Part shown: piece by piece, positions 1-64,000 of the stretch | Layout: each line of letters opens with the position of its first letter | Numbering within the stretch: the first letter of the stretch is position 1 | Origin: an uncultured Methanosarcinales archaeon | GTDB taxonomy: Archaea; Nanobdellota; Nanobdellia; Woesearchaeales; CAYSVS01 | DNA length: 64,000 bases | Reading direction: 5' to 3' | NCBI GenBank assembly: GCA_964589485.1 | Contig: CAZPRK010000002.1 | Location: forward strand, 49,825 to 113,824 | Notes under the pieces: generated by a model | What the model saw: only the letters and a program-made list of their open reading frames with translations | Database searches by the model: none | Told to the model about the DNA's origin: nothing | Position numbers and translations under genes: made by a program

Positions 1-68
1 CAGAAATGATGGAGCTTAAGCAAGGACCATATAGAGGAAAGAGTGAAGATAAAATATTTTTAAAATGA
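1..68 (+). CDS. 3' end of an upstream gene (C-terminal ...EMMELKQGPYRGKSEDKIFLK*), truncated by the window edge
   Basis: Frame 3 is open from the window start to TGA at 66-68. Its stop overlaps the ATG at 65 in an ATGA arrangement typical of this operon. No recognisable domain in the 21 aa visible. Confidence 0.3.
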   Translation, partial: EMMELKQGPYRGKSEDKIFLK

Positions 69-1150
69 TACCAGTATGTGAACCAACATTAAATGGAAAT
101 GAAAAGAAATATGTTTTAGATTGTTTAGATACTAATTGGATTTCTTCAAACGGAAAGTATATTGAATTATTTGAAACTAAATTTGCAGAATTTTGTAACG
201 TGAAATATGGAGTTTCTTGTTCAAATGGAACAACTGCATTACATTTAGCATTAGCGGTATTAAACATTGGAAAGGATGATGAAGTTATAATTCCTGATTT
301 TACAATGATTGCAACTATAAATTCAGTATTATATACTGGAGCTAAACCAATTGTTGTTGATTCAGAAATGCAATCTTGGAATATGGATGTTGATAAAATT
401 GAAGAAAAAATTACAGAAAAAACAAAAGTAATAATGGTTGTTCATACATATGGACATCCAATTAACATGGAAAAAGTAAATGAAATTGCAAAAAAACATA
501 ATTTATTTGTAATTGAAGATGCAGCTGAAGCTCACGGTGCAGAATTTAATGGAAAAAAAATTGGTTCTTTATCCGACATTGCTTGTTTTAGTTTTTATGC
601 GAATAAAATTATTACTACTGGAGAAGGTGGGATGATTGTAACAAATAATGAAAAATATGCAGAAAGAGCAAAGTTATTGAAAAATCACGCCTTTACTAAA
701 CCTAGATTTGTTCATCATGAAATTGGGTTTAATTATAGAATGACTAACATTCAAGCTGCAATTGGGTTAGCACAAGTTGAAAATGTTGATAAGTTAGTTG
801 AAGCAAGAATAAAAAATGCTCAATTGTATAATCAAAAATTAAAAGATGTAAAGGGAGTGATTTTACCTCCTGAACAGAGTAATGTAAAAAATGTTTATTG
901 GATGTATGGTATATTAATTGAAAAAGAATTTGGAATGTCTGCAAAGGAAGTTATGGAAAAATTAAATGAAAAAGGAATTGAAACTAGAACTTTTTTTGTT
1001 CCAATGCATAAACAACCAATGTTTAATTTTAAGGGAGAATATCCTGTTTCTGAACATTTATCTGAACATGGGTTTTACTTACCATCGGCAAGTCATTTAA
1101 CTGAAGAAAATATTGATTATATTGTTGAATGTATAAAGGGGTTACAATGA
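65..1150 (+). CDS. DegT/DnrJ/EryC1/StrS-family PLP-dependent sugar aminotransferase
   Basis: 361-aa ORF. N-terminal CEPTLNGNEKKYVLDCLDTNWISS is typical of DegT enzymes. The catalytic-lysine region reads SFYANKIITTGEGG (consensus SFHxxKxxxxGEGG). Confidence 0.9.
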   Translation: MIPVCEPTLNGNEKKYVLDCLDTNWISSNGKYIELFETKFAEFCNVKYGVSCSNGTTALHLALAVLNIGKDDEVIIPDFTMIATINSVLYTGAKPIVVDSEMQSWNMDVDKIEEKITEKTKVIMVVHTYGHPINMEKVNEIAKKHNLFVIEDAAEAHGAEFNGKKIGSLSDIACFSFYANKIITTGEGGMIVTNNEKYAERAKLLKNHAFTKPRFVHHEIGFNYRMTNIQAAIGLAQVENVDKLVEARIKNAQLYNQKLKDVKGVILPPEQSNVKNVYWMYGILIEKEFGMSAKEVMEKLNEKGIETRTFFVPMHKQPMFNFKGEYPVSEHLSEHGFYLPSASHLTEENIDYIVECIKGLQ

Positions 1151-1842
1151 AAGTTTCAGTTATTCTTCCAACTTATGAAGAAAGTATGAATATTTTACAA
1201 ATGATTTCTAAAATAAGAGATTTTTTACCTGATGCTGAAGTAATTGTATCTGATGACGATAGTCCAGATTTAACTTGGAAAGTTGTTAATGATGCTAAAT
1301 TGAAAAATGTAAGAGTTGTTAGAAGGTATAAAAATAAAGGTGTCGGGCCTTCAATATATGACGGAATTAAAATTGCAAAAGGTGAAATAATAATTTGGAT
1401 GGATGCAGATTTAACAATGCCAGTTGAATTATTGCCAAAAATGGTTTCTTTACTTTCTACTTATGATGTTATTGTCGGATCAAGGTATGTTAAAGGAGGA
1501 GCAGATAAAAGATCTTTAATGAGGATTGTAACAAGTAGAATGATTAATGTATTTACTAATATTGTTTTAAACTTTAAAGTATTAGATTATGATAGTGGAT
1601 TTGTAGCAACAAAAAAAGAAGTTTTTGATGCAGTTGGATTTACTCCAAAAGGACATGGAGAATATTGTATTGAATTTTTATATAATGCTGGAAGGAAAGG
1701 ATATAAAATTAAAGAAGTTCCTTATATATTTAGGGAAAGAATTAAAGGCGAATCTAAGTCTGCTCAATATTTAACAAGTATATTAAAATATGGATTTATA
1801 TATGTTATGAAAGTTTTATCTTTAAGGTTTAATAGAAAGTAA
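1147..1842 (+). CDS. GT2-family glycosyltransferase (dolichyl/polyprenyl-phosphate sugar synthase-like)
   Basis: MKVSVILPTYEE N-terminus, VSDDDSPD (DxD region) and WMDADL motifs. I prefer the ATG at 1147, which forms an ATGA overlap with the upstream stop, over the track start at 1129. Confidence 0.8.
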   Translation: MKVSVILPTYEESMNILQMISKIRDFLPDAEVIVSDDDSPDLTWKVVNDAKLKNVRVVRRYKNKGVGPSIYDGIKIAKGEIIIWMDADLTMPVELLPKMVSLLSTYDVIVGSRYVKGGADKRSLMRIVTSRMINVFTNIVLNFKVLDYDSGFVATKKEVFDAVGFTPKGHGEYCIEFLYNAGRKGYKIKEVPYIFRERIKGESKSAQYLTSILKYGFIYVMKVLSLRFNRK

Positions 1843-2593
1843 AAAAATCTTTTATTCTTATTAATTTTTTAACTTTATTCATATCTTTTGAAGTTGGAAG
1901 AGAAACATAAGTAGCTTGATTTTCATCTTGTTTAATTGAAGGAATTTCTTCATTTATTTTATACATTAACTCAGAAAATAATTCTGATAAATTTTTAGCT
2001 AGTAAGTAATGTAATTCATACGCAGATACATTTACAAAATTAAACTCTTTTTGTAATATAATATTACCTTTATCTAATCCCGGTTCCATAAAATGCAATG
2101 TAACGCCTGCTTTAGTTAAATTTTCTATTAAATACCAGATATATTGTGAGGCACCTCTATATTTAGGTAAAAGTGAACCGTGTGCATTTATTACTTTTAG
2201 ATTAACTCTATCAAAAAAATCTTTTTTATATATTTGAGTGGAAGCATTAAAAATGTATTTTGCATTGTATGAATTTAATTTATCATATTCTTGTGAAATG
2301 TCTAATACATTAAGAGTTTCAATGTTATTTTCTTTTGCGATTTTTGAAACTGTTTTCTTAAATAAACTAATATAAATTCTATGGAATAAAGTTTCAATTA
2401 ATTTGTAAATTGCAAATTTTAGTCCTGTTTTTTTAATTAAATTAAAGTTTTTTTTAATTCTAGAATATAGTGGTCCAGTTACGCCTTTAGTATATATTAC
2501 AGCTGCAATATTATTAGGAAATTTTTTAATTATTTCTCTAAATATAACTTCACCATACATATCTTCAGATAAAACAATAATAACTTCTTTCAT
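1829..2593 (-). CDS. Sugar N-formyltransferase (Fmt/ArnA N-terminal formyl-transferase fold)
   Basis: 254 aa. INAHGSLLPKYRGASQ matches the formyltransferase HxSLLPxxRG motif. The gene sits beside the DegT aminotransferase, suggesting a formamido-sugar. Confidence 0.8.
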   Translation of the reverse strand: MKEVIIVLSEDMYGEVIFREIIKKFPNNIAAVIYTKGVTGPLYSRIKKNFNLIKKTGLKFAIYKLIETLFHRIYISLFKKTVSKIAKENNIETLNVLDISQEYDKLNSYNAKYIFNASTQIYKKDFFDRVNLKVINAHGSLLPKYRGASQYIWYLIENLTKAGVTLHFMEPGLDKGNIILQKEFNFVNVSAYELHYLLAKNLSELFSELMYKINEEIPSIKQDENQATYVSLPTSKDMNKVKKLIRIKDFFTFY

Positions 2594-2646
2594 GAATATG
2601 TTAAGCTTAGGAATATTTTATAAAGGTTTTTGTTTTTCTTTATAGT

Positions 2647-3948
2647 ATGAAAAGTAATTTACGTATATTGTTTTTAGTTATATTATTAACTGGGATTTTT
2701 CTTAGATTGTATGCAATAGAAAATGAAAATATTTGGACAGATGAAGCAGTTACTTTAATGGAAATAGATAGACCAATAAATGAAATATATGATCAAGTTA
2801 AACAAACTGAAGTAATGCCTTACGGTTATCATTTTTTTATGCATTATTGGATTAACTTGTTTGGTACTTCAGAATTATCTTTACGTCTACCTTCAGCTAT
2901 ATTTGGGGTATTATCTATACTTGTAATGTTTTTATTAGGAAAAGTTTTTTTTAACAAGAAAGTCGCATTATTATCTTCATTGTTAATGTCTACTTCAATG
3001 CTACAAGTTGTATATTCGCAGGAAGCAAGACCTTATGCTATGTTTGGGTTTTTAGCGTTACTTTCAACTTACTTTTTGGTTATGTACGTTAAAGAAAAAA
3101 AATATTTTAATTTATATATTTTAACTTTAGTTTTATCATTTTATACTAATTATTTCGCATCTTTTCTTTTATTATTTCAAGGAATAGGGTTATATTATTA
3201 CTATGAACAAAAATATGTTAAAGAATGGATTACTGCAGTTATTTCATGTAGTATAGCTTTTATTCCGTTAATTCCTTTAGTTTTTTTTCAAGTTACTAAT
3301 AAATATTTTTCTTGGGTTGAAGTTTTACCTAAATTCGGAGTTCCTTTATCTGTTGCAAAGTTAGGAATATTATTTTTTTTAATCCCTTTAGGGTTATGTG
3401 TAGTAGGTTTATTATTACTTATTCGTTATAAAGATAGAATTAAATTTGATTTGAAATATTTTATTGTTTTTTTAATATTATCGGGGCTAGGTTATTTGTT
3501 TTTATTAGATACTTTATCTAGATCTTTTACTTTAGTAAGACATTCTTATTTTATGGTTCCAATATTATATATATTTATAGCAGTCAATTTACTTAAACTA
3601 AAACATAAATCAATGTTTATTTTATTATTTTTATTACTTAATTCATTTGCATTATGGCAATATTATGAAGAACCAAATAAACCTCAATGGGATAATGCTG
3701 TAGATTATTTAGATCTAAATACATTTACAAAAAATGTAGTCTTTGATAGAGAAGGGAGTAATGTTTTTATTTTTGAATATTATTCTAAAGGATATAATGT
3801 ATTAGAAGACCCTACTGAAAACTTTTGGTTAATTTCATCAAGGAATATTAAGAATAAAGATGAAGTGTTTTCTAAGTACAATAAACAATTTACGCTTCAA
3901 TCTACTAAATCCTTTAAAGATATAGAATTATACTTATTCATGCGATAG
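2647..3948 (+). CDS. GT-C fold membrane glycosyltransferase (ArnT/PMT_2-like, GT39/GT83-like)
   Basis: 433 aa, roughly 11-12 hydrophobic helices. The first external loop carries a DE motif (ENIWTDEAVTLMEIDRP), as in ArnT/PMT-type transferases. Confidence 0.5.
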   Translation: MKSNLRILFLVILLTGIFLRLYAIENENIWTDEAVTLMEIDRPINEIYDQVKQTEVMPYGYHFFMHYWINLFGTSELSLRLPSAIFGVLSILVMFLLGKVFFNKKVALLSSLLMSTSMLQVVYSQEARPYAMFGFLALLSTYFLVMYVKEKKYFNLYILTLVLSFYTNYFASFLLLFQGIGLYYYYEQKYVKEWITAVISCSIAFIPLIPLVFFQVTNKYFSWVEVLPKFGVPLSVAKLGILFFLIPLGLCVVGLLLLIRYKDRIKFDLKYFIVFLILSGLGYLFLLDTLSRSFTLVRHSYFMVPILYIFIAVNLLKLKHKSMFILLFLLLNSFALWQYYEEPNKPQWDNAVDYLDLNTFTKNVVFDREGSNVFIFEYYSKGYNVLEDPTENFWLISSRNIKNKDEVFSKYNKQFTLQSTKSFKDIELYLFMR

Positions 3949-3979
3949 ATTTAAAAATAAAAATTATCTATAGACAATT

Positions 3980-5458
3980 ATGAGTTATACTAAACGTGCA
4001 ATATTTGGAGCTAGTTTTATTATGTTATTTCATGTATTTTCAGACTTATTATCATATTTAACTAGAATTGTATTAGCTAGAAATTTAACTCCGACAGAAT
4101 TAGGATTATTTTACTCTGTATTTACATTTGTTATATTTTTTTTATTTTTTAGAGATTTAGGACAAGGTTCAGCTTTATTGAAATTTATACCAGAATTAAG
4201 GTTATCTAAGAAATATAATGAAATTAAAACTTCAATTTTTTCAGTAATTTCAATGCAAGTTGTAAGTTCAATGATATTTATTTTAATTATTTGGCTAATT
4301 GCAGATAAATTAGCTGTTTCATATTTTCGTGATTCTTCAGCTGTAGGTTTATTACAATTAATGTCTATTTATGTATTTTTTAGTATTTTTTATATTTTAT
4401 TTAGGAAAGTTTTTCACGGGTTTCAAAGTGTATTTGTATTTGCATCAATGGAGTTTGTTAAAGCTTTTACCATATTAGTTTTAGTTTTAATAGGATTATC
4501 CTTTTCTACTACACCTTTAGCTCCAATGATTGCATATGCATTAGTATCTCCGATTATAGTTTTATTATATTTTCCTTTATTATTAAAACGATTTAATTTA
4601 TTTAAATATAAAATAAAAAATGTTGTTCCAGTTTCTAAAAAAATATTTTGGTTTGGTTTACCAATGTTTGCAACTTCAGTAGGAAGTAAAATTATAGGAT
4701 ATGTGGATACTTTAATATTAACTTACTTTAGACCGTTAGCTGAAGTTGGAGTGTATAACGTTGTTTTACCTTCTGCATTAGTAATGTTATTTCTAGGGAA
4801 TACTTTAGCTTCAATTTCATTGCCTATTTCATCTGAATTATTTGCGAAAAAGGATTTAGTTAGACTTTCAGCAGGAATGAAATTAATATACAAATATTTG
4901 TTTCTTTTAATTATTCCTTTAGTATTTTCTTTATTTATTTTTTCTGAATTCTTTATTAATTTATTTTTTGGGAAAGAATATTTAAGTGGGGTTATTGCAC
5001 TTCAAATTTTATTAGTGGGAGTATTATTTTATTCAATTGCCGTAATAAACCATAACTTAATTTCAGGGATTGGTAAACCATTCGAAGTGACTAAAATTAT
5101 TATGGGAAGTGCTATTTTAAACATAGTTTTAAATTTTATATTAATTCCTTTATATGGATTAAATGGAGCAGCTATAGCAACAACTTTATCTTATTTGTTA
5201 GCATTAATTTTATCTACTGGGAAAGTTGTTAAGTTTATTAAAATAAAGTGGCCTATCGTAGAATGGAGTAAAGGTTTATTTGGAGCTTTTAGTTTTATTT
5301 TTACAGCTTTATATTTAAGACAAATTTTATTTGTTAATATTTGGGTTGAAATATTAGTAACTTTAAGTGTTTCTTTTATTGTTTATATTTTAGTATTATT
5401 TTTAACAAAAGCAATAGATATAAAAGAAGTGACCAAATATGCAAGGTTAGTGAAATGA
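3980..5458 (+). CDS. Wzx-type polysaccharide/oligosaccharide flippase (MOP superfamily)
   Basis: 492 aa polytopic membrane protein with 12 or more TM segments and the composition and length of PF01943-type Wzx flippases. Its stop overlaps the next start (ATGA). Confidence 0.7.
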   Translation: MSYTKRAIFGASFIMLFHVFSDLLSYLTRIVLARNLTPTELGLFYSVFTFVIFFLFFRDLGQGSALLKFIPELRLSKKYNEIKTSIFSVISMQVVSSMIFILIIWLIADKLAVSYFRDSSAVGLLQLMSIYVFFSIFYILFRKVFHGFQSVFVFASMEFVKAFTILVLVLIGLSFSTTPLAPMIAYALVSPIIVLLYFPLLLKRFNLFKYKIKNVVPVSKKIFWFGLPMFATSVGSKIIGYVDTLILTYFRPLAEVGVYNVVLPSALVMLFLGNTLASISLPISSELFAKKDLVRLSAGMKLIYKYLFLLIIPLVFSLFIFSEFFINLFFGKEYLSGVIALQILLVGVLFYSIAVINHNLISGIGKPFEVTKIIMGSAILNIVLNFILIPLYGLNGAAIATTLSYLLALILSTGKVVKFIKIKWPIVEWSKGLFGAFSFIFTALYLRQILFVNIWVEILVTLSVSFIVYILVLFLTKAIDIKEVTKYARLVK

Positions 5459-6711
5459 ATAGAATTGAATTTATTAAATCTGTATTAGTTAAGTTAGATT
5501 CTAAATCAATTAAATATTGTATATTGAGAAATTATGATTTTCTTCTGCAGAATAGATTTAATGTAAGTAAAAGTGAAAGAAGTATTGATATTGTTGTAGA
5601 AAATATTGATTTGTTTGATAAAGTAATGATTGACTTAGGGTTTCAAAAAAGAAAACCTTCATTTTCATTAAAACATGTATCTTATTTTACATTTAATGGG
5701 TTAGATTTAGTTAGTTTTGATGTACAAATTAACGGAGTTCATTGGAATGATATGTGTTATTTTAATGTATTAGAAAATAGAGTAAAAAAATCTTTTTTTT
5801 ATGTTCCTTCAAATGATGACATGATTGTTATGTTAATATGTCATTCCATACTAGGAAAAAGGTTTTTTAAGCCAGAATATAAACAAATTATTTCTAATAC
5901 TAATTTTGGTCAAGATTACGTTCTAATTCAGTTGACTAAAGTTTTTGGAAATAATGCTAAAAGTATTCTTGATAAAATAAATAAGAATGATTTTAAATTG
6001 AATTTTTATTTACTTTGTTTAAAATTTATATTTAATAAAGTAAGCCATATTAAAATATTTATATTGTTATTTTTTAGATGGATTAAATGGAAGAAATTTT
6101 TATTTTCTAGGCCTTTAATAAGTTTTATTGGTCCGGATGGAAGCGGGAAAAGTTCTGCTACTAGGAATTTAATTAGCTTTTTAGAAAGTGAAAATAGACA
6201 AATATGTTATTTTTATTCAGGAAGAGGAAGAAAAAATATTCTGCCAATAACTAAATTGGGAAGAGTATATAAGAAAAAAGAAAAAAATATGAAACATAAC
6301 TATTTTTTTAAAAATACATTATATATAATAAGTTCATTTATGTTTACATTAGATTTATTGTTAAGATATGTGTTTAAAGTGTTTATTCCAAGGAGATTAG
6401 GGAAAATTGTTATTACGGATAGGTATTGTTCAGATATATATTTAATGAAAAATGTTCCTTTGTTTATGAAAAAGTTTTTTTTAAGTTTATTTCCTAAACC
6501 AAATTTAACTTTTTATTTGTACCAAGATACTTCAGTTTTATTAAAACGAAGACCGAATGAAGATTTAGATAATTTAAACTACCAATTATCAATGTATAAT
6601 GAACTAAGTAATTATATGGATGCAATTAAAATTAAAACTGAGAATTATGATAAAGATAAACTAAATATTTTAACTAAATCGTATTCATATATTTTAAAAG
6701 AATGGTTTTAA
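5455..6711 (+). CDS. Fusion protein: N-terminal putative nucleotidyltransferase-like domain + C-terminal thymidylate-kinase-like P-loop domain
   Basis: C-terminal Walker A FIGPDGSGKSS and IVITDRYCSDIY (the Tmk-like DRY motif). The N-terminal ~200 aa (KYCILRNYDFL...SIDIVV) are homologous to the N-terminus of the ORF at 22144-23439. Confidence 0.5.
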   Translation: MNRIEFIKSVLVKLDSKSIKYCILRNYDFLLQNRFNVSKSERSIDIVVENIDLFDKVMIDLGFQKRKPSFSLKHVSYFTFNGLDLVSFDVQINGVHWNDMCYFNVLENRVKKSFFYVPSNDDMIVMLICHSILGKRFFKPEYKQIISNTNFGQDYVLIQLTKVFGNNAKSILDKINKNDFKLNFYLLCLKFIFNKVSHIKIFILLFFRWIKWKKFLFSRPLISFIGPDGSGKSSATRNLISFLESENRQICYFYSGRGRKNILPITKLGRVYKKKEKNMKHNYFFKNTLYIISSFMFTLDLLLRYVFKVFIPRRLGKIVITDRYCSDIYLMKNVPLFMKKFFLSLFPKPNLTFYLYQDTSVLLKRRPNEDLDNLNYQLSMYNELSNYMDAIKIKTENYDKDKLNILTKSYSYILKEWF

Positions 6712-7742
6712 TATAATTTTAAATATTTTTCTGCAATTTTTTTATTTGAAAATTCTTGAGATATTTTGAATGCTTGTTCAATTTTAATTTTACTTGGGTT
6801 TTTTAACACTAAATCTATTTCTTTTGCAAGTAAATTTATATCTTTAGGCGGAACTAAATTAACACTATTTTTAGTGATTTCTATAATTTCTGGGATAAAC
6901 GTAGTAATGACTGGAGTTTTAGATGCCATTGATTCTAATAAACATGATGGGTTTCCTTCAGTTCCCTCAATACTAGGATATGCTAGAACTACAACATCAG
7001 CCATAGAAACATATTCGTAAATGTTAATATCATTAAATATAAATTGAGTATTCTTAATGTTTAATTCTTTTAACATGTTATTATAAAAGTTAATTTTTTC
7101 ATCAGTGAAAGATCTAAATGCCATTATACAAATTACATTTTCTTTTACTTTTGGTAAGGCTTGAATTAAGTAATCTATACCTTTATTAATCCTCATAGCA
7201 CCATAATAAAAAATAACTTTACCTTTAATGTTATATTTTTGTTTTAATTTTTCTTTATTTCTTGGTTTAAAATTTAAAATATCTATATTAGAATGAATTA
7301 TTTTTACTTCTTTTTTTAAGTTAAGTTTATTTCTTGCCAATATTGTTGGAATTGTAACAATGTCCATTAAGTTTAATGGGGATTTCATTAATGAATTAAG
7401 TATTTTTGATTTAGAGTATGATTTTAATGTATGTATTAATTTTGGATTTGTGCAAGCTTTACTTGATATATATGTAGCTAAAGACATGATTGGGCTTGAA
7501 CTAAATCCATGTATAATATCAAAATCAATGTTAATCTTTTTTATTGTTTTATATCCGAATAATATGTTATTGTATAACCTATATACGTTTCCTTCAACTT
7601 CTGGCAAATTTTTATGTTTTCTTGCAATTATAACTACTTCATGTCCTTTACTTGAATAATATTCAGATAAATGTTTCAATGTAAGCCAAGTAGCTTCTTT
7701 TTTATTACTTAAATGACTTGAACTGATTAATGCAATTTTCAT
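6708..7742 (-). CDS. GT4 (group 1) glycosyltransferase
   Basis: 344 aa. C-terminal EGTEGNPSCLLESMASKTPVI matches the GT4 E-x7-E motif. Confidence 0.75.
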   Translation of the reverse strand: MKIALISSSHLSNKKEATWLTLKHLSEYYSSKGHEVVIIARKHKNLPEVEGNVYRLYNNILFGYKTIKKINIDFDIIHGFSSSPIMSLATYISSKACTNPKLIHTLKSYSKSKILNSLMKSPLNLMDIVTIPTILARNKLNLKKEVKIIHSNIDILNFKPRNKEKLKQKYNIKGKVIFYYGAMRINKGIDYLIQALPKVKENVICIMAFRSFTDEKINFYNNMLKELNIKNTQFIFNDINIYEYVSMADVVVLAYPSIEGTEGNPSCLLESMASKTPVITTFIPEIIEITKNSVNLVPPKDINLLAKEIDLVLKNPSKIKIEQAFKISQEFSNKKIAEKYLKLY

Positions 7743-7823
7743 AATAGGTTGGAGAATGTGGTTGTTTTTAAATCATTCTAAAAAAACCTGTAATTTTATA
7801 TACTACTCTGGATTTGCCAAAGT

Positions 7824-9188
7824 ATGTTTAAATTTATTAAGAAATTATTTGGAAAAAAGAAAGTTTTTGTATTAGGAATAGATGGAGCTCCTCCAGAATT
7901 AGTTTTTGATAAATGGATTGATGAATTGCCTAATATTAAATCATTAATGAAAAATAGTGTATATGGAAAGTTAAAAAGTAGTATTCCTCCTTCTACTATA
8001 GTTGCATGGAGTTCAATGTTAACAGGGAAAGATCCAAGTCATTTTGATGTTTATAGTTACACTACAAAAGATGAACATAATAATTCTGTGTTAACTAACT
8101 CTAAAAATGTAAAAGATAAAAGGATTTGGAAATATATGGATGAAAATAATAAAAAATCAATTTTACTTAACATTCCGTTAACTTATCCTGTAGAAGAAGT
8201 AAATGGTATAATGTTAAGTGGGTTTTTAACTCCAAAATTTAACGAAAAAGCTGTATACCCTTTAGAAATTAAGAATGAAATTTTATCTCAGTTTCATGAT
8301 TATGCTTTTGATGTAGGAGTGGGATTGGCAGGATACAAAAACATTGAATCTAAACAAATGATAACTGCAGTAAATAAAATGACTATGCAACAACTTAAAA
8401 TTACTAAAGATTTTCTTAAAAAAGAATGGGATTTTTTTATGACTGTGTTAATTGGTTCAGATAGAATGCAACATACAATGTGGAGATTTATGGATGAAAA
8501 ACATAGAAGGTATGAAGAAAGTGAATTTAAAGATTCTATTAAAGATTATTATAAATACTTAGATAGGGAGATAGGAGATTTAAAATCTCAGTTAGATGAA
8601 GATACTTATTTTTTTATTTTATCTGATCATGGGTTTGATAGAATGGACGGAAGGTTTAATTTAAATGATTGGTTAATTCAGGAAGGATATCTTGTAATGA
8701 AAGAAGATATACAAAATCAAGAAAAACTTGACTTTAAAAAAGTTAATTGGGATAAAACTAAAGCTTATGCAGTTGGAGCTTACTTTGGAAGAATATATTT
8801 TAATAAAGTAGATATTCAAGATGAATTAATAGAAAAATTAAAACATATTAAAAATGATAGAGGAGAAGAAATGGATACAGTGTTTCATAAACCTAAAGAA
8901 GTTTATTCTGGAGAATATCTAGAAAGTTCACCTGATTTGTATGTGTTTTTTGATAACTTAAGATGGGGAGTTAATAATGATGTAGGGAATGAAGGATTGT
9001 ATTCAGAAAAAACTACTAAAGGGAGTGATGATGCAGGACATGCCCCAAACGGATTATTTTTATTAAATCATAATTCTATAACTGAAGAAAATATTAACGC
9101 GGATATTTTAGATATATTACCTACAATATTAAATATTTATGAAATAAAACATAATTTAGAAGGAAAAAATTTAATCAAGGTATCCTAA
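7824..9188 (+). CDS. Alkaline-phosphatase superfamily protein (type I phosphodiesterase/nucleotide pyrophosphatase family, PF01663-like)
   Basis: N-terminal VLGIDGAPPELV...STIVAWSSMLTGKDPSHFDVY matches the GxDG...TxPxWxSxxTG metal-site motif of PF01663 proteins. No TM helices. Confidence 0.65.
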   Translation: MFKFIKKLFGKKKVFVLGIDGAPPELVFDKWIDELPNIKSLMKNSVYGKLKSSIPPSTIVAWSSMLTGKDPSHFDVYSYTTKDEHNNSVLTNSKNVKDKRIWKYMDENNKKSILLNIPLTYPVEEVNGIMLSGFLTPKFNEKAVYPLEIKNEILSQFHDYAFDVGVGLAGYKNIESKQMITAVNKMTMQQLKITKDFLKKEWDFFMTVLIGSDRMQHTMWRFMDEKHRRYEESEFKDSIKDYYKYLDREIGDLKSQLDEDTYFFILSDHGFDRMDGRFNLNDWLIQEGYLVMKEDIQNQEKLDFKKVNWDKTKAYAVGAYFGRIYFNKVDIQDELIEKLKHIKNDRGEEMDTVFHKPKEVYSGEYLESSPDLYVFFDNLRWGVNNDVGNEGLYSEKTTKGSDDAGHAPNGLFLLNHNSITEENINADILDILPTILNIYEIKHNLEGKNLIKVS

Positions 9189-10490
9189 TTCTTTTAAACG
9201 TAGCTTAACGTCTTCTTCTTCATCTTTAGAATAAAATTGTTTATCTTTATTTTGAATTTTTTCGTAATCTTTTTTAACAATTGTAAAAGAATTTTCAAAA
9301 AGATCTAAAACTTTTCCAGACATATTATTATCTATTGGGTTTTTCATAATTTGAAGAATTGTGGGAGTAACATCTAATACATGTGCATCTATTCTATGAT
9401 CTTTTTTAATTCCTTTACCAAATGCAATAAAAATTCCATCTGGAGAATCTTCGTGTTCACCTGATCTAATACTTTTATCGTTATAATCCTTTTCCTTTAT
9501 TGATGAAATTCCATGATCTGAAACTATAACTAAAGTATGACCTTCTTTAATGAACTTTCCAATTTGTTCATCTAAAAATTTATAATATTTGCTAATTATA
9601 TCTTTATATTTATCAAGTAAAGATAAATCTGCAAATTTAAAATCTTCGGGTTTATGATATTGCCAGAAAATATGTTGAATAGCATCCAATCCTGATAAAT
9701 ATAATGCATTAAATTCAACATTAAACTCAGAACTAATCTCAGAAACAAATAAATCTGACCTGTATGCTTGCGCAAAAAAATTAATTCTCTCATTTTTAAT
9801 AAGTTCTTTGTTTTTAATTTTTTCTTTATCTTCATCATTAAATGAATTAAAAAAAGATGGAATTGAAGAAAGGGAAGAATTAAAAACTGATTCTTTCTTT
9901 TTATCAATTAAGTTACTTAAACTAATTGGATAAAATTCTTCACCATTAGAAATTGATTTTTTATTTTTATAATATGCTTTAGTGGTTTCTATTACTTTTT
10001 CTGAAATTATATATTCATTGATAGGTTTAACTGGCCATGTTGTTAAAAATCCAGTAACTCCACATTTAACATTATTTTCAGATAAAATTTCCCATACAGT
10101 TTTACATTTTCTGAAAGAACTTGTAGTTAAATAATTTCCACCAATTCCAAGTTTTTCAAATAAATTTCCATATTTTAACATTGAGTAAATGTATGCTTTT
10201 TTTAAAAAACGTGAATTAAATTTATTAGATAATCTATTTGGCCAGTCTATTAAAAAGTTAGAAGAAATATCTTTTTTATTTAAAAATAAATTTGTAAAAT
10301 AAGATATTCCTGATTCTTCTGGAGTTCTTCCAGTAATAATAGAGTTCCAAATTGCAGGGCTTTTATATCCTGGAAGGCTTTTCAATGAAGCTGTAGTTCC
10401 TTCATTAATTAGTTTCTTAAAGTTAGGTAAATCTAATGAATTTATAACTTCCCATGATGCTCCATCAATTCCTATAAAAGTTAATTTCAT
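9171..10490 (-). CDS. Alkaline-phosphatase superfamily protein (PF01663-like), paralog of 7824-9188
   Basis: FIGIDGASWEV...SPAIWNSIITGRTPEESG and VIVSDHG motifs. Convergent with and overlapping its paralog. Confidence 0.65.
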   Translation of the reverse strand: MKLTFIGIDGASWEVINSLDLPNFKKLINEGTTASLKSLPGYKSPAIWNSIITGRTPEESGISYFTNLFLNKKDISSNFLIDWPNRLSNKFNSRFLKKAYIYSMLKYGNLFEKLGIGGNYLTTSSFRKCKTVWEILSENNVKCGVTGFLTTWPVKPINEYIISEKVIETTKAYYKNKKSISNGEEFYPISLSNLIDKKKESVFNSSLSSIPSFFNSFNDEDKEKIKNKELIKNERINFFAQAYRSDLFVSEISSEFNVEFNALYLSGLDAIQHIFWQYHKPEDFKFADLSLLDKYKDIISKYYKFLDEQIGKFIKEGHTLVIVSDHGISSIKEKDYNDKSIRSGEHEDSPDGIFIAFGKGIKKDHRIDAHVLDVTPTILQIMKNPIDNNMSGKVLDLFENSFTIVKKDYEKIQNKDKQFYSKDEEEDVKLRLKELGYLD

Positions 10491-13117
10491 TTTAATTTAG
10501 TTGGACTTTTAATTTGCCTATAATTTTGATTTAAATTAGTTATTTCAGAATGTTGTTTCAAAAAAGTAATTGTTTCACTTAATGTACAATTTTTCCCTAG
10601 AGCTTTAAATGTTTCTCTAATAACTTTTAAGTCTTCAGGAGTATCTAGAGTTAACCTAAATTGACCTTTTTCATTTTCATTTGCTTCAAATAAAGCTATT
10701 TTAAACATTGAAGGATCTTTTAAAAACCAAGTCATATATTCTGTATCTTTTGCTTCTTTAACATAAGTTTGAGCTTTTTTAAGACAAGAAACATTAAAAA
10801 TTTCCGCATTAAATCCAATAGGGACATCTTCAACACCAGTATAATCTGCTTTTTCTTTTAAATGGAATTCAATCATTCTATCTATAAATGAAGCATCCAT
10901 TAAAGGATTATCTCCTGTAGTTCTTACGATAATTTCTGCATCTTCAATTTCAACGCATTTTAAAAATCTATCCATGACATCTATTGCTGACCCGCTAAAT
11001 GATTTAACATTTTTTTGAGAAGCAATTTCAAGTAATTCTTTATCCTCATCTAAATCAGAAGTACATAGTATAACTTCTGATAACTTAGATTGTTTCAACC
11101 TTTCTAACATTAACCCTATTGAAGTTTCACCTTCAATTTCAGCTTTAGCTTTCATTGGTAAACGTTTAGATTTTAACCTTACTGGAATTAAAGTAACTAT
11201 TTTTCTTTTAACGTCATTATAATTTATACCTTCATCAAAAGCAATGTCTCTATTTAATTCTCTGTTAATTAAAAGTGAACTTTCACTTGGTTTAACATTT
11301 CCTTCTAATGTTCTTTTGAATGAAATATCACCTGAAGTTAATACGTGGCCTTTCTTTAAATCTTTAGAAGCTACAATATATTTTTTCATTTTTTTTCTAT
11401 ATTCCAAGTCTCCAGAATGTAAATCCATATTATCGTTGCCTAATGTACGTTCAAATTCTCTAATTTTAGTTATAACATTATTTAATTCACTTGGGTTAAG
11501 GCTAGACATATAATCAAACCCTTTCAAACTCCTGTCGTCTGTAACATGTTTTTCTATTAAGTTTGCTCCGAATGCAAAAGCGTTTACTGCAATATCTTTA
11601 GATAGTTCAGTTTCAGCATCAGTATGATCGTGATAACAAACTGGTAAGTTAAACTCTTGTTTTAAATATTTAATTCGGTTTAGATTAACATCTTCAGGAG
11701 TTGTTGGAAAATTTTGTAATCCGTATACTAAAATTAATCCAACTTTATATTTTTCAATAACATTAATAGCATCTCTAATTTCATCAATAGTTGAACCACC
11801 TAAATATAATAAAATTGTTTTTCCTTTCTTTGCTACATGTTCAAGTAAAGTATGATTACTTATGTCGCTTGCATGAATACTATATGCAGCAACATATTTT
11901 TCAGCCAAATTTGCCATATTTTCATCAAAAACATCTGTTAATATATCAACGTCAAAAGTTTTAGCATATTCTAATATTTCATTCCAATCTTCAATTTGAA
12001 TGTTTTTTAAGTCTTTATATCCAGGATGTCTTGTACTACATAGTTTATCTGCATTAAATAATTGAAATTTAATTCCATCTACCTTTGAATGTAAAGCAAT
12101 AATTTGTTTTAATTTCTCTTTATCTCCGCAATGTGAAGAAGCAACTTCAGCAATAACATAACATCTTTTATTTGAAATTTCTTTATTTCCAATAAATGTT
12201 TTTGTTAAGTTATTATAATTATTATAACTATCTTCAATTAACTTAAAATTGTTATGACTGTTAAGGATTTCTAATACACCTGAAGCATTAGGTGCGTATT
12301 TTTCAATTTCTCTTATAACTTGGTTAAAATTAATTAATCCTTCACCAACAACCTTGCCCTCATCTTCACCCTTACAACCAGTTGAATCGGAAACATGAAC
12401 CCATTTAATTCTATTTCCTGCCATTTTAATGTAATTTTTAATATTTTTTAAAGAATAGGGGTTTATTATATCCATTGCAGGAAATGTAATTTCGTTTTGT
12501 TTGTAATATAATTCTGCTAATTTGAAATGACTTATATCTAATACAAATCCATGATTCCCAAGTCTAGAATTAATATCTTCAAAACAAACATCTATAACAT
12601 GATGTTCATCTGATGAAGCACATGCAGGAGGTGAATTTTCAAGACAAACTTCAATATAAGAGTTTTCACAATCTTTTAATATCTTATCGTAAGCTTTTTT
12701 TGATTTAATTAATAATTGTTTTCTTAGTTCAGTGATATCTTGTAGTTTATTTGTTTTATAACCTAAATGAACAATTAAAATAACTTCTTTTCTATGGAAG
12801 TTACTAAAAGTTTTAATAGAATTAACCATGTTATTATATAATTCTAAATCTTCATCTTTATATTCTTCAAATAAAACATTTTGAATAATGTTATCTACTG
12901 TATGGAATGCAATTTTTTCAATTTCATTATCTTGAATAAATTGTCTTAATTCTAATAACTTATTTAGAAAATCTTTATCTAAATCTGATTTTAATAGATG
13001 TATTTCTAGTATTTTGTCTCCTTTAAATTTATTAAAGTATTCTTTATAATTTGCTAAATCACTAACTAGACCTATTTTCATTTTCAACCCATTCAAATGT
13101 TTTTTTAATTCCTTCAT
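10487..13117 (-). CDS. Trifunctional nonulosonic-acid enzyme: N-terminal TIM-barrel (sugar-phosphate isomerase/epimerase-like) + NeuB-type nonulosonate synthase with SAF domain + C-terminal CMP-nonulosonate cytidylyltransferase (NeuA-like)
   Basis: 876 aa. The middle region (CYVIAEVASSHCGDKEKLKQII...) is NeuB-like, followed by a SAF-like segment (LVASKDLKKGHVLTSGDISFKR). The C-terminus (IVTLIPVRLKSKRLPMKA...IVRTTGDNPL) is an acylneuraminate cytidylyltransferase fold. An alternative start at the internal Met would place it at 13081. Confidence 0.8.
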   Translation of the reverse strand: MKELKKHLNGLKMKIGLVSDLANYKEYFNKFKGDKILEIHLLKSDLDKDFLNKLLELRQFIQDNEIEKIAFHTVDNIIQNVLFEEYKDEDLELYNNMVNSIKTFSNFHRKEVILIVHLGYKTNKLQDITELRKQLLIKSKKAYDKILKDCENSYIEVCLENSPPACASSDEHHVIDVCFEDINSRLGNHGFVLDISHFKLAELYYKQNEITFPAMDIINPYSLKNIKNYIKMAGNRIKWVHVSDSTGCKGEDEGKVVGEGLINFNQVIREIEKYAPNASGVLEILNSHNNFKLIEDSYNNYNNLTKTFIGNKEISNKRCYVIAEVASSHCGDKEKLKQIIALHSKVDGIKFQLFNADKLCSTRHPGYKDLKNIQIEDWNEILEYAKTFDVDILTDVFDENMANLAEKYVAAYSIHASDISNHTLLEHVAKKGKTILLYLGGSTIDEIRDAINVIEKYKVGLILVYGLQNFPTTPEDVNLNRIKYLKQEFNLPVCYHDHTDAETELSKDIAVNAFAFGANLIEKHVTDDRSLKGFDYMSSLNPSELNNVITKIREFERTLGNDNMDLHSGDLEYRKKMKKYIVASKDLKKGHVLTSGDISFKRTLEGNVKPSESSLLINRELNRDIAFDEGINYNDVKRKIVTLIPVRLKSKRLPMKAKAEIEGETSIGLMLERLKQSKLSEVILCTSDLDEDKELLEIASQKNVKSFSGSAIDVMDRFLKCVEIEDAEIIVRTTGDNPLMDASFIDRMIEFHLKEKADYTGVEDVPIGFNAEIFNVSCLKKAQTYVKEAKDTEYMTWFLKDPSMFKIALFEANENEKGQFRLTLDTPEDLKVIRETFKALGKNCTLSETITFLKQHSEITNLNQNYRQIKSPTKLK

Positions 13118-13970
13118 TTAAAGATGTTAAATTATTCCATCCTAAATTTTTAATTTTTTTACAATCTAATACACTTCTAAATATATCTCCTTTTCTTGGA
13201 TTTTTAAATTCAGAAGTTATTTCTTTTCCGCTAATTTCTTTATATACTTGAATTAAATCAAGTAATGATGTTTCCAGTCCAGTTGAAACGTTTAATGAAT
13301 CATTATCCCAATCAATTGCCATAATATTAGCATTTGCTACATCTTCAACATAAACAAAGTCTCTTGTTTGTTTACCGTCACCAAATATTATTGGGTTTTC
13401 ATTTTTACTAACTTTATTTGCAAAAATTGCAACAACTCCACCTTCGCCAAAAGGATCTTGCCTTGGACCGTATACATTTGCATAGTTTAATGAAACATAT
13501 TTTAAATTAAACAATTTAGAATAAATTTCTAAATATTTTTGAAAAGTTAATTTAGATAATCCATAAGGAACTAAAGGGTTTTTAGGATGTTTTTCATCAA
13601 CAGGATAATATTCAGCTTCTCCAATTGTTGCACCACCACTATTTCCATAAATAAATTTAGAATTATATTTTCTTGCTAATTCTAATAATTTTAATCCTCC
13701 TATAATATTCACTTGGGCATCAAATAAAGGATCATTTATACTTTTATTTACATCTACTTGGGCAGCTTGATGTATAATTACATCTAAAGGAAATAATTTT
13801 TCAATTTCATCTGAAGAAATATCCATGTTAAAAAAAGTTGCTTTGGAGTTAACATTACTTAATTTCCCACTAGATAAGTTATCAATTACAATAACTTCAT
13901 GTTGATCAACTAGTTTGTCAACAATATGACTTCCAATAAACCCTGCTCCACCTGTAACTAATATTTTCAT
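13062..13970 (-). CDS. NAD-dependent sugar-nucleotide epimerase/dehydratase (SDR family)
   Basis: MKILVTGGAGFIGSH Rossmann N-terminus; 302 aa. Confidence 0.85.
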   Translation of the reverse strand: MKILVTGGAGFIGSHIVDKLVDQHEVIVIDNLSSGKLSNVNSKATFFNMDISSDEIEKLFPLDVIIHQAAQVDVNKSINDPLFDAQVNIIGGLKLLELARKYNSKFIYGNSGGATIGEAEYYPVDEKHPKNPLVPYGLSKLTFQKYLEIYSKLFNLKYVSLNYANVYGPRQDPFGEGGVVAIFANKVSKNENPIIFGDGKQTRDFVYVEDVANANIMAIDWDNDSLNVSTGLETSLLDLIQVYKEISGKEITSEFKNPRKGDIFRSVLDCKKIKNLGWNNLTSLNEGIKKTFEWVENENRSS

Positions 13971-15691
13971 TTTACTAATATAAAATACTCCTTTCCGATT
14001 TTTTCAATTTTTTCAATATTTAAATTTGCATTTTTAAATAATATTTTTAATGACTTTTTTGAAAATAAAAATAAATGTGTACTCGCAAACCATTCTGAAG
14101 TTTCGTGAGGGACACGAATAAATATTCTTCCGTTTTCGTTTAATAGTGTTTTTAATCTATGTAATGCCTTTAATGGATCAGGTAAGTGTTCTAAAATAGC
14201 AGAAAAGTTAATTAAATCAAATTTTTCTTCAGTTTTAAAGTCATCAATGAATATATTTTCAACCTTTAAGTTATATGTTTTTCTTGCAAATTCCGCATAA
14301 TGCGTTGTTGGTTCAATTGCAGTAACTTTCCAACCTTTCTTTTGCATTAGCCAAGAAAATTTACCTTCGCCTGCACCAATGTCAAGTAATTTTCCTTTTT
14401 CTAAGTTTTCTAAGAATTTGAAAGTATTTTCATGTCTTTTAGAAAAGGGGAGTCTAAATACTATATGTTGTTTAAAACTAATTTTATCTCTAAACTTATT
14501 TTTATATAATTCTTCTAATTTTTTCCAATTTTGTGGAAAAACAAATCTAACATTACATTCATCACAAGTGTAGTATGAAACTTTTTCTTTTGTATACCTA
14601 TCTTCGGTAATTGTATGAAATAATTTAGTTTTATTTGATTTACAAATTTGACATTCTGAGAATAAATCTTCTTCTGAAATTAATGAATCTTTTAATATAT
14701 TTTTATTTACAACCTTGCCAATAACTTGATTTAATTTATTTGGTTTTAATCCTGTTCCTGGTCTTTTTATTACTAACATCTCTTCAGTTATTATTGAATC
14801 TTTATTGATATCAACATTAGCAATAATACTTCTTCTTGCCATTTCTCTTGTTTCTTTTTCTTTTTCAGTTAAATGTTGAGTTCCATCTCCTAATGCTTTT
14901 TCCATTAACCTTATTTCATCACACATTTGTTTCATTTCACTTGGGTTCATGGATAAATGATGATCTACACCTTCTAAATTTTTATCTATAGTGAAATGTT
15001 TTTCTATAACTTTTGCGCCTAATGTAACTGCTGCAACTGAAGAAAAAGGACCAGGTGTATGATCTGAAAATCCAATAGAAAACGGAAATTTTCTTTGTAA
15101 TGTTTGAATGAATTTTAAGTTACTATCTTCTATTTTTGTAGGATATCCTGAAATGCAATGAAGTAGAACAATTTGATTATTACCTTCATTTTTAATTGCA
15201 TTAACTGCTTCTTCTATTTCTTCAAATGTAGCCATACCTGTAGACATTATAATTGGTTTATTTTTCTTTGCAATATGCTTTATTAACGGGATGTGTGTAA
15301 TGTCAGCTGATCCTAATTTGAAACAAGCTCCATCTAATTTTTCTAACATGTCTGCATTTTCTTCATCCCATACTGATGCAAAAAATTCAAGTCCAAGAGA
15401 ATTACAATATTTTTTTAATTCTAAATACTGACCATGTGTTAATTCATATTTTTTATACATTTCTTGTTGATATTCAGGAAGGTGTCCATCGTTTCCGTAA
15501 GTTTTAGCATCTTTGGTAACTAATTTTTCAGCAGTGAAAATTTGAAATTTCGCAGCATCGCATCCACATTCTGCTGCAGATTTAATTATTTCTTTAGCTA
15601 ACTCAATGTCTCCGTTATGATTCATGCCTATTTCTGCTATAATGAATGTACTTTTTCCAATTTCTTTTTTTCCAATGTTCATTCCTTCCAC
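13967..15691 (-). CDS. NeuB-type nonulosonic acid synthase fused to a zinc-ribbon and a class I SAM-dependent methyltransferase
   Basis: N-terminal FIIAEIGMNHNGDIELAKEIIKSAAECGCDAAKFQ is a NeuB signature. The C-terminal ~230 aa carry CxxC...CxxC and the SAM motif LLDIGAGEGKFS. Confidence 0.8.
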   Translation of the reverse strand: MEGMNIGKKEIGKSTFIIAEIGMNHNGDIELAKEIIKSAAECGCDAAKFQIFTAEKLVTKDAKTYGNDGHLPEYQQEMYKKYELTHGQYLELKKYCNSLGLEFFASVWDEENADMLEKLDGACFKLGSADITHIPLIKHIAKKNKPIIMSTGMATFEEIEEAVNAIKNEGNNQIVLLHCISGYPTKIEDSNLKFIQTLQRKFPFSIGFSDHTPGPFSSVAAVTLGAKVIEKHFTIDKNLEGVDHHLSMNPSEMKQMCDEIRLMEKALGDGTQHLTEKEKETREMARRSIIANVDINKDSIITEEMLVIKRPGTGLKPNKLNQVIGKVVNKNILKDSLISEEDLFSECQICKSNKTKLFHTITEDRYTKEKVSYYTCDECNVRFVFPQNWKKLEELYKNKFRDKISFKQHIVFRLPFSKRHENTFKFLENLEKGKLLDIGAGEGKFSWLMQKKGWKVTAIEPTTHYAEFARKTYNLKVENIFIDDFKTEEKFDLINFSAILEHLPDPLKALHRLKTLLNENGRIFIRVPHETSEWFASTHLFLFSKKSLKILFKNANLNIEKIEKIGKEYFILVK

Positions 15692-17247
15692 CCATTAGTT
15701 ATAGGCATTCGTCTTCCTGTTCCGAAAGCTCTATGAGTAATTCTAATTCCAGTAGCTGCTTGTTGTCTTTTATATTCATTTCTATCTACTAAATTAATTA
15801 TTTTTCTTACGATTTCTTTATCATAGCCATTATTAACAATTTCATCAAAACCTTTATCATTTTCAATGTAACTTTTTAATATTGGATCTAAAATATTATA
15901 TTCTGGGAGAGAGTCACTATCTTTTTGGTCTTCTCTAAGTTCAGCACTAGGTTCCTTCGTAATAATTTCATTTGGAATAATTTCTTTTTCTTTATTGATA
16001 TGTTTACAAATTGCATATACTTTTGTTTTGAATACATCTGAAATAACTGATAATCCACCAGACATGTCTCCATATAATGTTGCATATCCAACTGAAGTTT
16101 CAGATTTATTTCCTGTTGCAAGAACTAAATATCCAAATTTATTAGATAATGCCATTAATAAATTTCCTCTAATTCTTGCTTGGATATTTTCTTCAGCAAC
16201 ATTAAATTGTGTATTTTGAAATTGTTTATTTAAACTTTCAATATAACTATCAAAAATATTTTTTATACTTATTACGTCAAATTCAATTCCTAAATTATTG
16301 GCTAATTTTTCTGAATCATCTACACTTCCGCTACTAGAAAATTTACTTGGCATACTTATTCCTATTACATTTTCTTTTCCTAATGCTTCGACTGCTAATG
16401 CGCAAGTTAAGGCAGAATCTATTCCTCCACTTAATCCTAAAACTACCTTAGAAAAACCATTTTTATGAACGTAATCTTTTAATCCAAGAACTAAAGCTTT
16501 TTTGATTTCTTCTTCTTCAAAATCTTTATTAAATTCTATCTCTTTTTCAAAATCATTTATAATTTTAAAACTTTCTTCAAAACTATTTGCTTGAAAAACT
16601 ATTTTCCCTTCTTTAGAAAAAACATAACTTTTTCCATCAAACACTAAATCGTCTTGCCCTCCTACTAAGTTAACATAAACTACAGGGACATTATGTTTTT
16701 TTGCTTTTTCTGACAAAATAGTTTCCCTTAATTTATATTTTCCATGATTAAATGGAGATGCAGAAATATTTATTATTAATTCAGCTCCTTGGTTACATTG
16801 ATCTTGACAAACTTTATCAATCCAAATATCTTCACAAATATTAATTCCTATTTTTTTCCCAAAAATTTCTACAATGTTACTTTTTTCACCTGGCGTAAAG
16901 TATCTTTTTTCATCAAAAACATCATAATTTGGAAGTGATTTTTTATGTTCTATATGGATTATTTTACCATCGTGGATTAAAGCTGCAGCATTGTATAATT
17001 TATCTTCAATTTTATCAACAAATCCAATGATTGCATATTTTTTGCAATGAGAAGCAATTTCATTTAATGCTTTTAAATTAGTTTCAATAAATTTATTTTT
17101 AACAAGTAAATCTTTTGGAGGGTATCCAGTTAATGCTAATTCAGGAAAAACAACTAAATCTGTTTTATCTAAATAACTTAATATTTTTTCTTTATTTTTT
17201 TCAATGTTTCCCACTATGGGGTTAATTTGAGCTATGCCTATATTCAT
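15679..17247 (-). CDS. Glutamine-dependent NAD+ synthetase family protein (N-terminal nitrilase/CN-hydrolase + C-terminal NadE PP-loop). May act as a PseA/WbpG-like amidotransferase in this sugar context
   Basis: 522 aa. The PP-loop motif is GLSGGIDSAL. Two-domain architecture. Embedded between NeuB and UDP-sugar dehydrogenase genes. Confidence 0.75.
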   Translation of the reverse strand: MNIGIAQINPIVGNIEKNKEKILSYLDKTDLVVFPELALTGYPPKDLLVKNKFIETNLKALNEIASHCKKYAIIGFVDKIEDKLYNAAALIHDGKIIHIEHKKSLPNYDVFDEKRYFTPGEKSNIVEIFGKKIGINICEDIWIDKVCQDQCNQGAELIINISASPFNHGKYKLRETILSEKAKKHNVPVVYVNLVGGQDDLVFDGKSYVFSKEGKIVFQANSFEESFKIINDFEKEIEFNKDFEEEEIKKALVLGLKDYVHKNGFSKVVLGLSGGIDSALTCALAVEALGKENVIGISMPSKFSSSGSVDDSEKLANNLGIEFDVISIKNIFDSYIESLNKQFQNTQFNVAEENIQARIRGNLLMALSNKFGYLVLATGNKSETSVGYATLYGDMSGGLSVISDVFKTKVYAICKHINKEKEIIPNEIITKEPSAELREDQKDSDSLPEYNILDPILKSYIENDKGFDEIVNNGYDKEIVRKIINLVDRNEYKRQQAATGIRITHRAFGTGRRMPITNGWKE

Positions 17248-18581
17248 TCTAACCAGTGTGCATCTCCAGCTTCATGGTATTCAACTGTTTCTGGAAATTC
17301 AATTTCTTTCCAAGTACCCATGTTATCTAATATTAATTTTACATCTTTTGTTTTTTCTAAAATTTCAGAATAAGTAGTGTAAGTATATTGCATGTGCGGG
17401 GCAACAAGTAAAATTGTATCGCTTCCTTCCAATCCGTCAGGGAATGAAACACTTTCACATCCTGTAATACTTTTTATTTCTTCATCAGAATAATAAGGAT
17501 CATTTACTTTTACTTCAATTCCTTGTTCTTTTAATTTTTTTGCAATCGGAATTGCTGGACTTAATGTGTGTACTTTTAAATCTCCTGTATATGCAATTCC
17601 TAATAAAGTAACTTTTTTAACTCCTCTTTTTATTAAACTATTTACAACTGTTTCAGGTTGCATAAAATCAGTTTTAAGTGATTCTTTAATTAAAGTTAAT
17701 TTTTCTGGATATTTTGCTCCCTCTAGAACATATTGTGGAGCTAATGGGATACAATATCCACCTGTTCCGAAACTTGGATGGAATGTTCCGATGTTCCATT
17801 TAGTTCCTGCCATTTTTAAAACTTCAGTCATATTCATGTCAGGGTAAGCTAAACTTAATTGGTTTGCAAAAGTAATGTCTAATTGCCTATATGCGTTTTC
17901 TATACTTTTAACAATTGCGGCATGTTTATGATCTTTTGCTTCTAAAATTGTATCGCAAATTATGTTTAAAACTTCTGCCATTAATTTAGTTGTTTTAGTT
18001 GTGGTTCCGCCAACAACCCTTGGAAGAGTTTTTAATGTTTTATCTGATTCTGTGAACCAATCTCTTCTTGGTGCAATTCCTAACAAAATATCTACTCCTA
18101 CCTTTAAACCATTACTTTCAAGTAAAGGTATGACTATATTATCTGTTACTGTAGGAGTTAATGTACTTTCAACAATAATTAAAGGAGGATGATCTAAGTT
18201 TAATTTTTTTATATTTGTAATTTTAAGAATAACGTCTTTAAGAATATCATGGAACGGTTTTCCGTTCATTTCAGTAGGGATTGTAATTAAATGTACAGCT
18301 ACATCTTCATGGATTAATTCTTCCCAGTTAGTTGTTGCAATCATACGTTTATCTTTTGCTAATTTTCGTACATCAAAACCAAGCCAAAATTCAAAATTCG
18401 GTATAGTGACTCTTCCATGATTAACATCATCTACTCTTTCTAAATTAAGATCTGTTCCAACACATTTTACTCCTGCTTTTGCAAAATATGAAATAGATGA
18501 GAAACCAATGTAACCTAATCCCCAAACACCAATTTTTTTATTTCCGTTTTTTAATTTTTCTTTTAAATTCATATGATTCAC
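17244..18581 (-). CDS. UDP-glucose/GDP-mannose dehydrogenase family enzyme (nucleotide-sugar 6-dehydrogenase, WecC/WbpA-like)
   Basis: N-terminal KKIGVWGLGYIGFSS (GxGYxG NAD-binding motif); 445 aa. Confidence 0.85.
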   Translation of the reverse strand: MNHMNLKEKLKNGNKKIGVWGLGYIGFSSISYFAKAGVKCVGTDLNLERVDDVNHGRVTIPNFEFWLGFDVRKLAKDKRMIATTNWEELIHEDVAVHLITIPTEMNGKPFHDILKDVILKITNIKKLNLDHPPLIIVESTLTPTVTDNIVIPLLESNGLKVGVDILLGIAPRRDWFTESDKTLKTLPRVVGGTTTKTTKLMAEVLNIICDTILEAKDHKHAAIVKSIENAYRQLDITFANQLSLAYPDMNMTEVLKMAGTKWNIGTFHPSFGTGGYCIPLAPQYVLEGAKYPEKLTLIKESLKTDFMQPETVVNSLIKRGVKKVTLLGIAYTGDLKVHTLSPAIPIAKKLKEQGIEVKVNDPYYSDEEIKSITGCESVSFPDGLEGSDTILLVAPHMQYTYTTYSEILEKTKDVKLILDNMGTWKEIEFPETVEYHEAGDAHWLE

Positions 18582-18702
18582 CTTTCTAAGATTTTGATAT
18601 TGTTGGAGAATTTAGTATTGGCTTATAAAATTTTCTTTATTTTGCGCGCTTTTTTCTTGAATTTACGCAACCTTTATAAATGTAAAATACATTTTTGTTA
18701 AA

Positions 18703-18912
18703 ATGCTAAAGCAAGGAAAAGTTTTCGACGCAAAATTGTTATATGTAGCATGTTCTAATTGTAATTCTATCAGACAAAAGGTAAATGGTAAGTTTAATAT
18801 CTTAAAAAGAGGTAAGGAAAGAAATGGGATTGCGCGCTTTTTTTGTTTGAATTGTAAAACTTGGTTTAATGAAAAAACTGGTGAAAGTATGCAATGGCGA
18901 GTTAGGAGTTAA
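18703..18912 (+). mobile_element. Orphan IS1 InsA-like zinc-finger ORF (transposase N-terminal fragment); no InsB catalytic part follows
   Basis: CSNCNS...NGK...RFFCLNCKTWFNEKTG resembles the CxxC...CxxCxKTW zinc finger of IS1 InsA. It is flanked by two near-identical about 23-nt repeats, TTGCGCGCTTTTTT..TTGAATT, at 18642-18664 and 18830-18854. Confidence 0.4.
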
Positions 18913-18953
18913 TTCCATAACCTTTTAATACCTTATATAATTCTGCGAATTAA

Positions 18954-20474
18954 ATGAAACATAATCTTGATTATTATTTTAATTATGAGAATATTTTAGA
19001 TCATTTCGCTAAAGATTGGAATACTAAAGATGTTAATGGGTTTGTTTTTGATAAAGAATTTCAAATAAATGACGTTCCAGTTTCTTGGTTTTTAGATCGA
19101 TTTTTTGCAGTGAATAATATTCCTTCTACATTTAACATTTTAAATATTTTACATGAAAATTATATGCTAAAAAAAGAATTAAATCCTATTAAAAAAATAT
19201 ATTACAAAACATTATCTAAAACTTTATCTAAATTTTTATTGTTTAATGAAAAACGAAAAATTAATTTAAGAAATAAGAAGTTAGAAGAAAATAAAATTTT
19301 ATTTTTAACTTATACTAATCACATTCCTAATTTTAAAGATGATTCTTCAATATTTAGACTAGGTAAATTAATTTCGTTAACTGAAGATAATTTAGTTGTT
19401 GTTTGTGATACAATGAGTAATGTAAAAACATCTAAATTTAAAGAAATAGATCATATGATTTATGATTTTGTAGATGAAGAATCAATGAAAATAGCAGATA
19501 AAATTTCAACTGAACTTAATACAAAGTGGAACACAATAAATAAAAAAGAAATATTTGGAGATTTATATAGTTACATTGAACATGCATTAAATTTTTTTAT
19601 GTCAAAAGAATTTTTATACCTTATTGTTTTATATTATAACGTTGTAAATAAATTATTAATAAATCAAAAAGCAAGCGTATTATCCTCTCATAATAGTTTA
19701 TATGAAAGATGTATTATGATGGCTTCTCATAAATTAAATAAACCTTGTTATATAATTCAACATGGAACTGGAGCAGGAACTGCAAATCCTAATGCAACAG
19801 AAAGTACTAAATTTTTAGTTTTTTCTGACATGTATAAAAAAAGGTTAATGAGTTTTGGTATAACTGAAAAAAATATTGAAATTGTAGGGCCTATAATATT
19901 TGATGAAATAAATTCCTTTATTGGTAAGTCTAAGCCAAGTAATCAAATATTGTTAGTAACTGAACCTTTTGTTGAAAGGAATATGTTGGATGAAGGTTTT
20001 TACTTTGAAAGTATTAAAAAAATATTGTTAAGCATTCCAATAAACATTCAAGTTAAGATTAAGATGCATCCTAGTGAAAAGTTATATGATAAATATGTTA
20101 AATTAATTAAAGAATGTAGTTTGAGTAATGTTGAAATTATTAATCAAGTTGGAGTAAATGTGTTATATGAAGCAATAAATAATTCTAATATTATAATTGA
20201 ATTTGGGTCTACTGTTGCAATAGAAGCTATGATTTTAGATAAACCAGTAATAACAATAAATTTAAGTTCTGGGACAGGAAATTATGAAATAATTAAGAAA
20301 AGTAAAGCAACAATGGAAATTGAAATAGATAATTTAACTATATCAATTAAAGAGTTAATGACTGATGATAGTTTAGTTGAAAAAAGAAAAAAAGCAGTTG
20401 AATCAATTTGTGGAAAAATTGACGGAAATGCATCTAAAAGAGCTATTGATATTATTACCAAGAAAACTTTATAA
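18954..20474 (+). CDS. CDP-glycerol glycerophosphotransferase-like protein (TagF/TagB family, GT-B)
   Basis: The C-terminal segment NSNIIIEFGSTVAIEAMILDKPVITIN resembles the TagF LITDYSSxxFDxxxxxKPxI motif; 506 aa. Confidence 0.5.
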   Translation: MKHNLDYYFNYENILDHFAKDWNTKDVNGFVFDKEFQINDVPVSWFLDRFFAVNNIPSTFNILNILHENYMLKKELNPIKKIYYKTLSKTLSKFLLFNEKRKINLRNKKLEENKILFLTYTNHIPNFKDDSSIFRLGKLISLTEDNLVVVCDTMSNVKTSKFKEIDHMIYDFVDEESMKIADKISTELNTKWNTINKKEIFGDLYSYIEHALNFFMSKEFLYLIVLYYNVVNKLLINQKASVLSSHNSLYERCIMMASHKLNKPCYIIQHGTGAGTANPNATESTKFLVFSDMYKKRLMSFGITEKNIEIVGPIIFDEINSFIGKSKPSNQILLVTEPFVERNMLDEGFYFESIKKILLSIPINIQVKIKMHPSEKLYDKYVKLIKECSLSNVEIINQVGVNVLYEAINNSNIIIEFGSTVAIEAMILDKPVITINLSSGTGNYEIIKKSKATMEIEIDNLTISIKELMTDDSLVEKRKKAVESICGKIDGNASKRAIDIITKKTL

Positions 20475-20497
20475 ACTACTTTATTTTCTGAATTTAC

Positions 20498-21157
20498 ATG
20501 GAAGAAAAATTTGATTTTAAGGCTGCAAGCAGTTATCATAAAGAATGGAGTACTTATGTGTTTGATATTATAGGCAATCCACTTGCTGTATTTTTGGTAA
20601 AATATACTAAAATAAGTGCAAATCAAACTTCAATTCTTTCATTTATATTTGCTTTAATTGGAGGTTTTTTTCTTTTTAAGGGAGGATATCAAAATCAAGT
20701 TATAGGTGGATTATTTGCATTTTTATATAATTTATTTGATATGATTGATGGAAGAATTGCTAGAGCAAGGCGTGAAACTTCTTTATATGGGAAATGGTTA
20801 GATGCAATGATTGACTTTTTTGTATTTCCTTATTTAATATTTACATTAGCGTATGGAATGCAAACATATTTAGCTGCAGTGATAGGTATGTTGGCAATTG
20901 TTAGTTATCAAACGCATTATTTAATTGTACATTTTTACAAGTCGGAAATTCAAGGGAATAATAAAAATATTCATATAAATGGAAAATTTGAATGGTTAAG
21001 GTATGTATATGGTTCAAATTTTTTTTATTTGTTTTTACCTATTGCTTTAATTTTAAATCATCCAATGTATGTATTATTATTTTGGGCAATATTTGGTAAT
21101 TTGTATTGGTTTGTAATTATTTTTGTTCAACATCTTAATATGAGAACTGAAAAATGA
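20498..21157 (+). CDS. CDP-alcohol phosphatidyltransferase family membrane protein
   Basis: DMIDGRIARARRETSLYGKWLDAMID matches D-G-x2-A-R-x8-G-x3-D-x3-D. Multi-TM, 219 aa. Confidence 0.8.
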   Translation: MEEKFDFKAASSYHKEWSTYVFDIIGNPLAVFLVKYTKISANQTSILSFIFALIGGFFLFKGGYQNQVIGGLFAFLYNLFDMIDGRIARARRETSLYGKWLDAMIDFFVFPYLIFTLAYGMQTYLAAVIGMLAIVSYQTHYLIVHFYKSEIQGNNKNIHINGKFEWLRYVYGSNFFYLFLPIALILNHPMYVLLFWAIFGNLYWFVIIFVQHLNMRTEK

Positions 21158-22152
21158 AAATATATTTTAATCTTGATTTAGATCCAAGAAAATTTGAAGG
21201 TCGAACTAAACTTTCAGTAGGATTAAGGGATTTTTTAATGCAAAATGGTCATGACATAACTAATAATCCAAATGAAGCTGATATTTTACATTTTCATAGT
21301 AGTGGGGTATTTGAATCTTATCGTGCATATAAATTAAAGAAACAGTTAAATAAACCTTGTATTTATACTTTATATTCAACAGCTGAAACTCATCCTATTA
21401 ATCATATTATTAATTTTTATGATCAAAGAAAATATTTTTCAAAAACTGCAACTAATGGATTATTAAGTTATTCTGCAATAATTCCTTTAAAATTTAGAAG
21501 TATTTTTTTAAAAAAGTTAGATAAATTAGTTGTTCCGTTAAATTATATGAAACAAAAATTGTTTTCAAATACAGAAGTAATTTCTTTTGGGGTTGATGTG
21601 AATAAATTCATTCCTAGTAAAAATGAAAATAAAAAGGTTAAGGTAGCTTATTTTGGTCATCCTAGTACATTTAAAGGAATGAATGATTTTATTGAAGCAT
21701 CTAAACATTTTTCAGAAGAAGTTGACATTGAATTATATCCAAGTGTTGTAAATGAAAAATTAAAAGCATTAGTTGCAACTAACCCAAGAATTAAGTTAAT
21801 GGGTTATGTGGAGGACATAGTGGCAGTTTACAATTCAGTTGACATTGTTGTTTTGCCATATAGAATGTCATTAGGAACAGTAGCTAATCCGTTAGTGTTG
21901 TTGGAAGCAATGTCTTCAGGGAAATGCATAATAACAACTAATTTGAAAGAATATACTGAGATAGTACAAGATTCTTGTTATTTAGTTGATCCTTTTTCAC
22001 CAAAACAAATTGCAGATGCTGTAAATAGTTTAGCAAAAGATGAAAGTTTAAGAAAAAAGTTAGGTGAAAATGCAAGACAAAGAATTGTAAACAGTTATGA
22101 TGAAAATGTTATGTTTAAGAAATATTTACAGTTATATGAAAGTTTAAAGTAA
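21154..22152 (+). CDS. GT4 (group 1) glycosyltransferase
   Basis: ANPLVLLEAMSSGKCIITT matches the GT4 E-x7-E / EAM motif; 332 aa. Confidence 0.75.
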   Translation: MKIYFNLDLDPRKFEGRTKLSVGLRDFLMQNGHDITNNPNEADILHFHSSGVFESYRAYKLKKQLNKPCIYTLYSTAETHPINHIINFYDQRKYFSKTATNGLLSYSAIIPLKFRSIFLKKLDKLVVPLNYMKQKLFSNTEVISFGVDVNKFIPSKNENKKVKVAYFGHPSTFKGMNDFIEASKHFSEEVDIELYPSVVNEKLKALVATNPRIKLMGYVEDIVAVYNSVDIVVLPYRMSLGTVANPLVLLEAMSSGKCIITTNLKEYTEIVQDSCYLVDPFSPKQIADAVNSLAKDESLRKKLGENARQRIVNSYDENVMFKKYLQLYESLK

Positions 22153-23439
22153 TTTTTTCCAAATTTTATTTAATACATTTTTAGTTGTATTTTCTAAAGT
22201 ATTGTTTGTGTTAATTACCTCACAATTAAGTAATTTGCTTAATTTAATGTATCTTTGTTTTTGTTCTAATAAATATACCTTTGGAGCTACTTCTCTTTCT
22301 TTTGTTTCTTTTTCATAAATTCTTTGTCCTTTGTCTCTTGTCATTAAAGCTTCAATATCAGCATCTAAAACAAAAACTTTATCTGGACTTGGAAATAAGT
22401 AGATTAATATTTTTAAAATAAAACTTTTATCCGCATTAGAATATTGTCCGTAATTATCATAATAATATCTATCAGTAATAATAATTTCACCTTTTCTTAA
22501 TTTAGGATATATTTCAAATACGTATCTTGCTAAGTATTCAAAAAATGTGTAAACATAAATTAGATTTTTAATTATGTTTGATTGTTGTTTTTGTTCTTTT
22601 TCCTTAAATAACTTAGTTCCTTTTTTCTTAAGGTTTTTCGAAATAATTTTTGTTACAGACAAATAAGGTTTCCAACCAAAGTAATAAGCATTAATGTTAA
22701 CTCCCTTGAATTTTGCTAAATCTTCTAATGATTTAATTAAATTTTTACTTAAACTACTTTTGCCACTTCCATTTACTCCGTTTAAAGTTATTAAAAAACC
22801 TTTTCTAGATGGATTTAATTTTCTTAAAATGGATTTAATTATTTTTAATATTAAGTAAATAAAATTAAATACGTTTAACCTTGAAAAAAGTGCTCTTATT
22901 ATACTTAGCTTACTTATTTTATCTAAATTTTTTAAAACTTCATAGAACGGTTTTTTCCATTTATATTTTGTTAATTTTTGATTAATGAAATTCCAGTTTA
23001 AGTCATTAGTATTAATTTTGTTAATTAAATCTTTATGGAATGGTTTTATTTTATAGTTTTCAAATAATGCATGAGCAACATGAATTATTAATGAATTTTC
23101 TTTAGACGGGATGTGGTTTTTCATATTTTCAAAAACATCTTTTTTATCTATAGCTATAACGCCATGCCATGCAATTTCTCTATGTAAATGTATTGCTGTA
23201 ACTTCATTTGTCAGGTTAACATACATTCTTTTGTATTTTTCAATGTTTTCATCCATATATAATTTAAAATTTAATTCTTCTAAAATTATTGATGCTTTAT
23301 TATAATCTTGTGTTGTTTCAAAAAGAATATCTAGGTTTTTATTTTCTCCATTAAATATATGTTCACATTTGAATAGAATATATTTTAATTTATGTTTATT
23401 AAAAACATCTATTACTTTTTTAATATTATTGGGCGTCAT
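22144..23439 (-). CDS. Fusion protein: putative nucleotidyltransferase-like N-domain + thymidylate-kinase-like P-loop domain (paralog of 5455-6711)
   Basis: Walker A LNGVNGSGKSS; IIITDRYYYDNYGQ (DRY motif). The N-terminal KYILFKCEHIF...NLDILFE parallels its paralog. Confidence 0.5.
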   Translation of the reverse strand: MTPNNIKKVIDVFNKHKLKYILFKCEHIFNGENKNLDILFETTQDYNKASIILEELNFKLYMDENIEKYKRMYVNLTNEVTAIHLHREIAWHGVIAIDKKDVFENMKNHIPSKENSLIIHVAHALFENYKIKPFHKDLINKINTNDLNWNFINQKLTKYKWKKPFYEVLKNLDKISKLSIIRALFSRLNVFNFIYLILKIIKSILRKLNPSRKGFLITLNGVNGSGKSSLSKNLIKSLEDLAKFKGVNINAYYFGWKPYLSVTKIISKNLKKKGTKLFKEKEQKQQSNIIKNLIYVYTFFEYLARYVFEIYPKLRKGEIIITDRYYYDNYGQYSNADKSFILKILIYLFPSPDKVFVLDADIEALMTRDKGQRIYEKETKEREVAPKVYLLEQKQRYIKLSKLLNCEVINTNNTLENTTKNVLNKIWKKLL

Positions 23440-24625
23440 TGTATATTTTAATTAGTTTTTGTATTACTTTTTCTTCAGTATATTCTTTACTTTCTTCAAT
23501 TCCTTTTGTAACATATTTAGGGATGTTATTTGATGCTTCTATAATTTTTTTATGTAATTCTTTATAATTTCCTGGTTCAAAAGTTAATTGTGTTTGTGAA
23601 GTTTCTTTTATTCCTGCAATATCTGAGGCAATAACTACAGTTCCAGAAGACATCCCTTCAACACTTATTCTTCCGAAAGGTTCAGGCCATATACTTGGAA
23701 AAACTACAATGTCATGGTTGTTATATATTTCTTTAATTTGGTTATAATTTACTTTTCCATTAATATTTACATTCATTTCTTTTGACATTTGAATTAATTC
23801 TTCCTTTAATGGACCTTCGCCATATAAATTACATTCATAGTTTTGTAAACCACCTAAAGCTTTAATTAAAATTTGAGGTCCTTTAAATTTATTATAAGAT
23901 CCTAAATATAAAATTCTTAATTTTTTACTTCTAGTTTTAGTTTTGCTAAATGGGTTTATAATGTTAGGTAAAACTTTTCCTTTTTTTGAATATCTTTGAA
24001 TTACATTATTTACATAAGTACTTATTGCTATAGGTTTTACGTAATTCATTGATCTTCTTAATCTTAAATGATGTGAAAATAGATATATCCAAAATAAAGG
24101 ATTGTATTTCAAATAAAATTTATTTTTCATTTTTCCCAATTCATCACTTTTTATAAAACATTGGATGAACCTTGAAAAATTACAATAAAATTTACATTCA
24201 GTTTTTCCTTTATACAATAAATCTCCTTTAGGACATAATGTAATATAGCTTTCAATTGTAGCAAAAATTTTCCCAGAATAATATTTTTTAATATCTTTTG
24301 CAGCTAATATTGTATTACCTGTAAGATGTACAATGTCGGGATTAAGTTCATTAATTGTTTCTTTTAACTTCTTTTTTAATGAAAAAGGGAATATTAAACT
24401 TCTAAACATATTTCCAAATAAAGATTCTACATTTTGAGAAGTTTCAAATTTTCTTATAACTTTTACATTGTTTATAGTTTCATCTTTTTGATCAAAACAA
24501 GAGGTCAGTAAATATACCTCATTATTTTTAGCTAGAGCTTCTGCTATTAACTTAATATTGATTTCACCGCCACCTTTAATTATGGGATGATAAAACTCAC
24601 TGGCTATTAATATTTTCATTTTCAT
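23426..24625 (-). CDS. GT4 (group 1) glycosyltransferase
   Basis: WPEPFGRISVEGMSSGTVVIAS matches the GT4 E-x7-E motif; 399 aa. Confidence 0.75.
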   Translation of the reverse strand: MKMKILIASEFYHPIIKGGGEINIKLIAEALAKNNEVYLLTSCFDQKDETINNVKVIRKFETSQNVESLFGNMFRSLIFPFSLKKKLKETINELNPDIVHLTGNTILAAKDIKKYYSGKIFATIESYITLCPKGDLLYKGKTECKFYCNFSRFIQCFIKSDELGKMKNKFYLKYNPLFWIYLFSHHLRLRRSMNYVKPIAISTYVNNVIQRYSKKGKVLPNIINPFSKTKTRSKKLRILYLGSYNKFKGPQILIKALGGLQNYECNLYGEGPLKEELIQMSKEMNVNINGKVNYNQIKEIYNNHDIVVFPSIWPEPFGRISVEGMSSGTVVIASDIAGIKETSQTQLTFEPGNYKELHKKIIEASNNIPKYVTKGIEESKEYTEEKVIQKLIKIYNDAQ

Positions 24626-24697
24626 TAAAGGTTGTATTTAATTTATAAAAGTTTCCCAATAATAAATTTTATAAATATCTTTAGGTATGCAATAAAA

Positions 24698-25369
24698 ATG
24701 GGTAGGGAAAATTATCAAATTTGTTCTTTGGTGCTTAATGCTCAAGAAATTGGTGCAAATAGAACTCCAATAAATCATGATGTTTTTGTTCATATTGATT
24801 TTGGATATGATAACGAACCAGTTTATTTGGAAAGAATTAAGCAAGCTTACAAAACAAGTGAAAACCCTATATTGTTACATTTTGATGATTCTAATTTTTC
24901 TAAATTTAACGGAGTAGAAACAATTAGACATAAAAAAGGTGCAACTGGTTATTTGAATAATTCTAATCTTGGATTATTTTTTGAAAAAACAAAAGGATTG
25001 CATCAAGGTGATTCTTTTAGAATTCATGGAGCTGCATTTGGAATGTGTCCTACTAATTTCATAATTGGACTTGCAGGTGCAATTAATTTTGGAGTGAATA
25101 TGTTTGATTTATATATGGATGAAACTAAAAAACGTGTAATTTCGGATTTAGAGTATGAATTAAATTATGGTGGAGTATTGTTAGATTCTAATTTTAGATT
25201 AGGTATAATGAATGATTCTGGGAATGCTTTGGCCGTTATTTCAGATTATTTTGATAGGTATGGCGAGAATATTCCTTTTTTTAAGTCAACAAGTATCGTT
25301 ACTGATGGAAATACTAAACTTTTTTCAAAAACTAAATTAAATAAAAAATTCATTAAATTTCTAAACTAA
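24698..25369 (+). CDS. Hypothetical protein with weak tRNA-guanine transglycosylase (TGT)-like motif
   Basis: IHGAAFGMCPTNFIIGLAGAINFGVNMFD resembles the TGT hGxGxP...GVDMFD barrel segment. I chose the start at the internal Met (MGRENYQ) because a TATA-like box, TTTTATAAAT, lies about 25 nt upstream (leaderless-type). The track start is 24632. Confidence 0.3.
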   Translation: MGRENYQICSLVLNAQEIGANRTPINHDVFVHIDFGYDNEPVYLERIKQAYKTSENPILLHFDDSNFSKFNGVETIRHKKGATGYLNNSNLGLFFEKTKGLHQGDSFRIHGAAFGMCPTNFIIGLAGAINFGVNMFDLYMDETKKRVISDLEYELNYGGVLLDSNFRLGIMNDSGNALAVISDYFDRYGENIPFFKSTSIVTDGNTKLFSKTKLNKKFIKFLN

Positions 25370-26390
25370 TAATATTATTTTCAACATTTATTTTTTTGTT
25401 TAAGAATAATTCACATGTTTTAATGTTATTTAATGTATGTTCTGTAATTTCTTCAACTTTTATTTTGCCTCCAAATATTGCAAGAAATGGGATTAAATTA
25501 TCAGCTAAATGTTTATCTACAGGACATTTTGATTTAATTATTTTAATAAGTTCATTTGAACATTTATTTCCAATATTTTCTGACTTTATTCCTTTCTTAC
25601 CATTAACATCTGCTCCTAATATTATTGGGTTTCTAAAATCAATTTCGTCATCATATAAACTATGTATTGCGAATAAAGTCATTCCTGAACCCGTACTTGA
25701 AGTATCTTGATATTCTTCAATTAAATTAATAGGATATTTTAATTTAGATAAATTTAATCTTGCAGTTTTACTTTGTCTTTCTGCAACTTTATTTTTTTCT
25801 AAATCTTTAGAAGCATGAGAAATTCCTTTAATTTGAATTAATTTTCCAATGTTAAGTAAATTAATAAATCCTTCAGGTTCTTCTTTAGGTTTAATGATAA
25901 TGTCAACATTACCTTGACCTTTAGGATAATAACCTCTTCTTAATAAAATAATTTCAATTTTTTCAACATATTTTTCTAGATGAGGAGCAAAAACTTCTTT
26001 GAAATATTCAATTGGCATTTGATTTAATCCATGAGTTCCTCCAGTAATGTTTAATGTAATTTTTTTCTTTCCACAAATAATTGGGAGAAGTAAAGATTGC
26101 ATTAATAAAGTAATACTTCCTGCAGTTCCAATGTCAATTTCCAAGTCTTGAGCTTCATAACTTTTAGGATAATATTCTAACTCTAATGATCCTAGACTAT
26201 CTCCTTTAACTTCAGCATTACAAAGTTTTTTTAAAGCATCAATACAAGTAAGATGTTGTGCTTTTAATCCTGGTTTATCTCTATTTTTTCTAATATTAAT
26301 GGCTTTGAAAGGTTTATTAATTAATGTTGATAAGGCTAATGCTGTTCTTATTACTTGTCCTCCACCTTCTTTTCCATCTACAATTAGCAT
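25353..26390 (-). CDS. rtcA: RNA 3'-terminal phosphate cyclase
   Basis: MLIVDGKEGGGQVIRTALALSTL...KPGLKAQHLTCIDALKKL aligns with the RtcA N-terminal signature (DGxxGEGGGQ...RxKPGL..QHL). The track's longer start at 26435 adds 15 aa with no homology support. Confidence 0.85.
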   Translation of the reverse strand: MLIVDGKEGGGQVIRTALALSTLINKPFKAINIRKNRDKPGLKAQHLTCIDALKKLCNAEVKGDSLGSLELEYYPKSYEAQDLEIDIGTAGSITLLMQSLLLPIICGKKKITLNITGGTHGLNQMPIEYFKEVFAPHLEKYVEKIEIILLRRGYYPKGQGNVDIIIKPKEEPEGFINLLNIGKLIQIKGISHASKDLEKNKVAERQSKTARLNLSKLKYPINLIEEYQDTSSTGSGMTLFAIHSLYDDEIDFRNPIILGADVNGKKGIKSENIGNKCSNELIKIIKSKCPVDKHLADNLIPFLAIFGGKIKVEEITEHTLNNIKTCELFLNKKINVENNIISLEI

Positions 26391-26471
26391 GAATTCAGGA
26401 TATTTAAATGATTTAATTAACTTTTGTAAAATCAAAACTATTATAAATGAGTTTTATTAGGGTTTAAGTTA

Positions 26472-27599
26472 ATGAGAAATAAATTATTTTATTCAGCTGT
26501 AGCAACTTTAATAGGGACTACAATGGGTGCAGGAATTCTTGGAATGCCTTATGTAATAGCTAAGTCTGGGTTTTTAACAGGGACTTTATTAATAGTATGT
26601 TTAGGGCTTTTAATGATGGGGCTTAATTTAGCTTTAGGTGAAGTAGTTCTTCGTACTAAAGGAAATCATCAACTTGCAGGGTATGCAGAAAGATATTTGG
26701 GGAAATGGGGGAAGTATTTAATGTCACTTTCTATGGTTATAGGATTATATGGTGCATTAATAGCTTACACTATAGCAGCTGGTCAATCTTTATTTGCGAT
26801 TTTTAACGTGGCAAGTCCTTTAATATTATCTTTAGTTTTTTTTGCTTTCGCAACTGTCGTAATTTATTATGGTATACATGTACTTGAAAAAGTAGAATTT
26901 GTATTTGGAATTATAATGTTAAGTTTTCTTGCAATTATGATTGCAGTTTCTTTAAAGTCTCCTAGTTTTTTAGTAGAAAATTTAATTACATTTAATTTTT
27001 ATAATTTACTTTTTCCTTTTGGAGTAATATTGTTTTCCTTTTTAGGAGCAATAGCTATTCCTGAAATGAAAGAAGAGTTAGCTTTTCATAAAGATCAATT
27101 AAAAAAAGCAATTATTATTGGAACTTTAATTCCATTAGTAACTTATTTTATATTTTCTTTATCTGTAGTTGGAGTTTTTGGCGTTAATACGACTCAAATA
27201 GTTACAATTGGATTTGGTGAATTATTTGGTTCTAATATGATTTTGTTGGCGAATTTGTTTGCATTAATTGCAATGATAACTAGTTTCACAGCTGTAGGAA
27301 TTGCATTATCTGAGTTTTATAATTATGATTGTAAATTTAGTAAATTTTATAGTTTTTTTTTAGTTTCTTTAGTAACTTTAATTTTTATTCTTTCTGGGAT
27401 TACTGACTTTACTAAAACAATAGGGTTTGTAGGAACTTTATCTGGGGGTATAGAAGGAATTCTCATAGTTTTAATGTTTTGGCAAGCACAGAAATTAGGA
27501 GATCGTGTTCCTGAATATACTTTAGGAAGATTTAAAGTACGTGGAGTAGCTTTAATATTAGTTTTCTTTGTTGGAATTTCGTACTTATTTTTTGGATAA
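26472..27599 (+). CDS. Amino-acid permease (aromatic amino acid/Trp-Tyr permease-like, HAAAP/APC type)
   Basis: 375 aa, about 11 TM. N-terminal GTTMGAGILGMPYVIAKSGF is typical of Trp/Tyr permease family transporters. A TATA-like box lies about 27 nt upstream, so the transcript is probably leaderless. Confidence 0.55.
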   Translation: MRNKLFYSAVATLIGTTMGAGILGMPYVIAKSGFLTGTLLIVCLGLLMMGLNLALGEVVLRTKGNHQLAGYAERYLGKWGKYLMSLSMVIGLYGALIAYTIAAGQSLFAIFNVASPLILSLVFFAFATVVIYYGIHVLEKVEFVFGIIMLSFLAIMIAVSLKSPSFLVENLITFNFYNLLFPFGVILFSFLGAIAIPEMKEELAFHKDQLKKAIIIGTLIPLVTYFIFSLSVVGVFGVNTTQIVTIGFGELFGSNMILLANLFALIAMITSFTAVGIALSEFYNYDCKFSKFYSFFLVSLVTLIFILSGITDFTKTIGFVGTLSGGIEGILIVLMFWQAQKLGDRVPEYTLGRFKVRGVALILVFFVGISYLFFG

Positions 27600-27619
27600 T
27601 TTTATATAGCAAATATTTT

Positions 27620-27631
27620 TATTTATAATAA
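27620..27631 (+). promoter_or_regulatory. Candidate archaeal TATA box/BRE for the tRNA gene
   Basis: ATTTATAATAAA lies about 30-40 nt upstream of tRNA position +1. A second TTTATATA is at 27601-27608. Confidence 0.35.
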
Positions 27632-27661
27632 AGTTTGACCAAAACACATTTATCTTACTAT

Positions 27662-27810
27662 GGGGGCATAGTATAACCTGGCTAGAATAGCTGGCTCCAA
27701 ACATGGAGCGATGAGGCTTCGGCCGATGATTAAGCCTTGGGATACACCAGTTGATTCCAATAACTATCGTATTGGAAGCTGAAATCTGGGTTCAAATCCC
27801 AGTGCCCCCA
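27662..27810 (+). tRNA. tRNA-Trp (anticodon CCA) interrupted by two introns: a canonical 37/38 intron (27701-27745, 45 nt) and a second intron in the variable loop (about 27754-27783, 30 nt); the mature tRNA is 74 nt with no encoded CCA
   Basis: Acceptor stem GGGGGCA / UGCCCCC with discriminator A73. T arm CUGGG-UUCAAAU-CCCAG. Anticodon stem GCUGG (27690-94) pairs with CCAGU (27747-51), with loop CUCCAAA (C32 U33 CCA A37 A38). Conserved G18 G19, A14, A21 and an A15:U48 pair are present. Intron 1 forms an hBHBh' motif: bulges AAA and ACA, central helix UCC/GGA, and intron helix CA..GG / CC..UG. Intron 2 forms a relaxed HBh' motif: the 8-bp hairpin UUCCAAUA/UAUUGGAA flanked by helix CAGU/GCUG, with bulges UGA and AAA. 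Confidence 0.6.
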
Positions 27811-27816
27811 TTTTTC
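27811..27816 (+). terminator. Oligo-T archaeal terminator after the tRNA
   Basis: A TTTTT run immediately follows discriminator A73. Confidence 0.4.
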
Positions 27817-27862
27817 GTCACTTATTAGTTACATTTAAATATTACTTTGTTTTCTCTGGTAA

Positions 27863-30800
27863 ATGAATAGTGCTGGAACATTAGATAGAACTTTAACTGA
27901 CGTTATAAGTGAAAATTATAATTCTTTAATTCAAACTACTAAAGATAAAGTAAATAAGGTTGTTAAAACTTATCAAGGTGTTAAAAATAATTTATCTAAA
28001 ACACTTTCTGATGGATTTAAAAAAATAGGTTATCAAACATTAGGTGAACAAGCTCAAACTGCTTTAGGATATAATTCTATCGATGATGTTGAAGATATTA
28101 AAGTAGAACAAAAAAGTTTTTTAGAAAATGTTTGTCAAAGTACAATAAGTCCTATTACTGACTTTTTTCAAATTGGTAGAGTTGCAGGAAATAAAAAAGT
28201 TTTAGTAAATAATGCATTAAGTGCAATTAAAAAATACTCTAAAGAAAGTAATAGAAAAGTAACTGGAAGTGAAGCTGCAGATATAATTGAACAATATACG
28301 GGATCAAGTGAAGTTGCAAAAGAAGCAACTAAACAAATTGTTTCAAGTGAAGATTTTTCTTATGTTGATGATAGTGAAATAAAATCTAAAAATGTTACAA
28401 CTTATGGACCTTTATCTATATACAAAGCAGAAGGTGAAACTAAATTAGCTAAAGTCTTAGACTGGACTAAAAAGAATTTGCTTACAATGGGAAGTGAAAC
28501 TAAAACTTTAACTTTGCCTGCAATATATTCTTCAGGTGGTTTAGGAAGTTTAGGACATTATTTTATAGGAAGAGCTATTGTAGGAGCAGAAGTTGGAACT
28601 GTAGTTGGTGCAGCAAATGGATTAAAAGATAAAGTAAAAGAAAAATGTGGAACAAATAAAGTAACTGAATTTCTTGATCAAAACTTAACTCAATTAGAAA
28701 TGGCTTTATATTTTGCACACATTGGTGACTGGGAATTAGCAGGATTGTCAGCAAGTGGAGCTGTTGCTAACACTGTTGAGAAAAAAACTAAAAATGATTT
28801 ATTAAGTAAACTTGCAGGGTGTATTGCGAAAGGTTCAGAAGTTGTTTCCTATGGGGTTTTTGGATCAAGAGCATTAGATAGTGTATTAGCTGGAAAAGAA
28901 ATACCTTCTGTTGTTGGTAATTTATTTAAATTTTATACTCACGTTTCTAGTGGAGACAACGTTCCAGCTGTCTCCCTAGAAACTGATATTTTAACTAAAA
29001 CTAATATTGATAAAAATGAATTAACGGATGCTAAAGTACAACAAATAAAAGAATTATATGGAATGGCTGAGCCTGTAAAAAGGGAAAGTGTAGTTCCTCA
29101 AGAATTATCTGAAGCAGAAGTAATGCATATTAAACAATTGTATGGTTTGGGTGAAAATGTTAATGCTAAAGTTTCTAATCATAATGAACCTAATCTTCAA
29201 AAAGGTTCTAATCAAGATGGTAATGGAAATAATGACGATCCAGGTTTTATTGAAGTAGATGGTGATAGAGATCATGAATTGAAATTAAAGGAATATGTAT
29301 TAGATTTTAATCAAGCCAAAACTAAAGAAGAATTTTCACAAATCAATATTTCCGCTTTTGATTATTTTGAAAAAAATAGAAAAGTAATGAATGATTCTAT
29401 AGAAAGTAGCTTTATTGATTTTGGAAAAAAAGTTTTTTTAGCTTCTAAACTTGACGAATCTTCTTCTAAATTTAGTCAAGCTTTATTGTTACCAGAAAAT
29501 GTAAATTATTCTCATCTGATTCAAAGTTATGAATCTAATCAAAAATATTTAGAAGATTTATTAAATTCAAGAGATGATTTAGATGAAGATATTAAACAAA
29601 TAACTGATACTTATAATATTTTTAAAGTATTAGAAAATGTTTCTTCTGAGAAGCACCAGTCTTTTATTGAATCTGCTCAATTAATTAATTCATCAAGAAA
29701 TGTTTTAGATAATAAGGGATTTGATAATTTTATGTTTGAATTGTTTCAAGCAGGTGTTTTGGGTAAAGATTGGTTTATGAAAGATTCATTGACAATTAAA
29801 AAATTAAAATATTTTGATGAAATGTTTACTTATTTTGGTGAAGAATTAACTAAATTACCCGAATTAAAAGAGTATTCTGTTTTTTCTGAAACTTATGAAA
29901 AATTACAACAAGTACATAAAATTGTAACTGGAACTAATGTGGCTAATTTACCAGTTGATCAATTGAGTACACCTGAGTATGATTTATTAAATGTGAAACT
30001 TGATCTTGAAAGAATATCTAATAGGTCATTAACTTATTTAAGAAGAGGTATAGATAGTAGTCATGATTTTGTTAGGATTGTATTGTTGCCAAATATTGCT
30101 AATTATGAATTAAATAATTCTGATACTCTTCAAGAAAATATTGAACTTAATATTGCAAAGCTTTATGCTACTGAAGAAATAAAAAGTAAAGTAAAAAGTG
30201 AGTTAGGAGATTTAGATATGCCTATTTCTGAAATTAAAACTAATAGAAATATTTCATTAGATAGGGTATACAAAGAAACTCAACCAATTACTTTGGAAGA
30301 ATTAATAAATAAACGTGCAAATAAACATTTAGGTAATTTAAGTCAAGGGAATTTTTCTTTTTTCTCTAGAGTATATTATAGTTTAAATAAACTTAATCTT
30401 GGTTTAGACAATGCTGAATTAGATAAACTTCATTATGAGTTAAGTGATTTTTTTAATACTGTAATGGATGCTCCTGAATTGTCTAAAGTTAAACCAAAAA
30501 TATCTGGAACTAATGGGGTAATAGATACTGTTGAAGAATATGCTGAATCTATTAAAGCAATAGAGGACGTAACTCATGAAGTTCATAAGCATAGTAAAAG
30601 TTTTACAAATTTAGCAAAAGATACAATTTTTTCAACTAATCTAGGACAATTAAGTTTATTTGGAAATTTATTAGGAATACCAAACACGTTTGAATTATTA
30701 AAAGGGTTAAGGACAGTAAGAAATTTTGAAAGAAATGATTATGATCCTATTAAGACTGTGAAATCTGTATTAATAGATGATCCGATAAGAAGTGCTCAAG

Positions 30801-31090
30801 CGATTTTGAAAATTCCAAGTAAATTAAAACACATGGTTTTTGATAATGAGAGTTATAGTTTAAATGGAGTTCCTTTAACTACATTAGATTCTTCAGAAGG
30901 GGCAAAAATAGTAGGTATAAATTTATTAGATGTTGTTAGTCAAATGTATGATAAAAAAAGTTTAACTATGGCGAATAGTTTAATTTCAACATATGTTTCT
31001 GGAACTATGCATCGTGATTATCTTGATTGGTATGTTGGGCATATAGAAAATTCAGATAATTTGGAAGATATTTTGAAAAGATTGTTGTAG
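27863..31090 (+). CDS. Large hypothetical protein (1075 aa), soluble, no recognisable domain
   Basis: Long uninterrupted ORF beginning 52 nt after the tRNA. It has Gly/Ala-rich segments (SSGGLGSLGHYFIGRAIVGAEVGTVVGAANG) and no TM helices. Confidence 0.6.
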   Translation: MNSAGTLDRTLTDVISENYNSLIQTTKDKVNKVVKTYQGVKNNLSKTLSDGFKKIGYQTLGEQAQTALGYNSIDDVEDIKVEQKSFLENVCQSTISPITDFFQIGRVAGNKKVLVNNALSAIKKYSKESNRKVTGSEAADIIEQYTGSSEVAKEATKQIVSSEDFSYVDDSEIKSKNVTTYGPLSIYKAEGETKLAKVLDWTKKNLLTMGSETKTLTLPAIYSSGGLGSLGHYFIGRAIVGAEVGTVVGAANGLKDKVKEKCGTNKVTEFLDQNLTQLEMALYFAHIGDWELAGLSASGAVANTVEKKTKNDLLSKLAGCIAKGSEVVSYGVFGSRALDSVLAGKEIPSVVGNLFKFYTHVSSGDNVPAVSLETDILTKTNIDKNELTDAKVQQIKELYGMAEPVKRESVVPQELSEAEVMHIKQLYGLGENVNAKVSNHNEPNLQKGSNQDGNGNNDDPGFIEVDGDRDHELKLKEYVLDFNQAKTKEEFSQINISAFDYFEKNRKVMNDSIESSFIDFGKKVFLASKLDESSSKFSQALLLPENVNYSHLIQSYESNQKYLEDLLNSRDDLDEDIKQITDTYNIFKVLENVSSEKHQSFIESAQLINSSRNVLDNKGFDNFMFELFQAGVLGKDWFMKDSLTIKKLKYFDEMFTYFGEELTKLPELKEYSVFSETYEKLQQVHKIVTGTNVANLPVDQLSTPEYDLLNVKLDLERISNRSLTYLRRGIDSSHDFVRIVLLPNIANYELNNSDTLQENIELNIAKLYATEEIKSKVKSELGDLDMPISEIKTNRNISLDRVYKETQPITLEELINKRANKHLGNLSQGNFSFFSRVYYSLNKLNLGLDNAELDKLHYELSDFFNTVMDAPELSKVKPKISGTNGVIDTVEEYAESIKAIEDVTHEVHKHSKSFTNLAKDTIFSTNLGQLSLFGNLLGIPNTFELLKGLRTVRNFERNDYDPIKTVKSVLIDDPIRSAQAILKIPSKLKHMVFDNESYSLNGVPLTTLDSSEGAKIVGINLLDVVSQMYDKKSLTMANSLISTYVSGTMHRDYLDWYVGHIENSDNLEDILKRLL

Positions 31091-31173
31091 TTACTAAACA
31101 GTAATGTAAAAAGTTAGTTTTATAAGTAACTTATCTTTACTTGCAAAAATGATTCAATTCGGAGGGTTTCACA

Positions 31174-32154
31174 ATGGAAGAAATTAAAGATCAATTATAC
31201 ACTGATGCAAAAAATCAAGTTATACACTATTTAAAACAAATTCATACTACTAGTACTAATGATAAAAAAGGTAATAGAGCAGTTAAAAAATTAATGACAA
31301 ATGTTTATGAACCTATTATAAAAGCTATGATTCAAATTCCTGAGGTTTCTTCTGTTTTAGTTAATGGTGAAAATATAACAAGTACTCTTCAATTTACTCA
31401 AGCTGATGCTTTGGTTCAATTAGATGATGCTTTAAGATATTCTGGGGATGATGATTCAATATTTGCTTGTAAAGTTGAAACTGAAAAATACGCGAAAGTT
31501 TTAGATGTAGATCCTACGATAGATTCTATTATTGTTGGTGGATTTAATACAGGCAATTTAGATAATATGATTAGAAATTTTCAAGATATTGCACAAAGAA
31601 ATGAAAGTATCGATAATAATGATTTACCAACATATGAACCTTCTTTTGAACAAGAATCTCAAACTAAGGATCTTGTTGAAATTTCAAATGAGCCAAAACA
31701 TTACGATGTTCAAGAAATTGTTCAAGGTATGCAAGGTCAATTTGAAGTTGTTTTACATGATATGAAGGAACAACATACCATTGAATTAAATGATTATAAA
31801 AGAGCTAATAGAAAAAATTTAGTTGCTTTAGGAGTTTTAGGGATTATTGGTTTAAGTTATTTAGGCTATTCAAATGCAAAATTATCTGATGAAGTTAAAG
31901 ATTCAAATAACGAAACAAAGCAAAAAGTTACTGCTATGAAAGAAGAATCAGTTCAGACTCTAAGCTCAGTTTCTCAAACTGCAACAGATTTGGCAACTTC
32001 TTCTCAAGCAAGAATTGATAAAACTACAAGTACTGCACAACTAATTATGAGTGATTCGTATAAGTTACGTAAAAAGCTTAGAGAAACTATGCAGAAAAAT
32101 GATAATGATATGAATGATTTATTTGATTTAATGGGAACTCAAGCTGCTAGGTGA
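31174..32154 (+). CDS. Hypothetical protein (326 aa) with a single central TM helix and coiled-coil-like flanks
   Basis: RBS CGGAGGG 8 nt upstream. Hydrophobic segment LVALGVLGIIGLSYLGY near aa 213-230. No known domain. Confidence 0.55.
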   Translation: MEEIKDQLYTDAKNQVIHYLKQIHTTSTNDKKGNRAVKKLMTNVYEPIIKAMIQIPEVSSVLVNGENITSTLQFTQADALVQLDDALRYSGDDDSIFACKVETEKYAKVLDVDPTIDSIIVGGFNTGNLDNMIRNFQDIAQRNESIDNNDLPTYEPSFEQESQTKDLVEISNEPKHYDVQEIVQGMQGQFEVVLHDMKEQHTIELNDYKRANRKNLVALGVLGIIGLSYLGYSNAKLSDEVKDSNNETKQKVTAMKEESVQTLSSVSQTATDLATSSQARIDKTTSTAQLIMSDSYKLRKKLRETMQKNDNDMNDLFDLMGTQAAR

Positions 32155-32161
32155 TTTTATT

Positions 32162-34567
32162 GTGCAACCTCAAGTTAAAGTTCAATATGATTTGAAACCT
32201 ATTGGATCTACATCAAATAACAATTCAGTTACTGTTGCATTTGCAGGGAAAGGATCATCAGGTAAAACTTTTTTAACTTATTTGTTATTTGAAAGGTTAT
32301 CTGAAATAAAACCACAAGATATGTTATATTTATCCTTTGATGGTAAATGTGGTTATAGTGAATATAAACAAGTTATTTCTAAAAAAACTAGTTTTGATGC
32401 AATAGATGATTGTGTTAGTATTAATGGAAATGTTAATGGATTAAAATTACAAGGATATCTTGAAAAGGTTAGACTTGAAAATTCAACTTTACATACTTTG
32501 CTTGGAGGTAGTGGAAAAGATGAAGTCTATGAATGGGATGAAAATAAGTTACATAAATTAATTAATTTGTTTCAATATCTGAAACCAAATTATAGTGTTA
32601 GGATTTTTGATTTCGCAGGTGGATGGAACTATGCATCTAAAAGTATACCTTGTGCTATGGCTGATTCGGTCATATTAATGGCTTCAGAAAGTCAAGGCTT
32701 AACTGAAATTAAGCAAAGATTAGAATTCACAGTTGAGGAAGATTTTAGAAACAGTTTAAGACTTACTTTAAATCAAATGATTGAAGAAGAAACTATTGTT
32801 TCTAATGTAATAAAATATGCAAAAGTTTATGCAAAATTAATGTCAAATAAAAATTTAAAATTTGGTGATGATGATTTTATGGAAGAAGCTGAAAAAGAAT
32901 ATAAAGCTATTTTTAAAGAAGATTCTAGAAATTTAAGAAATTTTTTAGTACATTATTTTAATAATAGGGAAGTTGAATCTGTGACTTACATTAAGTTAAC
33001 AAATTTATCTCCTGAAGTAGTACCTGATTTAAGGAAAGCAGATATAATTGGGAATTATAGACGTATTGTTAAGCCTGAATATAATTTACATTACGATGAA
33101 ATTTTAAAATTTAGTCAATTAACTAAACAAAGTCCTGCTCAAATTATTTCACAATTGTCTGCATTAGCAAGTATTGGTGTTACGCCTGAACAAATTAACA
33201 ATGGACTGTTTAAGAAAACTTTAGATGATGTTTTAGATTCTGATTTGCTTCTAACTAAAAATAAAGTTATAGAAGTATTGATGAAAGAAATTGATGTAGG
33301 TATTGTTCAAGAAAACTTAACTTTAGAGGAGTTAGCAAGATCTTTTGCAAGGATTGGTATTTCTGAAGATTATTTATTAAATGAATTAAAACAAAAATTA
33401 AAACAAGATAAAGTGCGTGAGGTTAGTTCCGGGGAAATAATGGAAACTGAAGCAGAATTAAGCACTTTAGAAGATAATATAGATTCTTTAGTTAAACAGA
33501 GCTTAAATCAAGTTCAATTTGAAAGATTAGGAGAAACATTTGAAGATAGGTTTTTTTATTATCGTCAATTAAAATCTAAACCAAAATTTAAAGAGTTAAT
33601 TAAAGAGTATGTTGAATTAGATGAAGAGTTAAGAGATATGAAAAATCAAGGTTCTGGTTTTTTAAATTCTTTAAATTTAGTAACAAAGGATTCCGGTTTG
33701 CAGTATATAAACAGCTTGTTTAAACACACGAGAAATGCGTATAATGAAATACTTAGAAGTAAAACTAAAGTTAGCACAGGAAAAACAAATTTTTTTTTTA
33801 TTGCAAATAAAGTTATGCCTTCTAAAGAATTAAGTGATATTGGAACTTTATTGAATGATGAATATTCTGAAAAAAAAGATTCTCATCCGCAATTTTTTAG
33901 TGGAGATGAAAGTCGAGTTGAAAAAGGCGTGTTTGCATTAATTGCAGAAGTGTATTCTTCATTTAAATCATCCAAAAATGGAGTTCTTCAAGATTGGGTT
34001 AATGAAAGAAGTAAAATACGTCAGAAAAATAAAGGGCTTTTTGGTATTGATTCTAAAGTGGCACATAAAAGTACTGTTGAATTTTTTAAAAATGAATTAG
34101 AAAGATATTCTAGTTTTAGAGGATTAGACTCAAAGTTCGATGAACGTTTGGAAACATATGTATCAGCAATACAATCTGGTGAAATTAGTGAGGTTAGGAA
34201 AGACTTTTTTGAAGATTTCATAAGCATTTTAGAGTTTAATTATCTTCATGATTTATGGGAGAAAAAAATTCAAAAAATTTTGGAAAAACCTATCATAAAA
34301 CAATCCGGTTTAGATGTTGAATATTTAGGATGCATACCTTTTGATTATGATATGGAAGATGTGTTTACGCGAACTGATATATTGAAAACTAATGAATTAG
34401 TTCGAGATAAAATTGATTTTATTATTGATAAAACAATAGGTGCTGTTTCAAGAAAAAAAGCAACTATTGGAGAAATAGTAGTTGAAAAAGAAAGTGCATT
34501 TAGTTTAGGAAAATTGGGAGCTGGGTTTAGAAATTTTGGAAAAAGTTTAGGCTTTTTTTCGAAATAG
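32162..34567 (+). CDS. Hypothetical 801-aa protein with N-terminal MinD/ParA-type deviant Walker A ATPase domain and about 600-aa uncharacterised C-terminal region
   Basis: VAFAGKGSSGKTFLTYLL matches the KGGxxGKT deviant Walker A with the signature lysine. Walker B-like VRIFDFAGG is followed by ADSVILMASES. GTG start at 32162, with no in-frame ATG nearby. Confidence 0.55.
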   Translation: MQPQVKVQYDLKPIGSTSNNNSVTVAFAGKGSSGKTFLTYLLFERLSEIKPQDMLYLSFDGKCGYSEYKQVISKKTSFDAIDDCVSINGNVNGLKLQGYLEKVRLENSTLHTLLGGSGKDEVYEWDENKLHKLINLFQYLKPNYSVRIFDFAGGWNYASKSIPCAMADSVILMASESQGLTEIKQRLEFTVEEDFRNSLRLTLNQMIEEETIVSNVIKYAKVYAKLMSNKNLKFGDDDFMEEAEKEYKAIFKEDSRNLRNFLVHYFNNREVESVTYIKLTNLSPEVVPDLRKADIIGNYRRIVKPEYNLHYDEILKFSQLTKQSPAQIISQLSALASIGVTPEQINNGLFKKTLDDVLDSDLLLTKNKVIEVLMKEIDVGIVQENLTLEELARSFARIGISEDYLLNELKQKLKQDKVREVSSGEIMETEAELSTLEDNIDSLVKQSLNQVQFERLGETFEDRFFYYRQLKSKPKFKELIKEYVELDEELRDMKNQGSGFLNSLNLVTKDSGLQYINSLFKHTRNAYNEILRSKTKVSTGKTNFFFIANKVMPSKELSDIGTLLNDEYSEKKDSHPQFFSGDESRVEKGVFALIAEVYSSFKSSKNGVLQDWVNERSKIRQKNKGLFGIDSKVAHKSTVEFFKNELERYSSFRGLDSKFDERLETYVSAIQSGEISEVRKDFFEDFISILEFNYLHDLWEKKIQKILEKPIIKQSGLDVEYLGCIPFDYDMEDVFTRTDILKTNELVRDKIDFIIDKTIGAVSRKKATIGEIVVEKESAFSLGKLGAGFRNFGKSLGFFSK

Positions 34568-34678
34568 TTGTTACTCTTGAGGGATGGTGTTATGCGAAAG
34601 CTTTATATACGACTTGGTCTTAACACAACTATTTTAAAGTAGTTATGGGGTGTTTTAACTTTACGGAGGGTTAATCAA

Positions 34679-35491
34679 ATGAAATATTCAAATATTGCAA
34701 AAAATGTTATACTTGCTGCGGCTTTATATGCTCCTGTTAATGGTGCTGAATTACAAAAAGTTGGTCGTACTGCTATTTTAGGTTCTACAAATCATGGTGT
34801 TTATCAAGTTGAAAAAATGCCAGAAGCTATTCAAAGCAAATTAAAAGGTAAGACTATATTAAATAAATATACTAAAGATAAGGATGCTTTTATTCGAACA
34901 CAAGATAAAAGTGGTAACCAAGAATATTTTAAAGTTATTGATACTGTTTCTACTCCAAGTTCAACTGGAACTACAGTAGAAAGTAAAGTTGTTGGAGCTA
35001 ATGGTTCTAATAAAATTATGAACGAAAAGATAGTTTCAGCTTATGCTAGATCTGCTCAAACTTATTCTTCAATGGAAGAAGGCCCAAAAAAAGATTTATT
35101 GAAAACTAAATTAACTGGAGATTATAAAACTATTAGTGAAATCGTTGATGGTGGAGATCAGAAAAAGTTAGATGAAGCACATGCTACTTTAGATTCTAGA
35201 GTTCTTAACTCAAGTACTGAAGAAGAAAAACAAAATTTTTGGAAAAAACATTTTGGCTTCGATACTTGGCAAAAAGGAGCTAAGACTATTGTAGCTGGTG
35301 TTGTAGGTTATAAATTGTTAGACTCTTTATTTGGCGGAAGCGGTGGAAACAGCGGAAGTTCAAATGTAAAAACTCCTACTTTACCTTTACCTGGTGAACA
35401 ACCTGGTAACAAAGGTCAAGGTTTTGGTGGATTTACTGGTGGTTCAAAAGATCATAATGATTCAAATCAAGGACCAGCTCACGATTTGTAA
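34679..35491 (+). CDS. Secreted/surface protein with N-terminal signal-like helix and Gly-rich C-terminus
   Basis: N-terminal MKYSNIAKNVILAAALYAPVNGAE. C-terminal GGSGGNSGSS...GQGFGGFTGGSKDHND. RBS CGGAGGG upstream. Confidence 0.55.
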   Translation: MKYSNIAKNVILAAALYAPVNGAELQKVGRTAILGSTNHGVYQVEKMPEAIQSKLKGKTILNKYTKDKDAFIRTQDKSGNQEYFKVIDTVSTPSSTGTTVESKVVGANGSNKIMNEKIVSAYARSAQTYSSMEEGPKKDLLKTKLTGDYKTISEIVDGGDQKKLDEAHATLDSRVLNSSTEEEKQNFWKKHFGFDTWQKGAKTIVAGVVGYKLLDSLFGGSGGNSGSSNVKTPTLPLPGEQPGNKGQGFGGFTGGSKDHNDSNQGPAHDL

Positions 35492-35508
35492 GTAAGAGGT
35501 TTACAAAA

Positions 35509-38500
35509 ATGAAAAATCTAAAATCAATTACACTATTATTTTTTATTTTATTTTCATTAAGTGTATCAGCAAATCATCAACCTGAGTTTATTACTGGGTC
35601 AATTGACATTGATACAAATGAATTAATAAATGGAAATGTAGTTTTATTAAATTCTGAAACTGGAGAAATTGAGACTAGAGGTGGTTCAAGAAATCGTTTT
35701 TATGATGTTGATCTTGATACTTTGTATTATGTAGTTTATGGTGCGGATGATTATAACACGGATACTGATATTGTTTATTTTGATTCTAGAATTCCTTTTT
35801 GTACTGATGAGTCTTGTACTTTTCAAAGAGAACAAATTATAACTAAATGTGATATGAACTATGCACAAAATGCATTTGAATGTAGTGTAAGCGATGGAAC
35901 TGGAACTTCTTATTTTGTATATGATATTGAAGAAAATGATTATAAAAGAGTAAATTATTTGAAACATTTTGGAAAAAGTGACGAATTTTTAATTAATGTT
36001 AGGGCTGAGAATGAAGATGGTATGGTTGACCATATCGATAGTGCAATTATAAATGGAATTAAAACTTCAGGAAGAAATGCATATTTTATTGTATCATCTG
36101 ATACTAAGTATGATTTAACAATTGATCAATCTGGACATGAAAAATTTAGTCAAGAACTTTATTTTGATTCTGATATAACAGCTTGTGAAGGGAATTGTGA
36201 TCACGTAAGTAATGGTTATGAAACTACTTGTTGGAATGTTGCATCTGATAGAAAAAAATGTGAAGTTTCAAATGGATTAGTTTATTATCTTGATGGAAAT
36301 ATTGAAATAAATTTTGAATCAATTTTACAAAAAAAACAAACTCAAACTATTAATTTTAAAACTGGATCCTTAAGTGCAACAACTGACGAAATGTTACAAT
36401 CGGATATTGCGATTCTAGGAGAAAGAGAATCTAGTGTTAATACTTTTGACTTACCATTAAATGAAGTTGTTACAATAACTCATTTTGCAAACGGGTATCA
36501 AAATTATGTAGATTTTATTTATGTAGACTCTGGTATTTTATCTTGTAATGGGTCAACATGTGATGTTGAAAGTAATGGATTTACAACTACTGGTGTATTT
36601 AATAATAATGAAAATGCTTGGGAATTTACTGTAACTGATGTTAATAGTATTTCTAGATCATATGTTTATGATTTAGATGATAATGTTGTTAAAAGAGTTG
36701 TAAGAATGATTCCTGCTTTACGTTTTGAATATGATTTTATTACTGGAGTTCAAGATGTTGATACTGGTGAAATGATAGAGTTTCTTTCAGTATTAACGGA
36801 TAGTAAGAATAACATAGTTAGAGCTGAAGATGATGAAACTTCTGTTGCATATGATATAGAACTAGATACTTTATATTATATAACTTATTCTGCAGAAAAT
36901 TACGGATCAGAAACTGATGTTTTATACTTTGATTCAGGAGTTCCTACTTGTGTAAATGGAGATTGTGAATTTGAAAGTAACGGTGTATCAACTTCTTGTA
37001 GTAAAAATGATGCAGAAAATGCTTTAGAATGTAGCATAACTGATGGAACTGGTACTGATTATTATGTATATGATTTTGATGATAGTAATTTTAAAAGAAT
37101 AAACTATTTGAAAAAGAATAGTGCTGCTGATCAATTTAATTTATTGATTAATGGAAAAAATGAAGCAAATGGTGTTTTTTTTGATGATTTTACTGTTACT
37201 TTAGGGGGTATAACTAAATCAACTAATTTCGAACATGGTAATGAGGTTCATTTTATTATTTCACCTGATACTTTATATTCTGCAAAAATAAGTAAGAATG
37301 ATGGTTTTGGTGTATTTGAAGATTTAGCTATAAATTATTACCTTGACTCTAGGTTAACTACTTGTGGTAATGCTTGTGAATTGGAAGAAAATGAAGCAGG
37401 GTATAGTACTTCTTGTTCTGGAAGTACTTGTAGTGTATTTAAAGATGGTAGCGAAATAAGTAACTTTGTTTTCGATACTGGTATTAATGCTGCTTGGGAT
37501 ACTGTTTCGCTAAAACCAATTAAAGCAGATTATTACAGATTTAGAACAGGGGCATTAAATGAGTTTAATGACGAAATTGATGACATTACTGTTGAAATTA
37601 ATGGAGTTAGTAAGCAAAATGATAAACCTGAGTTAACAGTTCCTTCAAATGAAGCTTTTGGAATAAAATATACTCACAAAGATTATGAAGATTTGAATGA
37701 TTTTTTATATGTAGATGAAAAAATTATTACTTGTGGTGGGAATGATTGTACTTTAACTAGTGGGGAATTTACAACTACTGGAACATATAACAATAATGAA
37801 AGAGCTTGGGAATTTACAGTAAGTGATGATAATGGAATATCAAGATCTTTTGTTTATGATAATCAAGGAATAATTAAAAGAATTGTTAATATGGATGTAA
37901 AAGACGGAGCAGATATAATTAAGCCTACTTTTAGTAATCCTATGCCTGCGCAAGATTCTTTAGTTACTGAAGAACCTTTTTGGATAACTATAGATGTTAC
38001 TGATAATGTTGGTATAAATGAAGGTTCTGCAGATTTATGGTTAGATGGAAGATATTTTAATCCTATTTTTGAAAATGGACAAATTAAATATTTAGTTGAT
38101 AGTAATATTTTATTAAAAGGCGAGCATAGAGTTGAAGTTCGTATAGAAGATACTAATGATAATGATGCAAGTTTTGATTGGGAATTTAATTTAGATTTAA
38201 GACCGAATGTAGATTTTACAATAAGTCCTAATCCTGCTAATATAAATGAGTTTATCACATTCGATGCATCTTTATCAAATGATGATGGAACAATTGTTTC
38301 ATATGTTTGGGATTTTGGAAATGGGGTACAAGCTTCTGGAATAGAACCTGAGTATCTTTATTCAAATTCAGGAAATTATGATGTAACTTTAACTGTTACT
38401 GATGACGCAGGAACAAGTTCACAGTTAACGAAAACTGTTGTTGTATTAAGTACAAATCAAGCACCTGTTGCGGAAGCACAGGCTGATAAAACTATAGTTT

Positions 38501-39843
38501 TAGTGAATGAGAATATTCAGTTTGATGATGATTCCTTTGACCCTGATGGAAATATTGTAAGTTATTTCTGGGATTTTGGAGATGGAAGTACTTCAACTTT
38601 AGCTGGACCTTTATACAGTTATAGTCAACCTGGACAGTATACTGCAATTTTAACAGTAACTGATAATGATGGTGCAACTAATAATGATAGTATTACAATT
38701 ACTGTAAATGCTCAAGCAAATCAACCACCTATTGCTGTAGCAAAGGCGGATAAAACTACTGTAAGAGTTAATGAAAATATTCAATTTGATGCAACTGATT
38801 CAAGTGATCCTGAAGATGACTTTTTAGTTTATGCTTGGTTTTTTGGAGATAATAAATTAAGTTTTAGTAAGACGCCAATTCATTCATTTGATGATGAAGG
38901 AATTTATAACGTAACTTTAACTGTTACAGATACAAGTTTAAATGTAGCAAGACAAAATATTATAATTACTGTAGTTGAAGATGATTTTCCTATTGCAATT
39001 GCAAAAGCTGATAAGACTACTGTTAAAGTAGGAGAAGTTGTTAATTTTGATGCATCTGAATCTACAGATGATGGAACAATTGAATCTTATCTATGGAATT
39101 TTGGAGATAATACTTTTTCAGATAAAGAACAAGTAGGACATACTTTTACAAGTCCGGGTGGATATATAGTATCTCTTACTGTTACTGATGAAAGTGGTCA
39201 ATCTAGTACAAGTAAAATAGGCATAACTGTAACTGAATCTGAAGTAAGTCCAACTGCTAATGCAAAAGGACCTTATAGTGGATTTGTAAATGAAATAATT
39301 AACTTCGATGGAAGTTCTTCATTAGGTGATATTGTAAAATATCAGTGGACTTTTGGAGATGGTTCTGTGGCTGAAGGATCTCAAGTATCTCATACTTATG
39401 GGAACGTGGGAAGATTTGTAGTTACTTTAACAGTTACTGATCAAAATGGGTTAACGCATACTTCTCAAACAGAAGCAAATGTAGATGCTCGAATTATAGC
39501 GCAACCTCAACCTAGTAAGGAAAAGAGAGAATTAAAAATCTCAAGAATTTCATCTTTAGGTGGAGGAATTGCATATGCTGGAGATGTTACATCTTTCAAA
39601 GTTAAGCTAGAAAATACTGGTGACTTGGATTTAGAAAATGTTAGAATTAAAGCATTTATTCCTGAGTTATTTGTATATGACAGTACTGGAACTTTCGATT
39701 TAGATGATGGAGATAGTGAAACTAAACAGTTACTATTGAATGTTCCTGGTGATGCACAATCAGATAGTTACTTGGTTAAGTTTAGTATTAGCCAAGGAGG
39801 AGAAAATATTAGGACTAAATATAGGTATATTTTCATAGAATGA
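35509..39843 (+). CDS. Giant secreted adhesin-like protein (1444 aa) with duplicated N-terminal modules, about six PKD domains and a CARDB-like C-terminal domain
   Basis: Signal peptide MKNLKSITLLFFILFSLSVSA. A tandem about 400-aa super-repeat (DTLYYVVYGADDYNTDTDIVYFDS... and DTLYYITYSAENYGSETDVLYFDS...). Repeated PKD units (FDASLSNDDGTIVSYVWDFGNGV...YDVTLTVTDDAGTSS, five or more copies). Confidence 0.8.
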   Translation: MKNLKSITLLFFILFSLSVSANHQPEFITGSIDIDTNELINGNVVLLNSETGEIETRGGSRNRFYDVDLDTLYYVVYGADDYNTDTDIVYFDSRIPFCTDESCTFQREQIITKCDMNYAQNAFECSVSDGTGTSYFVYDIEENDYKRVNYLKHFGKSDEFLINVRAENEDGMVDHIDSAIINGIKTSGRNAYFIVSSDTKYDLTIDQSGHEKFSQELYFDSDITACEGNCDHVSNGYETTCWNVASDRKKCEVSNGLVYYLDGNIEINFESILQKKQTQTINFKTGSLSATTDEMLQSDIAILGERESSVNTFDLPLNEVVTITHFANGYQNYVDFIYVDSGILSCNGSTCDVESNGFTTTGVFNNNENAWEFTVTDVNSISRSYVYDLDDNVVKRVVRMIPALRFEYDFITGVQDVDTGEMIEFLSVLTDSKNNIVRAEDDETSVAYDIELDTLYYITYSAENYGSETDVLYFDSGVPTCVNGDCEFESNGVSTSCSKNDAENALECSITDGTGTDYYVYDFDDSNFKRINYLKKNSAADQFNLLINGKNEANGVFFDDFTVTLGGITKSTNFEHGNEVHFIISPDTLYSAKISKNDGFGVFEDLAINYYLDSRLTTCGNACELEENEAGYSTSCSGSTCSVFKDGSEISNFVFDTGINAAWDTVSLKPIKADYYRFRTGALNEFNDEIDDITVEINGVSKQNDKPELTVPSNEAFGIKYTHKDYEDLNDFLYVDEKIITCGGNDCTLTSGEFTTTGTYNNNERAWEFTVSDDNGISRSFVYDNQGIIKRIVNMDVKDGADIIKPTFSNPMPAQDSLVTEEPFWITIDVTDNVGINEGSADLWLDGRYFNPIFENGQIKYLVDSNILLKGEHRVEVRIEDTNDNDASFDWEFNLDLRPNVDFTISPNPANINEFITFDASLSNDDGTIVSYVWDFGNGVQASGIEPEYLYSNSGNYDVTLTVTDDAGTSSQLTKTVVVLSTNQAPVAEAQADKTIVLVNENIQFDDDSFDPDGNIVSYFWDFGDGSTSTLAGPLYSYSQPGQYTAILTVTDNDGATNNDSITITVNAQANQPPIAVAKADKTTVRVNENIQFDATDSSDPEDDFLVYAWFFGDNKLSFSKTPIHSFDDEGIYNVTLTVTDTSLNVARQNIIITVVEDDFPIAIAKADKTTVKVGEVVNFDASESTDDGTIESYLWNFGDNTFSDKEQVGHTFTSPGGYIVSLTVTDESGQSSTSKIGITVTESEVSPTANAKGPYSGFVNEIINFDGSSSLGDIVKYQWTFGDGSVAEGSQVSHTYGNVGRFVVTLTVTDQNGLTHTSQTEANVDARIIAQPQPSKEKRELKISRISSLGGGIAYAGDVTSFKVKLENTGDLDLENVRIKAFIPELFVYDSTGTFDLDDGDSETKQLLLNVPGDAQSDSYLVKFSISQGGENIRTKYRYIFIE

Positions 39844-39966
39844 TTTACTTATTTTTAGTTAAATTGTGTAACTACTCTTGTATGTTGAAATGCAGAAACA
39901 TTTAAATACTACAGGGTATTACGCGACATTAAACGATCAAAAAAACCAAATTTGGAGGGAAAACAA

Positions 39967-41223
39967 ATGAAAGGAGTGAAAATTTTCACAATGTTCGTCT
40001 TATTAACTTTGGCGACTGTTGGCATTGCATCAGCAATCCCTGTTACAGGAGTAGAAGTTAAATTAAATGGCCATGTGTACAATACAGGTGAAACTGTAAA
40101 AGTAGAAAGAGGCGAAGAATTAGAAATATCTTTTAAGATGACTGCTGATAGTAATGTTAGTAATGTCGATCTAAGAGCTTTTATTGCTGGGTATGAATAC
40201 AGTAATAGAGAAAGTACATCAGATTCTGAGTTTTTCTTAAATTTAGAAGAAGGTGTAACTTACCAAGAAAAGTTAACAATTGATATACCAGAGAAAGCAG
40301 ATAAAGACCAATATTTGTTAAGAGTTTACTTAGCAGATAGAGGATCAATCGCAACAGAATTTACTTACAATTTAAAAGTTGAATCAAAGGAAAAAGATGT
40401 AACTATTAAAGATGTAATTCTAAGTCCTGAGTCAAAAGTTAAACAAGGAAGAGCTTTGTTTGTTATGGCAAGGATTAAGAACACAGGTATGCAAGATGAA
40501 GAAGGTATTAGTGTAAGAGCAGCAATTCCAGAATTAGGAATTTCAAATAGAGTTTATTTAGATGAACTTGAAGCAGAAGACACTGAAACTACAGAAGAAA
40601 TTTTGTTACAAATACCTAAGTGTGCTGAACCAAAAGATTACACTGTTGTTACAACTGTAGAATTTGACGAAGGTTTCAAAACTTCAACTGAAGAATCCAC
40701 TATTAGGGTTCAAGATGCAGGAGTATGTGAAGCTGGAAGTTCAACAAGCGAATCAAAAACAATTATCAACGTAGGACCACAAATCCAAGATGTTGTTAAA
40801 GGTCAGAGTGGATCAGTTTATTCACTAACTTTGAACAATTTAGGAGCAACTTCCAAAACTTTTACAGTTGGTGTAGAAGCAGGAAATTGGGCTAATGTTC
40901 AAATGTCCCCAAGCAATGTAGTTGTTTTAGGTCCAAATGAAGCTAAAGCTGTTTACGTGCAAGTTAGCGCAAATGATAACGCAGTTGCTGGTGAGCAAAT
41001 GTTTGCATTAAGCGTTAAGTCAGGCGATCAAGTTTTAAAGGAAATACCTTTGAAATCTAATGTTGTTGAACCTGCTACTGCTAGTGGATCAAAGCTTAAG
41101 AAAGGCTTAGAAGTTGGATTAGTTGTTTTAGTAGTATTGTTAGTTGTTTTAGGATTAATCATTGGCTTTAACAGATTAAAATCTGATGAAGACGATTCTG
41201 AATCTGGACAAACTTACTATTAA
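39967..41223 (+). CDS. Cell-surface protein with signal peptide, CARDB-like beta-rich domains and a C-terminal TM anchor
   Basis: Start at ATG 39967 with GGAGGG 8 nt upstream. The track's 39952 start is a TTG lying inside the RBS. Signal peptide MKGVKIFTMFVLLTLATVGIASA. C-terminal TM GLEVGLVVLVVLLVVLGLIIGF followed by an acidic tail. Confidence 0.7.
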   Translation: MKGVKIFTMFVLLTLATVGIASAIPVTGVEVKLNGHVYNTGETVKVERGEELEISFKMTADSNVSNVDLRAFIAGYEYSNRESTSDSEFFLNLEEGVTYQEKLTIDIPEKADKDQYLLRVYLADRGSIATEFTYNLKVESKEKDVTIKDVILSPESKVKQGRALFVMARIKNTGMQDEEGISVRAAIPELGISNRVYLDELEAEDTETTEEILLQIPKCAEPKDYTVVTTVEFDEGFKTSTEESTIRVQDAGVCEAGSSTSESKTIINVGPQIQDVVKGQSGSVYSLTLNNLGATSKTFTVGVEAGNWANVQMSPSNVVVLGPNEAKAVYVQVSANDNAVAGEQMFALSVKSGDQVLKEIPLKSNVVEPATASGSKLKKGLEVGLVVLVVLLVVLGLIIGFNRLKSDEDDSESGQTYY

Positions 41224-41261
41224 TTTTTTTTTTTTTAATATATTTATTTTGAGGGGGTTAA

Positions 41262-43502
41262 ATGCGTAATATCTTAATATTCTTAATTATTGTATCTATT
41301 TTAAGTGTTAGTGTTAGTGCAGATTTTAATTTTTATTCAACTAATTCTGAAATGATGACGTGTGAATATAATCCAAGTAACATTGATGTGTTAGGAGTAC
41401 AAAATATAGGAACATCTGCTTCAAATTATCAAATAAAATTATCTGGAGATAATAAATGGTCTAAAGTTTATCCTAATAAATTTTTCCTTCCAAGTGGATC
41501 TACTCAGTTAATTAATTTATTTAGTGAAGCACCAACAGGAGCATATGATTTTGATATTATAGTTTACCCTGATTTCGGTTTACCTAAAGTTCTAAAAAAG
41601 AAAATTATTGTTGATAAGTGTATTAATGTTCAATTAATTGCGAAAAAAGCAGGTGTAGGTGCATGTGCAGGGAAATATATAGAAATTCCTTTAGAAATTA
41701 CTAATAGAGGTGTATTTGAGGAAGAATATTTTTTATCTGTTGATGCTTTTGGTGAAGAAAATTTTAGTAAGAATAATTTTAAATTAAAACCAAGTGAAAG
41801 TTTATCTGTTGTATATTCTAATAATTTACCTAAAGATTTTTTTGGAAATAAAACAATTACAATTAAAGTTAAAGCATTGAAATCTGGATTAATTTCTAAA
41901 TTAGAAATTCCTATTAAAATAAACAACTGTTATAACTTTGATATTAAAGCAAATAATAATGTTCAAGTGTGTAATAATGATAAACAAAACATTACATTTA
42001 CTGTTAATAATTTAGCTAGTTTAAATACAAAAGTTGATTTAGAATTAAATTCACCTTATTGGGTTAAACTTAATAGTAAGAATGTGAATTTAGAAGGAAA
42101 TTCTAATAAGTTTGTAAATGTTGAAATTAATTCTGATAAAGCTCAAGAAACAAATATTACTTTATCCGGTAAAGCATTTGGAAAAGAAGTAAATAAAGTA
42201 GTGAAAATTAAGTCAATTGAATGTTATGATTTAGATATTAAGTCTGAAATTAGAAAAGATGTTTGTGCGTGTAATAAGGAAAAATATGATTTAATTATTC
42301 AGAATAAAGGTAATAAAGATGATTTGGTTTTAGATGTATTTTCAGAAAAAATAAATTTTCATAAACAAAAAAGTATCTTATTAAATACAAAAAATAAAGT
42401 AACTTATGATTTTGATTTAGATATTCCTTGTTCAAGTATTGGAACTGGAGAAATACAATCTATTGCTACATCTAATGGAGAAATTAGAAAAAAAAATTCA
42501 ACAATTTTAAACATTTATTCTCCTTATAAATGTAAACAAGCTGAATTTAAAGTAAATAAATTTAAGTTTACTAACGATGAAAGTAAAAGGTTTACTTTAG
42601 ATGTCATTAATACTGGAATAAAAAGAGCTTCTTATAAAATAAATGCTTATCCTGTAGATTTAGTTACATTTAACATAAGAAATGTTGTTTTAGAACCTGG
42701 TAAAAGTTTTAGTGTTCCTTTTTCTTTAACTAAAGATGATACTGGTATTTATTCAGTTTTGTTTAGTGCAGTTTCTAAGGATCAAAATTATGAACAAGAA
42801 TTTTTATTTGTAGTTGGTGATGTTCATAAATCAAAAGTTGCAATGTATACTTATGGCTTCATAGGATTAATTATTTTACTTTTAATATTGAATTTTGTAA
42901 GAAAAAAAATTCAAAAGTCTAAAAGAAATTTTAAAAAAATATTTACTATTTCATTTTTAATAGTTTTATTAGGTTATTTGTTATATTTATTTTATCAAAA
43001 ATTCGGATTAAAATTCTTTAATTATTTAAGAAATGTGGATTATGGAGAATTATTTTCAAAATTATCAAAAAATTCAGAACTATTATTACATGATTTAGGG
43101 AATTCTTTAAGTATAGGCGTAAATTATGTTATTTTATTTTTGAAGTTATATGGTTTGTATTTAATAGTGGGTTTAATTATATTGTTTACCCTAATATTCA
43201 TTTTTGAGAAGAGAAATAAATTTAAAAGCTTATTGGTAAGTAAAAAACGTGATGTGAAAGTGGAAGAAGTAACAAAGAAAAAATCTAACTTTTTTGATTT
43301 TGTTTTGAATTTCTTTTTTGAAATAGAAAAAGTAGAAGTAAAGACTGAAGAACCTGTGAAAGTAAAACCTAAAAAAATTAAAACAGAAGTTCCTAAGGAA
43401 GTTAAATCTAAAAAAGTTACTAAGAAAGTAGCAAAAAAGAAAACTGATATACCTGAACCTTGGAGTAAAGTAAAAAAATACAAAAAGGTTAATAAAGATT
43501 AA
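41262..43502 (+). CDS. Cell-surface protein with signal peptide, CARDB-like repeats, C-terminal TM segments and a Lys-rich cytoplasmic tail
   Basis: RBS GAGGGGG upstream. Two TM helices near aa 520-640, then KKVKPKKIKTEVPKEVKSKKVTKKVAKKK. Confidence 0.65.
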   Translation: MRNILIFLIIVSILSVSVSADFNFYSTNSEMMTCEYNPSNIDVLGVQNIGTSASNYQIKLSGDNKWSKVYPNKFFLPSGSTQLINLFSEAPTGAYDFDIIVYPDFGLPKVLKKKIIVDKCINVQLIAKKAGVGACAGKYIEIPLEITNRGVFEEEYFLSVDAFGEENFSKNNFKLKPSESLSVVYSNNLPKDFFGNKTITIKVKALKSGLISKLEIPIKINNCYNFDIKANNNVQVCNNDKQNITFTVNNLASLNTKVDLELNSPYWVKLNSKNVNLEGNSNKFVNVEINSDKAQETNITLSGKAFGKEVNKVVKIKSIECYDLDIKSEIRKDVCACNKEKYDLIIQNKGNKDDLVLDVFSEKINFHKQKSILLNTKNKVTYDFDLDIPCSSIGTGEIQSIATSNGEIRKKNSTILNIYSPYKCKQAEFKVNKFKFTNDESKRFTLDVINTGIKRASYKINAYPVDLVTFNIRNVVLEPGKSFSVPFSLTKDDTGIYSVLFSAVSKDQNYEQEFLFVVGDVHKSKVAMYTYGFIGLIILLLILNFVRKKIQKSKRNFKKIFTISFLIVLLGYLLYLFYQKFGLKFFNYLRNVDYGELFSKLSKNSELLLHDLGNSLSIGVNYVILFLKLYGLYLIVGLIILFTLIFIFEKRNKFKSLLVSKKRDVKVEEVTKKKSNFFDFVLNFFFEIEKVEVKTEEPVKVKPKKIKTEVPKEVKSKKVTKKVAKKKTDIPEPWSKVKKYKKVNKD

Positions 43503-43520
43503 ACTTAGAGCTGCTATTTA

Positions 43521-44588
43521 ATGATAAATGTAATAGGAGCAGGTCCAGTTGGAGCTTTTGCGGCTCAATCTTTATCTGAAAAAGGTTTTGATGTTAATCT
43601 TTATGAAGAAGATAAAGCTATAGGGAAACCAGTTCAATGTACGGGTTTGTTAACTAAAGATTTCTTAAAATATTTTAAAAATTATGAATTAGATGATTTT
43701 GTTGTTAATAAAATAAAAAATATTAGAATTGTTAGTGGAGAAAGTTTTACTATTCCGGTAAATGAATATATAGTAGATCGAACTTTGTTTGATAGTTATC
43801 TTGTTAAAAGAGCTCAAAATAATGGAGTAAATTTATTTTCTCATCATAAATTTATTTCTAAAGATGATGAATATATTTATTTTGAAAATGGAGTTAAACA
43901 AAAATATGATTTTGTAATTGGTTCCGATGGACCTAGAAGTAGTGTAGCAAAACAATTTGAAATGGGTGGAAAGAGAGAATTTTGGATGGGTATGCAAGCT
44001 AAAGTTAAACTTGAAAGTAATCCTGATGAATATGTTGTTTATTTTGATCAAGAAAAATACCCTGGCTTTTTTGCTTGGCAAGTTCCTGAAGATGAAACTT
44101 ATTCTCGGGTTGGAGTAGCAGGAATAAGGCCAAAAAAAGCTTTTGAAGAATTGTTAAAAGAATTAGGTGTAAAAGATATAGTTGAATATCAATGTGGTTT
44201 AATTCCTATGTACGATAGAAGTATAGTTTCTCAGAAAGATAACGCTTATTTAATCGGAGATGCTGCATTACAAGTAAAAGCAACTACTGGTGGCGGAATT
44301 GTTCCAGGGATGAATGCTGTAAAATATTTAACTGATTCAATTGAAAATAATTCAAATTATGATGTAAATTGGAAAAGAAAATTGGGACTTAATTTACATT
44401 TAAAAATACGAAATGTTTTAGATAAATTTTCTAATAGTGATTATGAAAAGTTAGTTAATTTAATGTCCACTGAAAAAGTTGTTAAAGTTATGGGTGAAAC
44501 TTCTCGTGATGATGTCGTTAAATTAGCTTTTAAAATGGCTATCGCACAACCAAGGTTAATTTCTTTTTTACCAAAGTTATTTAAATAA
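43521..44588 (+). CDS. Geranylgeranyl reductase family FAD-dependent oxidoreductase (digeranylgeranylglycerophospholipid reductase-like)
   Basis: MINVIGAGPVGAFAAQSL FAD-binding GxGxxG motif and the IGDAALQVKATTGGGI motif typical of archaeal GGR. Confidence 0.8.
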   Translation: MINVIGAGPVGAFAAQSLSEKGFDVNLYEEDKAIGKPVQCTGLLTKDFLKYFKNYELDDFVVNKIKNIRIVSGESFTIPVNEYIVDRTLFDSYLVKRAQNNGVNLFSHHKFISKDDEYIYFENGVKQKYDFVIGSDGPRSSVAKQFEMGGKREFWMGMQAKVKLESNPDEYVVYFDQEKYPGFFAWQVPEDETYSRVGVAGIRPKKAFEELLKELGVKDIVEYQCGLIPMYDRSIVSQKDNAYLIGDAALQVKATTGGGIVPGMNAVKYLTDSIENNSNYDVNWKRKLGLNLHLKIRNVLDKFSNSDYEKLVNLMSTEKVVKVMGETSRDDVVKLAFKMAIAQPRLISFLPKLFK

Positions 44589-44606
44589 TAAAAGGAATGT
44601 GATTTT

Positions 44607-44987
44607 ATGTCGGAAACAAAGTTATGGGCAATTTTTGTTGTACTTTTTTGTACTTTATTCACATCAACTGCTCAAATTTTACTAAAAACTGGAATAAATA
44701 ACTTTAATTTAAGTTCTTTATTGACAAATTATACATTAATAGGTGGGTTGGTTATTTATGCATTAGGTGCAGTATTATTGATAATTAGTTTTAAAGGTGG
44801 AGAAGTAACTGTTATTTATCCTGTTTTTGCCACTAGTTATATTTGGGTTTTATTATTATCTGTATTTTTTCTTGATGAAGCATTTACATTTTATAAAATT
44901 GCATCTATATTGTTAATAATTACTGGAATTTTTTTTGTTACCAAAGGTGGTAGAAAAATGTATAGTGAGGCTGAGCCAATTGACTGA
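44607..44987 (+). CDS. 4-TM small multidrug resistance/EamA-type membrane protein (ArnE/ArnF-like flippase subunit)
   Basis: 126 aa, four hydrophobic helices. Confidence 0.55.
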   Translation: MSETKLWAIFVVLFCTLFTSTAQILLKTGINNFNLSSLLTNYTLIGGLVIYALGAVLLIISFKGGEVTVIYPVFATSYIWVLLLSVFFLDEAFTFYKIASILLIITGIFFVTKGGRKMYSEAEPID

Positions 44988-45321
44988 ATTATGGGCTATA
45001 TTGTTAACTTTATTTTCTTCTTTAATCGGAAGTTTAGGGCCAATATATGTTAAAAAAGGAACTGATATTTTAAACTTAAAAACTATTCATAGAAATCATT
45101 ATTTAATATTTGGAGTTTTAATTTATGGTATATCTCTTTTTTTATTTATGATTGCAATGAGAGGGGGAGAAATTTCAGTATTATATCCTATAGTTTCAAC
45201 TAGTTACATTTGGATTGCTTTTTTATCTAAGCGGAAGTTAAATGAAAAAATGAATACTTATAAATGGGCAGGGATTTTTTTAATAATTGTTGGTGTAACT
45301 TTACTTGCTATAACTAGTTAA
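44964..45321 (+). CDS. Second 4-TM SMR/EamA-type membrane protein; overlaps upstream partner
   Basis: Homologous to the preceding ORF. The start is uncertain: the track uses TTG 44935, while GTG 44964 or TTG 44976 give shorter overlaps. Confidence 0.45.
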
Positions 45322-45392
45322 ACTTCGACTATAAATTTAGCAAAAGATTTATAAATGGACTTCTTTTTTGGTTTTACTAAGGGGAAATTATA

Positions 45393-48386
45393 ATGGAGAA
45401 TCATGAAGAGAAAAAAGAAGAAAATATTGACTTTAAAAAAGTTCTAGGGAAGACTAAAGACTATTTTAAAAATCCTCCATTTATGACTTTTTTTAAGAAT
45501 AATAAAACTTGGATTATTCCTGTTTTATGTTTAATTATTGCTATGTCTTTTAGTATATTTATGAGAATTCAACCTGATTATTTACCAATTACAGATAGAT
45601 GGGCTGCAAGTAACATCGATAGTGGAATAAGAAGTCAAGTGAAAGGACAAATAGATAGACAATATCCTAACCTTCCTGATGAAAATAAAGTTTCTTTAAT
45701 TGACGCAGAAGTTGCAAAAACATATCAACAACATGGAGCTGCAATTGAACAACAAAAGCAACAAATAAGTCAAGGTTTAAAGGCCCAATTACAAGACGAA
45801 AATGGTCAAACTTATTTATTGGCAATTGATCCTTATTATTGGTATGGCTTGGCCAGAAATAAAGTAAATAATGGTCATTATGGAGATAAATTTAATGAAA
45901 ATAAAGATAGTGTTTATACATTAAGAGATGGAAGAATTGATAAAAAAGTTCCGCAAGCATTAAATCCAGTAGCAATGTTTTATTTATATAAAATTATGAA
46001 TTTTTTTAACAGGGATGTAACTTTGTTTAAAGCTGCATTTTATTTGCCAATGCTTTTGGTTACTTTGGCAGTAATTCCTATTTTCTTTATTACACGAAAA
46101 TTGGCAGGAAATTTTGGAGGGTTATTTGCTGGAATTATTTTTTCAGTTAATGGTGCGTTATTAGCTAGAACTCCTGCAGGTTTTGCTGATACTGACCCAT
46201 ATAATGTATTATTTCCTGCATTTATTGCATGGATGTTATTGGAAGCTTTAGATGCAGAAAAACATAGCTTTAAAATTTTATTTGCTACATTATCTGGATT
46301 AGTAACTGGGTTATTTGCTTGGGCTTGGTCAGGATGGGGATTTATGTATGACTTTGTTTTAGCTACATTAGGTGTAACTTTTGTATATTATGTGTTTGTT
46401 AATAGAAAACATTTAACATTTAGGAATTTATTTAAAGATTTTAAAGTTATAGGGTTTATTCAACTTGGGGTTACTTATTTATTGGCTTCAGGTGTTTTTG
46501 TTACATTATTTTCTTCATATAAAACATATACTGCAGCGTTATTAAAACCATTGAAATTTATTAATATTAAAGCTGTTGCTGTAGATAGTGTATGGCCAAA
46601 TGTAATGACAACAGTTGCTGAATTTAATGTTGTCAATATTTCTAATATAATGAGTCAAATGGGTGGTAGGTTTTTATTTTTCTTATCAGTGATTGGTATT
46701 TTTTTAGCATTACTTAAAAAAGATAAAAATAATCATAGAGATGTTGGATATTTCTTTTTGTTGGCAATTTGGTTTATTGGAACAACATTTGCGTTTACTA
46801 GAGGAACTAGATTTGCATTATTGATGGTGCCTGCATTCGCTATAGCTTTAGGTGTAACTATTGGTGTAGTTTATACAAAGTTAAGTAGTTGGTTATCCAG
46901 TGAACTTAATGTGAATAAAAGGTTATCTCAAACTGTTTTATTTTTAATTCTAGCCTTATTATTAATAGGTCCAGTAAAAACAGCATACGGAATTAGTTTA
47001 AATGAAATTCCTTCTTTTAATGATGGGTGGAATAACGAGTTAACTAAAATAAAAAAAGCATCTGAAGATTCTATTATAACATCTTGGTGGGACTTTGGTC
47101 ATTGGTTTGTTGCAATGGGAAATACAAGAGTTACGTTTGATGGTGGAGATCAAGGAAAAAGAATTCATTGGGTTGGTAGGAGTTTATTAACAGATGATGA
47201 AACTGAAGCAAATGCAATATTAAGAATGTTAAATTGTGGACAAGAAAAAGGTGAAGAGTTATTATCTGAATATATGGGAAGTGAATATGTTGCTGTTAAA
47301 TTATTAAAAGAAATTATTATGTTGGATGATAAAAGTGCAAAATTAAAGTTAATTGAGAAAGGTTTAACTGAAGAACGATCAAATGAAGTTTTAACTTTAA
47401 CTCATTGTAATGATTTAATAGATAATTATTACATTACTTCACAAGATATGGTTGGAAAGTCAGGAGTATGGGGACATTTTGGTAGTTGGGATTTTGATAA
47501 AGCTGCAATGTATAACCAAGTTAGAACTTTAGAATATAATGATGGAGTTTCTATTTTATCAAATGAATTTGGTTTAAGTGATGATTTAGCAGATAGATAT
47601 TTTTATGAAATTAAGAATCAAGACCCTGATAGGTGGATAAGTCCTTGGCCTGGATATGCGTCAGGTGTTTCTTCATGTTCAAAGACTGATAATTTAGTTA
47701 AATGTGGAAATGGTTTAGAAGTTAACTTAGATACATTTGATGCTTTTGTTTATCCTCAACAAGGAAAATCACGTATTAAAAGTTTAGCTTATATTGACAA
47801 TAATAACGAATATCAATTAAAAGAATTTGATCCTGAAGTTAACTTTGGAGCTATATTAATTCCTAACGGAAATAGTTTTAATTCAGTATTAACTTCACCA
47901 GAACAAACTGGATCAATGTTTTCCAGACTTTATTTTTTAGGTGGACATGGTTTAAAACATTTTCAACCTTTTAGTAGAACTAGAACATTTAACGGATTAA
48001 ATATTTATACTTATAAAATAGATTTTCAAGGTGGGGAAAAAGTTATTGATGAAAATTTATTACCGCCTTTAGAATTAAGCGCTCAACATATTTTATTAAA
48101 ATCAAGTGATAATGAATCTTTAAAAAGAATAACTGAAATAAGAAATTTAGCTCTTACTTCTGATTTTGGGGATTTGGCAACAAAGTATTCTCAAGGTCCA
48201 ACTAATGCAACTAAGGGTGAATTAGGTTGGTTTTCTAAAGGTATGATGGTTAAACCTTTTGAAGAAGCTGCATATGCTTTAGAAATTGGAGAAATATCTG
48301 AGCCAGTATTAACACAATTTGGATATCATATAATTAAGATAAATGCTAAGCGGAGAGGATCTGTAGAGGAAAATGGATTCAAATGA
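45393..48386 (+). CDS. aglB: Oligosaccharyltransferase AglB (STT3 family) with a C-terminal parvulin-type peptidyl-prolyl isomerase (PpiC) domain
   Basis: 997 aa. Multi-TM N-terminal half, then SWWDFGHWFVAMGN (the WWDYG catalytic motif). The last about 95 aa (SAQHILLKSS...GELGWFSKGMMVKPFEEAAYALEIGEISEPVLTQFGYHIIK) are a canonical parvulin/PpiC rotamase domain. Confidence 0.8.
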   Translation: MENHEEKKEENIDFKKVLGKTKDYFKNPPFMTFFKNNKTWIIPVLCLIIAMSFSIFMRIQPDYLPITDRWAASNIDSGIRSQVKGQIDRQYPNLPDENKVSLIDAEVAKTYQQHGAAIEQQKQQISQGLKAQLQDENGQTYLLAIDPYYWYGLARNKVNNGHYGDKFNENKDSVYTLRDGRIDKKVPQALNPVAMFYLYKIMNFFNRDVTLFKAAFYLPMLLVTLAVIPIFFITRKLAGNFGGLFAGIIFSVNGALLARTPAGFADTDPYNVLFPAFIAWMLLEALDAEKHSFKILFATLSGLVTGLFAWAWSGWGFMYDFVLATLGVTFVYYVFVNRKHLTFRNLFKDFKVIGFIQLGVTYLLASGVFVTLFSSYKTYTAALLKPLKFINIKAVAVDSVWPNVMTTVAEFNVVNISNIMSQMGGRFLFFLSVIGIFLALLKKDKNNHRDVGYFFLLAIWFIGTTFAFTRGTRFALLMVPAFAIALGVTIGVVYTKLSSWLSSELNVNKRLSQTVLFLILALLLIGPVKTAYGISLNEIPSFNDGWNNELTKIKKASEDSIITSWWDFGHWFVAMGNTRVTFDGGDQGKRIHWVGRSLLTDDETEANAILRMLNCGQEKGEELLSEYMGSEYVAVKLLKEIIMLDDKSAKLKLIEKGLTEERSNEVLTLTHCNDLIDNYYITSQDMVGKSGVWGHFGSWDFDKAAMYNQVRTLEYNDGVSILSNEFGLSDDLADRYFYEIKNQDPDRWISPWPGYASGVSSCSKTDNLVKCGNGLEVNLDTFDAFVYPQQGKSRIKSLAYIDNNNEYQLKEFDPEVNFGAILIPNGNSFNSVLTSPEQTGSMFSRLYFLGGHGLKHFQPFSRTRTFNGLNIYTYKIDFQGGEKVIDENLLPPLELSAQHILLKSSDNESLKRITEIRNLALTSDFGDLATKYSQGPTNATKGELGWFSKGMMVKPFEEAAYALEIGEISEPVLTQFGYHIIKINAKRRGSVEENGFK

Positions 48387-49035
48387 TGTTTGGGTTGTGG
48401 TTCCGGCTTGTAATGAGGAACAACATATTTCTTTAGTTCTTAATGATATTAAAAAATATACTAATAATATTATTTTGGTTGATGATGGAAGTAAAGATAA
48501 TACTGTTAAAATTTCTGAAGGTTTAGGTGTAATTGTATTAAAACATATGTTTAACTTAGGAAAGGGCGCAGCATTAAAGACAGGGTGTGACTTTGCTTTA
48601 AAGAAAAAGGCAAATAAAATTATAGTTATTGATTCAGATGGACAACATAAACCTGAAAATATTCCTGATTTTTTGAAAGCTCTAGAAACTAATGATATTG
48701 TTTTTAGTTATAGGACTCAAAGGGATGTTATGCCTTTAGTATTACGTTTTGGGAATTGGGTTATTAATACTGTATCTTATTTCTTATTTGGATTAAAATT
48801 AAAAGATACTCAATGTGGATACAGAGGGTTTACAAGTAATGCATATAAATTAGTTAAATGGGAAGCAGTTGATTATTTTATGGAATCTGAGATGGTTGCA
48901 AAAGCTGGAAGAGCTAAATTAAAGTATGTTCAAATTCCAATTGATACAATTTATAGTAACAAATATAAGGGAACTACTGTTTTAGATGGAATAAGGATTG
49001 TATTAAACATGTTTATTTGGAGGTTATTTAAATGA
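48373..49035 (+). CDS. GT2 dolichyl-phosphate sugar synthase-like glycosyltransferase (DPM1/AglD/AglJ-like)
   Basis: VVVPACNEEQHI...IILVDDGSKDNT; 220 aa. Confidence 0.8.
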   Translation: MDSNDVWVVVPACNEEQHISLVLNDIKKYTNNIILVDDGSKDNTVKISEGLGVIVLKHMFNLGKGAALKTGCDFALKKKANKIIVIDSDGQHKPENIPDFLKALETNDIVFSYRTQRDVMPLVLRFGNWVINTVSYFLFGLKLKDTQCGYRGFTSNAYKLVKWEAVDYFMESEMVAKAGRAKLKYVQIPIDTIYSNKYKGTTVLDGIRIVLNMFIWRLFK

Positions 49036-49358
49036 TATTAGGAATACAAATGGTTGGTATTTTATTTGGGTTACTTATGTTATATTTTGCATTTATTCAT
49101 TTTAAAAGAAAAGAAATGAAAAATTTTGAATTTTCAATTTGGTTTATTGTTTGGATTTTTTTTGTATTTTTAACAATTTTCCCAAATAGTTTAGATTTTA
49201 TAGCTACAACTTTAAATTTAGTAAGAACAATGGACTTTTTAACAGTTATGGGTTTTTTATTTTTGATAGGTTTAACTTATCATAATTATTTTGTAACTAA
49301 AAAGAACGAAAAGAATATTGAGAAAATTGTACGAGAAATATCATTAAAAGATAAGTAA
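49032..49358 (+). CDS. Small 3-TM membrane protein (DUF2304-like partner of the Dol-P glycosyltransferase)
   Basis: 108 aa with three hydrophobic helices. ATGA overlap with the upstream GT2 gene. Confidence 0.45.
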   Translation: MILGIQMVGILFGLLMLYFAFIHFKRKEMKNFEFSIWFIVWIFFVFLTIFPNSLDFIATTLNLVRTMDFLTVMGFLFLIGLTYHNYFVTKKNEKNIEKIVREISLKDK

Positions 49359-49390
49359 AGTTTATAAATTGCTTTTTCTTTTTAATTCTC

Positions 49391-49726
49391 ATGTACAAAT
49401 TTAAAGATTTAAGAAAGAAAGTTACACATAGTAAAGTATATTTACAAAGAACAATGTCATGGCTTAGCATGGCAAATGCAGGAATGATTTTATTTTTAGT
49501 GTTAAGTAAATTACAAGATTATGGCTATAAAATATATATAACTTATTGGATTATTCCAATATATTTATTATTTTTTTTGTTATTGATTTTGTTTGGTTTT
49601 ATCGAGGATAAACTTGGGTTTCATAGGGAAGAAAAAAAGTTAAATGAAGATAGAAGTCCTTATGTTAAAGAATTATTTAAAAGAATGGATAGGTTAGAAC
49701 GTAAAATTAACGGATTGAAAAAATGA
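49391..49726 (+). CDS. Small membrane protein, hypothetical
   Basis: 111 aa with two hydrophobic helices and a basic C-terminus. Overlaps the downstream GT4 start. Confidence 0.35.
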   Translation: MYKFKDLRKKVTHSKVYLQRTMSWLSMANAGMILFLVLSKLQDYGYKIYITYWIIPIYLLFFLLLILFGFIEDKLGFHREEKKLNEDRSPYVKELFKRMDRLERKINGLKK

Positions 49727-50841
49727 AAATTTTATTTGTATTAGAAAATTACATCCCACATATTGGTGGTGTTGAAATTGTTTTTAAAATATTAGCTGAA
49801 GGATTAGTTAAGAAAGGTCATCAAGTTGAAATAGTTACTCATAGAATTAAAGGTACTAAAAAATTTGAAGAAATAAATGGTGTGAAGATATATAGAGTAG
49901 AAAGTTTATCATCAAGGCATATTTTTACTTTTACATCTATTTTTGAAGTTATTAAACGTTCTAAAGATTGTGACATTATACATACTACAACTTACAATGG
50001 TGCTTTTCCTGCAAAAATTGCATCTATAATAAATAAAAAACCAGTAATAATAACTGTTCATGAAGTTTTAGGACAGTTATGGAGAAGTACAGGTGTTGGT
50101 TTTTTTCAATCTACAATATTAAGATTTTTGGAATTTTTAATTATTAAATTAAATTTTGATTATTATTTAACTGTTTCAAATTCCACAAGGCAACAGGTTT
50201 TGAATTGTAATGTTGAAGAAAATAAAGTTCAAACTGTTTATAATGGAGTTGATTATAGGTTATGGAACCCTAAAAAGAATGATATTGGTTTAAGAAAAAA
50301 ATTAAAACTTCAAGATAATTTTGTAATTTTATTTTATGGAAGACCTGGAATTAGTAAAGGTTTAGAATTTTTAATTAAAGCTTTACCAATAGTGTTTTCT
50401 AAAATTCCAAATGCAAAGTTTTTTGGTATTGTTAGTAAAGATAAAGCATATTCTTCAAGATATAAGTATATTTTGAGGTTAGTAAATAAGTTAGGAATAA
50501 AAGATAAATGTATATTTAATGACCCTGTGAAATATGTTGATTTGCCAAATTATATTTCTATGGTTAATTGTGTAATTGTTCCAAGCTTAACTGAAGGGTT
50601 TGGGTTTACTGCAGCTGAAAGTTGTGCAATGAATAAAATTGTGGTTGCAAGTAACACTACTTCACTTCCAGAAGTTGTTTCTGGGAAGTATACATTAGTA
50701 GAACCTGGGAATTCAGAAGCTATAGCAAATGGAATAATTGATGCTTATAATAACAAGTACAAAAAATCGAAAAAAAAATTCTTTTTAATACGAGATAATA
50801 TCAATAATTATGAAGATATTTATACTAAAATACTTACCTAA
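49723..50841 (+). CDS. GT4 (group 1) glycosyltransferase
   Basis: TEGFGFTAAESCAMNKIVVAS matches the E-x7-E motif; 372 aa. Confidence 0.75.
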   Translation: MKILFVLENYIPHIGGVEIVFKILAEGLVKKGHQVEIVTHRIKGTKKFEEINGVKIYRVESLSSRHIFTFTSIFEVIKRSKDCDIIHTTTYNGAFPAKIASIINKKPVIITVHEVLGQLWRSTGVGFFQSTILRFLEFLIIKLNFDYYLTVSNSTRQQVLNCNVEENKVQTVYNGVDYRLWNPKKNDIGLRKKLKLQDNFVILFYGRPGISKGLEFLIKALPIVFSKIPNAKFFGIVSKDKAYSSRYKYILRLVNKLGIKDKCIFNDPVKYVDLPNYISMVNCVIVPSLTEGFGFTAAESCAMNKIVVASNTTSLPEVVSGKYTLVEPGNSEAIANGIIDAYNNKYKKSKKKFFLIRDNINNYEDIYTKILT

Positions 50842-50896
50842 ATATTATCTATTTTATCAGTTATTTTTATAAAAGAAATACCTTTTCTACAGGAAT

Positions 50897-53641
50897 ATGT
50901 CTAAGTCAAAAATTATAGTTTCATTAGGTCCTAGTACTTCAACAGAAGATGATTTAAGGAAGATTAAAGCTAAAGGAGTAGATTTTGTTAGGATTAATAT
51001 GAGTCATAGTTCTTTACAAGATTTAGAAAAATATATTTTAATGGCAAAAAAGGTAGGAATTCCTTTTATTGTTGATACTGAAGGAAGTCAGGTAAGATCT
51101 GGAGATTTAGTTCATAATAAAATTATAATTAATGAAGGGGATGAAGTTGTACTTCATTCTAAAGCAATCAAAGGAGATGAAAAAAATATTACTTTAAACC
51201 CAGGAACTATAATTAATCAATTAGAAGTGGGAGATATTTTACATTGTGATTTTGATACTTTAATTTTACGTGTTTCTGATGTTTCAAATGCTATTAATGG
51301 AAGTATAAAATCAGTAGCCGTAACTGGTGGATATTTAGGAATTAATAAAGGAATTGCATTTGATTTAGGAAGAGATAGAACTTTGAAACTTCCTATTTTG
51401 AGTGAAAAAGATTTAGGTGCAATAGAATTAGGTTTAAAATATAATGTTGAACATATTGCTGCATCATTTATGAGAAGAGGAAGTGATGTTAAGAAAGTAA
51501 GAGAATTAAGCCAAGGAAAAATGAAAATTATTTCTAAAGTTGAATGTAGAGATGCATTAGATAATTTACAAGAAATAATTGATGAGACTGATTATATATT
51601 AATAGATAGGGGAGATTTAAGTAAAGAAGTTCCTTTAGATATGTTACCTTTTTTACAAAAATTAATTATTAAAAAAGCAGGAAATAAAGAAGTTTTTGTT
51701 GCAACTAATTTACTTGAAACTATGATTTTACATAAAAAGCCAACAAGAGCAGAAGTTAATGATGTAATGAATACTTTATTAGATGGGGCAAAAGGTTTAA
51801 CTTTAGCAGCTGAAACAGCAATAGGAAAATATCCTTTTGAATGTATTAATATTTTGCAAAAGCTAATTAATCATTATTTACAATGGGTTCATGAAGGAAA
51901 TGTTTTAGAAGAGTTAGAAAAAAATAATTATTTAGATAATAAGTTATCTTCAGCTTTAGTTCCACCTCATGGTGGAAAGTTAGTAAATAGGATTTCTAAT
52001 AAAGTTATAAATGAAAATTTATCTAAAATAATTATTGATGATAATAAACAAATGGATGTTGAACAAATTGCAGTAGGGACATTTAGTCCTTTGGAAGGGT
52101 TTATGGGAAAAAATGATTTACAATCTGTATTAGATAATATGAGATTAAGTAATGGTGTAATATGGCCATTGCCAATTTTATTGGATGTAACCGAATCTAA
52201 AGCTAAATCTATTAATGAGGGCGAGGAAATATTGTTAGTTAATTCCATTGGAGAAAAAATTGCAACTATGGATATTGAGGAAAAATATAAGTTTGATAAA
52301 AAAGAATTAGCACAAAAAGTATACGGGACATTAGATGAAAAACACCCTGGAGTTAGAATGGTTTTACAAATGAAATCTATTTTTTTAGCAGGGAAAATTA
52401 ATTTAATTAAAAGAAAAGAATCTGAATTTAAAGAATATGAAATGACTCCTAGGCAAGTTAGAAGGTTATTTGAAGAAAGAAATTGGTCTAAAATTGTTGG
52501 ATTTCATACACGGAATGTAATACATAGAAGTCATGAATTTATTCAGTTAAAAGCAATGGAGAATGAAAATTGTGATGGGTTATTTGTACATCCTGTCATA
52601 GGTAAAAAGAAAAAAGGTGACTTTAATTCTCAATATATTATTAAAAGTTATGAATTAATGAAAAAACATTATTATCCTAAAAATAAAGTTATTTTTTCTA
52701 CTTTTTCTACTTTTTCAAGGTATGGTGGACCAAGGGAAGCTTTATTTACTGCAATATGTAGAAAGAATTTTGGATGTTCACATTTTATTGTTGGAAGAGA
52801 TCATACTGGAGTTGGAGATTTTTATCATCCGCACGCATCTCATATGATTTTTGATAATTTTTTAGATTTAGGAATTAAACCAGTAAAATTTGATAAAGTG
52901 TTTTATTCAGAAAAAATAAATGAACATGTACATGAAAAAGAAGATGATTCTCATGAAGAAGAAGATAAATTACATATAAGTGGAACTCAAGCAAGGAAAA
53001 TGTTTGAAAATCAAGAAACTCCACCTGAATGGTTTATAAGGTCTAGAATTTCATCAATGATTATAGATTCTGTAAGAAATAATGAAGAAGTTTTTGTAAA
53101 AGAACAAAATAAAGGAAAAGTTATTTGGTTTACTGGATTAAGTGGGAGCGGAAAAAGTACAATTGCTAATTCATTAAAAGAAAAATTAGAATTTTTTGGG
53201 AAAAGTGTAATTATTGTTGATGGAGATATTGTTAGAAATAGTTTTAATAAACATTTAGGATTCTCAAGAGAAGATATAAGAGAAAATAATAGTATTATTT
53301 CAGAAATATGTAAAGAACATCAAAATAAATTTGATTATATATTAGTTCCAATAATTTCGCCTTTCAAGGAAGATAGACAAATGGCTTCAGCTTTAATTGG
53401 TGAAGATTTTATTGAATTGTTTATTAATTCTTCATTGGAAGTGTGTAAAGAAAGAGATGTTAAAGGGTTATATAAGAAAGCTGTTGCTGGTGAAATTGAA
53501 AATTTTATTGGTATAAGTGCTCCTTATGAAGCTCCTGAAAACCCAAATATTTCAGTTAAAACAGATGAAGAAAGTTTAGATGAATCTATTGATAAAATTA
53601 CTGGATATTTAAAAAATTCAGGATTGCTGCAAAACATTTAA
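50897..53641 (+). CDS. Trifunctional protein: pyruvate-kinase-like barrel domain + ATP sulfurylase + APS kinase (PAPS synthase)
   Basis: The N-terminal about 330 aa have pyruvate-kinase motifs (VRINMSHSS; MKIISKVECRDAL; IDRGDLSKEVP; LDGAKGLTLAAETAIGKYP). The middle carries GFHTRNVIHRSHEF and IVGRDHTGVG (ATP sulfurylase QTRN/HRAH and GRDHAG motifs). The C-terminus carries IWFTGLSGSGKSTIA (APS kinase P-loop). Confidence 0.8.
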   Translation: MSKSKIIVSLGPSTSTEDDLRKIKAKGVDFVRINMSHSSLQDLEKYILMAKKVGIPFIVDTEGSQVRSGDLVHNKIIINEGDEVVLHSKAIKGDEKNITLNPGTIINQLEVGDILHCDFDTLILRVSDVSNAINGSIKSVAVTGGYLGINKGIAFDLGRDRTLKLPILSEKDLGAIELGLKYNVEHIAASFMRRGSDVKKVRELSQGKMKIISKVECRDALDNLQEIIDETDYILIDRGDLSKEVPLDMLPFLQKLIIKKAGNKEVFVATNLLETMILHKKPTRAEVNDVMNTLLDGAKGLTLAAETAIGKYPFECINILQKLINHYLQWVHEGNVLEELEKNNYLDNKLSSALVPPHGGKLVNRISNKVINENLSKIIIDDNKQMDVEQIAVGTFSPLEGFMGKNDLQSVLDNMRLSNGVIWPLPILLDVTESKAKSINEGEEILLVNSIGEKIATMDIEEKYKFDKKELAQKVYGTLDEKHPGVRMVLQMKSIFLAGKINLIKRKESEFKEYEMTPRQVRRLFEERNWSKIVGFHTRNVIHRSHEFIQLKAMENENCDGLFVHPVIGKKKKGDFNSQYIIKSYELMKKHYYPKNKVIFSTFSTFSRYGGPREALFTAICRKNFGCSHFIVGRDHTGVGDFYHPHASHMIFDNFLDLGIKPVKFDKVFYSEKINEHVHEKEDDSHEEEDKLHISGTQARKMFENQETPPEWFIRSRISSMIIDSVRNNEEVFVKEQNKGKVIWFTGLSGSGKSTIANSLKEKLEFFGKSVIIVDGDIVRNSFNKHLGFSREDIRENNSIISEICKEHQNKFDYILVPIISPFKEDRQMASALIGEDFIELFINSSLEVCKERDVKGLYKKAVAGEIENFIGISAPYEAPENPNISVKTDEESLDESIDKITGYLKNSGLLQNI

Positions 53642-53666
53642 AAAACAACACTTTTTCTATACTCTT

Positions 53667-55430
53667 ATGTCACTTAGAAGTCCAATATGTACAGTAGTTG
53701 GTCATGTAGACCATGGTAAGTCAAGTATTCTAGATAACATTAGAAGAAGTAATATTGTTGCAGGAGAGGCAGGAAAAATAACTCAACATATCGGAGCTAG
53801 TATTATTCCTTTAAAAAATATAAAAACTATTTGTGGAGAATTGTTAGAAACCACTAAAATGAATTTCACTATTCCTGGGCTTTTATTTATAGATACACCT
53901 GGGCATGCGGCATTTACTCACTTAAGAAAAAGAGGAGGGAATTTAGCTGATATTGCAATTTTAGTTGTTGATATTAAAGAAGGATTTAAACCTCAAACTA
54001 TAGAATCTATTGAAATATTAAAGAGTTATAAAACACCTTTTATAGTTGCAGCAAATAAAATTGATTTATTGCCTGGTTGGAAGCAAGGAAGTGGAAGTAT
54101 ATTAAAAAATATTCAATTACAAAACCCAGATGTGTTAAAAACTGTTGAAACTAAATTATATGAACTTGTTGGTAAGTTATCTGAATTTGGTTTAGAAAGT
54201 GAAAGGTTTGATAGAGTTGAAGACTATACTAAACAAATTGCAATTGTTCCAGTAAGTGCACACACTGGCGAAGGTATTCCTGAGTTATTGATGGTTATTA
54301 GCGGATTGGCTCAAAGATTTTTAGAACAATGTTTACAATGTAATGTAAAAGGATCAGCTAAAGGAACAATATTAGAAATTAAAGAAGAAAAAGGTTTGGG
54401 AATTACTGCTGATGCTATTCTTTATGACGGTACTCTAAAAGTAAATGATACTATTATTATAGGTGGGGTTGAAAAAGCTACAATTACAAAAGTAAGAGCT
54501 TTATTTGAACCACAACCTTTAAAGGAAATGAGAGATAAAAAAGGTAAATTTTTATCTGTAAAGGAAGCAGTTGCCGCAACTGGTGTAAAAATTAGTGCTC
54601 CAGAATTAAATAATATTATTTCAGGAATGCCTATTAGAAGTGCAGATAAATGTGATGTTGAAAAAGTTGCAAAAGAAATTCAAAATGAAGTTGAAGAAGT
54701 TTTAGTTCAAACTGAAGATGATGGAATTATTCTTAAAGCAGATACTTTAGGAAGTTTAGAAGCATTAACTAATTTAGTTAGAGAACAAGGATATAAAGTT
54801 AGAAAAGCTTCAGTTGGACCAATAACTAAGAAAGATATTGTAGATGCTGAAAGTAATTTAGAAAAAGATCCCTTGACTGCTTTAGTTATAGGATTTAATG
54901 TTTATTTAATGCCAGATGTAAAAGTTTCAGATGATATACAAGTTATTACTAGTGATGTAATTTACAAATTAGTTGATGACCTTGACGAGTTTGTAAAAGA
55001 ACAAAAAAAGAAAATGGAATTAAAAAGTTTAGAAGAATTAACTTTTCCATGTAAAATTGAAGTTTTGAAAGGATATGTGTTTAGGCAAAATAACCCTGCA
55101 ATTATTGGGTGTCATGTGTTATCTGGAAAAGCAAAGGTTGGTATGCAGTTAATGAAAGATAATGGTGTTGCAATAACTACAATTAAAAGTATGCAGAAAG
55201 AAAAAGATAGCGCAAAAGAATTAAAACAAAATGAACAAGCTGCAATTGCAATGGTTGATGTGACTGTTGGAAGGCAAGTTAATGAAGGTGATACTTTATT
55301 TAGTTTTTTAACCGAAACAGAATTTAGGCAATTTAAAGAAAATAAACATTTATTATCTGATAAAGAAAAAGAATTGTTAAAAGAAATTTGTTCTATTATG
55401 AGGAAAGAAAACCCAGTTTGGGGAGTTTAG
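53667..55430 (+). CDS. infB: Translation initiation factor aIF5B (IF2-like GTPase)
   Basis: SPICTVVGHVDHGKSSILD (G1), FIDTPGH (G3), AANKIDLL (G4); 587 aa with beta-barrel and C-terminal domains. Confidence 0.85.
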   Translation: MSLRSPICTVVGHVDHGKSSILDNIRRSNIVAGEAGKITQHIGASIIPLKNIKTICGELLETTKMNFTIPGLLFIDTPGHAAFTHLRKRGGNLADIAILVVDIKEGFKPQTIESIEILKSYKTPFIVAANKIDLLPGWKQGSGSILKNIQLQNPDVLKTVETKLYELVGKLSEFGLESERFDRVEDYTKQIAIVPVSAHTGEGIPELLMVISGLAQRFLEQCLQCNVKGSAKGTILEIKEEKGLGITADAILYDGTLKVNDTIIIGGVEKATITKVRALFEPQPLKEMRDKKGKFLSVKEAVAATGVKISAPELNNIISGMPIRSADKCDVEKVAKEIQNEVEEVLVQTEDDGIILKADTLGSLEALTNLVREQGYKVRKASVGPITKKDIVDAESNLEKDPLTALVIGFNVYLMPDVKVSDDIQVITSDVIYKLVDDLDEFVKEQKKKMELKSLEELTFPCKIEVLKGYVFRQNNPAIIGCHVLSGKAKVGMQLMKDNGVAITTIKSMQKEKDSAKELKQNEQAAIAMVDVTVGRQVNEGDTLFSFLTETEFRQFKENKHLLSDKEKELLKEICSIMRKENPVWGV

Positions 55431-56440
55431 TGCTTTGGAATGCAATAATCTATTGCGAATTTAACAAATGGTGTCCAAGGGTGATGTTTTTTTTCAAGAT
55501 TTGTGAATTTATGTTTTAAATCAATGTAACCATTTGATTTATTTTTTTGTAAAATTCTAAGCATATCATGTAAAAATTCATTGTCTTCTGAATCAAAAGG
55601 AAACATCATTTCGGCTTCAAAAATTGAAGTAAATAAATTAAAATGAGATTTACCCATTCCTTCTTTAAGCCCCATTATAAAATATTCAGGAAACTCTATT
55701 ATTTCTGGTCTACTTAAATTGCCATAATAATTTTTAATTCCTTTTTTATCTAATTCTTTATCATCTGGATATTTATTTTCTTCGTTTCCTTTACAATATA
55801 CTCTTATTAAATCAGAAGGAGTGTAATTAACCATGTGCCCAACATCAACTATTTTTAATGAGATTTCACCTCTATTATTTTGAATAACTTTTATATTATC
55901 GTCTTTAGGGTCTTCTAAAAATTTACCAAATTCTTTGTAAATTTTACCCATCATAAATCCTTCTAATTTTGATAATTTTTTAAGTTTTTTTTCAGATTTT
56001 CCTCTAATGTAACTTCCGATATTTTCTCCATTGATAAATTCATCAAAATATGCAATTTGTGTATTATTGTTATCTATAGTCATATAATATGCAAATATTG
56101 GTTGTGGAAAAAATGTCTGGGTTTGTGCATTATTGTATAAACTACATAGAACTTCAAATTCTTCTTGAACTACTTCAAAATCTCTTTCTTTTTTTTGTGT
56201 TTCAAAACCATATAATAATGCAACTTCTAATTTACGTTGATCTTCTGTAACAATATCTATTTTGTATGATTTTTTATAATTACCAGATGCATGGAAATTT
56301 ATGTCAAGAAGACTTACTTTATCTGGGCTTACATCTAATTTACTTAAAGCAACTTGGATTGCACTGGCATTGTGCGATAATAGTAGATTTAATAATTCAT
56401 AAGGAGTTTTATTCTGTAACTCTTGCATCAATTTCTTCAT
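55427..56440 (-). CDS. Hypothetical protein (337 aa); possible atypical kinase-like fold
   Basis: RGEISLKIVDVGHMVNY resembles the HxD...DxG segments of kinase-like folds. This is weak. Confidence 0.35.
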   Translation of the reverse strand: MKKLMQELQNKTPYELLNLLLSHNASAIQVALSKLDVSPDKVSLLDINFHASGNYKKSYKIDIVTEDQRKLEVALLYGFETQKKERDFEVVQEEFEVLCSLYNNAQTQTFFPQPIFAYYMTIDNNNTQIAYFDEFINGENIGSYIRGKSEKKLKKLSKLEGFMMGKIYKEFGKFLEDPKDDNIKVIQNNRGEISLKIVDVGHMVNYTPSDLIRVYCKGNEENKYPDDKELDKKGIKNYYGNLSRPEIIEFPEYFIMGLKEGMGKSHFNLFTSIFEAEMMFPFDSEDNEFLHDMLRILQKNKSNGYIDLKHKFTNLEKKHHPWTPFVKFAIDYCIPKH

Positions 56441-56568
56441 TTTGTTGATATGTTAACTATATTTATAAAATTTTCTGAGTTAATTACTATTTCGTGGTTA
56501 CTTCTTCATTTCCATATTGAAAATAAACCATAACTAACCTTTATATATTTCTTAATAAAAGTAACTTT

Positions 56569-57018
56569 ATGAACTTAAAAATATTAAATTCAAAGCAAAT
56601 AAAGGCAATAAAAACAGCTTTAATTGATCAATTCGGATATGGTGATTTGAATTATGTGTTTATTAAGACTAATAAAAATAAACTATATTTGGCTAATAAA
56701 GACATAAATTCAATTGATTTAACTAAAATAAGAATAAATTCATTAGGTGTATATTTTGGTGAAGAATTAGATACTGGTGAAATAAGGTTAAGCATAGAAG
56801 GAAGTCAAATTATTGGAAAAAAAGCAACTAAAAACATTTTTGAACTAGATGATGAACAAATTAAATTATGGTTTAAAGGCACTGACTTTGAAGTTGATGA
56901 TGATAGAAATGCATTTGTAATTATTAAAAATAATAAAGATTTTTGTGGCTGTGGGAAAATAAAAGATAAAAAATTACTTAATTATGTTGGAAAAGTAAGA
57001 AGAATAAATTTATTCTAA
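56569..57018 (+). CDS. Small hypothetical protein, possibly Nip7-like/PUA-like RNA-binding
   Basis: 149 aa. ALIDQFGYG...KLYLANKD followed by a beta-rich C-terminus. Weak resemblance to the Nip7 pre-PUA/PUA arrangement. Confidence 0.3.
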   Translation: MNLKILNSKQIKAIKTALIDQFGYGDLNYVFIKTNKNKLYLANKDINSIDLTKIRINSLGVYFGEELDTGEIRLSIEGSQIIGKKATKNIFELDDEQIKLWFKGTDFEVDDDRNAFVIIKNNKDFCGCGKIKDKKLLNYVGKVRRINLF

Positions 57019-58011
57019 TTCTATTGGAGTTACATATCCTTTATCTTGAATAGTTTTTAAACTAGCCAATGAAAGTAATTCATCGAACTTATTAACAGTT
57101 TTCATTATGTCTTCCCTTGGTCCATAAAATTGTAAAACAACTTCTCCATTAACATAAATATCAATATGTTTTGAATCATCTTTCTTGATTGCTCCATTTC
57201 TTTCTAAAAATTCAGCAGCTTGCTCTTGATTTTTAAAGGAATAATTTCTAACTTCTGTATTTTCTAAAGAGCTAATCATTTTATTAAGCATATATGAACT
57301 TTCTTCGCAATGTATGAACTCTTTTCTAATCTCTCTTAATTTATTAGTGAATTCATAAACACTTTGTGGATCATGTTCTATCTCAGGTATTGATTGATTA
57401 GGCCGTATAATAAAGTTATATCTTGTACTAAATTGATCGCCTTCTTTAACCATTCCTTGTTGAAAAAATGGTTGTTCTAAATATGTATTTAAAATTTCCA
57501 TTTGATGTCCTGGTCCGTATTTTTCTTTAAATAAATCTACAATTAATTTTCTTTTTTCTGAACTAATTGGAACAAAAAATCTATCTTCTTTGTTATTTTC
57601 TACAATTTCTTCTAATGTTTTTAATTTATCTGCAAATGTATTTTGTCCTTTATCTTTTAATTTAAGAGTTACAAGGTATTGGGGTATATTAGCTATATTG
57701 TTTGCTACTTCCTGTTCTGGTGGAAGGCCTGAATATAATGAACTACCTTCTGGGTTTTGAATTGTTAATTCAACCATATAATTATCTAATTCGATTGGGA
57801 TGTTTATGCTATTTTTTTTAAAAGTTTCATCAAGTTTTTGTTCTAATGCTGTAGTAATTCCACTTATTTGTCCACTTCGTGCACTTTCTGCAATAATTTG
57901 ACTATTGTGTTTAACTATTGACTCTGATGTATTTCCTTCTTTTTTGAATGGATTTAAAATTTTGTTATCTAAGTCTTCTAAACTTAAACTTGTTACTCTG
58001 CCAACTACCAT
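57010..58011 (-). CDS. Hypothetical protein (333 aa)
   Basis: Long ORF with no recognised motifs. Confidence 0.4.
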   Translation of the reverse strand: MVVGRVTSLSLEDLDNKILNPFKKEGNTSESIVKHNSQIIAESARSGQISGITTALEQKLDETFKKNSINIPIELDNYMVELTIQNPEGSSLYSGLPPEQEVANNIANIPQYLVTLKLKDKGQNTFADKLKTLEEIVENNKEDRFFVPISSEKRKLIVDLFKEKYGPGHQMEILNTYLEQPFFQQGMVKEGDQFSTRYNFIIRPNQSIPEIEHDPQSVYEFTNKLREIRKEFIHCEESSYMLNKMISSLENTEVRNYSFKNQEQAAEFLERNGAIKKDDSKHIDIYVNGEVVLQFYGPREDIMKTVNKFDELLSLASLKTIQDKGYVTPIELE

Positions 58012-58293
58012 TCTAAAACTTCTCCATCCGTATAGCCTTCTGATTATTCATTACAATCACCGTGGCCCCAACATCACACGCTAGTGTTTTTTTGCTGAGG
58101 CAGAATTAAATATATTTGAAAATAGCTAACACTAACACTCTCTTCCACATTGGACAATGATTGTTAGTATTCATAATAGGTTATAGGCGTTCTTAATATA
58201 TAAACCTTTTTGTTTTTTAGTACATTAAACTCTATTTCAATATACGTTTTACTACAATTTCTAGATTTTCCTTATAACTTTGAGGGATATTTT

Positions 58294-58740
58294 CTATATT
58301 TTGTATATGTTATCCCCAACATAATGGATATTTTTTATGAATTTTCCTTTTTTTTGGTTCATTAAATCGTTTGAATTTAATGATGAAATACCGATAGCTA
58401 AAATTTTTTTATGAGTTTCATCTACTATTGCAACAATTGAATTTTCATCAAATTTATCAACTTTTGTAATACCTGGGCGCATAATGTCTGCACCCGAAAT
58501 TACAAATTTAACTGCACCCATATCGACTGTTATAGAAGGTAATAAGTTATTTGATTGTAATAATTTAATTGATGGAATTAATTTATTTTTATGATAAAAG
58601 AAAACAACTTCATTATTTTTAGAAATTAAATCTTCATCTAAAGTAACTTTATCTTTTTTGTCAAAAAAATTATCTATATTAAATTCATTTTTGATTTTTT
58701 CATTTATTTCTTTAATTTCTTTTTTTCTAAGTATTTTCAT
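58294..58740 (-). CDS. PUA-domain protein
   Basis: 148 aa. The C-terminal VKFVISGADIMRPGITKV...AIGISSL is a PUA-domain signature. Confidence 0.5.
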   Translation of the reverse strand: MKILRKKEIKEINEKIKNEFNIDNFFDKKDKVTLDEDLISKNNEVVFFYHKNKLIPSIKLLQSNNLLPSITVDMGAVKFVISGADIMRPGITKVDKFDENSIVAIVDETHKKILAIGISSLNSNDLMNQKKGKFIKNIHYVGDNIYKI

Positions 58741-59110
58741 TTATTTCTACCATTAATATAGTTTCTGGATTTTTTAGTTCATTAATTAATTCTTGGTTTA
58801 AATCTTTTGCAGCTTTGTTAGAATTAATTCCTAGAGTTCTATTTGAAATAAAATTTGTAGTTCTAATTACTATTTCATTTTTATCATTGAATTCTTTATT
58901 AACTTCAAAAATTATTTCATCTTGATTATTTTTTGTTTTAATAATCATTTTTGCTTTATTCCATTTTAAAATTTCATTTAAATTTGAAAAATCACATTCA
59001 ACTCCTATTATACAATCTCCGTTTAAACTTAATTCAGTATTTTTTGTAAATTCAAAAGTATTTCTGTGTAGAGATAAAATGTTTTTGTGACCTTTACATG
59101 TAAATTTCAT
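58727..59110 (-). CDS. Hypothetical protein (127 aa)
   Basis: Overlaps both neighbours by 4-14 nt, indicating an operon. Confidence 0.4.
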   Translation of the reverse strand: MKFTCKGHKNILSLHRNTFEFTKNTELSLNGDCIIGVECDFSNLNEILKWNKAKMIIKTKNNQDEIIFEVNKEFNDKNEIVIRTTNFISNRTLGINSNKAAKDLNQELINELKNPETILMVEINENT

Positions 59111-59886
59111 ACTTTTATCTCCATTCCATCATATGCAAGTGAAATATTTTCAGGTAAGTCTTGATCATAATAATCTATTGAGTGAGTCATATGAGTAATA
59201 ACTCCTTTTTTAATTTTAAACTTGTTACATATATCTATTGATTCAAATAAAGAAAAATGTGTAGGATGTTTTTGTTTGGTTAATCCAGTAATGATGGCTA
59301 AATCTAAATTTTTTAAACTATTTTCTGTTTCTTTTGGAATATGGTTACAATCTGTAATATAAATTATATTATTTATTTTAAATCCAGAGATTTCATTTTT
59401 ACCGTGCATTAATTTTAATCTTTTAATTGTAATTCCAAATAATTTAATTGTATCTTTAATTTCATTAGGAATTAATTGAGGAGTAAATTTATAGTTTTTT
59501 GTAGATTTAGTATTTTCATGCCATTCTTTATTGGAAGTTATTGCATATGGAAAAGTTTCTTTAATAACTTTTATTGTTTGTTTATCTCCATATATTGGAA
59601 TTGATGAATTTTGTAATTTGTTAAATATCCTTAAATCATCAAATCCAAAAATGTGATCTGCATGAGCATGTGTAAATAAGACTGCATCTATTCTTTTAAT
59701 ATTATTATTTAATGCTTGTTGTCTAAAATCTGGAGAGGTGTCAATTAAAATGTTTTTATCATTTATTGAAATTAAAATAGAACTTCTTAATCTATTATTT
59801 TTTCCTCCAGACTTACATACTTTGCATATACAATTTATTTCTGGAACGCCTAAACTAGGCCCAGAACCTAGAATAGTTATTTTCAT
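59107..59886 (-). CDS. MBL-fold metallo-hydrolase
   Basis: LFTHAHADHIFG (HxHxDH motif); 259 aa. Confidence 0.8.
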   Translation of the reverse strand: MKITILGSGPSLGVPEINCICKVCKSGGKNNRLRSSILISINDKNILIDTSPDFRQQALNNNIKRIDAVLFTHAHADHIFGFDDLRIFNKLQNSSIPIYGDKQTIKVIKETFPYAITSNKEWHENTKSTKNYKFTPQLIPNEIKDTIKLFGITIKRLKLMHGKNEISGFKINNIIYITDCNHIPKETENSLKNLDLAIITGLTKQKHPTHFSLFESIDICNKFKIKKGVITHMTHSIDYYDQDLPENISLAYDGMEIKV

Positions 59887-60116
59887 TTCAGAATATCTTC
59901 AATTGGTTTGCTATCTTTTTTAGATTGAGCTTTACTAGCTTCTTTAGCCATTTTTTCTAAATCAACACCTAAATCTTTTAATCCTTTAATGTGCATTTGC
60001 ATTAATTGTTCAACTATTCCTAATATCTTTTGCATTTCTTCTCTTTCCTTTGCAAGAGTTGCTAAAGCACCTTTATGAAATCCAATTTGTTCATCATTTG
60101 AAGCTTTTTTTGTCAT
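59883..60116 (-). CDS. Small helical hypothetical protein (77 aa)
   Basis: First gene of the minus-strand operon, with ATGA overlap to the MBL gene. Confidence 0.35.
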   Translation of the reverse strand: MTKKASNDEQIGFHKGALATLAKEREEMQKILGIVEQLMQMHIKGLKDLGVDLEKMAKEASKAQSKKDSKPIEDILK

Positions 60117-60219
60117 AATATCACCTATATTAATTGTATAGTGGTTTGTTTATATATTTTTGGGTGAATTAATCCGTAACCTTTAAATACTAATGCAAAT
60201 TATACTAATTTAGATTAGT

Positions 60220-61431
60220 ATGGATTGTTTTACATTAAAGCCTATATCTGGTAAAGGATTTGTAGATAGGAAAGAATTAGTTAGAGATATGTTTTTGGAT
60301 TTTAAAGACATAAAAACTAACGTGGGGTATGCTTTATACGGAGTTAGAAAAATAGGAAAAACTTCAATATTGAGGGAATTGGAACGGGTTTTAAATAAAG
60401 AAAAAAAGGTAGTTGTTGTTTATATGTCTGTATGGGATTTAGCAGATAATTCAATCAAAAAATTTTCAGAATTACTTATAAGAAAAGTTTTAAGTGCATA
60501 TAATAAGAAATTAAAGCTTAATTATGATTTTGATGATTTATTAAGTATAGATAATCCTCAAACTTTAAGAAAAATATTTGAAAATATTGGATTTGGCATT
60601 AAAATTTATGACATGATTGAATTTGTATTTAGAATTGGTGAGAATAAAAAAGATTATAAAAATATAATAGACAATGCTTTTAAAATACCTGAAAGTATTG
60701 CAAAAGAAATAAATACTAAATGTGTTCTAATGATTGATGAATTTCCTTCAATAATGGAATTACAAAATGGAAAACAGGTTGGAATAAACATGATTCGTCA
60801 TTTGAGAACGCTTTGTGAAGAACAAAAAAACGTAGCTCTTTGTATTTCTGGTTCATTTAAGCATACAATGGATGCTGTATGTATATCTAAAATTTCACCT
60901 TTTTTTAAACAATTAATAATAAAAGAGGTTAAACCTTTAGATTTTAAATATACTAAACAACTTTTTATGACTTGTATTGATTGCGAAGTATCTTCTGAAG
61001 CTATGGAAGAAATTTTTGCTATTACTAAGGGTGTTCCTTACTATATTCAATATTTAGGAAAATTTTTATCTAGGAAATATAAAGTTATTAATGAAAAAAA
61101 TGTTAGAACGGAGTATAATAATATTCTTAAAGAATATGGAGAAGTTCTTTTTAATGGAGATTTTAGACATTCTTCTTCAAAGGAACGAAAAATTCTTTTA
61201 GCAATGGCAAGAAAGGGATTAGTTAGACCTTCAAATATAGCTAGAGAGGTTGGAGAAAAAGAAAATTCTGTTAGCGTTTTTCTTTTAAATCTTCAACATA
61301 AGGCAGTAATAGAAAAAATAGAAAAAGTAAAAAAAGTTAAAGATAAAAAAATACTTTATTCTGAATATGTAATACAAGATCCTTTTTTTCATGATTGGCT
61401 TAAAACCACAAATATATATTCTTATTACTAA
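60220..61431 (+). CDS. Archaeal-type AAA ATPase (PF01637-like) with C-terminal winged-helix region
   Basis: Walker A GVRKIGKTSIL; Walker B VLMIDEFPSI; 403 aa. Confidence 0.6.
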   Translation: MDCFTLKPISGKGFVDRKELVRDMFLDFKDIKTNVGYALYGVRKIGKTSILRELERVLNKEKKVVVVYMSVWDLADNSIKKFSELLIRKVLSAYNKKLKLNYDFDDLLSIDNPQTLRKIFENIGFGIKIYDMIEFVFRIGENKKDYKNIIDNAFKIPESIAKEINTKCVLMIDEFPSIMELQNGKQVGINMIRHLRTLCEEQKNVALCISGSFKHTMDAVCISKISPFFKQLIIKEVKPLDFKYTKQLFMTCIDCEVSSEAMEEIFAITKGVPYYIQYLGKFLSRKYKVINEKNVRTEYNNILKEYGEVLFNGDFRHSSSKERKILLAMARKGLVRPSNIAREVGEKENSVSVFLLNLQHKAVIEKIEKVKKVKDKKILYSEYVIQDPFFHDWLKTTNIYSYY

Positions 61432-61465
61432 ATCTTAATAAACAGACTATAAATATTATTTCTTT

Positions 61466-63409
61466 ATGATTTTAGGAAGAGTTATTGGTAAAGCATCAAC
61501 TATTAAATTTTCTTTTGAAGTAAGTGGGGAAGCTAAGAAGTTTCAATATGTACAAGTTTATCATAAAGAAAATGGATATGTTTTATGTCAAATTATAGAA
61601 ATTGTTTCTGATTATGAAAAAAGTATTGCTTATTGTAATATTATTGGATATAATGATGAAAATAAAATTTCTCAAATTAGAACACCTTTTGAAATAAATG
61701 TAGAAGTTTTATCTGCTGAAGATTCTATGATTGAAAAAATTCTTGCAAATAATTCAAAAAATTCAGCATATATTGGTAAGTTAGAAGGAAGAGAAATTAA
61801 AGTAAATCTTGATTTACAACAATTATTAACTAAACATGTTGCAGTATTGGCAAAATCAGGAAGCGGTAAGAGTTATGCTGTTTCTGTTTTATTAGAAGAA
61901 ATATTAGAAAAAAAACTATCGGTTGTTGTAATTGATCCACATGGAGAATATTATTCTTTGAAATTTCCTAAGGATGAAACTGGAAAAGGTTATTTTGATC
62001 AAATAGTAGAGTATGGCGATGTTAAGTTTAATAAAAATTTTAAAGAACTTAAAATTCCTGAAAAATTAACTTCAAGAGAATTGTTAAATATAATGCCATC
62101 AAAATTAACATCAAATCAAGAAGCTTTGTTATATTCTATAATAAAAGATATGGAAGAACTTTCTTTGACTGACTTGATTAGTGAATTAAATAAGGTAGAA
62201 AACCCAAGTAAATTTAATGTTATTGCGATATTAGATTATTTGAAAAGATTGGATATTTTTTCAACAAATCCTATTAATCCAAATGATTTAGTTCAAAGTG
62301 GAAAATGTAGCATTGTAAACTTAAAAGGAATTGATCAAGAAGTGCAACAAATAATTGTATATAAACTTTTATCTGATTTATTTGAAGCAAGAAAAAATGA
62401 AACGATTTCACCTTTTTTATTAGTAATTGAAGAAGCTCATAATTATGTTCCAGAAAAAACTTTCGGTGAAGCAAAAAGTTCAAATGTTATTATTAATATT
62501 GCAAGTGAAGGAAGAAAATTTGGATTAGGGTTGTGTGTGGTAAGTCAACGGCCAGCTAGAATTCAAAAATCTGTATTAAGTCAATGTTCAACTCAAATTA
62601 TTTTAAAAGTAACTAACCCTCATGATTTAAGAGCAATTATTACATCAGCGGAAGGTGTTAATGCAGAAAGTGAAAATGAAATTGTAAACCTTCCTATAGG
62701 AACTTCAATGATTACTGGGATTTCTGAAATGCCTCTATTTGTTAAAATTCGTGAAAGAAGAACTAAACATGGCGGAGAAGCTGTACAGTTGTTTTCTGCT
62801 CAAGATTTTGTTGAAGAAAGTAAAAGATATCAAGAAAACTTACCTATAATTAAACCAAAACTAAGTTTAAATGATTTTAAATTAATGCATGATAAAGATG
62901 TTAAAGTAATAACTCAATTAATTCCAACTGTATTAATTAAATGTAAGAGAGGAACTAATGAATTTAATTTTTTAATAGATTTAGTTGAAGGAAAAGTAAT
63001 TCCTGATTTGAATTCTGAAGAAAGAATAAAATTAGTTGATTTGAATAAATTTTCAAGTGAAGAGTTAACTTTCTTGGAGAAAGCTTTACATTTAGTTAGT
63101 TTTGATTTAGTTGCATTATTTAAAGACTTAAATTTTCCTATGCATCAAATTGAAACTTTTGTGAATGAATTTATAGAACAAGATATATTACAAAGGCAAG
63201 AATCATTTTTTACAATTAATAAAGATTTAAGGATAATTTCTCATCCAAGTGATTTTGTGAGTTATGAAAAAGTAGATTATATTTTAGTTGACTTTGATGA
63301 AAAATTAGATTCAAAAATAAATATAAATAATATTTCATCTAAATTAAATGCTTTTTTAGATGTAATTGATATGAAAGAATGTTTTACTGTAAACTATAAA
63401 CTTATTTAA
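61466..63409 (+). CDS. HerA-like ATPase (HAS-barrel + DUF87/FtsK-type P-loop) with about 200-aa C-terminal extension
   Basis: Walker A VAVLAKSGSGKSY; VVIDPHGEY; Walker B LLVIEEAHNY; arginine-finger region VVSQRPARI. Confidence 0.7.
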   Translation: MILGRVIGKASTIKFSFEVSGEAKKFQYVQVYHKENGYVLCQIIEIVSDYEKSIAYCNIIGYNDENKISQIRTPFEINVEVLSAEDSMIEKILANNSKNSAYIGKLEGREIKVNLDLQQLLTKHVAVLAKSGSGKSYAVSVLLEEILEKKLSVVVIDPHGEYYSLKFPKDETGKGYFDQIVEYGDVKFNKNFKELKIPEKLTSRELLNIMPSKLTSNQEALLYSIIKDMEELSLTDLISELNKVENPSKFNVIAILDYLKRLDIFSTNPINPNDLVQSGKCSIVNLKGIDQEVQQIIVYKLLSDLFEARKNETISPFLLVIEEAHNYVPEKTFGEAKSSNVIINIASEGRKFGLGLCVVSQRPARIQKSVLSQCSTQIILKVTNPHDLRAIITSAEGVNAESENEIVNLPIGTSMITGISEMPLFVKIRERRTKHGGEAVQLFSAQDFVEESKRYQENLPIIKPKLSLNDFKLMHDKDVKVITQLIPTVLIKCKRGTNEFNFLIDLVEGKVIPDLNSEERIKLVDLNKFSSEELTFLEKALHLVSFDLVALFKDLNFPMHQIETFVNEFIEQDILQRQESFFTINKDLRIISHPSDFVSYEKVDYILVDFDEKLDSKININNISSKLNAFLDVIDMKECFTVNYKLI

Positions 63410-63556
63410 GAACTTCAAACATATTTTTTGTAGTTAATCTTACTTTTCTGTTATGTTCAAGTTGATTGATTATAATATTAGTATCAAGTTGAACTAAATT
63501 AAGATTTAGTTGTATATCAGATTCCACTAATTTAATTTCATTTTCTTTTGGTTCAA

Positions 63557-63688
63557 TCAATCTACTACACCTTTACAATGAGTTTTTTCTTCGCCACAAA
63601 CTTTACATTCAAATATGTCATATTCGGCATTACTTATGTTTAAAGTTTCCTTTTTGTACATTTCTGTTTCGCATTTTTTACAGTCCAT
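63557..63688 (-). CDS. Small zinc-ribbon protein (43 aa)
   Basis: MDCKKCETEMYKKETLNISNAEYDIFECKVCGEEKTHCKGVVD carries two CxxC pairs. It is below the track's length cutoff. Confidence 0.3.
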   Translation of the reverse strand: MDCKKCETEMYKKETLNISNAEYDIFECKVCGEEKTHCKGVVD

Positions 63689-63725
63689 ATTTTGAATAAA
63701 ATGTAAGGGTATTTAAAACTTGCTT

Positions 63726-64000
63726 TTATTTTAAATGTATTTCAATAATATCTTTATCTTGAATTTTATGCCCTAAATGGAGAACTTGACCATCAAATTT
63801 TGCACTTTTGCCCCAAACTTTTGCAAATTTAAATTTATTAACAAAATCTCTATGTAATTTTTCACAAAAATCTTTAATTGTGGATCCTCTCTTCATAATC
63901 ATAGGTTCTTTCATATCTGGTTTTTTATTGATTTCTTTAGTGAATATTCTGATAAAATCTAATTTATCAAAAATAACATCTTTTAGTTTATTTATATTAA
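63726..64000 (-). CDS. DRG/Obg-family GTPase, C-terminal TGS domain; 5'-truncated at window edge
   Basis: IKDFCEKLHRDFVNKFKFAKVWGKSAKFDGQVLHLGHKIQDKDIIEI matches the DRG C-terminal TGS consensus. The reading frame stays open upstream to position 64000. Confidence 0.7.
   Translation of the reverse strand, partial: NINKLKDVIFDKLDFIRIFTKEINKKPDMKEPMIMKRGSTIKDFCEKLHRDFVNKFKFAKVWGKSAKFDGQVLHLGHKIQDKDIIEIHLK

Follow-up and report, generated by a model that had tools for sequence, protein, structure and literature searches.

Paralogous fusions of a nucleotidyltransferase-fold domain and a thymidylate kinase-derived domain, probable glycan-pathway enzymes of DPANN archaea

On the cytoplasmic side of the membrane, the P-loop kinase LpxK transfers phosphate to a hydroxyl group on the sugar of a lipid-linked glycan intermediate. 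In the systems of POMK with fukutin/FKRP (dystroglycan matriglycan priming) and of LicD-type phospho-alcohol transferases, a glycan kinase is teamed with two paralogous nucleotidyltransferase (NTase)-fold enzymes, which build phosphodiester-linked substituents from CDP-activated donors; FKTN and FKRP keep the DxD motif, and their partner kinase is ePK-like, not Tmk-like. A two-component logic is also found in the pseudomycoidin lasso-peptide cluster, where PsmK installs one or more phosphates, to which PsmN then attaches a hexose; PsmN is described as belonging to 'a family of uncharacterized nucleotidyltransferases'. PsmN depends on PsmK, and its DxD mutant (D134/D136) is dead (PMC6993621). 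Further, it has been remarked that Ppm is flanked by Tmk and PF14907 (PMC8942020).

The window, i.e. the whole 64,000-nucleotide stretch of DNA analysed here, is a DPANN-type archaeal fragment that encodes two copies of a two-domain fusion, ORF-A and ORF-B, and no others (Table 1). Both are found at the positions given in the preliminary description and carry the motifs listed there (KYCILRNY...SIDIVV, GPDGSGKSS and TDRY in ORF-A; KYILFKCE...NLDILF, GVNGSGKSS and TDRY in ORF-B), and the predicted models have pLDDT values of 94.2 and 93.5, respectively. Their suggested paralogy and common architecture were borne out by pairwise alignment, with 30% identity over 283 columns in BLASTP (E=3e-19) and a full-length hhalign profile-profile match over 412 columns (99.9% probability, E=5.9e-34). 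The N-domains alone aligned over 174 columns (97.3%, E=2.4e-11), and profile comparison of the NTase core only gave E=1.7e-7. The two proteins represent two ortholog groups, A and B, which are found almost exclusively in DPANN archaea, and at least six other assemblies carry both on the same contig. Unfused operons of the same gene order (GT1c-type GT4, NTP_transf_5, Tmk-like) occur in other organisms, and long variants of the family have ePK/APH-like kinase domains fused on.

Table 1. Features of the window, with positions counted from its first nucleotide.
Feature	Position (nt)	Strand	Remarks
Wzx/MOP-type flippase (Polysacc_synt)	3980-5458	+	Pfam
ORF-A, group-A fusion	5455-6711	+	418 aa, two-domain protein
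ORF-A N-domain	5455-6096		residues 1-214
ORF-A Tmk-like kinase	6097-6708		residues 215-418
GT1a, GT4-family glycosyltransferase	6708-7742	-	Pfam; convergent with ORF-A
PF01663 (alkaline-phosphatase superfamily) paralog 1	7824-9188	+	Pfam; soluble
PF01663 (alkaline-phosphatase superfamily) paralog 2	9171-10490	-	Pfam; soluble
GT-B protein	18954-20474	+	506 aa; conserved QHG and K-l-H-P-r-E motifs
CDP-alcohol phosphotransferase	20498-21157	+	219 aa, polytopic membrane protein; PF01066 39.8 bits
GT1c, GT4-family glycosyltransferase	21154-22152	+	
ORF-B, group-B fusion	22144-23439	-	431 aa, two-domain protein
ORF-B Tmk-like kinase	22147-22812		residues 210-431
ORF-B N-domain	22813-23439		residues 1-209
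GT1b, GT4-family glycosyltransferase	23426-24625	-	directly upstream of ORF-B, same strand
AglB-proximal core	45393-50841	+	
STT3-PPIase fusion	45393-48386	+	AglB-proximal core
GT2	48373-49035	+	AglB-proximal core
DUF2304	49032-49358	+	AglB-proximal core
GT4 'GT1d'	49723-50841	+	AglB-proximal core

In line with the NTase-like character proposed earlier, the N-domains of the two proteins adopt a Pol-beta NTase fold and are linked to NTP_transf_5 (PF14907). Their build, with a helical subdomain behind the alpha/beta core, is shared with NTP_transf_5, the small-molecule O-nucleotidyltransferases LnuA and ANT/KNTase and the MenT toxins, and the top structural match is the MenT1 toxin at a sequence identity of 6-10%. 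Neither window protein reaches the Pfam threshold of PF14907, whereas unfused relatives exceed it and carry K[ST]...DxD; longer relatives also retain the canonical DxD. Neither window N-domain retains hG[GS] or the initial Asp of DxD, a motif that reads SxD in A (S43) and NxD in B (N35), and in B a His occupies the position of the third carboxylate. The group patterns are LRN...SxD...D for A and FKC...NxD...HxH for B, which leaves the canonical triad incomplete. Because of these losses in proteins whose relatives keep DxD, the N-domains may be non-catalytic or may carry out a chemistry different from that of PsmN. For the same reason, a degenerate catalytic signature in both fusions, the role of 'nucleotide-activating' enzymes once ascribed to them is unproven. 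Other N-domain positions are invariant, among them R25, N26, H74, D89, Q91, W97, N98, D99, H130, S131, K135, R136 and K139 in ORF-A, where D45 is nearly so, and D37, E67, K70, H84, H86, W91, H120, H123 and E127 in ORF-B.

The C-terminal domains have a Tmk fold complete with P-loop, DRY motif and lid arginines. Invariant residues include G226/G229/G231/K232 (P-loop), R323/Y324 (DRY) and R365 (lid) in ORF-A, and G221/G224/G226/K227, D323/R324 and R368 in ORF-B. The nearest solved relative is the S. tokodaii thymidylate kinase ST1543 (PDB 2plr), and homologs are labelled 'thymidylate kinase' by JGI. The earlier designation as thymidylate-kinase-like therefore holds for fold and motifs but does not extend to function as a bona fide dTMP kinase, both proteins scoring far below the TIGR00041 equivalog cutoff. 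The REP segment, which binds the NMP phosphate in Tmk, is absent from both and family-specific motifs stand in its place, while the stretch from P-loop to DRY is approximately 20 residues longer. The substituted NMP lobe shows no consistent hydrophobicity, and D228 and R257 of group A correspond to N223 and W256 in group B. Further departures from thymidylate kinase are the fused N-terminal domain, the presence of two paralogs and the location in glycan operons. A nucleotide substrate would be equally compatible with descent from Tmk and with the R-Y helix, which is retained.

Gene neighbourhoods were counted for 58 group-A loci and for full-flank sets of 28 A-centred and 22 B-centred loci. 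Across more than 100 loci, the fusion genes lie inside glycan-biosynthesis operons, to which they are translationally coupled. The clusters are variable outside a conserved core to which the fusions belong. Their conserved partners, GT4 glycosyltransferases, a Wzx-like flippase for A and a GT-B protein for B, had escaped the preliminary description. In the window, the end of the flippase gene and the beginning of ORF-A share 4 nt (ATGA); a flippase ortholog adjoins group A in 40/58 loci (20/28 with full flanks) and GT1a is a conserved partner in 42/58 (22/28), the usual order being FLIP+ A+ GT1a-. The PF01663 paralogs cited earlier are both present (24% identity, E=1e-13, no transmembrane segment) but are not conserved partners, as they are found near the fusions in none of the 50 comparison loci (0/28 A-centred, 0/22 B-centred). 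Groups A and B usually reside in different operons.

In the window, ORF-B overlaps GT1b by 14 nt, and a GT1b ortholog lies near group B in 10/22 loci. In other genomes it is a GT1c-type gene that stands immediately upstream of group B, with 4-nt overlaps in most loci, and also upstream of unfused NTP_transf_5 and Tmk-like pairs; the glycosyltransferases of loci L129 and L134 reach 62-73 bits with GT1c and no more than 43 with any other window glycosyltransferase. Group B has its most conserved partner in the GT-B gene (16/22 loci), giving a string of GT4, B and a NulO-transferase-like GT-B of about 510 aa near AglB. Its 506-aa window member is most likely the gene previously called a TagF-like glycerophosphotransferase. 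A Pfam search at E<=0.01 returned no Glyphos_transf match and only a marginal Epimerase_2. A TagB-like GT-B of the T. forsythia Pse/Leg-transferase family is the better reading, and the protein is a probable CMP-nonulosonate transferase that is TagB/TagF-like at the level of fold. The CDP-alcohol phosphotransferase proved genuine (E=7e-10 against AF2299) and is found near group B in 10/22 loci, compared with 5/28 for group A. A PEP mutase-cytidylyltransferase fusion (PntC-like Ppm fusion) is also present near group B in 6 loci, Cj1416-1418-like genes occur in locus L003, and in locus L006 a separate Cytidylate_kin gene shares the operon with B.

Assignment of the region to a nonulosonic-acid glycan locus agrees with two NeuB fusions in the window; the CTP_transf_3 domain of one of them was the only cytidylyltransferase found in a search of the window. 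In other genomes, the AglB-proximal core and the GT1b ... GT1c - B - GT-B string form one uninterrupted block. Of the decorations envisaged earlier, a phospho- or phosphono-decoration is plausible in this neighbourhood because of the recurrent CDP-alcohol phosphotransferase and PEP mutase fusion genes near group B. Such chemistry had been called essentially unexplored in archaea; nonulosonic acids are already documented in archaeal N-glycans (PMC6137143).

Because the family adjoins a glycosyltransferase in surface-glycan gene clusters, A and B are probably enzymes of a glycan pathway and not of nucleotide metabolism. By analogy with PsmK/PsmN, they may form a phosphotransfer module that is coupled to a glycosyltransferase and works on a glycan intermediate; we give this reading a probability of roughly 0.4. 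ORF-A and ORF-B are anciently diverged paralogs of one uncharacterised family. The likeness lies in pairing a P-loop kinase with an NTase-family protein (PsmN being a presumed PF14907 member), here as fused or adjacent genes. The differences are that the kinase here descends from Tmk and not from HPr kinase, that the setting is glycan assembly alongside a GT4 and not a RiPP, and that the DxD required by PsmN is missing from the window proteins. LpxK, whose substrate is a lipid-linked disaccharide, offers a precedent among P-loop kinases. CDP-alcohol and CMP-phosphonate genes adjoining group B recall POMK and fukutin/FKRP, but only as a functional analogy, as no sequence relationship is detectable, with no LicD match to the window fusions even at E<=10.

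Close to the idea of the preliminary description is donor activation by salvage, an Fkp- or AmgK/MurU-like route from unconventional folds in which a sugar- or alcohol-phosphate from the kinase would be turned by the NTase-fold domain, with NTP, into an NDP or CDP donor for the GT4 or the CDP-alcohol transferase. DPANN organisms are scavengers, the order of glycosyltransferase, NTase and kinase is strict in fused and unfused forms alike, unfused and long relatives keep the canonical DxD, and apart from the CTP_transf_3 domain no cytidylyltransferase that could feed the CDP-alcohol transferase was found in the window. We still regard this route as unlikely: hG[GS] and the first Asp are missing from the window proteins, Pol-beta-fold NTases nucleotidylate hydroxyls and not phosphate monoesters, and we know of no sugar-1-phosphate nucleotidyltransferase of this fold. 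A place in the conserved core of variable clusters also suggests a generic step rather than a sugar-specific donor, and the CDP-alcohol transferase is infrequent near A. The cytidine-donor enzymes flanking group B (GT-B with its HP motif, CDP-alcohol transferase, PntC-like Ppm fusion, Cj1416-like genes) could instead point to a pyrimidine-nucleotide kinase for local supply or recycling, acting on dTMP or on CMP released by the NulO and CDP-alcohol transferases, with the N-domain as a regulatory or nucleotide-binding appendage. Tmk fold and chemistry, the conserved P-loop acidic residue (D228 in A), R-Y helix, DRY and lid, and the JGI label fit such a role. It becomes quite improbable in view of the TIGR00041 scores, the replaced REP segment, the N223 and W256 substitutions in group B and the Cytidylate_kin gene already present in the L006 operon; moreover, the flippase and GT4 partners of group A release no CMP, and recycling alone hardly explains why there should be two diverged paralogs whose N-domains are strongly conserved.

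Loss of the NTase motifs in both fusions might also indicate a scaffold or regulator that is non-catalytic or in part a pseudo-enzyme, in which one domain or both would do no more than bind nucleotide and organise or gate the glycosyltransferase or flippase machinery, possibly as an A-B heterodimer. KNTase/Lnu-type NTases work as dimers, A is translationally coupled to the flippase and A and B share contigs, but only 4/28 loci have B less than 6 kb from A. All kinase catalytic residues are invariant, and both N-domains keep active-site-like residues (D45, D89, D99, H74, K135 and R136 in A; D37, E67, H84, H86, H120, H123 and E127 in B), so that we hold this to be very doubtful. The MenT1 match evokes a toxin-antitoxin or anti-phage defence pair. 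At the low identity observed, with PADLOC returning P-loop noise only (E>=0.0026) and PHROGs only 'thymidylate kinase' for both window proteins, and with the genes embedded in glycan operons, this is disfavoured as scarcely credible.

In conclusion, under the phosphotransfer reading each fusion would be a dedicated cytoplasmic accessory enzyme of its cognate GT4 in surface-glycan assembly, A serving the Wzx-flippase branch and B the AglB-proximal branch that ends in the nonulosonic-acid transferase-like GT-B. Gene adjacency is compatible with a fusion acting before, with or after the glycosyltransferase; catalytic activity, substrate and order of steps are what we infer. The kinase domain would be active and ATP-using and would phosphorylate a target other than dTMP, a candidate being a hydroxyl or phosphate on the sugar, or on the lipid-linked intermediate, made or consumed by the partner glycosyltransferase. 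The N-domain, its active-site region re-wired yet strongly conserved, may bind or further derivatise the phosphorylated intermediate. By the logic of PsmK/PsmN, the end product would be a phosphate- or phosphodiester-linked glycan substituent.

ORF-A (418 aa) and ORF-B (431 aa), the heads of ortholog groups A and B, were both confirmed in position and motifs, within DNA of very low GC content (26.7%). The preliminary description had proposed them to be paralogous fusions of a nucleotidyltransferase (NTase)-like and a thymidylate kinase (Tmk)-like domain. BLASTP aligned the two proteins with 30% identity over 283 columns (E=3e-19), a stretch that takes in the latter half of the N-domain and the greater part of the kinase. 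Profiles built from 102 (A) and 86 (B) homologs aligned over 412 columns with a probability of 99.9% (E=5.9e-34). The N-domains alone gave 97.3% and E=2.4e-11, and the NTase core of ca. 115 residues gave E=1.7e-7. By both approaches the fusions are true paralogs; no further fusion copies were found within the window.

Homologs within each ortholog group share 40-50% identity over their full length and carry the source names Woesearchaeota, Nanoarchaeota or Nanoarchaeia. The informative titles of 58 GTDB species-representative loci agree with this, with one Patescibacteria match and one Micrarchaeota fragment. About half of these loci (within L007-L062) are titled 'uncultured Methanosarcinales archaeon' (TPA_asm MAGs); their gene order is the same as in Woesearchaeota and Nanoarchaeota loci and the titles look like placeholder taxonomy. 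In a Patescibacteria MAG (locus L063), a group-A-like fusion with 33% identity lies between two GT4 glycosyltransferase genes, which may reflect gene transfer between DPANN archaea and CPR bacteria. When 1.84 billion representatives were searched exhaustively by HMM, 287 clusters (50% identity) were recovered at E<=1e-30, nearly all complete members being 420-460 aa long. At least six further assemblies have groups A and B together on shared contigs. Public databases label the fusion 'thymidylate kinase', 'nucleotidyltransferase family protein' or 'hypothetical protein'.

Coordinates of the features discussed, in the window and in comparison loci from other genomes
Sequence	Positions	Strand	Length (aa)	Feature
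Window	5455-6711	+	418	ORF-A
Window	10487-13117	-	876	Fusion of xylose-isomerase-like TIM barrel (AP_endonuc_2), NeuB, SAF and CTP_transf_3
Window	13967-15691	-	574	Second NeuB + SAF with C-terminal SAM-dependent methyltransferase
Window	15679-18581	-		UDP-sugar dehydrogenase (UDPG_MGDP_dh), then glutamine-dependent NAD-synthetase-like protein (CN_hydrolase + NAD_synthase)
Window	18954-20474		506	GT-B
Window	22144-23439	-	431	ORF-B
Window	24632-25369	+	245	ORF divergent from the GT1b - B operon
Window	27863-43502	+	1075, 326, 801, 270, 746	Large same-strand ORFs without Pfam match; also a 1444-aa PKD-repeat protein and an NPCBM_assoc protein
Window	45393-48386	+		AglB/STT3 with C-terminal PPIC-type peptidyl-prolyl isomerase
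Window	50897-53641	+	914	Pyruvate-kinase barrel + PUA_2 + ATP sulfurylase + APS kinase (PAPS synthesis)
L087	1654-2958			PEP mutase with N-terminal cytidylyltransferase
L003/L004	5515-9856			CTP_transf_like + PPDK_N + PEP-utilizers protein and neighbours, upstream of B
L063 (JBMOKY010000001.1)	10001-11215			Group-A-like fusion

The C-terminal domains have the three-dimensional Tmk fold, and both contain the P-loop GxxGxGK[ST], the DR[YH] motif and basic lid residues (A: G226-K232, D322-R323-Y324 and R365/R366; B: G221-K227, D323-R324-Y325 and R368/K370). These residues align to the Tmk motifs and are invariant or nearly so among the 102 and 86 homologs, the P-loop lysine, the Asp-Arg-Tyr triad and the lid arginine being invariant within each ortholog group. 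The phosphoryl-transfer machinery thus looks intact. Both proteins fail the dTMP kinase equivalog TIGR00041 (22.2 bits for A and 48.0 bits for B, cutoff 83.25), while in case of Pfam PF02223 (cutoff 27) A falls just under at 26.4 and B passes with 42.2. In HMMER comparisons with ST1543, with Aquifex Tmk and with the manually entered human and E. coli enzymes, the R-E-P segment that binds the NMP phosphate after the P-loop helix could not be aligned. It is replaced by conserved motifs specific to each group, Y-x-G-R-G-R...LP...G..YK..EK in A and YYFGW.P in B; canonical Tmks encountered incidentally (L139, L141) do show the EP motif of this segment. Given these scores and the missing segment, A and B do not qualify as members of the dTMP kinase family. 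Judging from this combination, the kinase would be active on an acceptor other than dTMP.

For the N-terminal domains, the proposed NTase-like character held at the level of fold, both possessing the Pol-beta NTase fold and a helical subdomain. Direct matches to PF14907, the NTP_transf_5 family (gathering threshold 31.2 bits), were limited to 16.5 bits (E=0.006) for A and absent for B. However, many homologs carry precomputed PF14907 matches, and an unfused relative in L129 scores 47.3 bits against PF14907 while matching the group-B N-domain HMM at E=3e-31, so that the link to this family runs via relatives. The nucleotide-binding turn hG[GS] (family variant hK[ST]) is absent from both fusions (A: L24-R25-N26, B: F23-K24-C25). 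Four unfused relatives show MKS, IKS, IKT and, in L132, AKY, three of the four thus retaining hK[ST]. The [DE]x[DE] metal-binding pair on strand beta-2 is likewise incomplete, with S43-x-D45 in A (S 87%, G 10%) and N35-x-D37 in B (N 97%); DxD or ExD is kept in all four unfused relatives and in three of three long variants. The third carboxylate position holds an invariant D89 in A and an invariant H84 (within H-L-H) in B. This histidine is shared by B and the unfused L129 and L135 proteins, relatives carrying either D or H. Despite this degenerate signature, the N-domain contains 16 of the 36 invariant residues of A and, in B, an invariant His/Asp/Glu-rich set (D37, E67, H84, H86, H120, H123 and E127). 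Such dense conservation argues for a functional but re-wired site. Profile searches of the PDB with the N-domain returned nothing.

To characterize gene neighbourhoods, ORFs were called in 58 A-centred and 64 B-centred loci (full flanks in 28 and 22, respectively) and searched with the window proteins. A Wzx/MOP flippase lies upstream of group A in 40/58 loci (20/28 with full flanks) and the GT4 enzyme GT1a is convergent with it in 42/58 (22/28); an ATGA overlap joins the flippase stop to the start of A in the window. In L016, L020-L022, L029, L030, L033, L035, L041, L051 and L062, the flippase and group A are separated by one or two genes for small membrane proteins. These genes encode proteins of ca. 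146 aa without Pfam match or ca. 164 aa resembling YdjM, each cluster occurring in 9 loci, and are absent from the window. Group B is part of a string near AglB: STT3, GT2, DUF2304, two GT4 genes, a CDP-alcohol transferase or methyltransferase, a GT1c-type GT4, B and a GT-B of ca. 510 aa, where B overlaps its upstream gene most often by 4 nt and GT-B is found in 16/22 full-flank loci. The module also exists in unfused form, in the order GT1c-type GT, NTP_transf_5, Tmk-like in L129 and L134 and methyltransferase, NTP_transf_5, Tmk-like in L132; rare long variants carry an extra methyltransferase and an ePK/APH-like kinase domain. GT4, NTP_transf_5-type domain and Tmk-derived kinase form a conserved three-part unit, which has been duplicated into two specialised paralogs, one in a flippase branch and the other in an AglB/nonulosonate branch. 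An origin from two ancient unfused-pair lineages, one corresponding to A and one to B, found no support: every unfused N-domain scored nearer to B, and no clear pattern emerged for the kinases. The idea that GT1a and GT1c were duplicated as a pair in parallel with A and B had only a marginal basis (56.6 vs 52.8 bits).

The preliminary description had combined the fusions with other genes of the locus into a model of phosphodiester-linked glycan decoration, of which the parts fared differently. The CDP-alcohol phosphotransferase (219 aa) is genuine (PF01066, 39.8 bits, cutoff 22; AF2299, E=7e-10) and linked to B, being found in 10/22 full-flank B loci compared with only 5/28 for A. The two PF01663 paralogs could not be upheld as conserved pathway members: they are missing from all 28 A-centred and 22 B-centred full-flank loci and occur in 0 and 1 of the wider set of 58 A-centred loci. 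Their absence from these 50 full-flank loci indicates that they are specific to this genome. The 'TagF-like' assignment, presumably meant for GT-B, is reasonable at the level of fold, but functionally a nonulosonic-acid transferase is the better reading. GT-B showed no match to PF04464 (TagF/TagB-type) at E<=0.01, one ortholog matching weakly, and its best family matches, both below cutoff, were BFO_1060, a T. forsythia transferase of Pse/Leg derivatives, and TIGR04396. Members of the BFO_1060 family resemble TagB themselves and use nonulosonates in CMP-activated form (PMC5420450). QHG and K-l-H-P-r-E motifs are conserved in the archaeal GT-B family, HP and QHG fitting either type; profile searches of the PDB with GT-B returned nothing.

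Several further features of the window accompany these genes. In the 876-aa protein, a nonulosonate synthase and its CMP-activating enzyme are joined into a single chain that also has an additional N-terminal domain, and orthologs of the second NeuB protein recur in many related loci. The UDP-sugar dehydrogenase and NAD-synthetase-like genes are kept next to GT-B in L005, L006, L029 and L083, and this conservation suggests uronamide sugar formation rather than NAD synthesis. The PAPS-synthesis fusion, located beside glycan genes, has counterparts upstream of CDP-OH_P_transf - GT1c - B in L068 and L077, and a sulfotransferase is present in the L006 cluster; the glycan is probably sulfated. In the L003 homolog of AglB/STT3, FKBP_C takes the place of the PPIC domain. 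The long same-strand series of large ORFs may encode surface proteins that are targets of glycosylation. No Pfam or NCBIfam match and no homolog in related loci was found for the 245-aa ORF.

Six B loci (L087, L068, L077, L090, L091 and L094) contain a fusion of bona fide PEP mutase with an N-terminal cytidylyltransferase (recognised by motif and confirmed by TIGR02320, 391 bits), which in L087, L090 and L091 lies directly upstream of CDP-OH_P_transf - GT - B. These loci match a published remark that Ppm is flanked by Tmk and PF14907 (PMC8942020). The PEP mutase loci imply phosphonate-decorated glycans in some DPANN archaea. Directly upstream of B, L003/L004 and L097 encode a 980-aa CTP_transf_like + PPDK_N + PEP-utilizers protein, a Peptidase_C26/GATase and an NTP_transferase. 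We take this set to resemble Campylobacter Cj1418/Cj1417/Cj1416 of the O-methyl phosphoramidate pathway.

In general terms, the fusions are probably GT-coupled enzymes of a glycan pathway and not dTMP kinases. Our best overall explanation, with a probability of about 0.4, is that a predicted-active kinase would act on a non-dTMP acceptor tied to the substrate or product of its partner GT, while the N-domain would bind or derivatise the phosphorylated species. That the pair specifically installs a phosphate-linked group is a tentative and somewhat doubtful proposal, drawn by analogy with PsmK/PsmN, where the kinase phosphorylates and PsmN then places a hexose on the phosphate (PMC6993621). This is the only experimental precedent for a kinase acting with this NTase family, PsmN being putatively assigned as NTP_transf_5-type. 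As in PsmK/PsmN, kinase and NTP_transf_5-type protein are physically linked, either fused (A, B) or encoded by adjacent overlapping genes (L129, L132, L134). However, the kinase is Tmk-derived and not of the HPr-kinase family, and in contrast to the lasso-peptide context the neighbours are glycosyltransferases, flippase and AglB, and genes for a precursor or a cyclase are absent.

Other readings of the same module were weighed. A salvage-type module for donor activation is unlikely. Quite unlikely is a pyrimidine-NMP kinase for local recycling. The Tmk fold might suggest this role, but two observations weaken it: the NMP segment is missing and, in L006, B's own operon contains a separate gene for cytidylate kinase. 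We consider a non-catalytic scaffold very unlikely; the degenerate NTase signature would fit it, the intact-looking kinase machinery would not. A toxin-antitoxin or defence role has next to no probability, as the matches from PADLOC and PHROGs amounted to no more than P-loop or Tmk noise. A decidedly long shot, again by analogy to PsmN on phosphoserine, is that the fusion is a new glycan-priming enzyme where isoprenoid carriers cannot be self-made. The Tmk-derived domain would phosphorylate scavenged polyprenol or dolichol (or its phosphate), the NTP_transf_5 domain would add the first sugar or phospho-substituent to that phosphate, the cognate GT4 would extend it and the co-transcribed Wzx-type flippase would export the product. 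Such priming would explain why the family is confined to DPANN archaea (and one CPR bacterium), why it belongs to the unchanging centre of clusters that vary elsewhere, and why Pfam recognised no MraY- or WbaP-type initiating transferase among the window ORFs that were scanned. It would also account for the replaced NMP-binding lobe, with its markedly hydrophobic segment in unfused forms. As a general feature, a lipid-binding lobe was rejected and left as a weak hint because hydrophobicity is inconsistent (median max-KD19 of 1.29 in A and 0.84 in B, unfused forms reaching up to 1.2-2.1).

DPANN archaea are symbionts that have been cultured barely or not at all, and their surface glycans probably mediate host contact. 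The conserved but unannotated module described here occurs as two specialised paralogs at the heart of clusters linked to AglB and Wzx. Our literature searches found no description of this GT4/NTase/kinase module in DPANN archaea; both domains belong to known superfamilies, and what is new is the kinase and NTP_transf_5-type pair in a glycan context. As a correction of annotation, metabolic reconstructions of DPANN genomes should leave these fusions out of nucleotide metabolism. If the module installs phosphate-linked groups, it would give archaeal glycans with phospho- or phosphono-decoration their first enzymology, and a logic of kinase plus NTP_transf_5, so far known from one lasso peptide with putative PsmN membership, would extend to glycans.

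Follow-up and report, generated by a model that had tools for sequence, protein, structure and literature searches.

A conserved archaeal surface-sugar operon with genuine enzyme fusions and two different sialic-acid-type synthases

The window, a 64,000-nucleotide stretch of DNA from an uncultured host of low GC content (about 26%) that is probably DPANN/Woesearchaeota-like, has an archaeal context with genes for AglB/STT3 and aIF5B and an intron-bearing tRNA. Six genes on the minus strand (18581 to 9171) form a core operon within an N-glycosylation island (Table 1). Four of them are tightly coupled and encode an NAD synthetase, a NeuB-family synthase (NeuB-A) joined to a SAF domain, a zinc ribbon and a methyltransferase, a short-chain dehydrogenase/reductase (SDR), and a TIM barrel joined to a second synthase homologue (NeuB-B), a SAF domain and a cytidylyltransferase. 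The open reading frames lie on the minus strand exactly where an earlier, sequence-only reading had placed them, and its view of the locus as a nonulosonate-type glycan cluster holds. That reading made no mention of the SDR gene, the dehydrogenase gene or the ATGA overlaps described below.

Table 1. Genes and domains of the operon and of the adjacent divergent gene (window coordinates).
Feature	Coordinates	Strand	Evidence
PF01663 phosphodiesterase/nucleotide-pyrophosphatase-family protein, last operon gene	9171..10490	-	Phosphodiest 76.8 bits
TIM::NeuB-B::SAF::cytidylyltransferase gene, 876 aa	10487..13117	-	Pfam domains; probable start M13, nt 13081
SpsF-like cytidylyltransferase domain, aa 638-876	10490..11206	-	CTP_transf_3 77.5 bits, cut-off 22.6
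NeuB-B + SAF, aa 309-637, divergent D110/Q184-type NeuB paralogue	11207..12193	-	NeuB (PF03102) 149 bits; TIGR03569 187.8 bits
N-terminal metallo TIM barrel, aa 13-300, xylose-isomerase/endonuclease IV superfamily	12218..13081	-	AP_endonuc_2 (PF01261)
GalE-like SDR, predicted 4-epimerase, 302 aa, between the two NeuB genes	13062..13970	-	Epimerase 179 bits
NeuB-A::zinc-ribbon::methyltransferase gene, 574 aa from GTG, 571 aa from ATG 15682	13967..15691	-	Pfam NeuB, SAF, Methyltransf_23
Class I SAM methyltransferase domain, aa 418-574	13970..14440	-	Methyltransf_23 76.8 bits
Zinc ribbon, CxxC at aa 347 and 376	14537..14653	-	Two CxxC pairs
NeuB-A + SAF domain, aa 15-343, predicted canonical nonulosonate synthase	14663..15649	-	Profile, active-site and tree evidence
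Predicted glutamine-dependent NAD+ synthetase NadE, 522 aa	15679..17247	-	CN_hydrolase 109 bits, NAD_synthase 269.5 bits
Nucleotide-sugar 6-dehydrogenase, 445 aa, first operon gene	17244..18581	-	Three UDPG_MGDP_dh Pfam domains
GT-B-like protein, 506 aa, divergently transcribed	18954..20474	+	C-terminal half of Epimerase_2, 33 bits

The dehydrogenase passed the cut-off of the NCBIfam NDP-sugDHase model (222 against 189.8 bits), and its best PDB matches were Cap5O and a UDP-ManNAc(A) dehydrogenase. Its stop codon shares an ATGA overlap with the start of the NadE gene. Such start/stop overlaps are present at most gene junctions of the operon, including that between the triple-fusion gene and the last gene; the last gene recurs as a neighbour in the sister loci L012 and L013. 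The PF01663 protein of the operon had no match in PDB or NCBIfam searches. The divergently transcribed GT-B-like protein, which is conserved in L009, L012 and L013, scored below cut-off with the BFO_1060 GT domain (63 bits) and TIGR04396 (47.5 bits) models and is a candidate CMP-ulosonate glycosyltransferase. The module of dehydrogenase, NadE, NeuB-A, SDR and TIM/NeuB-B/cytidylyltransferase recurs in L005, L007, L012 and L013; in L005 its flanks are unlike those in the window.

As proposed beforehand, the locus has two different NeuB homologues, and each of the two fusions is genuine and in frame. The identical 876-aa protein occurs on five contigs (four places shown) that come from separate assemblies at ENA and JGI, and several independent assemblies yield the identical 571-aa NeuB-methyltransferase product. 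Alignments with six orthologues of the triple fusion (50-54% identity) span all three domains with unbroken junctions, and about 200 invariant columns are spread over all domains. The notion that the fusions arose by frameshift, mis-assembly or pseudogene decay is effectively refuted by these identical products, by orthologues of approx. 52% identity that align continuously through the junctions, and by a uniform GC content. The sequence-only reading had itself raised an assembly artefact or a NeuB pseudo-domain as possible objections. The former is gone; as to the latter, NeuB-B retains its catalytic core, while several residues lining the PEP site are replaced. The fusion of a synthase with its activating enzyme, previously thought unusual, turned out to be frequent: about 100 of the best 150 cluster representatives combined NeuB with CTP_transf_3, in both orders, a count subject to bias, since both domains were part of the query. 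NeuB-cytidylyltransferase fusions are common, with more than 100 clusters, and the rare parts are only the TIM addition and the methyltransferase fusion. The locus forms the centre of a conserved operon for surface sugars, in which the enzyme fusions are genuine and the two sialic-acid-type synthases differ from each other.

In the 574-aa protein, whose likely true start is the internal ATG, Pfam detected NeuB at residues 35-271 (304.1 bits), SAF (42.1 bits) and Methyltransf_23 at residues 426-560. NeuB-A just missed the cut-offs of TIGR03569 (381.2 against 399.65 bits) and of the PseI model TIGR03586 (316.4 against 340.25 bits), and a substrate class is not assignable. It keeps H215, H236, E25, E234, K53, Q55, K129, S132, S154, Y186, S213, D247 and R314 (NmNeuB numbering throughout). 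The sole change among the NmNeuB active-site positions is E134D, which is typical of archaeal and eukaryotic enzymes (PMC8208679). Neighbour-joining trees placed NeuB-A inside the canonical clade of NmNeuB, CjPseI, BsSpsE and Leptospira 6ncs in 50 of 50 bootstrap replicates, and its best PDB match was B. subtilis SpsE (227.7 bits). Judged by these residues and trees, NeuB-A is a predicted canonical, catalytically complete PEP-dependent nonulosonate synthase.

The zinc ribbon and SAM methyltransferase noted in the sequence-only reading are both present, as indicated by the CxxC pairs and the Methyltransf_23 match. Together they align end to end, at 47% identity, with separate 235-aa methyltransferase genes of L012 and L013, and the ribbon cysteines are conserved in these free-standing orthologues. 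A zinc-ribbon SAM methyltransferase with a gene of its own in the sister loci has here been acquired by the C-terminus of NeuB-A. In other lineages, the fusion partner of NeuB-A-type synthases is an acetyltransferase, an SDR or another kind of methyltransferase, and P0280 represents an independent methyltransferase-NeuB-A fusion in the opposite order.

The 876-aa protein contains Pfam NeuB (residues 341-562, 149 bits), SAF (580-637, 28.5 bits) and CTP_transf_3 (642-835) domains. NeuB-B keeps E25, K53, Q55, H215, E234, H236, D247 and R314 and carries the changes T110D, K129S, S132A, S154Y, N184Q, Y186F and S213H, which are the same in five of the six orthologues. E134D, seen in both NeuBs, has been linked to phosphorylated substrates (PMC8208679). 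All 50 bootstrap replicates placed NeuB-B outside the canonical clade, which excluded every D/E110-type domain. The retained core residues are kept in approx. 121-135 of 136 NeuB-B-type domains, which argues for an active enzyme. By its sequence features, NeuB-B belongs to a large NeuB-family branch with an acidic residue at 110, Gln at 184 and no Ser at 213, usually fused to an SpsF-like cytidylyltransferase; we found no characterised member of this branch. Among solved structures, the best matches were 6ncs for NeuB-B and 6oew (92.7 bits) for the cytidylyltransferase domain, presumably both Leptospira proteins. The N-terminal basic CTP-binding motif PVRLKSKRLPMK of the cytidylyltransferase is, by inspection, invariant across the triple-fusion orthologues. 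Among the NCBIfam models only KdsB-type ones matched this domain (33-52 bits against cut-offs of 155-281), and the NeuA/PseF/KdsB equivalogs were not reached.

Residues K129, S132, S154, N184 and S213 line the catalytic site of NmNeuB (PMC6795526). Throughout the NeuB-B branch, position 213 is mostly Ala and 154 is variable, with an invariant metal and acid/base core. According to work of Gunawan et al. from 2005, K129, S132, S154, N184 and S213 of NmNeuB reportedly bind PEP; with these residues replaced, NeuB-B may not use PEP at all. It could then be a domain-swapped dimer partner of NeuB-A or catalyse another metal-dependent ulosonate reaction, for example a reversible pyruvate aldol step resetting C4 stereochemistry, and pass the product to the fused cytidylyltransferase. 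The replacements of PEP-site-lining residues (K129S, S132A, S154Y, S213H, N184Q and T110D) and the branch-wide pattern fit this idea. So do the fusion of A and B in one chain in L009 and L022 and the retention of the partner-supplied R314 in both NeuBs. Single chains of 959-964 aa with the order A-SAF-B-SAF-cytidylyltransferase are encoded beside PseH/PseG-like genes. We nevertheless regard a non-synthase role as rather unlikely. Many NeuB-B-cytidylyltransferase proteins came up with no sign of a canonical NeuB alongside them, in a comparison that covered the proteins alone. Moreover, phosphate could still be bound by the His, Gln and Tyr that replace the original residues, the triple-fusion orthologues carry His415 and Ser417, both invariant, beside the lost K129 and S132, and such an activity would be without precedent in the NeuB fold.

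The N-terminal domain of the triple fusion is a xylose-isomerase-like TIM barrel, as suggested earlier: AP_endonuc_2 matched residues 93-286 with 34.1 bits (cut-off 31.1), and the fold is that of a (beta/alpha)8 barrel. It had no sequence-level match to any PDB chain, and its best structural matches were mostly sugar epimerases and isomerases. The barrel carries a conserved His/Asp/Glu set, and the invariant H72, H117, E160, D194, H197, H241, E253 (or D252) and E283 line up, by inspection, with endonuclease IV ligands, for which the nine metal ligands of E. coli Nfo (H69, H109, E145, D179, H182, H216, D229, H231 and E261) served as the reference. The equivalent of H231 varies among the orthologues and is Lys in the window. 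The hhalign comparison with an Nfo sequence of endonuclease IV gave a non-significant E value of 0.097. The barrel resembles both MJ1311 (PDB 3wqo) and endonuclease IV, yet sequence identity is only 14-20%; on the strength of this resemblance it may be a phosphoesterase. The extra N-terminal metallo TIM barrel is an addition in this lineage.

NadE had been compared with the PseA/WbpG amidotransferases, an assignment that the data do not support. It scored 733.8 bits with the NAD+ synthetase equivalog PRK13981 (cut-off 479) and 503.7 bits with PDB 5kha, and shares 62-64% identity with flavobacterial housekeeping NadE genes located beside gldB and gldC. Of 128 columns invariant in five reference NadEs, two from housekeeping-type gene contexts and three crystallised enzymes, 118 are kept, with no fixed substitution. 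The PseA/WbuX/WbpG family (TIGR03573) has ATP-dependent amidation chemistry in common with NadE, but NadE did not match this model. True members occur in L012 and L013, which carry the same NadE and, immediately upstream of the module, WbuX-family amidotransferases together with HisH/HisF. The L012 proteins scored 351 and 302.5 bits with TIGR03573 (cut-off 203.2) and gave no tblastn match in the window. By these sequence criteria, NadE looks like an ordinary NAD+ synthetase, and a PP-loop amidotransferase beside sugar genes is not automatically a sugar amidotransferase.

A mere hitchhiker would not explain the conserved operon place of NadE, which is shared by L005, L007, L008, L009, L012 and L013. 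One conceivable reason is a uronamide branch composed of dehydrogenase, NadE and GalE-like SDR, in which NadE, possibly besides making NAD+, would adenylate the C6 carboxylate of a UDP-HexNAc uronic acid and amidate it with glutamine-derived ammonia, in parallel to WbpO/WbpP/WbpS of Pseudomonas O6. Carboxylate adenylation followed by amidation is indeed NadE chemistry. The adjacency of these three genes, with ATGA overlaps at the junctions, is the most conserved core of these loci and persists even in L008, whose displayed 8 kb per side contain no NeuB; furthermore, the NadEs of the module share only 61-65% identity among themselves, indicating that the linkage is old. Against such a branch, NadE has no fixed residue difference from housekeeping-context NadEs and shows equal similarity to NadEs from unrelated contexts, flavobacterial as well as other archaeal ones, and known uronamide synthases are AsnB-like and not known to be NadE-like. 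We consider the uronamide branch improbable and retain NadE as a probable NAD+ synthetase.

The GalE-like SDR, the only SDR in the window, remained below the cut-offs of both the GalE (169.6 bits) and the LegB (109 bits, cut-off 475) models. Its best relatives are GalE 4-epimerases such as the UDP-glucose 4-epimerase 4zrm (284.6 bits), and we rejected it as a LegB/PseB-type 4,6-dehydratase. The window contains no 4,6-dehydratase, and the scanned ORFs included no convincing hydrolysing 2-epimerase (NeuC/LegG-type) and no PseG-type hydrolase. Since the SDR is GalE-like, a legionaminic or pseudaminic acid product, as in the sequence-only reading, is not established. The DegT aminotransferase and formyltransferase genes (65-2593), enlisted there for decorating the nonulosonate, lie 8-16 kb away with a Dol-P-sugar GT2 and a GT-C in an ArnB/C/A/T gene set and so need not act on this sugar. 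A model in which every gene contributes to a single legionaminic or pseudaminic acid bearing N-formyl, N-methyl and amidino groups, and in which the NadE homologue plays the part of PseA/WbpG in making the acetamidino group, can point to the LegC-like aminotransferase (374.8 bits) and formyltransferase in the same island, to N-formyl legionaminic acid in Halorubrum (PMC6137143), to the methyltransferase physically fused to NeuB-A and to the operon coupling of NadE. However, this NadE is indistinguishable from housekeeping NadE, sister loci hold it alongside true WbuX proteins with HisH/HisF whereas the window has no WbuX homologue, the dehydratase and hydrolysing epimerase are missing from the window, and the DegT and formyltransferase genes belong to the distant ArnB/C/A/T-like block. 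Such a single product is even less probable than the uronamide branch.

The best explanation overall, which we favour by a modest margin over doubt, is that the operon directs the synthesis of a nonulosonic (sialic-acid-like) sugar and its activation with CMP. The three-domain chain would carry out consecutive steps. The TIM barrel would prepare the substrate or trim the product, most likely as a metal-dependent phosphoesterase, in line with the proposal for the Leptospira synthase fusion discussed below, or alternatively as a keto-sugar isomerase/epimerase; NeuB-B would condense the sugar with a three-carbon donor, and the cytidylyltransferase domain would provide the adjacent GT-B-like transferase with its CMP-sugar. 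NeuB-A and NeuB-B probably share a pathway or complex, given that both are encoded as one polypeptide in related archaea. The dehydrogenase and the GalE-like SDR would supply a hexuronic acid for the same glycan, and NadE would be an ordinary NAD+ synthetase that serves the cell and whose gene is carried within the operon.

As of a 2021 phylogenetic survey (PMC8208679), the characterised Neu5Ac synthases did not include an archaeal one, and we found no literature linking DPANN archaea with nonulosonic acids. A tentative extension, unlikely as it stands, is that DPANN-type archaea use a new CMP-nonulosonate route. A deep-branching D/E110, Q184 NeuB class, always with a fused cytidylyltransferase and here also with an Endo IV/MJ1311-like TIM phosphoesterase, would form a heteromer with canonical NeuB and constitute an 'animal-like' phosphorylated pathway built from unrelated parts. 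More boldly still, the operon-embedded NadE may also amidate the sugar carboxylate. Several features offer biochemical handles: a methyltransferase, an acetyltransferase and an SDR each occur naturally fused to the canonical synthase, a large NeuB branch with a remodelled donor pocket travels with a cytidylyltransferase, and the adapter step that is missing could come from a metallo TIM barrel. Working out these enzymes would improve the annotation of thousands of metagenomic "NeuB" genes and could show how ultra-small archaea decorate host-attachment surfaces.

Among known systems, LegI/LegF of C. jejuni and SpsE/SpsF of B. subtilis likewise consist of a NeuB TIM barrel with SAF followed by CTP_transf_3, the window domain being of the short SpsF/6oew type. 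In contrast to both, the window cytidylyltransferase is covalently fused to the divergent second NeuB, not to the canonical one, and equivalents of LegB, LegG and LegH are absent from the window. The Leptospira interrogans nonulosonate synthase carries a C-terminal endonuclease-like domain, described as homologous to phosphodiester-cleaving endonucleases, for which a phosphatase 'adapter' role was proposed (Ricaldi et al. 2012; PMC3438082). Both systems join an extra domain to a NeuB-family synthase, C-terminally there and N-terminally in the window. Unlike NeuB-B, the Leptospira 6ncs NeuB has a canonical active-site signature. The vertebrate GNE/NANS/NANP/CMAS pathway resembles the locus in the fusion of adapter enzymes to core enzymes and in an Asp at the NmNeuB E134 position (PMC8208679). 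It proceeds through a phosphorylated substrate and a phosphatase step; its phosphatase is a HAD enzyme, not a TIM barrel, and a phosphorylated sugar in the pathway of the window is only proposed. The legionaminic acid pathway of Halorubrum sp. PV6 (Zaretsky et al. 2018; PMC6137143) differs in having separate LegB, LegC, LegF, LegG and LegI, a single synthase and no fusions, NadE or TIM domain. Both are archaeal nonulosonate clusters for an N-glycan and include a LegC-like aminotransferase together with a putative N-formyltransferase.

The nonulosonate genes are organised as six co-directional genes on the minus strand, running from 18581 down to 9171. ATGA overlaps were found at four of the five junctions, and the fifth is a 20-nt overlap if the triple fusion encoded by gene 5 begins at M13, as its orthologues do. 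All domains named in the sequence-only reading of this DNA were recovered in their places and its observation of fused synthases was confirmed; the SDR and dehydrogenase genes of the operon were absent from that description. Assembly artefacts as the source of the fusions were ruled out by identical proteins in independent assemblies and by gap-free orthologues. Five contigs of independent ENA and JGI assemblies encode the identical 876-aa triple fusion (four places shown); identical copies of the 571-aa NeuB-methyltransferase lie on several contigs of independent assemblies. Six triple-fusion orthologues (50-54% identity) could be aligned through all three domains; about 200 columns were invariant, and the junctions were free of gaps.

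Features of the window and of compared loci (L numbers)
Feature	Sequence	Position	Strand
DegT	window	65-1150	
DegT, GT2, formyltransferase, PMT_2 block	window	65-3948	
418-aa protein, dTMP-kinase-like domain	window	5455-6711	+
PF01663 protein (phosphodiesterase / nucleotide pyrophosphatase family), convergent with gene 6	window	7824-9188	+
Gene 6: PF01663 protein (same family)	window	9171-10490	-
Gene 5: TIM barrel-NeuB-SAF-cytidylyltransferase	window	10487-13117	-
Gene 4: SDR	window	13062-13970	-
Gene 3: NeuB-SAF-zinc ribbon-methyltransferase	window	13967-15691	-
Gene 2: NadE	window	15679-17247	-
Gene 1: nucleotide-sugar 6-dehydrogenase	window	17244-18581	-
506-aa Epimerase_2-like protein	window	18954-20474	
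431-aa protein, dTMP-kinase-like domain	window	22144-23439	-
tRNA	window	27662-27810	+
Run of very large ORFs	window	27863-43502	+
AglB/STT3-Rotamase fusion	window	45393-48386	+
Pyruvate-kinase barrel-PUA_2-ATP-sulfurylase-APS kinase	window	50897-53641	+
HisH/HisF-like and further genes upstream of dehydrogenase	L012	2679-6637	
HisH/HisF-like and further genes upstream of dehydrogenase	L013	3767-7057	
HisH/HisF-like and further genes upstream of dehydrogenase	L007	86-3354	
DUF386-GNAT fusion	L022	12880-13806	
FrhB/FdhB-type protein	L005	12757-14690	
FrhB/FdhB-type protein	L022	14829-16157	

The NeuB-SAF parts of gene 3 (NeuB-A) and gene 5 (NeuB-B, aa 309-637) were mapped on N. meningitidis NeuB (NmNeuB), with residue numbers taken from the 1xuu alignment. 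NeuB-A keeps all active-site residues (E25, K53, Q55, K129, S132, D134, S154, Y186, S213, H215, E234, H236, D247 and R314). NeuB-B retains the two metal histidines together with E25, K53, Q55, E234, D247 and R314, and carries the changes T110D, K129S, S132A, S154Y, N184Q, Y186F and S213H, which are the same in five of six orthologues. Gunawan et al. 2005 is said to have assigned specific PEP-binding roles to these site residues of NmNeuB. The lining of the NmNeuB catalytic site includes T110, K129, N184, Y186 and S213 (PMC6795526). Comparison of 287 NeuB domains separated two classes, a canonical one with S/T110, K129, S132, S154 and S213 (median protein length 347 aa) and a D/E110-Q184 class, in which position 213 is mostly Ala and position 154 is variable (median 588 aa). 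Among 136 representatives of the latter, about 121-135 keep the metal and acid/base core, a pattern that points to a working enzyme whose donor pocket has changed and speaks against a pseudo-domain in decay. When neighbour-joining trees were bootstrapped, the canonical class stood in 50 of 50 replicates as a clade of its own, holding NmNeuB, C. jejuni PseI, B. subtilis SpsE, the Leptospira 6ncs enzyme and NeuB-A; NeuB-B fell outside everything characterised. With Q184 as its only criterion the B class did not form a clean clade, as the canonical protein P0303 also has Q184; redefinition by position 110 plus 213 gave support in 50 of 50 bootstraps. HMM scores agreed with the residue sets and the tree positions: NeuB-A reached 381 bits with TIGR03569 and 316 bits with the PseI model, each just below cut-off, and NeuB-B 188 and 142 bits. 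The claim of two distinct NeuB homologues thus holds, and the two are predicted to be different enzymes.

The triple fusion served as query in an exhaustive HMMER search of 1.84 billion cluster representatives. NeuB-SAF-CTP_transf_3 proteins of approximately 580-600 aa made up about 100 of the best 150 matches, a ranking biased toward fusions by a query that holds both NeuB and cytidylyltransferase domains. Further matches showed the reverse order (cytidylyltransferase-NeuB-SAF) or an extra GT2 or GT28 domain. Even with this bias, the fusion of synthase and activating enzyme, which had been called unusual, is a populated architecture. The rare part of the triple fusion is its N-terminal TIM barrel. 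A word-based search returned only seven full-length homologues (P0001-P0007) and the truncated P0008; L012 and L013 contain two more homologues. In a scan of 185,579 species-representative genomes with a seven-sequence alignment of the TIM domain, a single genome matched, CAZCXW01 (labelled an uncultured Methanosarcinales MAG), identical to L007. A few free-standing TIM homologues of about 320 aa were also found. Even rarer is the fusion of NeuB to a methyltransferase, found only in the cluster of the window itself and in P0280, which has a different methyltransferase placed N-terminally. The methyltransferase domain and ribbon of the window share 47% identity end to end with separate 235-aa genes in L012 and L013; a gene conserved in these loci has therefore been cleanly fused to the synthase. 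Orthologues of NeuB-A occur free-standing (P0281, P0282), fused to a hexapeptide acyltransferase (P0283, P0284) or fused to an acyltransferase and an SDR (P0286).

Both synthase types also occur in one chain. Proteins of 959-964 aa (P0130, P0305-P0309 and a protein of L009, from Candidatus Woesearchaeota CG10) have the order NeuB-A-like, SAF, NeuB-B, SAF, cytidylyltransferase. The single-chain genes of L009 and L022 adjoin GNAT (PseH-like) and Glyco_tran_28_C (PseG-like) genes. NeuB is a domain-swapped dimer in which R314 comes from the SAF domain of the partner; as R314 is kept in both paralogues, a heteromer of NeuB-A and NeuB-B is plausible. In L022, a DUF386 (YhcH-like)-GNAT acetyltransferase fusion lies directly after the single-chain gene and before the PseG-like gene. 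FrhB/FdhB-type (F420-related) proteins adjoin synthase-cytidylyltransferase genes in the unrelated loci L005 and L022, accompanied in L005 by a PterinBD-DUF4346 protein.

The AlphaFold model of the TIM domain is a (beta/alpha)8 barrel (pLDDT 79.7, pTM 0.84), and a family-profile search of PDB sequences gave no real match. Residues H40, H72, D75, H117, E160, H173, D176, D194, H197, H241, E253 and E283 are invariant, free-standing homologues included. By inspection, H72, H117, E160, D194, H197, H241, D252/E253 and E283 match the Endo IV zinc ligands H69, H109, E145, D179, H182, H216, D229 and E261. An hhalign comparison with an approximate Nfo sequence placed the block from E160 to E253 in the same register at a non-significant E of 0.097, a hint rather than a proper test. 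In the structure paper on MJ1311, the nine Endo IV ligands are reportedly conserved and the DNA groove is absent. A Leptospira nonulosonate synthase carries an endonuclease-like domain, which was proposed to act as a phosphatase in a pathway with phosphorylated intermediates like that of animals (Ricaldi et al. 2012, PMC3438082). Furthermore, an E134D change has been linked to possible use of ManNAc-6-P (PMC8208679). This change is present in both NeuB-A and NeuB-B. Because of the Endo IV-like residues, the MJ1311 and Leptospira precedents and the E134D link, we favour a metal-dependent phosphoesterase, at about an even chance, over a keto-sugar epimerase or isomerase, which we regard as possible and less probable. 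As no convincing NeuC, LegG or PseG homologue was found in the window, a non-orthologous enzyme would have to liberate or prepare the hexose. The TIM barrel is one candidate, and the two PF01663 proteins are others. One PF01663 gene is ATGA-coupled to the triple fusion, and conserved counterparts of the pair occur in L012 and L013; neither protein matched an NCBIfam model, and a PDB search with the 439-aa one, the only one of the pair searched, gave no match.

NadE appears by every sequence test to be an orthodox glutamine-dependent NAD+ synthetase. It scored 733.8 bits with the PRK13981 equivalog (cut-off 479) and 503.7 bits against PDB 5kha. It is 57% identical to an archaeal NadE amid central-metabolism genes in L014 and 62-64% identical to the NadE of the Flavobacteria-like contigs L010, L020 and L021, located between gldB/gldC and dnaG or mutS. 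The flavobacterial enzymes are thus as close as other archaeal copies, a hint of inter-domain nadE transfer. The operon NadEs of seven loci share 61-65% identity and are no closer mutually than to the flavobacterial enzymes. Five references (two from housekeeping-type contexts and three crystallised enzymes) had 128 invariant columns; 118 of these were also invariant in all seven operon NadEs, and none of the ten exceptions was a fixed difference. In L007, L012 and L013, HisH/HisF-like genes lie directly upstream of the dehydrogenase-NadE pair together with one or two others. Two of these others in L012 reached 351 and 302.5 bits when scored with the model for WbuX N-acetyl-sugar amidotransferases (cut-off 203.2). 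This L012 set had no match in the window, where an acetamidino-forming set is absent. A role of NadE as a PseA analogue was therefore rejected on its scores, the lack of fixed differences and the separate WbuX genes of L012. The earlier interpretation is supported in part: the nonulosonate-type locus with two NeuBs stands, and the PseA/WbpG reading of NadE lacks support.

The operon position of NadE is conserved: the window shares the order dehydrogenase-NadE-(NeuB-A)-SDR with L005, L007, L008, L009, L012 and L013; the flanks of L005 are unlike those of the window, and L008 has no NeuB within the 8 kb shown either side of dehydrogenase-NadE-SDR. A metagenome scan with NadE as single protein gave only five loci. 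In Pseudomonas O6, UDP-GalNAcA-amide synthesis follows the logic of a dehydrogenase, a 4-epimerase and a glutamine amidotransferase. The parallel gene set here and its recurrence across seven loci, including L008, would fit moonlighting of NadE in sugar amidation alongside the dehydrogenase and SDR, to which we assign a low probability.

The SDR scored 284.6 bits against 4zrm and is best assigned as a short GalE-type 4-epimerase; a LegB/PseB-type 4,6-dehydratase was rejected (LegB model 109 bits, cut-off 475). Together with the dehydrogenase, closest to Cap5O and UDP-ManNAc dehydrogenases, it suggests a hexuronic acid branch. The 506-aa protein was rejected as a NeuC/LegG hydrolysing epimerase, as its Epimerase_2 match is weak and confined to the C-terminal half and glycosyltransferase models match better (weak matches to BFO_1060 and TIGR04396). 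It is more plausibly a CMP-ulosonate transferase; a PDB search with it found nothing. The 418- and 431-aa proteins end in a dTMP-kinase-like P-loop domain and could phosphorylate sugars or glycans; their sister-locus homologues, encoded on either side of the Epimerase_2-like gene, carry NTP_transf_5 as an additional domain at the N-terminus.

The window DNA, with an average GC of about 26%, is archaeal; an AglB/STT3 oligosaccharyltransferase, aIF5B, archaeal-type ATPases and an intron-bearing tRNA are encoded in it. The tRNA was detected by Rfam (35.1 bits) and, as it spans 149 nt, carries a long intron; an ARAGORN scan of the window reported no tRNA, this one included. The 997-aa AglB/STT3 protein ends in a parvulin-type PPIase (Rotamase, aa 894-986) and so unites N-glycosylation with protein folding, which is uncommon in one chain. 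A 914-aa chain for PAPS synthesis, with an unexpected pyruvate-kinase barrel, suggests sulfated glycans in the island. The large ORFs (1075, 801, 1444 and 746 aa) mostly lack Pfam matches, and one has five PKD repeats; their products probably lie at the cell surface and are glycosylated.

At the start of the window, a LegC-like DegT (374.8 bits, cut-off 420) overlaps a Dol-P-hexose-transferase-like GT2, followed by a formyltransferase and a PMT_2 GT-C. The block corresponds to the ArnB/ArnC/ArnA-N/ArnT gene set, which suggests a lipid-linked 4-formamido sugar branch; this product and an N-formyl nonulosonate are equally likely. Judged from the window, the sugar may or may not be 9-deoxy and may carry methyl, formyl or amide groups. 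By its genes, the locus is one for nonulosonate biosynthesis and activation, a type of system already known. Of interest in it are a pair of synthase paralogues of different branches, the rare addition of a metallo TIM barrel, a canonical synthase that has captured tailoring enzymes in a lineage-specific manner, and the conserved NadE in the operon.

Follow-up and report, generated by a model that had tools for sequence, protein, structure and literature searches.

A Woesearchaeota-type tRNA-Trp(CCA) gene with two short introns, at positions 37/38 and 45/46

The 64-kb stretch of archaeal DNA analysed here (the window) contains, at positions 27662 to 27810, a locus that we regard, with good support, as a genuine archaeal tRNA-Trp gene carrying two short introns of the protein-spliced kind. 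The explanation that best accounts for the observations as a whole is a functional tRNA-Trp(CCA) of Woesearchaeota type with two bulge-helix-bulge (BHB) introns, in which intron 2, at the non-canonical position 45/46, would be a recent gain and intron 1, at the canonical position 37/38, would carry a K-turn guide. We put the probability of this reading at about 85%. Because multi-intron tRNAs, the 45/46 position, and disrupted tRNA genes in DPANN genomes have already been published, the gene is an ordinary example of low novelty. The features of the locus and of the two genes directly upstream are as follows.

25353 to 26435, reverse strand: RtcA (RNA 3'-terminal phosphate cyclase)
26472 to 27599, forward strand: Trp/Tyr-family permease
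27662 to 27810, forward strand: tRNA-Trp(CCA) gene, 149-nt precursor body (RF00005 and sequence reading)
27662 to 27700, forward strand: exon 1, tRNA positions 1-37, comprising the acceptor 5' strand, the D arm, GCUGG, and the loop nucleotides CUCCAA (sequence and covariance-model alignment)
27701 to 27745, forward strand: intron 1, 45 nt, canonical position 37/38 (BHB scan; ARAGORN after removal of intron 2)
27704 to 27731, forward strand: putative K-turn and guide inside intron 1 (architecture common to six diverged introns)
27746 to 27753, forward strand: exon 2, tRNA positions 38-45, A CCAGU UG (sequence, covariance-model alignment, and in-silico splicing)
27754 to 27783, forward strand: intron 2, 30 nt, non-canonical position 45/46 (top-ranked BHB in the locus; excision yields a UGAU variable loop)
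27784 to 27810, forward strand: exon 3, tRNA positions 46-73, comprising AU, the T arm, UGCCCCC, and A73 (sequence, covariance-model alignment, and in-silico splicing)

The Rfam covariance model for tRNA, RF00005, matches 27662-27810 on the forward strand with 35.1 bits (gathering score 29; model positions 1-71). This match is the sole Rfam hit within the 64-kb window, and no further tRNA or tRNA fragment appeared when all of the window was scanned with Rfam at permissive settings; elsewhere in the genome there may be a second tRNA-Trp gene without interruptions. In the alignment the four arms are kept, and the extra sequence falls into two blocks: the anticodon loop is longer by 45 nt, and 31 nt are inserted in the variable region. 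The acceptor stem (GGGGGCA/UGCCCCC, 7 bp), the T arm (CUGGG-UUCAAAU-CCCAG), and the 7-nt anticodon loop CUCCAAA on the stem GCUGG/CCAGU can be read directly from the sequence; three of these elements, the acceptor stem, T arm, and anticodon loop, had been recognized by an earlier sequence-only reading of this 149-nt locus, whose coordinates coincide exactly with those of the RF00005 hit. The discriminator base is A73, and the D arm (GUAU/GAAU) has an A12.A23 mismatch and is also found in the relatives L008, L011, L012, L015, L022, and L023. The 3' CCA end is not encoded; an oligo-T run (27811-27815) lies directly 3' of the gene, and there is a TATA-like AT-rich stretch on its 5' side (27620-27635). 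Exon 2 consists of the 3' strand of the anticodon stem and the first two nucleotides of the variable loop. The anticodon loop and the T arm are separated by 84 nt (27702-27785) as against 9 nt in the mature tRNA, and the 75 extra nucleotides are the sum of 45 and 30. The sequence-only reading was right about this excess; its counts of 79 nt instead of about 15 are loose.

The gene is missed by standard finders: ARAGORN in default mode reported zero tRNAs in the 64-kb window, and its intron mode gave the wrong isotype. When intron 2 is removed in silico, ARAGORN calls Trp(cca) with a 45-nt anticodon-loop intron, as had been proposed for position 37/38, and when both introns are removed it calls a 74-nt Trp(cca). 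The parse into a two-intron Trp(CCA) gene yielding a 74-nt tRNA, which had been put forward from the sequence alone, is upheld by the two insertions in the Rfam alignment, by the ARAGORN calls after splicing, by the UGAU loop of relatives, and by the BHB scan described below. That reading had also named the covariance model as its own test, since another anticodon or a single intron would have spoken against it; the model aligned CUCCAAA as the anticodon loop and showed two insertions. The locus sequence is fully identical across six marine metagenome contigs.

The host genome has about 26% G+C. Archaeal markers in the window include aIF5B, AglB/STT3, an archaeal ATPase, and HerA (Pfam), and the homologues of the neighbouring permease are labelled Woesearchaeota. 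It should be mentioned that several of the relatives' bins are titled "Methanosarcinales", while their tRNA-Trp genes match bins titled Woesearchaeota or Nanoarchaeota. The order RtcA-permease-tRNATrp is also present in the relative L023 (2911-5212), whose permease is 55% identical. The presence of a Trp-family transporter beside tRNA-Trp, and of an RNA-end-processing enzyme beside an intron-bearing tRNA, may be a coincidence. Directly 3' of the tRNA (27863-35491) lie four ORFs of 1075, 326, 801, and 270 aa without a Pfam match, the 801-aa one with the P-loop GKGSSGKT, and these are followed by a 1444-aa PKD-repeat protein (35509-39843). In L023, a structured-looking segment (5430-5515), ending in ...GGGUAUCCGACGCCCCA-UUUU, lies about 20 nt 3' of the tRNA-Trp; it bears a loose resemblance to the 3' end of a tRNA followed by a terminator, and may represent a piece of a tRNA or some small RNA. 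Elsewhere, positions 1-25000 and 45393-50841 of the window are devoted mostly to glycan synthesis (NeuB-type sugar synthases, glycosyltransferases, a flippase, a fusion of AglB/STT3 with a PPIase domain, and two ORFs whose C-terminal domain resembles thymidylate kinase), and a 914-aa ORF at 50897-53641 on the forward strand joins a pyruvate kinase barrel, a PUA-like domain, ATP sulfurylase, and APS kinase in an unusual glycolytic/sulfate-activation fusion.

The splicing motifs were ranked with a script that scored all cut-site pairs in the locus for a 4-bp central helix H, 3-nt bulges cut after nucleotide 2, and the outer helices h and h'. The pair 27753/27754 and 27783/27784 ranks first (H 4/4, h' 8 bp, h 0), and boundaries of 27755-27784 are equally possible. 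In this motif, H is formed by CAGU of C40-U43 (27748-27751) with GCUG (27778-27781), all four positions being paired, so that the recruitment of the 3' strand of the anticodon stem that had been proposed earlier is found at exactly these nucleotides. The bulges UGA (27752-27754) and AAA (27782-27784) are 3 nt each, and h' is an 8-bp helix between UUCCAAUA (27755-27762) and UAUUGGAA (27770-27777), closed by the loop 27763-27769. Since the outer helix h is lacking (0 bp), the motif is of the relaxed HBh' type, with h' as its flanking helix. Motifs as strong as this one number about 235 on one strand of the window, when all positions and lengths of 14-120 nt are counted, which corresponds to a rate of about 3.4e-5 per position and length; given this rate, and because only a handful of boundary pairs restore a variable loop of 4-5 nt, a chance origin is unlikely. 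Excision leaves the variable loop UGAU, the same as in the relatives L008 and L011, which have no intron 2, and together with the top rank in the BHB scan this agrees with the 30-nt second intron at 45/46 that had been proposed from the sequence. Intron 2 has no second copy in the window, and neither has the tRNA 3' end, whose repetition would mark the integration site of an element, even with three mismatches allowed. The window has 40 ORFs that are 150 aa or longer; among the 39 of these that were scanned with Pfam, there was no tRNA-intron endonuclease, L7Ae, Nop5, or fibrillarin.

Intron 1 has a less regular motif. Its central helix (27695-27698 with 27740-27743) is paired at three of four positions, with a C32.U mismatch, the bulges are 27699-27701 and 27744-27746, h' is CAUGG/CCUUG (27702-27706 with 27735-27739) with a U.U mismatch, and the anticodon stem serves as h; owing to a repeated A, boundaries of 27702-27746 are equally possible. 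In the relatives the central helix has two of four pairs, and L008, L011, L022, and L023 keep the 7x7-nt loop geometry together with an h' that covaries. Because a strict hBHBh' motif has a fully paired 4-bp central helix, that of intron 1 is a relaxed hBHBh', and its earlier description as a good hBHBh' motif was overstated.

Constrained folding of the naked RNA gave the following energies for the two motifs.

Full precursor, MFE: -56.3 kcal/mol
Full precursor, BHB2 conformer (intron 2 motif): -55.5 kcal/mol
Full precursor, both BHB cores with the anticodon stem open: -47.6 kcal/mol
Full precursor, cloverleaf with BHB1 (intron 1 motif): -46.3 kcal/mol
Intron 1 removed, BHB2 fold (the MFE): -38.5 kcal/mol
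Intron 1 removed, cloverleaf: -37.2 kcal/mol

By these values, the BHB2 fold is predicted to be thermodynamically accessible in the primary transcript, and the cloverleaf with BHB1 lies about 10 kcal/mol above the MFE. The sequence-only reading had called the two folds mutually exclusive and had concluded that splicing is ordered or involves a conformational switch. On the folding model, the BHB cores exclude each other only on the condition that intron 1 depends on the anticodon stem for its outer helix h; strictly they do not, as the conformer with both cores at -47.6 kcal/mol illustrates. Likewise, a refolding step would indeed be needed, but the energies dictate no splicing order; BHB2 is near the MFE in the precursor and is the MFE after removal of intron 1. 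Refolding of exon sequence into a BHB motif is usual for non-canonical archaeal introns (reviewed in PMC4090602), and the recruitment of the anticodon stem is therefore not a new principle. In the proposed route, the motif of intron 2 would borrow C40-U43 of the anticodon stem and use the intron's own 8-bp hairpin as the outer helix, the archaeal splicing endonuclease would cut each 3-nt bulge after nucleotide 2, and an RtcB-type ligase would join the exons, in whichever order, into the 74-nt tRNA with its UGAU variable loop.

Relatives of the gene were collected with a degenerate pattern of the 5' half, which gave eight genome and eight metagenome loci, and through a homologue of the permease, which gave one more, syntenic locus (L023). 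Fifteen relatives have the same 5' half and the CCA anticodon, with or without introns, and the variable loop is 4 nt in every relative found. Their introns are distributed as follows.

No intron: L007, L010, L012, L014-L017, L019-L021
Intron 1 only: L008 (Woesearchaeota BM511), L011/L018, L022, L023
Intron 1 and a 31-nt intron at 53/54 (H 4/4, h' 10 bp): L009
A 111-nt intron at 59/60 only (H 4/4, h 5 bp): L013

An intron at 45/46 is absent from all 16 loci of the pattern scan, genome and metagenome together, none of which comes from the window's own population. The syntenic orthologue L023, in which the RtcA-permease-tRNATrp order is kept, has intron 1 only and the variable loop GGAU; among four permease homologues examined, synteny with the tRNA is kept only in this one (P0003/L023). 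Because this orthologue lacks intron 2, the intron is probably, to judge from the sequences, a recent lineage-specific gain. Genes of this family thus hold zero to two introns, the second at 45/46, 53/54, or 59/60, which indicates that non-canonical introns turn over rapidly outside the Thermoproteales. The tRNA-Trp genes of L009 (CAZGQD010000014.1, 5644-5794, reverse strand) and L013 (CAYQPU010000005.1, 909-1093, forward strand) are not reported by the Rfam tRNA model at the gathering threshold and, because they do not reach that score, would look "missing" in routine annotation. The "missing" tRNAs of DPANN genomes have been ascribed to undetected disrupted genes (PMC5829648), and these Rfam misses explain apparently missing tRNA-Trp genes in DPANN bins.

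The junction of intron 2 (27751-27785) has a further property. It fits a K-turn, with G45-A27754 beside the 8-bp stem on one strand and, on the other, the stem followed by GCU, GA (27781-27782), and AAU. The same signature is seen at the 53/54 intron of L009 (tRNA positions ~99-133), where G53-A is followed by the stem and then by CAG-GA. Both GA dinucleotides occur in only 0.4% of 4,203 background BHB-like motifs of the window; the signature GA-[stem]-NNN-GA was noted post hoc, in two cases that are both introns with an h' helix, and it overlaps the BHB nucleotides themselves.

Other readings of the locus have to be weighed against a two-intron gene. The 30-nt hairpin could be a recent insertion that is never removed, leaving a decaying and non-functional tRNA-Trp. 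Intron 2 is known from one population only (six identical contigs) and is absent from the syntenic L023; since the six contigs are identical and the nearest non-identical permease homologue in the searched collections is only 55% identical, covariation offers no evidence of selection on its helices, and the D stem has its A.A mismatch. However, the A12.A23 mismatch is common to many intact relatives, the flanks of the insertion stand in an exact 3-4-3 bulge-helix-bulge register whose excision gives the variable loop of the relatives, and the acceptor stem, T arm, anticodon, A73, and oligo-T terminator are all intact. Moreover, L009 has an equivalent clean intron in its T arm, where retention would destroy the tRNA. 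We consider decay unlikely. Somewhat less likely still is that the 30-nt segment stays in the mature tRNA, where it would form a variable arm of unusual length, perhaps with the K-turn just described: with intron 1 removed, the cloverleaf that carries this arm lies just 1.3 kcal/mol higher than the BHB2 fold, and the junction has the GA beside the stem on the 5' strand and stem-GCU-GA on the 3' strand. Against this, tRNA-Trp belongs to class I, with the 4-nt variable loop found in all of the relatives, a variable region of 34 nt would exceed the known class II arms, and the same GA...NNNGA signature is present at the T-arm insertion of L009, which cannot be retained.

A different isotype was suggested by ARAGORN itself, which with the option -i on the raw precursor returned a tRNA-Pro(UGG) with a single 75-nt intron and placed the anticodon loop at UUGGAA, within the hairpin's 3' arm. 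For this parse to work, the anticodon stem must be reduced to 4 bp, two of them G.U, and the 26/27 junction must be shifted, and its 75-nt boundaries are unranked as a BHB. The covariance model sets CUCCAAA as the anticodon loop, and the CCA anticodon is shared by the fifteen relatives with the same 5' half. On stem quality, covariance-model alignment, and homology we rejected tRNA-Pro(UGG), whose probability we regard as negligible, and retain the two-intron tRNA-Trp(CCA).

The two-intron gene has one more layer, inside intron 1, where the sequence-only reading had correctly seen a GGC-UUCG-GCC tetraloop hairpin. We identify this hairpin as stem I of a conserved K-turn, within a module that has the following parts on the forward strand.

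27704 to 27709: putative guide UGGAGC, complementary to G31-A36; then G at 27710
27711 to 27714: box-D-like AUGA
27715 to 27724: stem I, GGC-UUCG-GCC
27725 to 27727: 3-nt bulge GAU
27728 to 27729: GA
27730 to 27731: UU

Six introns, those of the window, L008, L009, L011, L022, and L023, share the pattern AUGA-[stem I]-(G/A)AU-GA-N-U. Stem I is conserved by position and not by sequence, covarying as GGC/GCC, GACAA/UUGUC, GUGC/GCAU, GAC/GUC, GGC/GCC, and GGCC/GGCU. A K-turn is defined by stem I, a 3-nt bulge ending in a conserved U, and tandem G.A pairs (PMC1865073), and all three elements are present here, with an A-U pair standing in for the usual C-G of boxes C and D. Upstream of AUGA, an invariant GGAG(C/A)-N pairs with G31-A36, in a guide-target duplex of only 5-7 bp, so that C34 is opposite the fifth nucleotide; the resulting anticodon-guide hairpin belongs to the predicted MFE of the precursor. 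The module has a single K-turn with box D before box C, and no guide for U39 was found in it. Because the bipartite architecture is lacking, it is not a canonical box C/D sRNA, and the Rfam C/D families gave zero hits at E values up to 10. We also tried introns 1 and 2 as one bipartite C/D RNA with two K-turns, and rejected this arrangement since the spacer is 22 nt of exon and not a guide.

From sequence comparison, the module looks like a reduced, permuted, single-K-turn relative of the methylation guide in the euryarchaeal tRNATrp intron. Its K-turn would be a site for L7Ae, and the guide would most likely direct 2'-O-methylation of C34 before splicing. The conserved module suggests that intron-guided Cm34 extends beyond the Euryarchaeota in a reduced and permuted form, and such a guide would bear on the minimal RNA needed for a box C/D particle. 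A more speculative idea, which we hold to be rather doubtful, is that the tRNATrp intron acts as a minimal circularly permuted cis guide for Cm34, and that the junction K-turns of the non-canonical introns alternate between L7Ae-bound and BHB states. Methylation would then rely on the anticodon-guide hairpin, the dominant feature of the predicted precursor fold, and the L7Ae/BHB alternation, if true, would connect the gain of introns with mobile box C/D-like elements.

The closest known counterpart of intron 1 is the sR50-type intronic box C/D sRNA of Euryarchaeota, which resides in the same host gene and at the same intron position. The euryarchaeal tRNATrp intron guides both Cm34 and Um39. 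In the published alignment of these guides, the sequence reads ...GUUGGAGCA CUGA, and in the Thermoplasmata ...CUGGAACU AUGA (PMC2584109, Additional file 4). As in intron 1, the sR50 type has a UGGAGC-N core followed by box D (CUGA, CCGA, or, in the Thermoplasmata, AUGA), with the fifth nucleotide facing C34, and a tandem-GA K-turn with a conserved U beside the GA pair. Unlike the sR50 type, intron 1 has a single K-turn, neither a second box pair nor a U39 guide could be found in it, and its order is guide-D-hairpin-C, with the "terminal stem" closed into a hairpin, whereas the sR50 type runs from C to D. The introns retrieved here are 45-52 nt long, as compared with about 55-103 nt in the Euryarchaeota.

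As for the gene as a whole, it resembles the other multi-intron tRNAs of the Archaea in its combination of a 37/38 intron with a second one at a published hotspot, in its relaxed HBh' motif with 3-nt bulges, a 4-bp central helix, and recruited exon sequence, and in a patchy distribution among close relatives that is consistent with recent gain. Multi-intron tRNAs with non-canonical BHB introns reportedly occur in Thermoproteales, Nanoarchaeota, ARMAN-2, and other DPANN, in studies attributed to Marck & Grosjean 2003, Sugahara et al. 2008, and Fujishima et al. 2011. Archaeal tRNA genes can hold up to three introns, the positions 45/46, 53/54, and 59/60 are established for non-canonical ones, and HBh' and hBH motifs are known (PMC4090602). 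In Pacearchaeota, Woesearchaeota, and other DPANN, disrupted tRNA genes are associated with an endonuclease having the L3 loop (PMC5829648). The host described here differs from those of the published multi-intron tRNAs in being a low-GC (~26%), marine, Woesearchaeota-type archaeon, and the combination of 37/38 and 45/46 in tRNA-Trp was not found among the retrieved relatives; there is no difference in principle. ARMAN-2 offers a close parallel: its tRNAPro has two introns, and its endonuclease cleaves relaxed motifs (PMC3239211). Its pre-tRNAPro(GGG), likewise from a DPANN archaeon, forms two BHB introns from overlapping tRNA-body sequence (PMC3239211); there the introns, at 53/54 and 59/60, are both in the T loop, whereas in the present gene one is canonical and the other lies in the variable loop.
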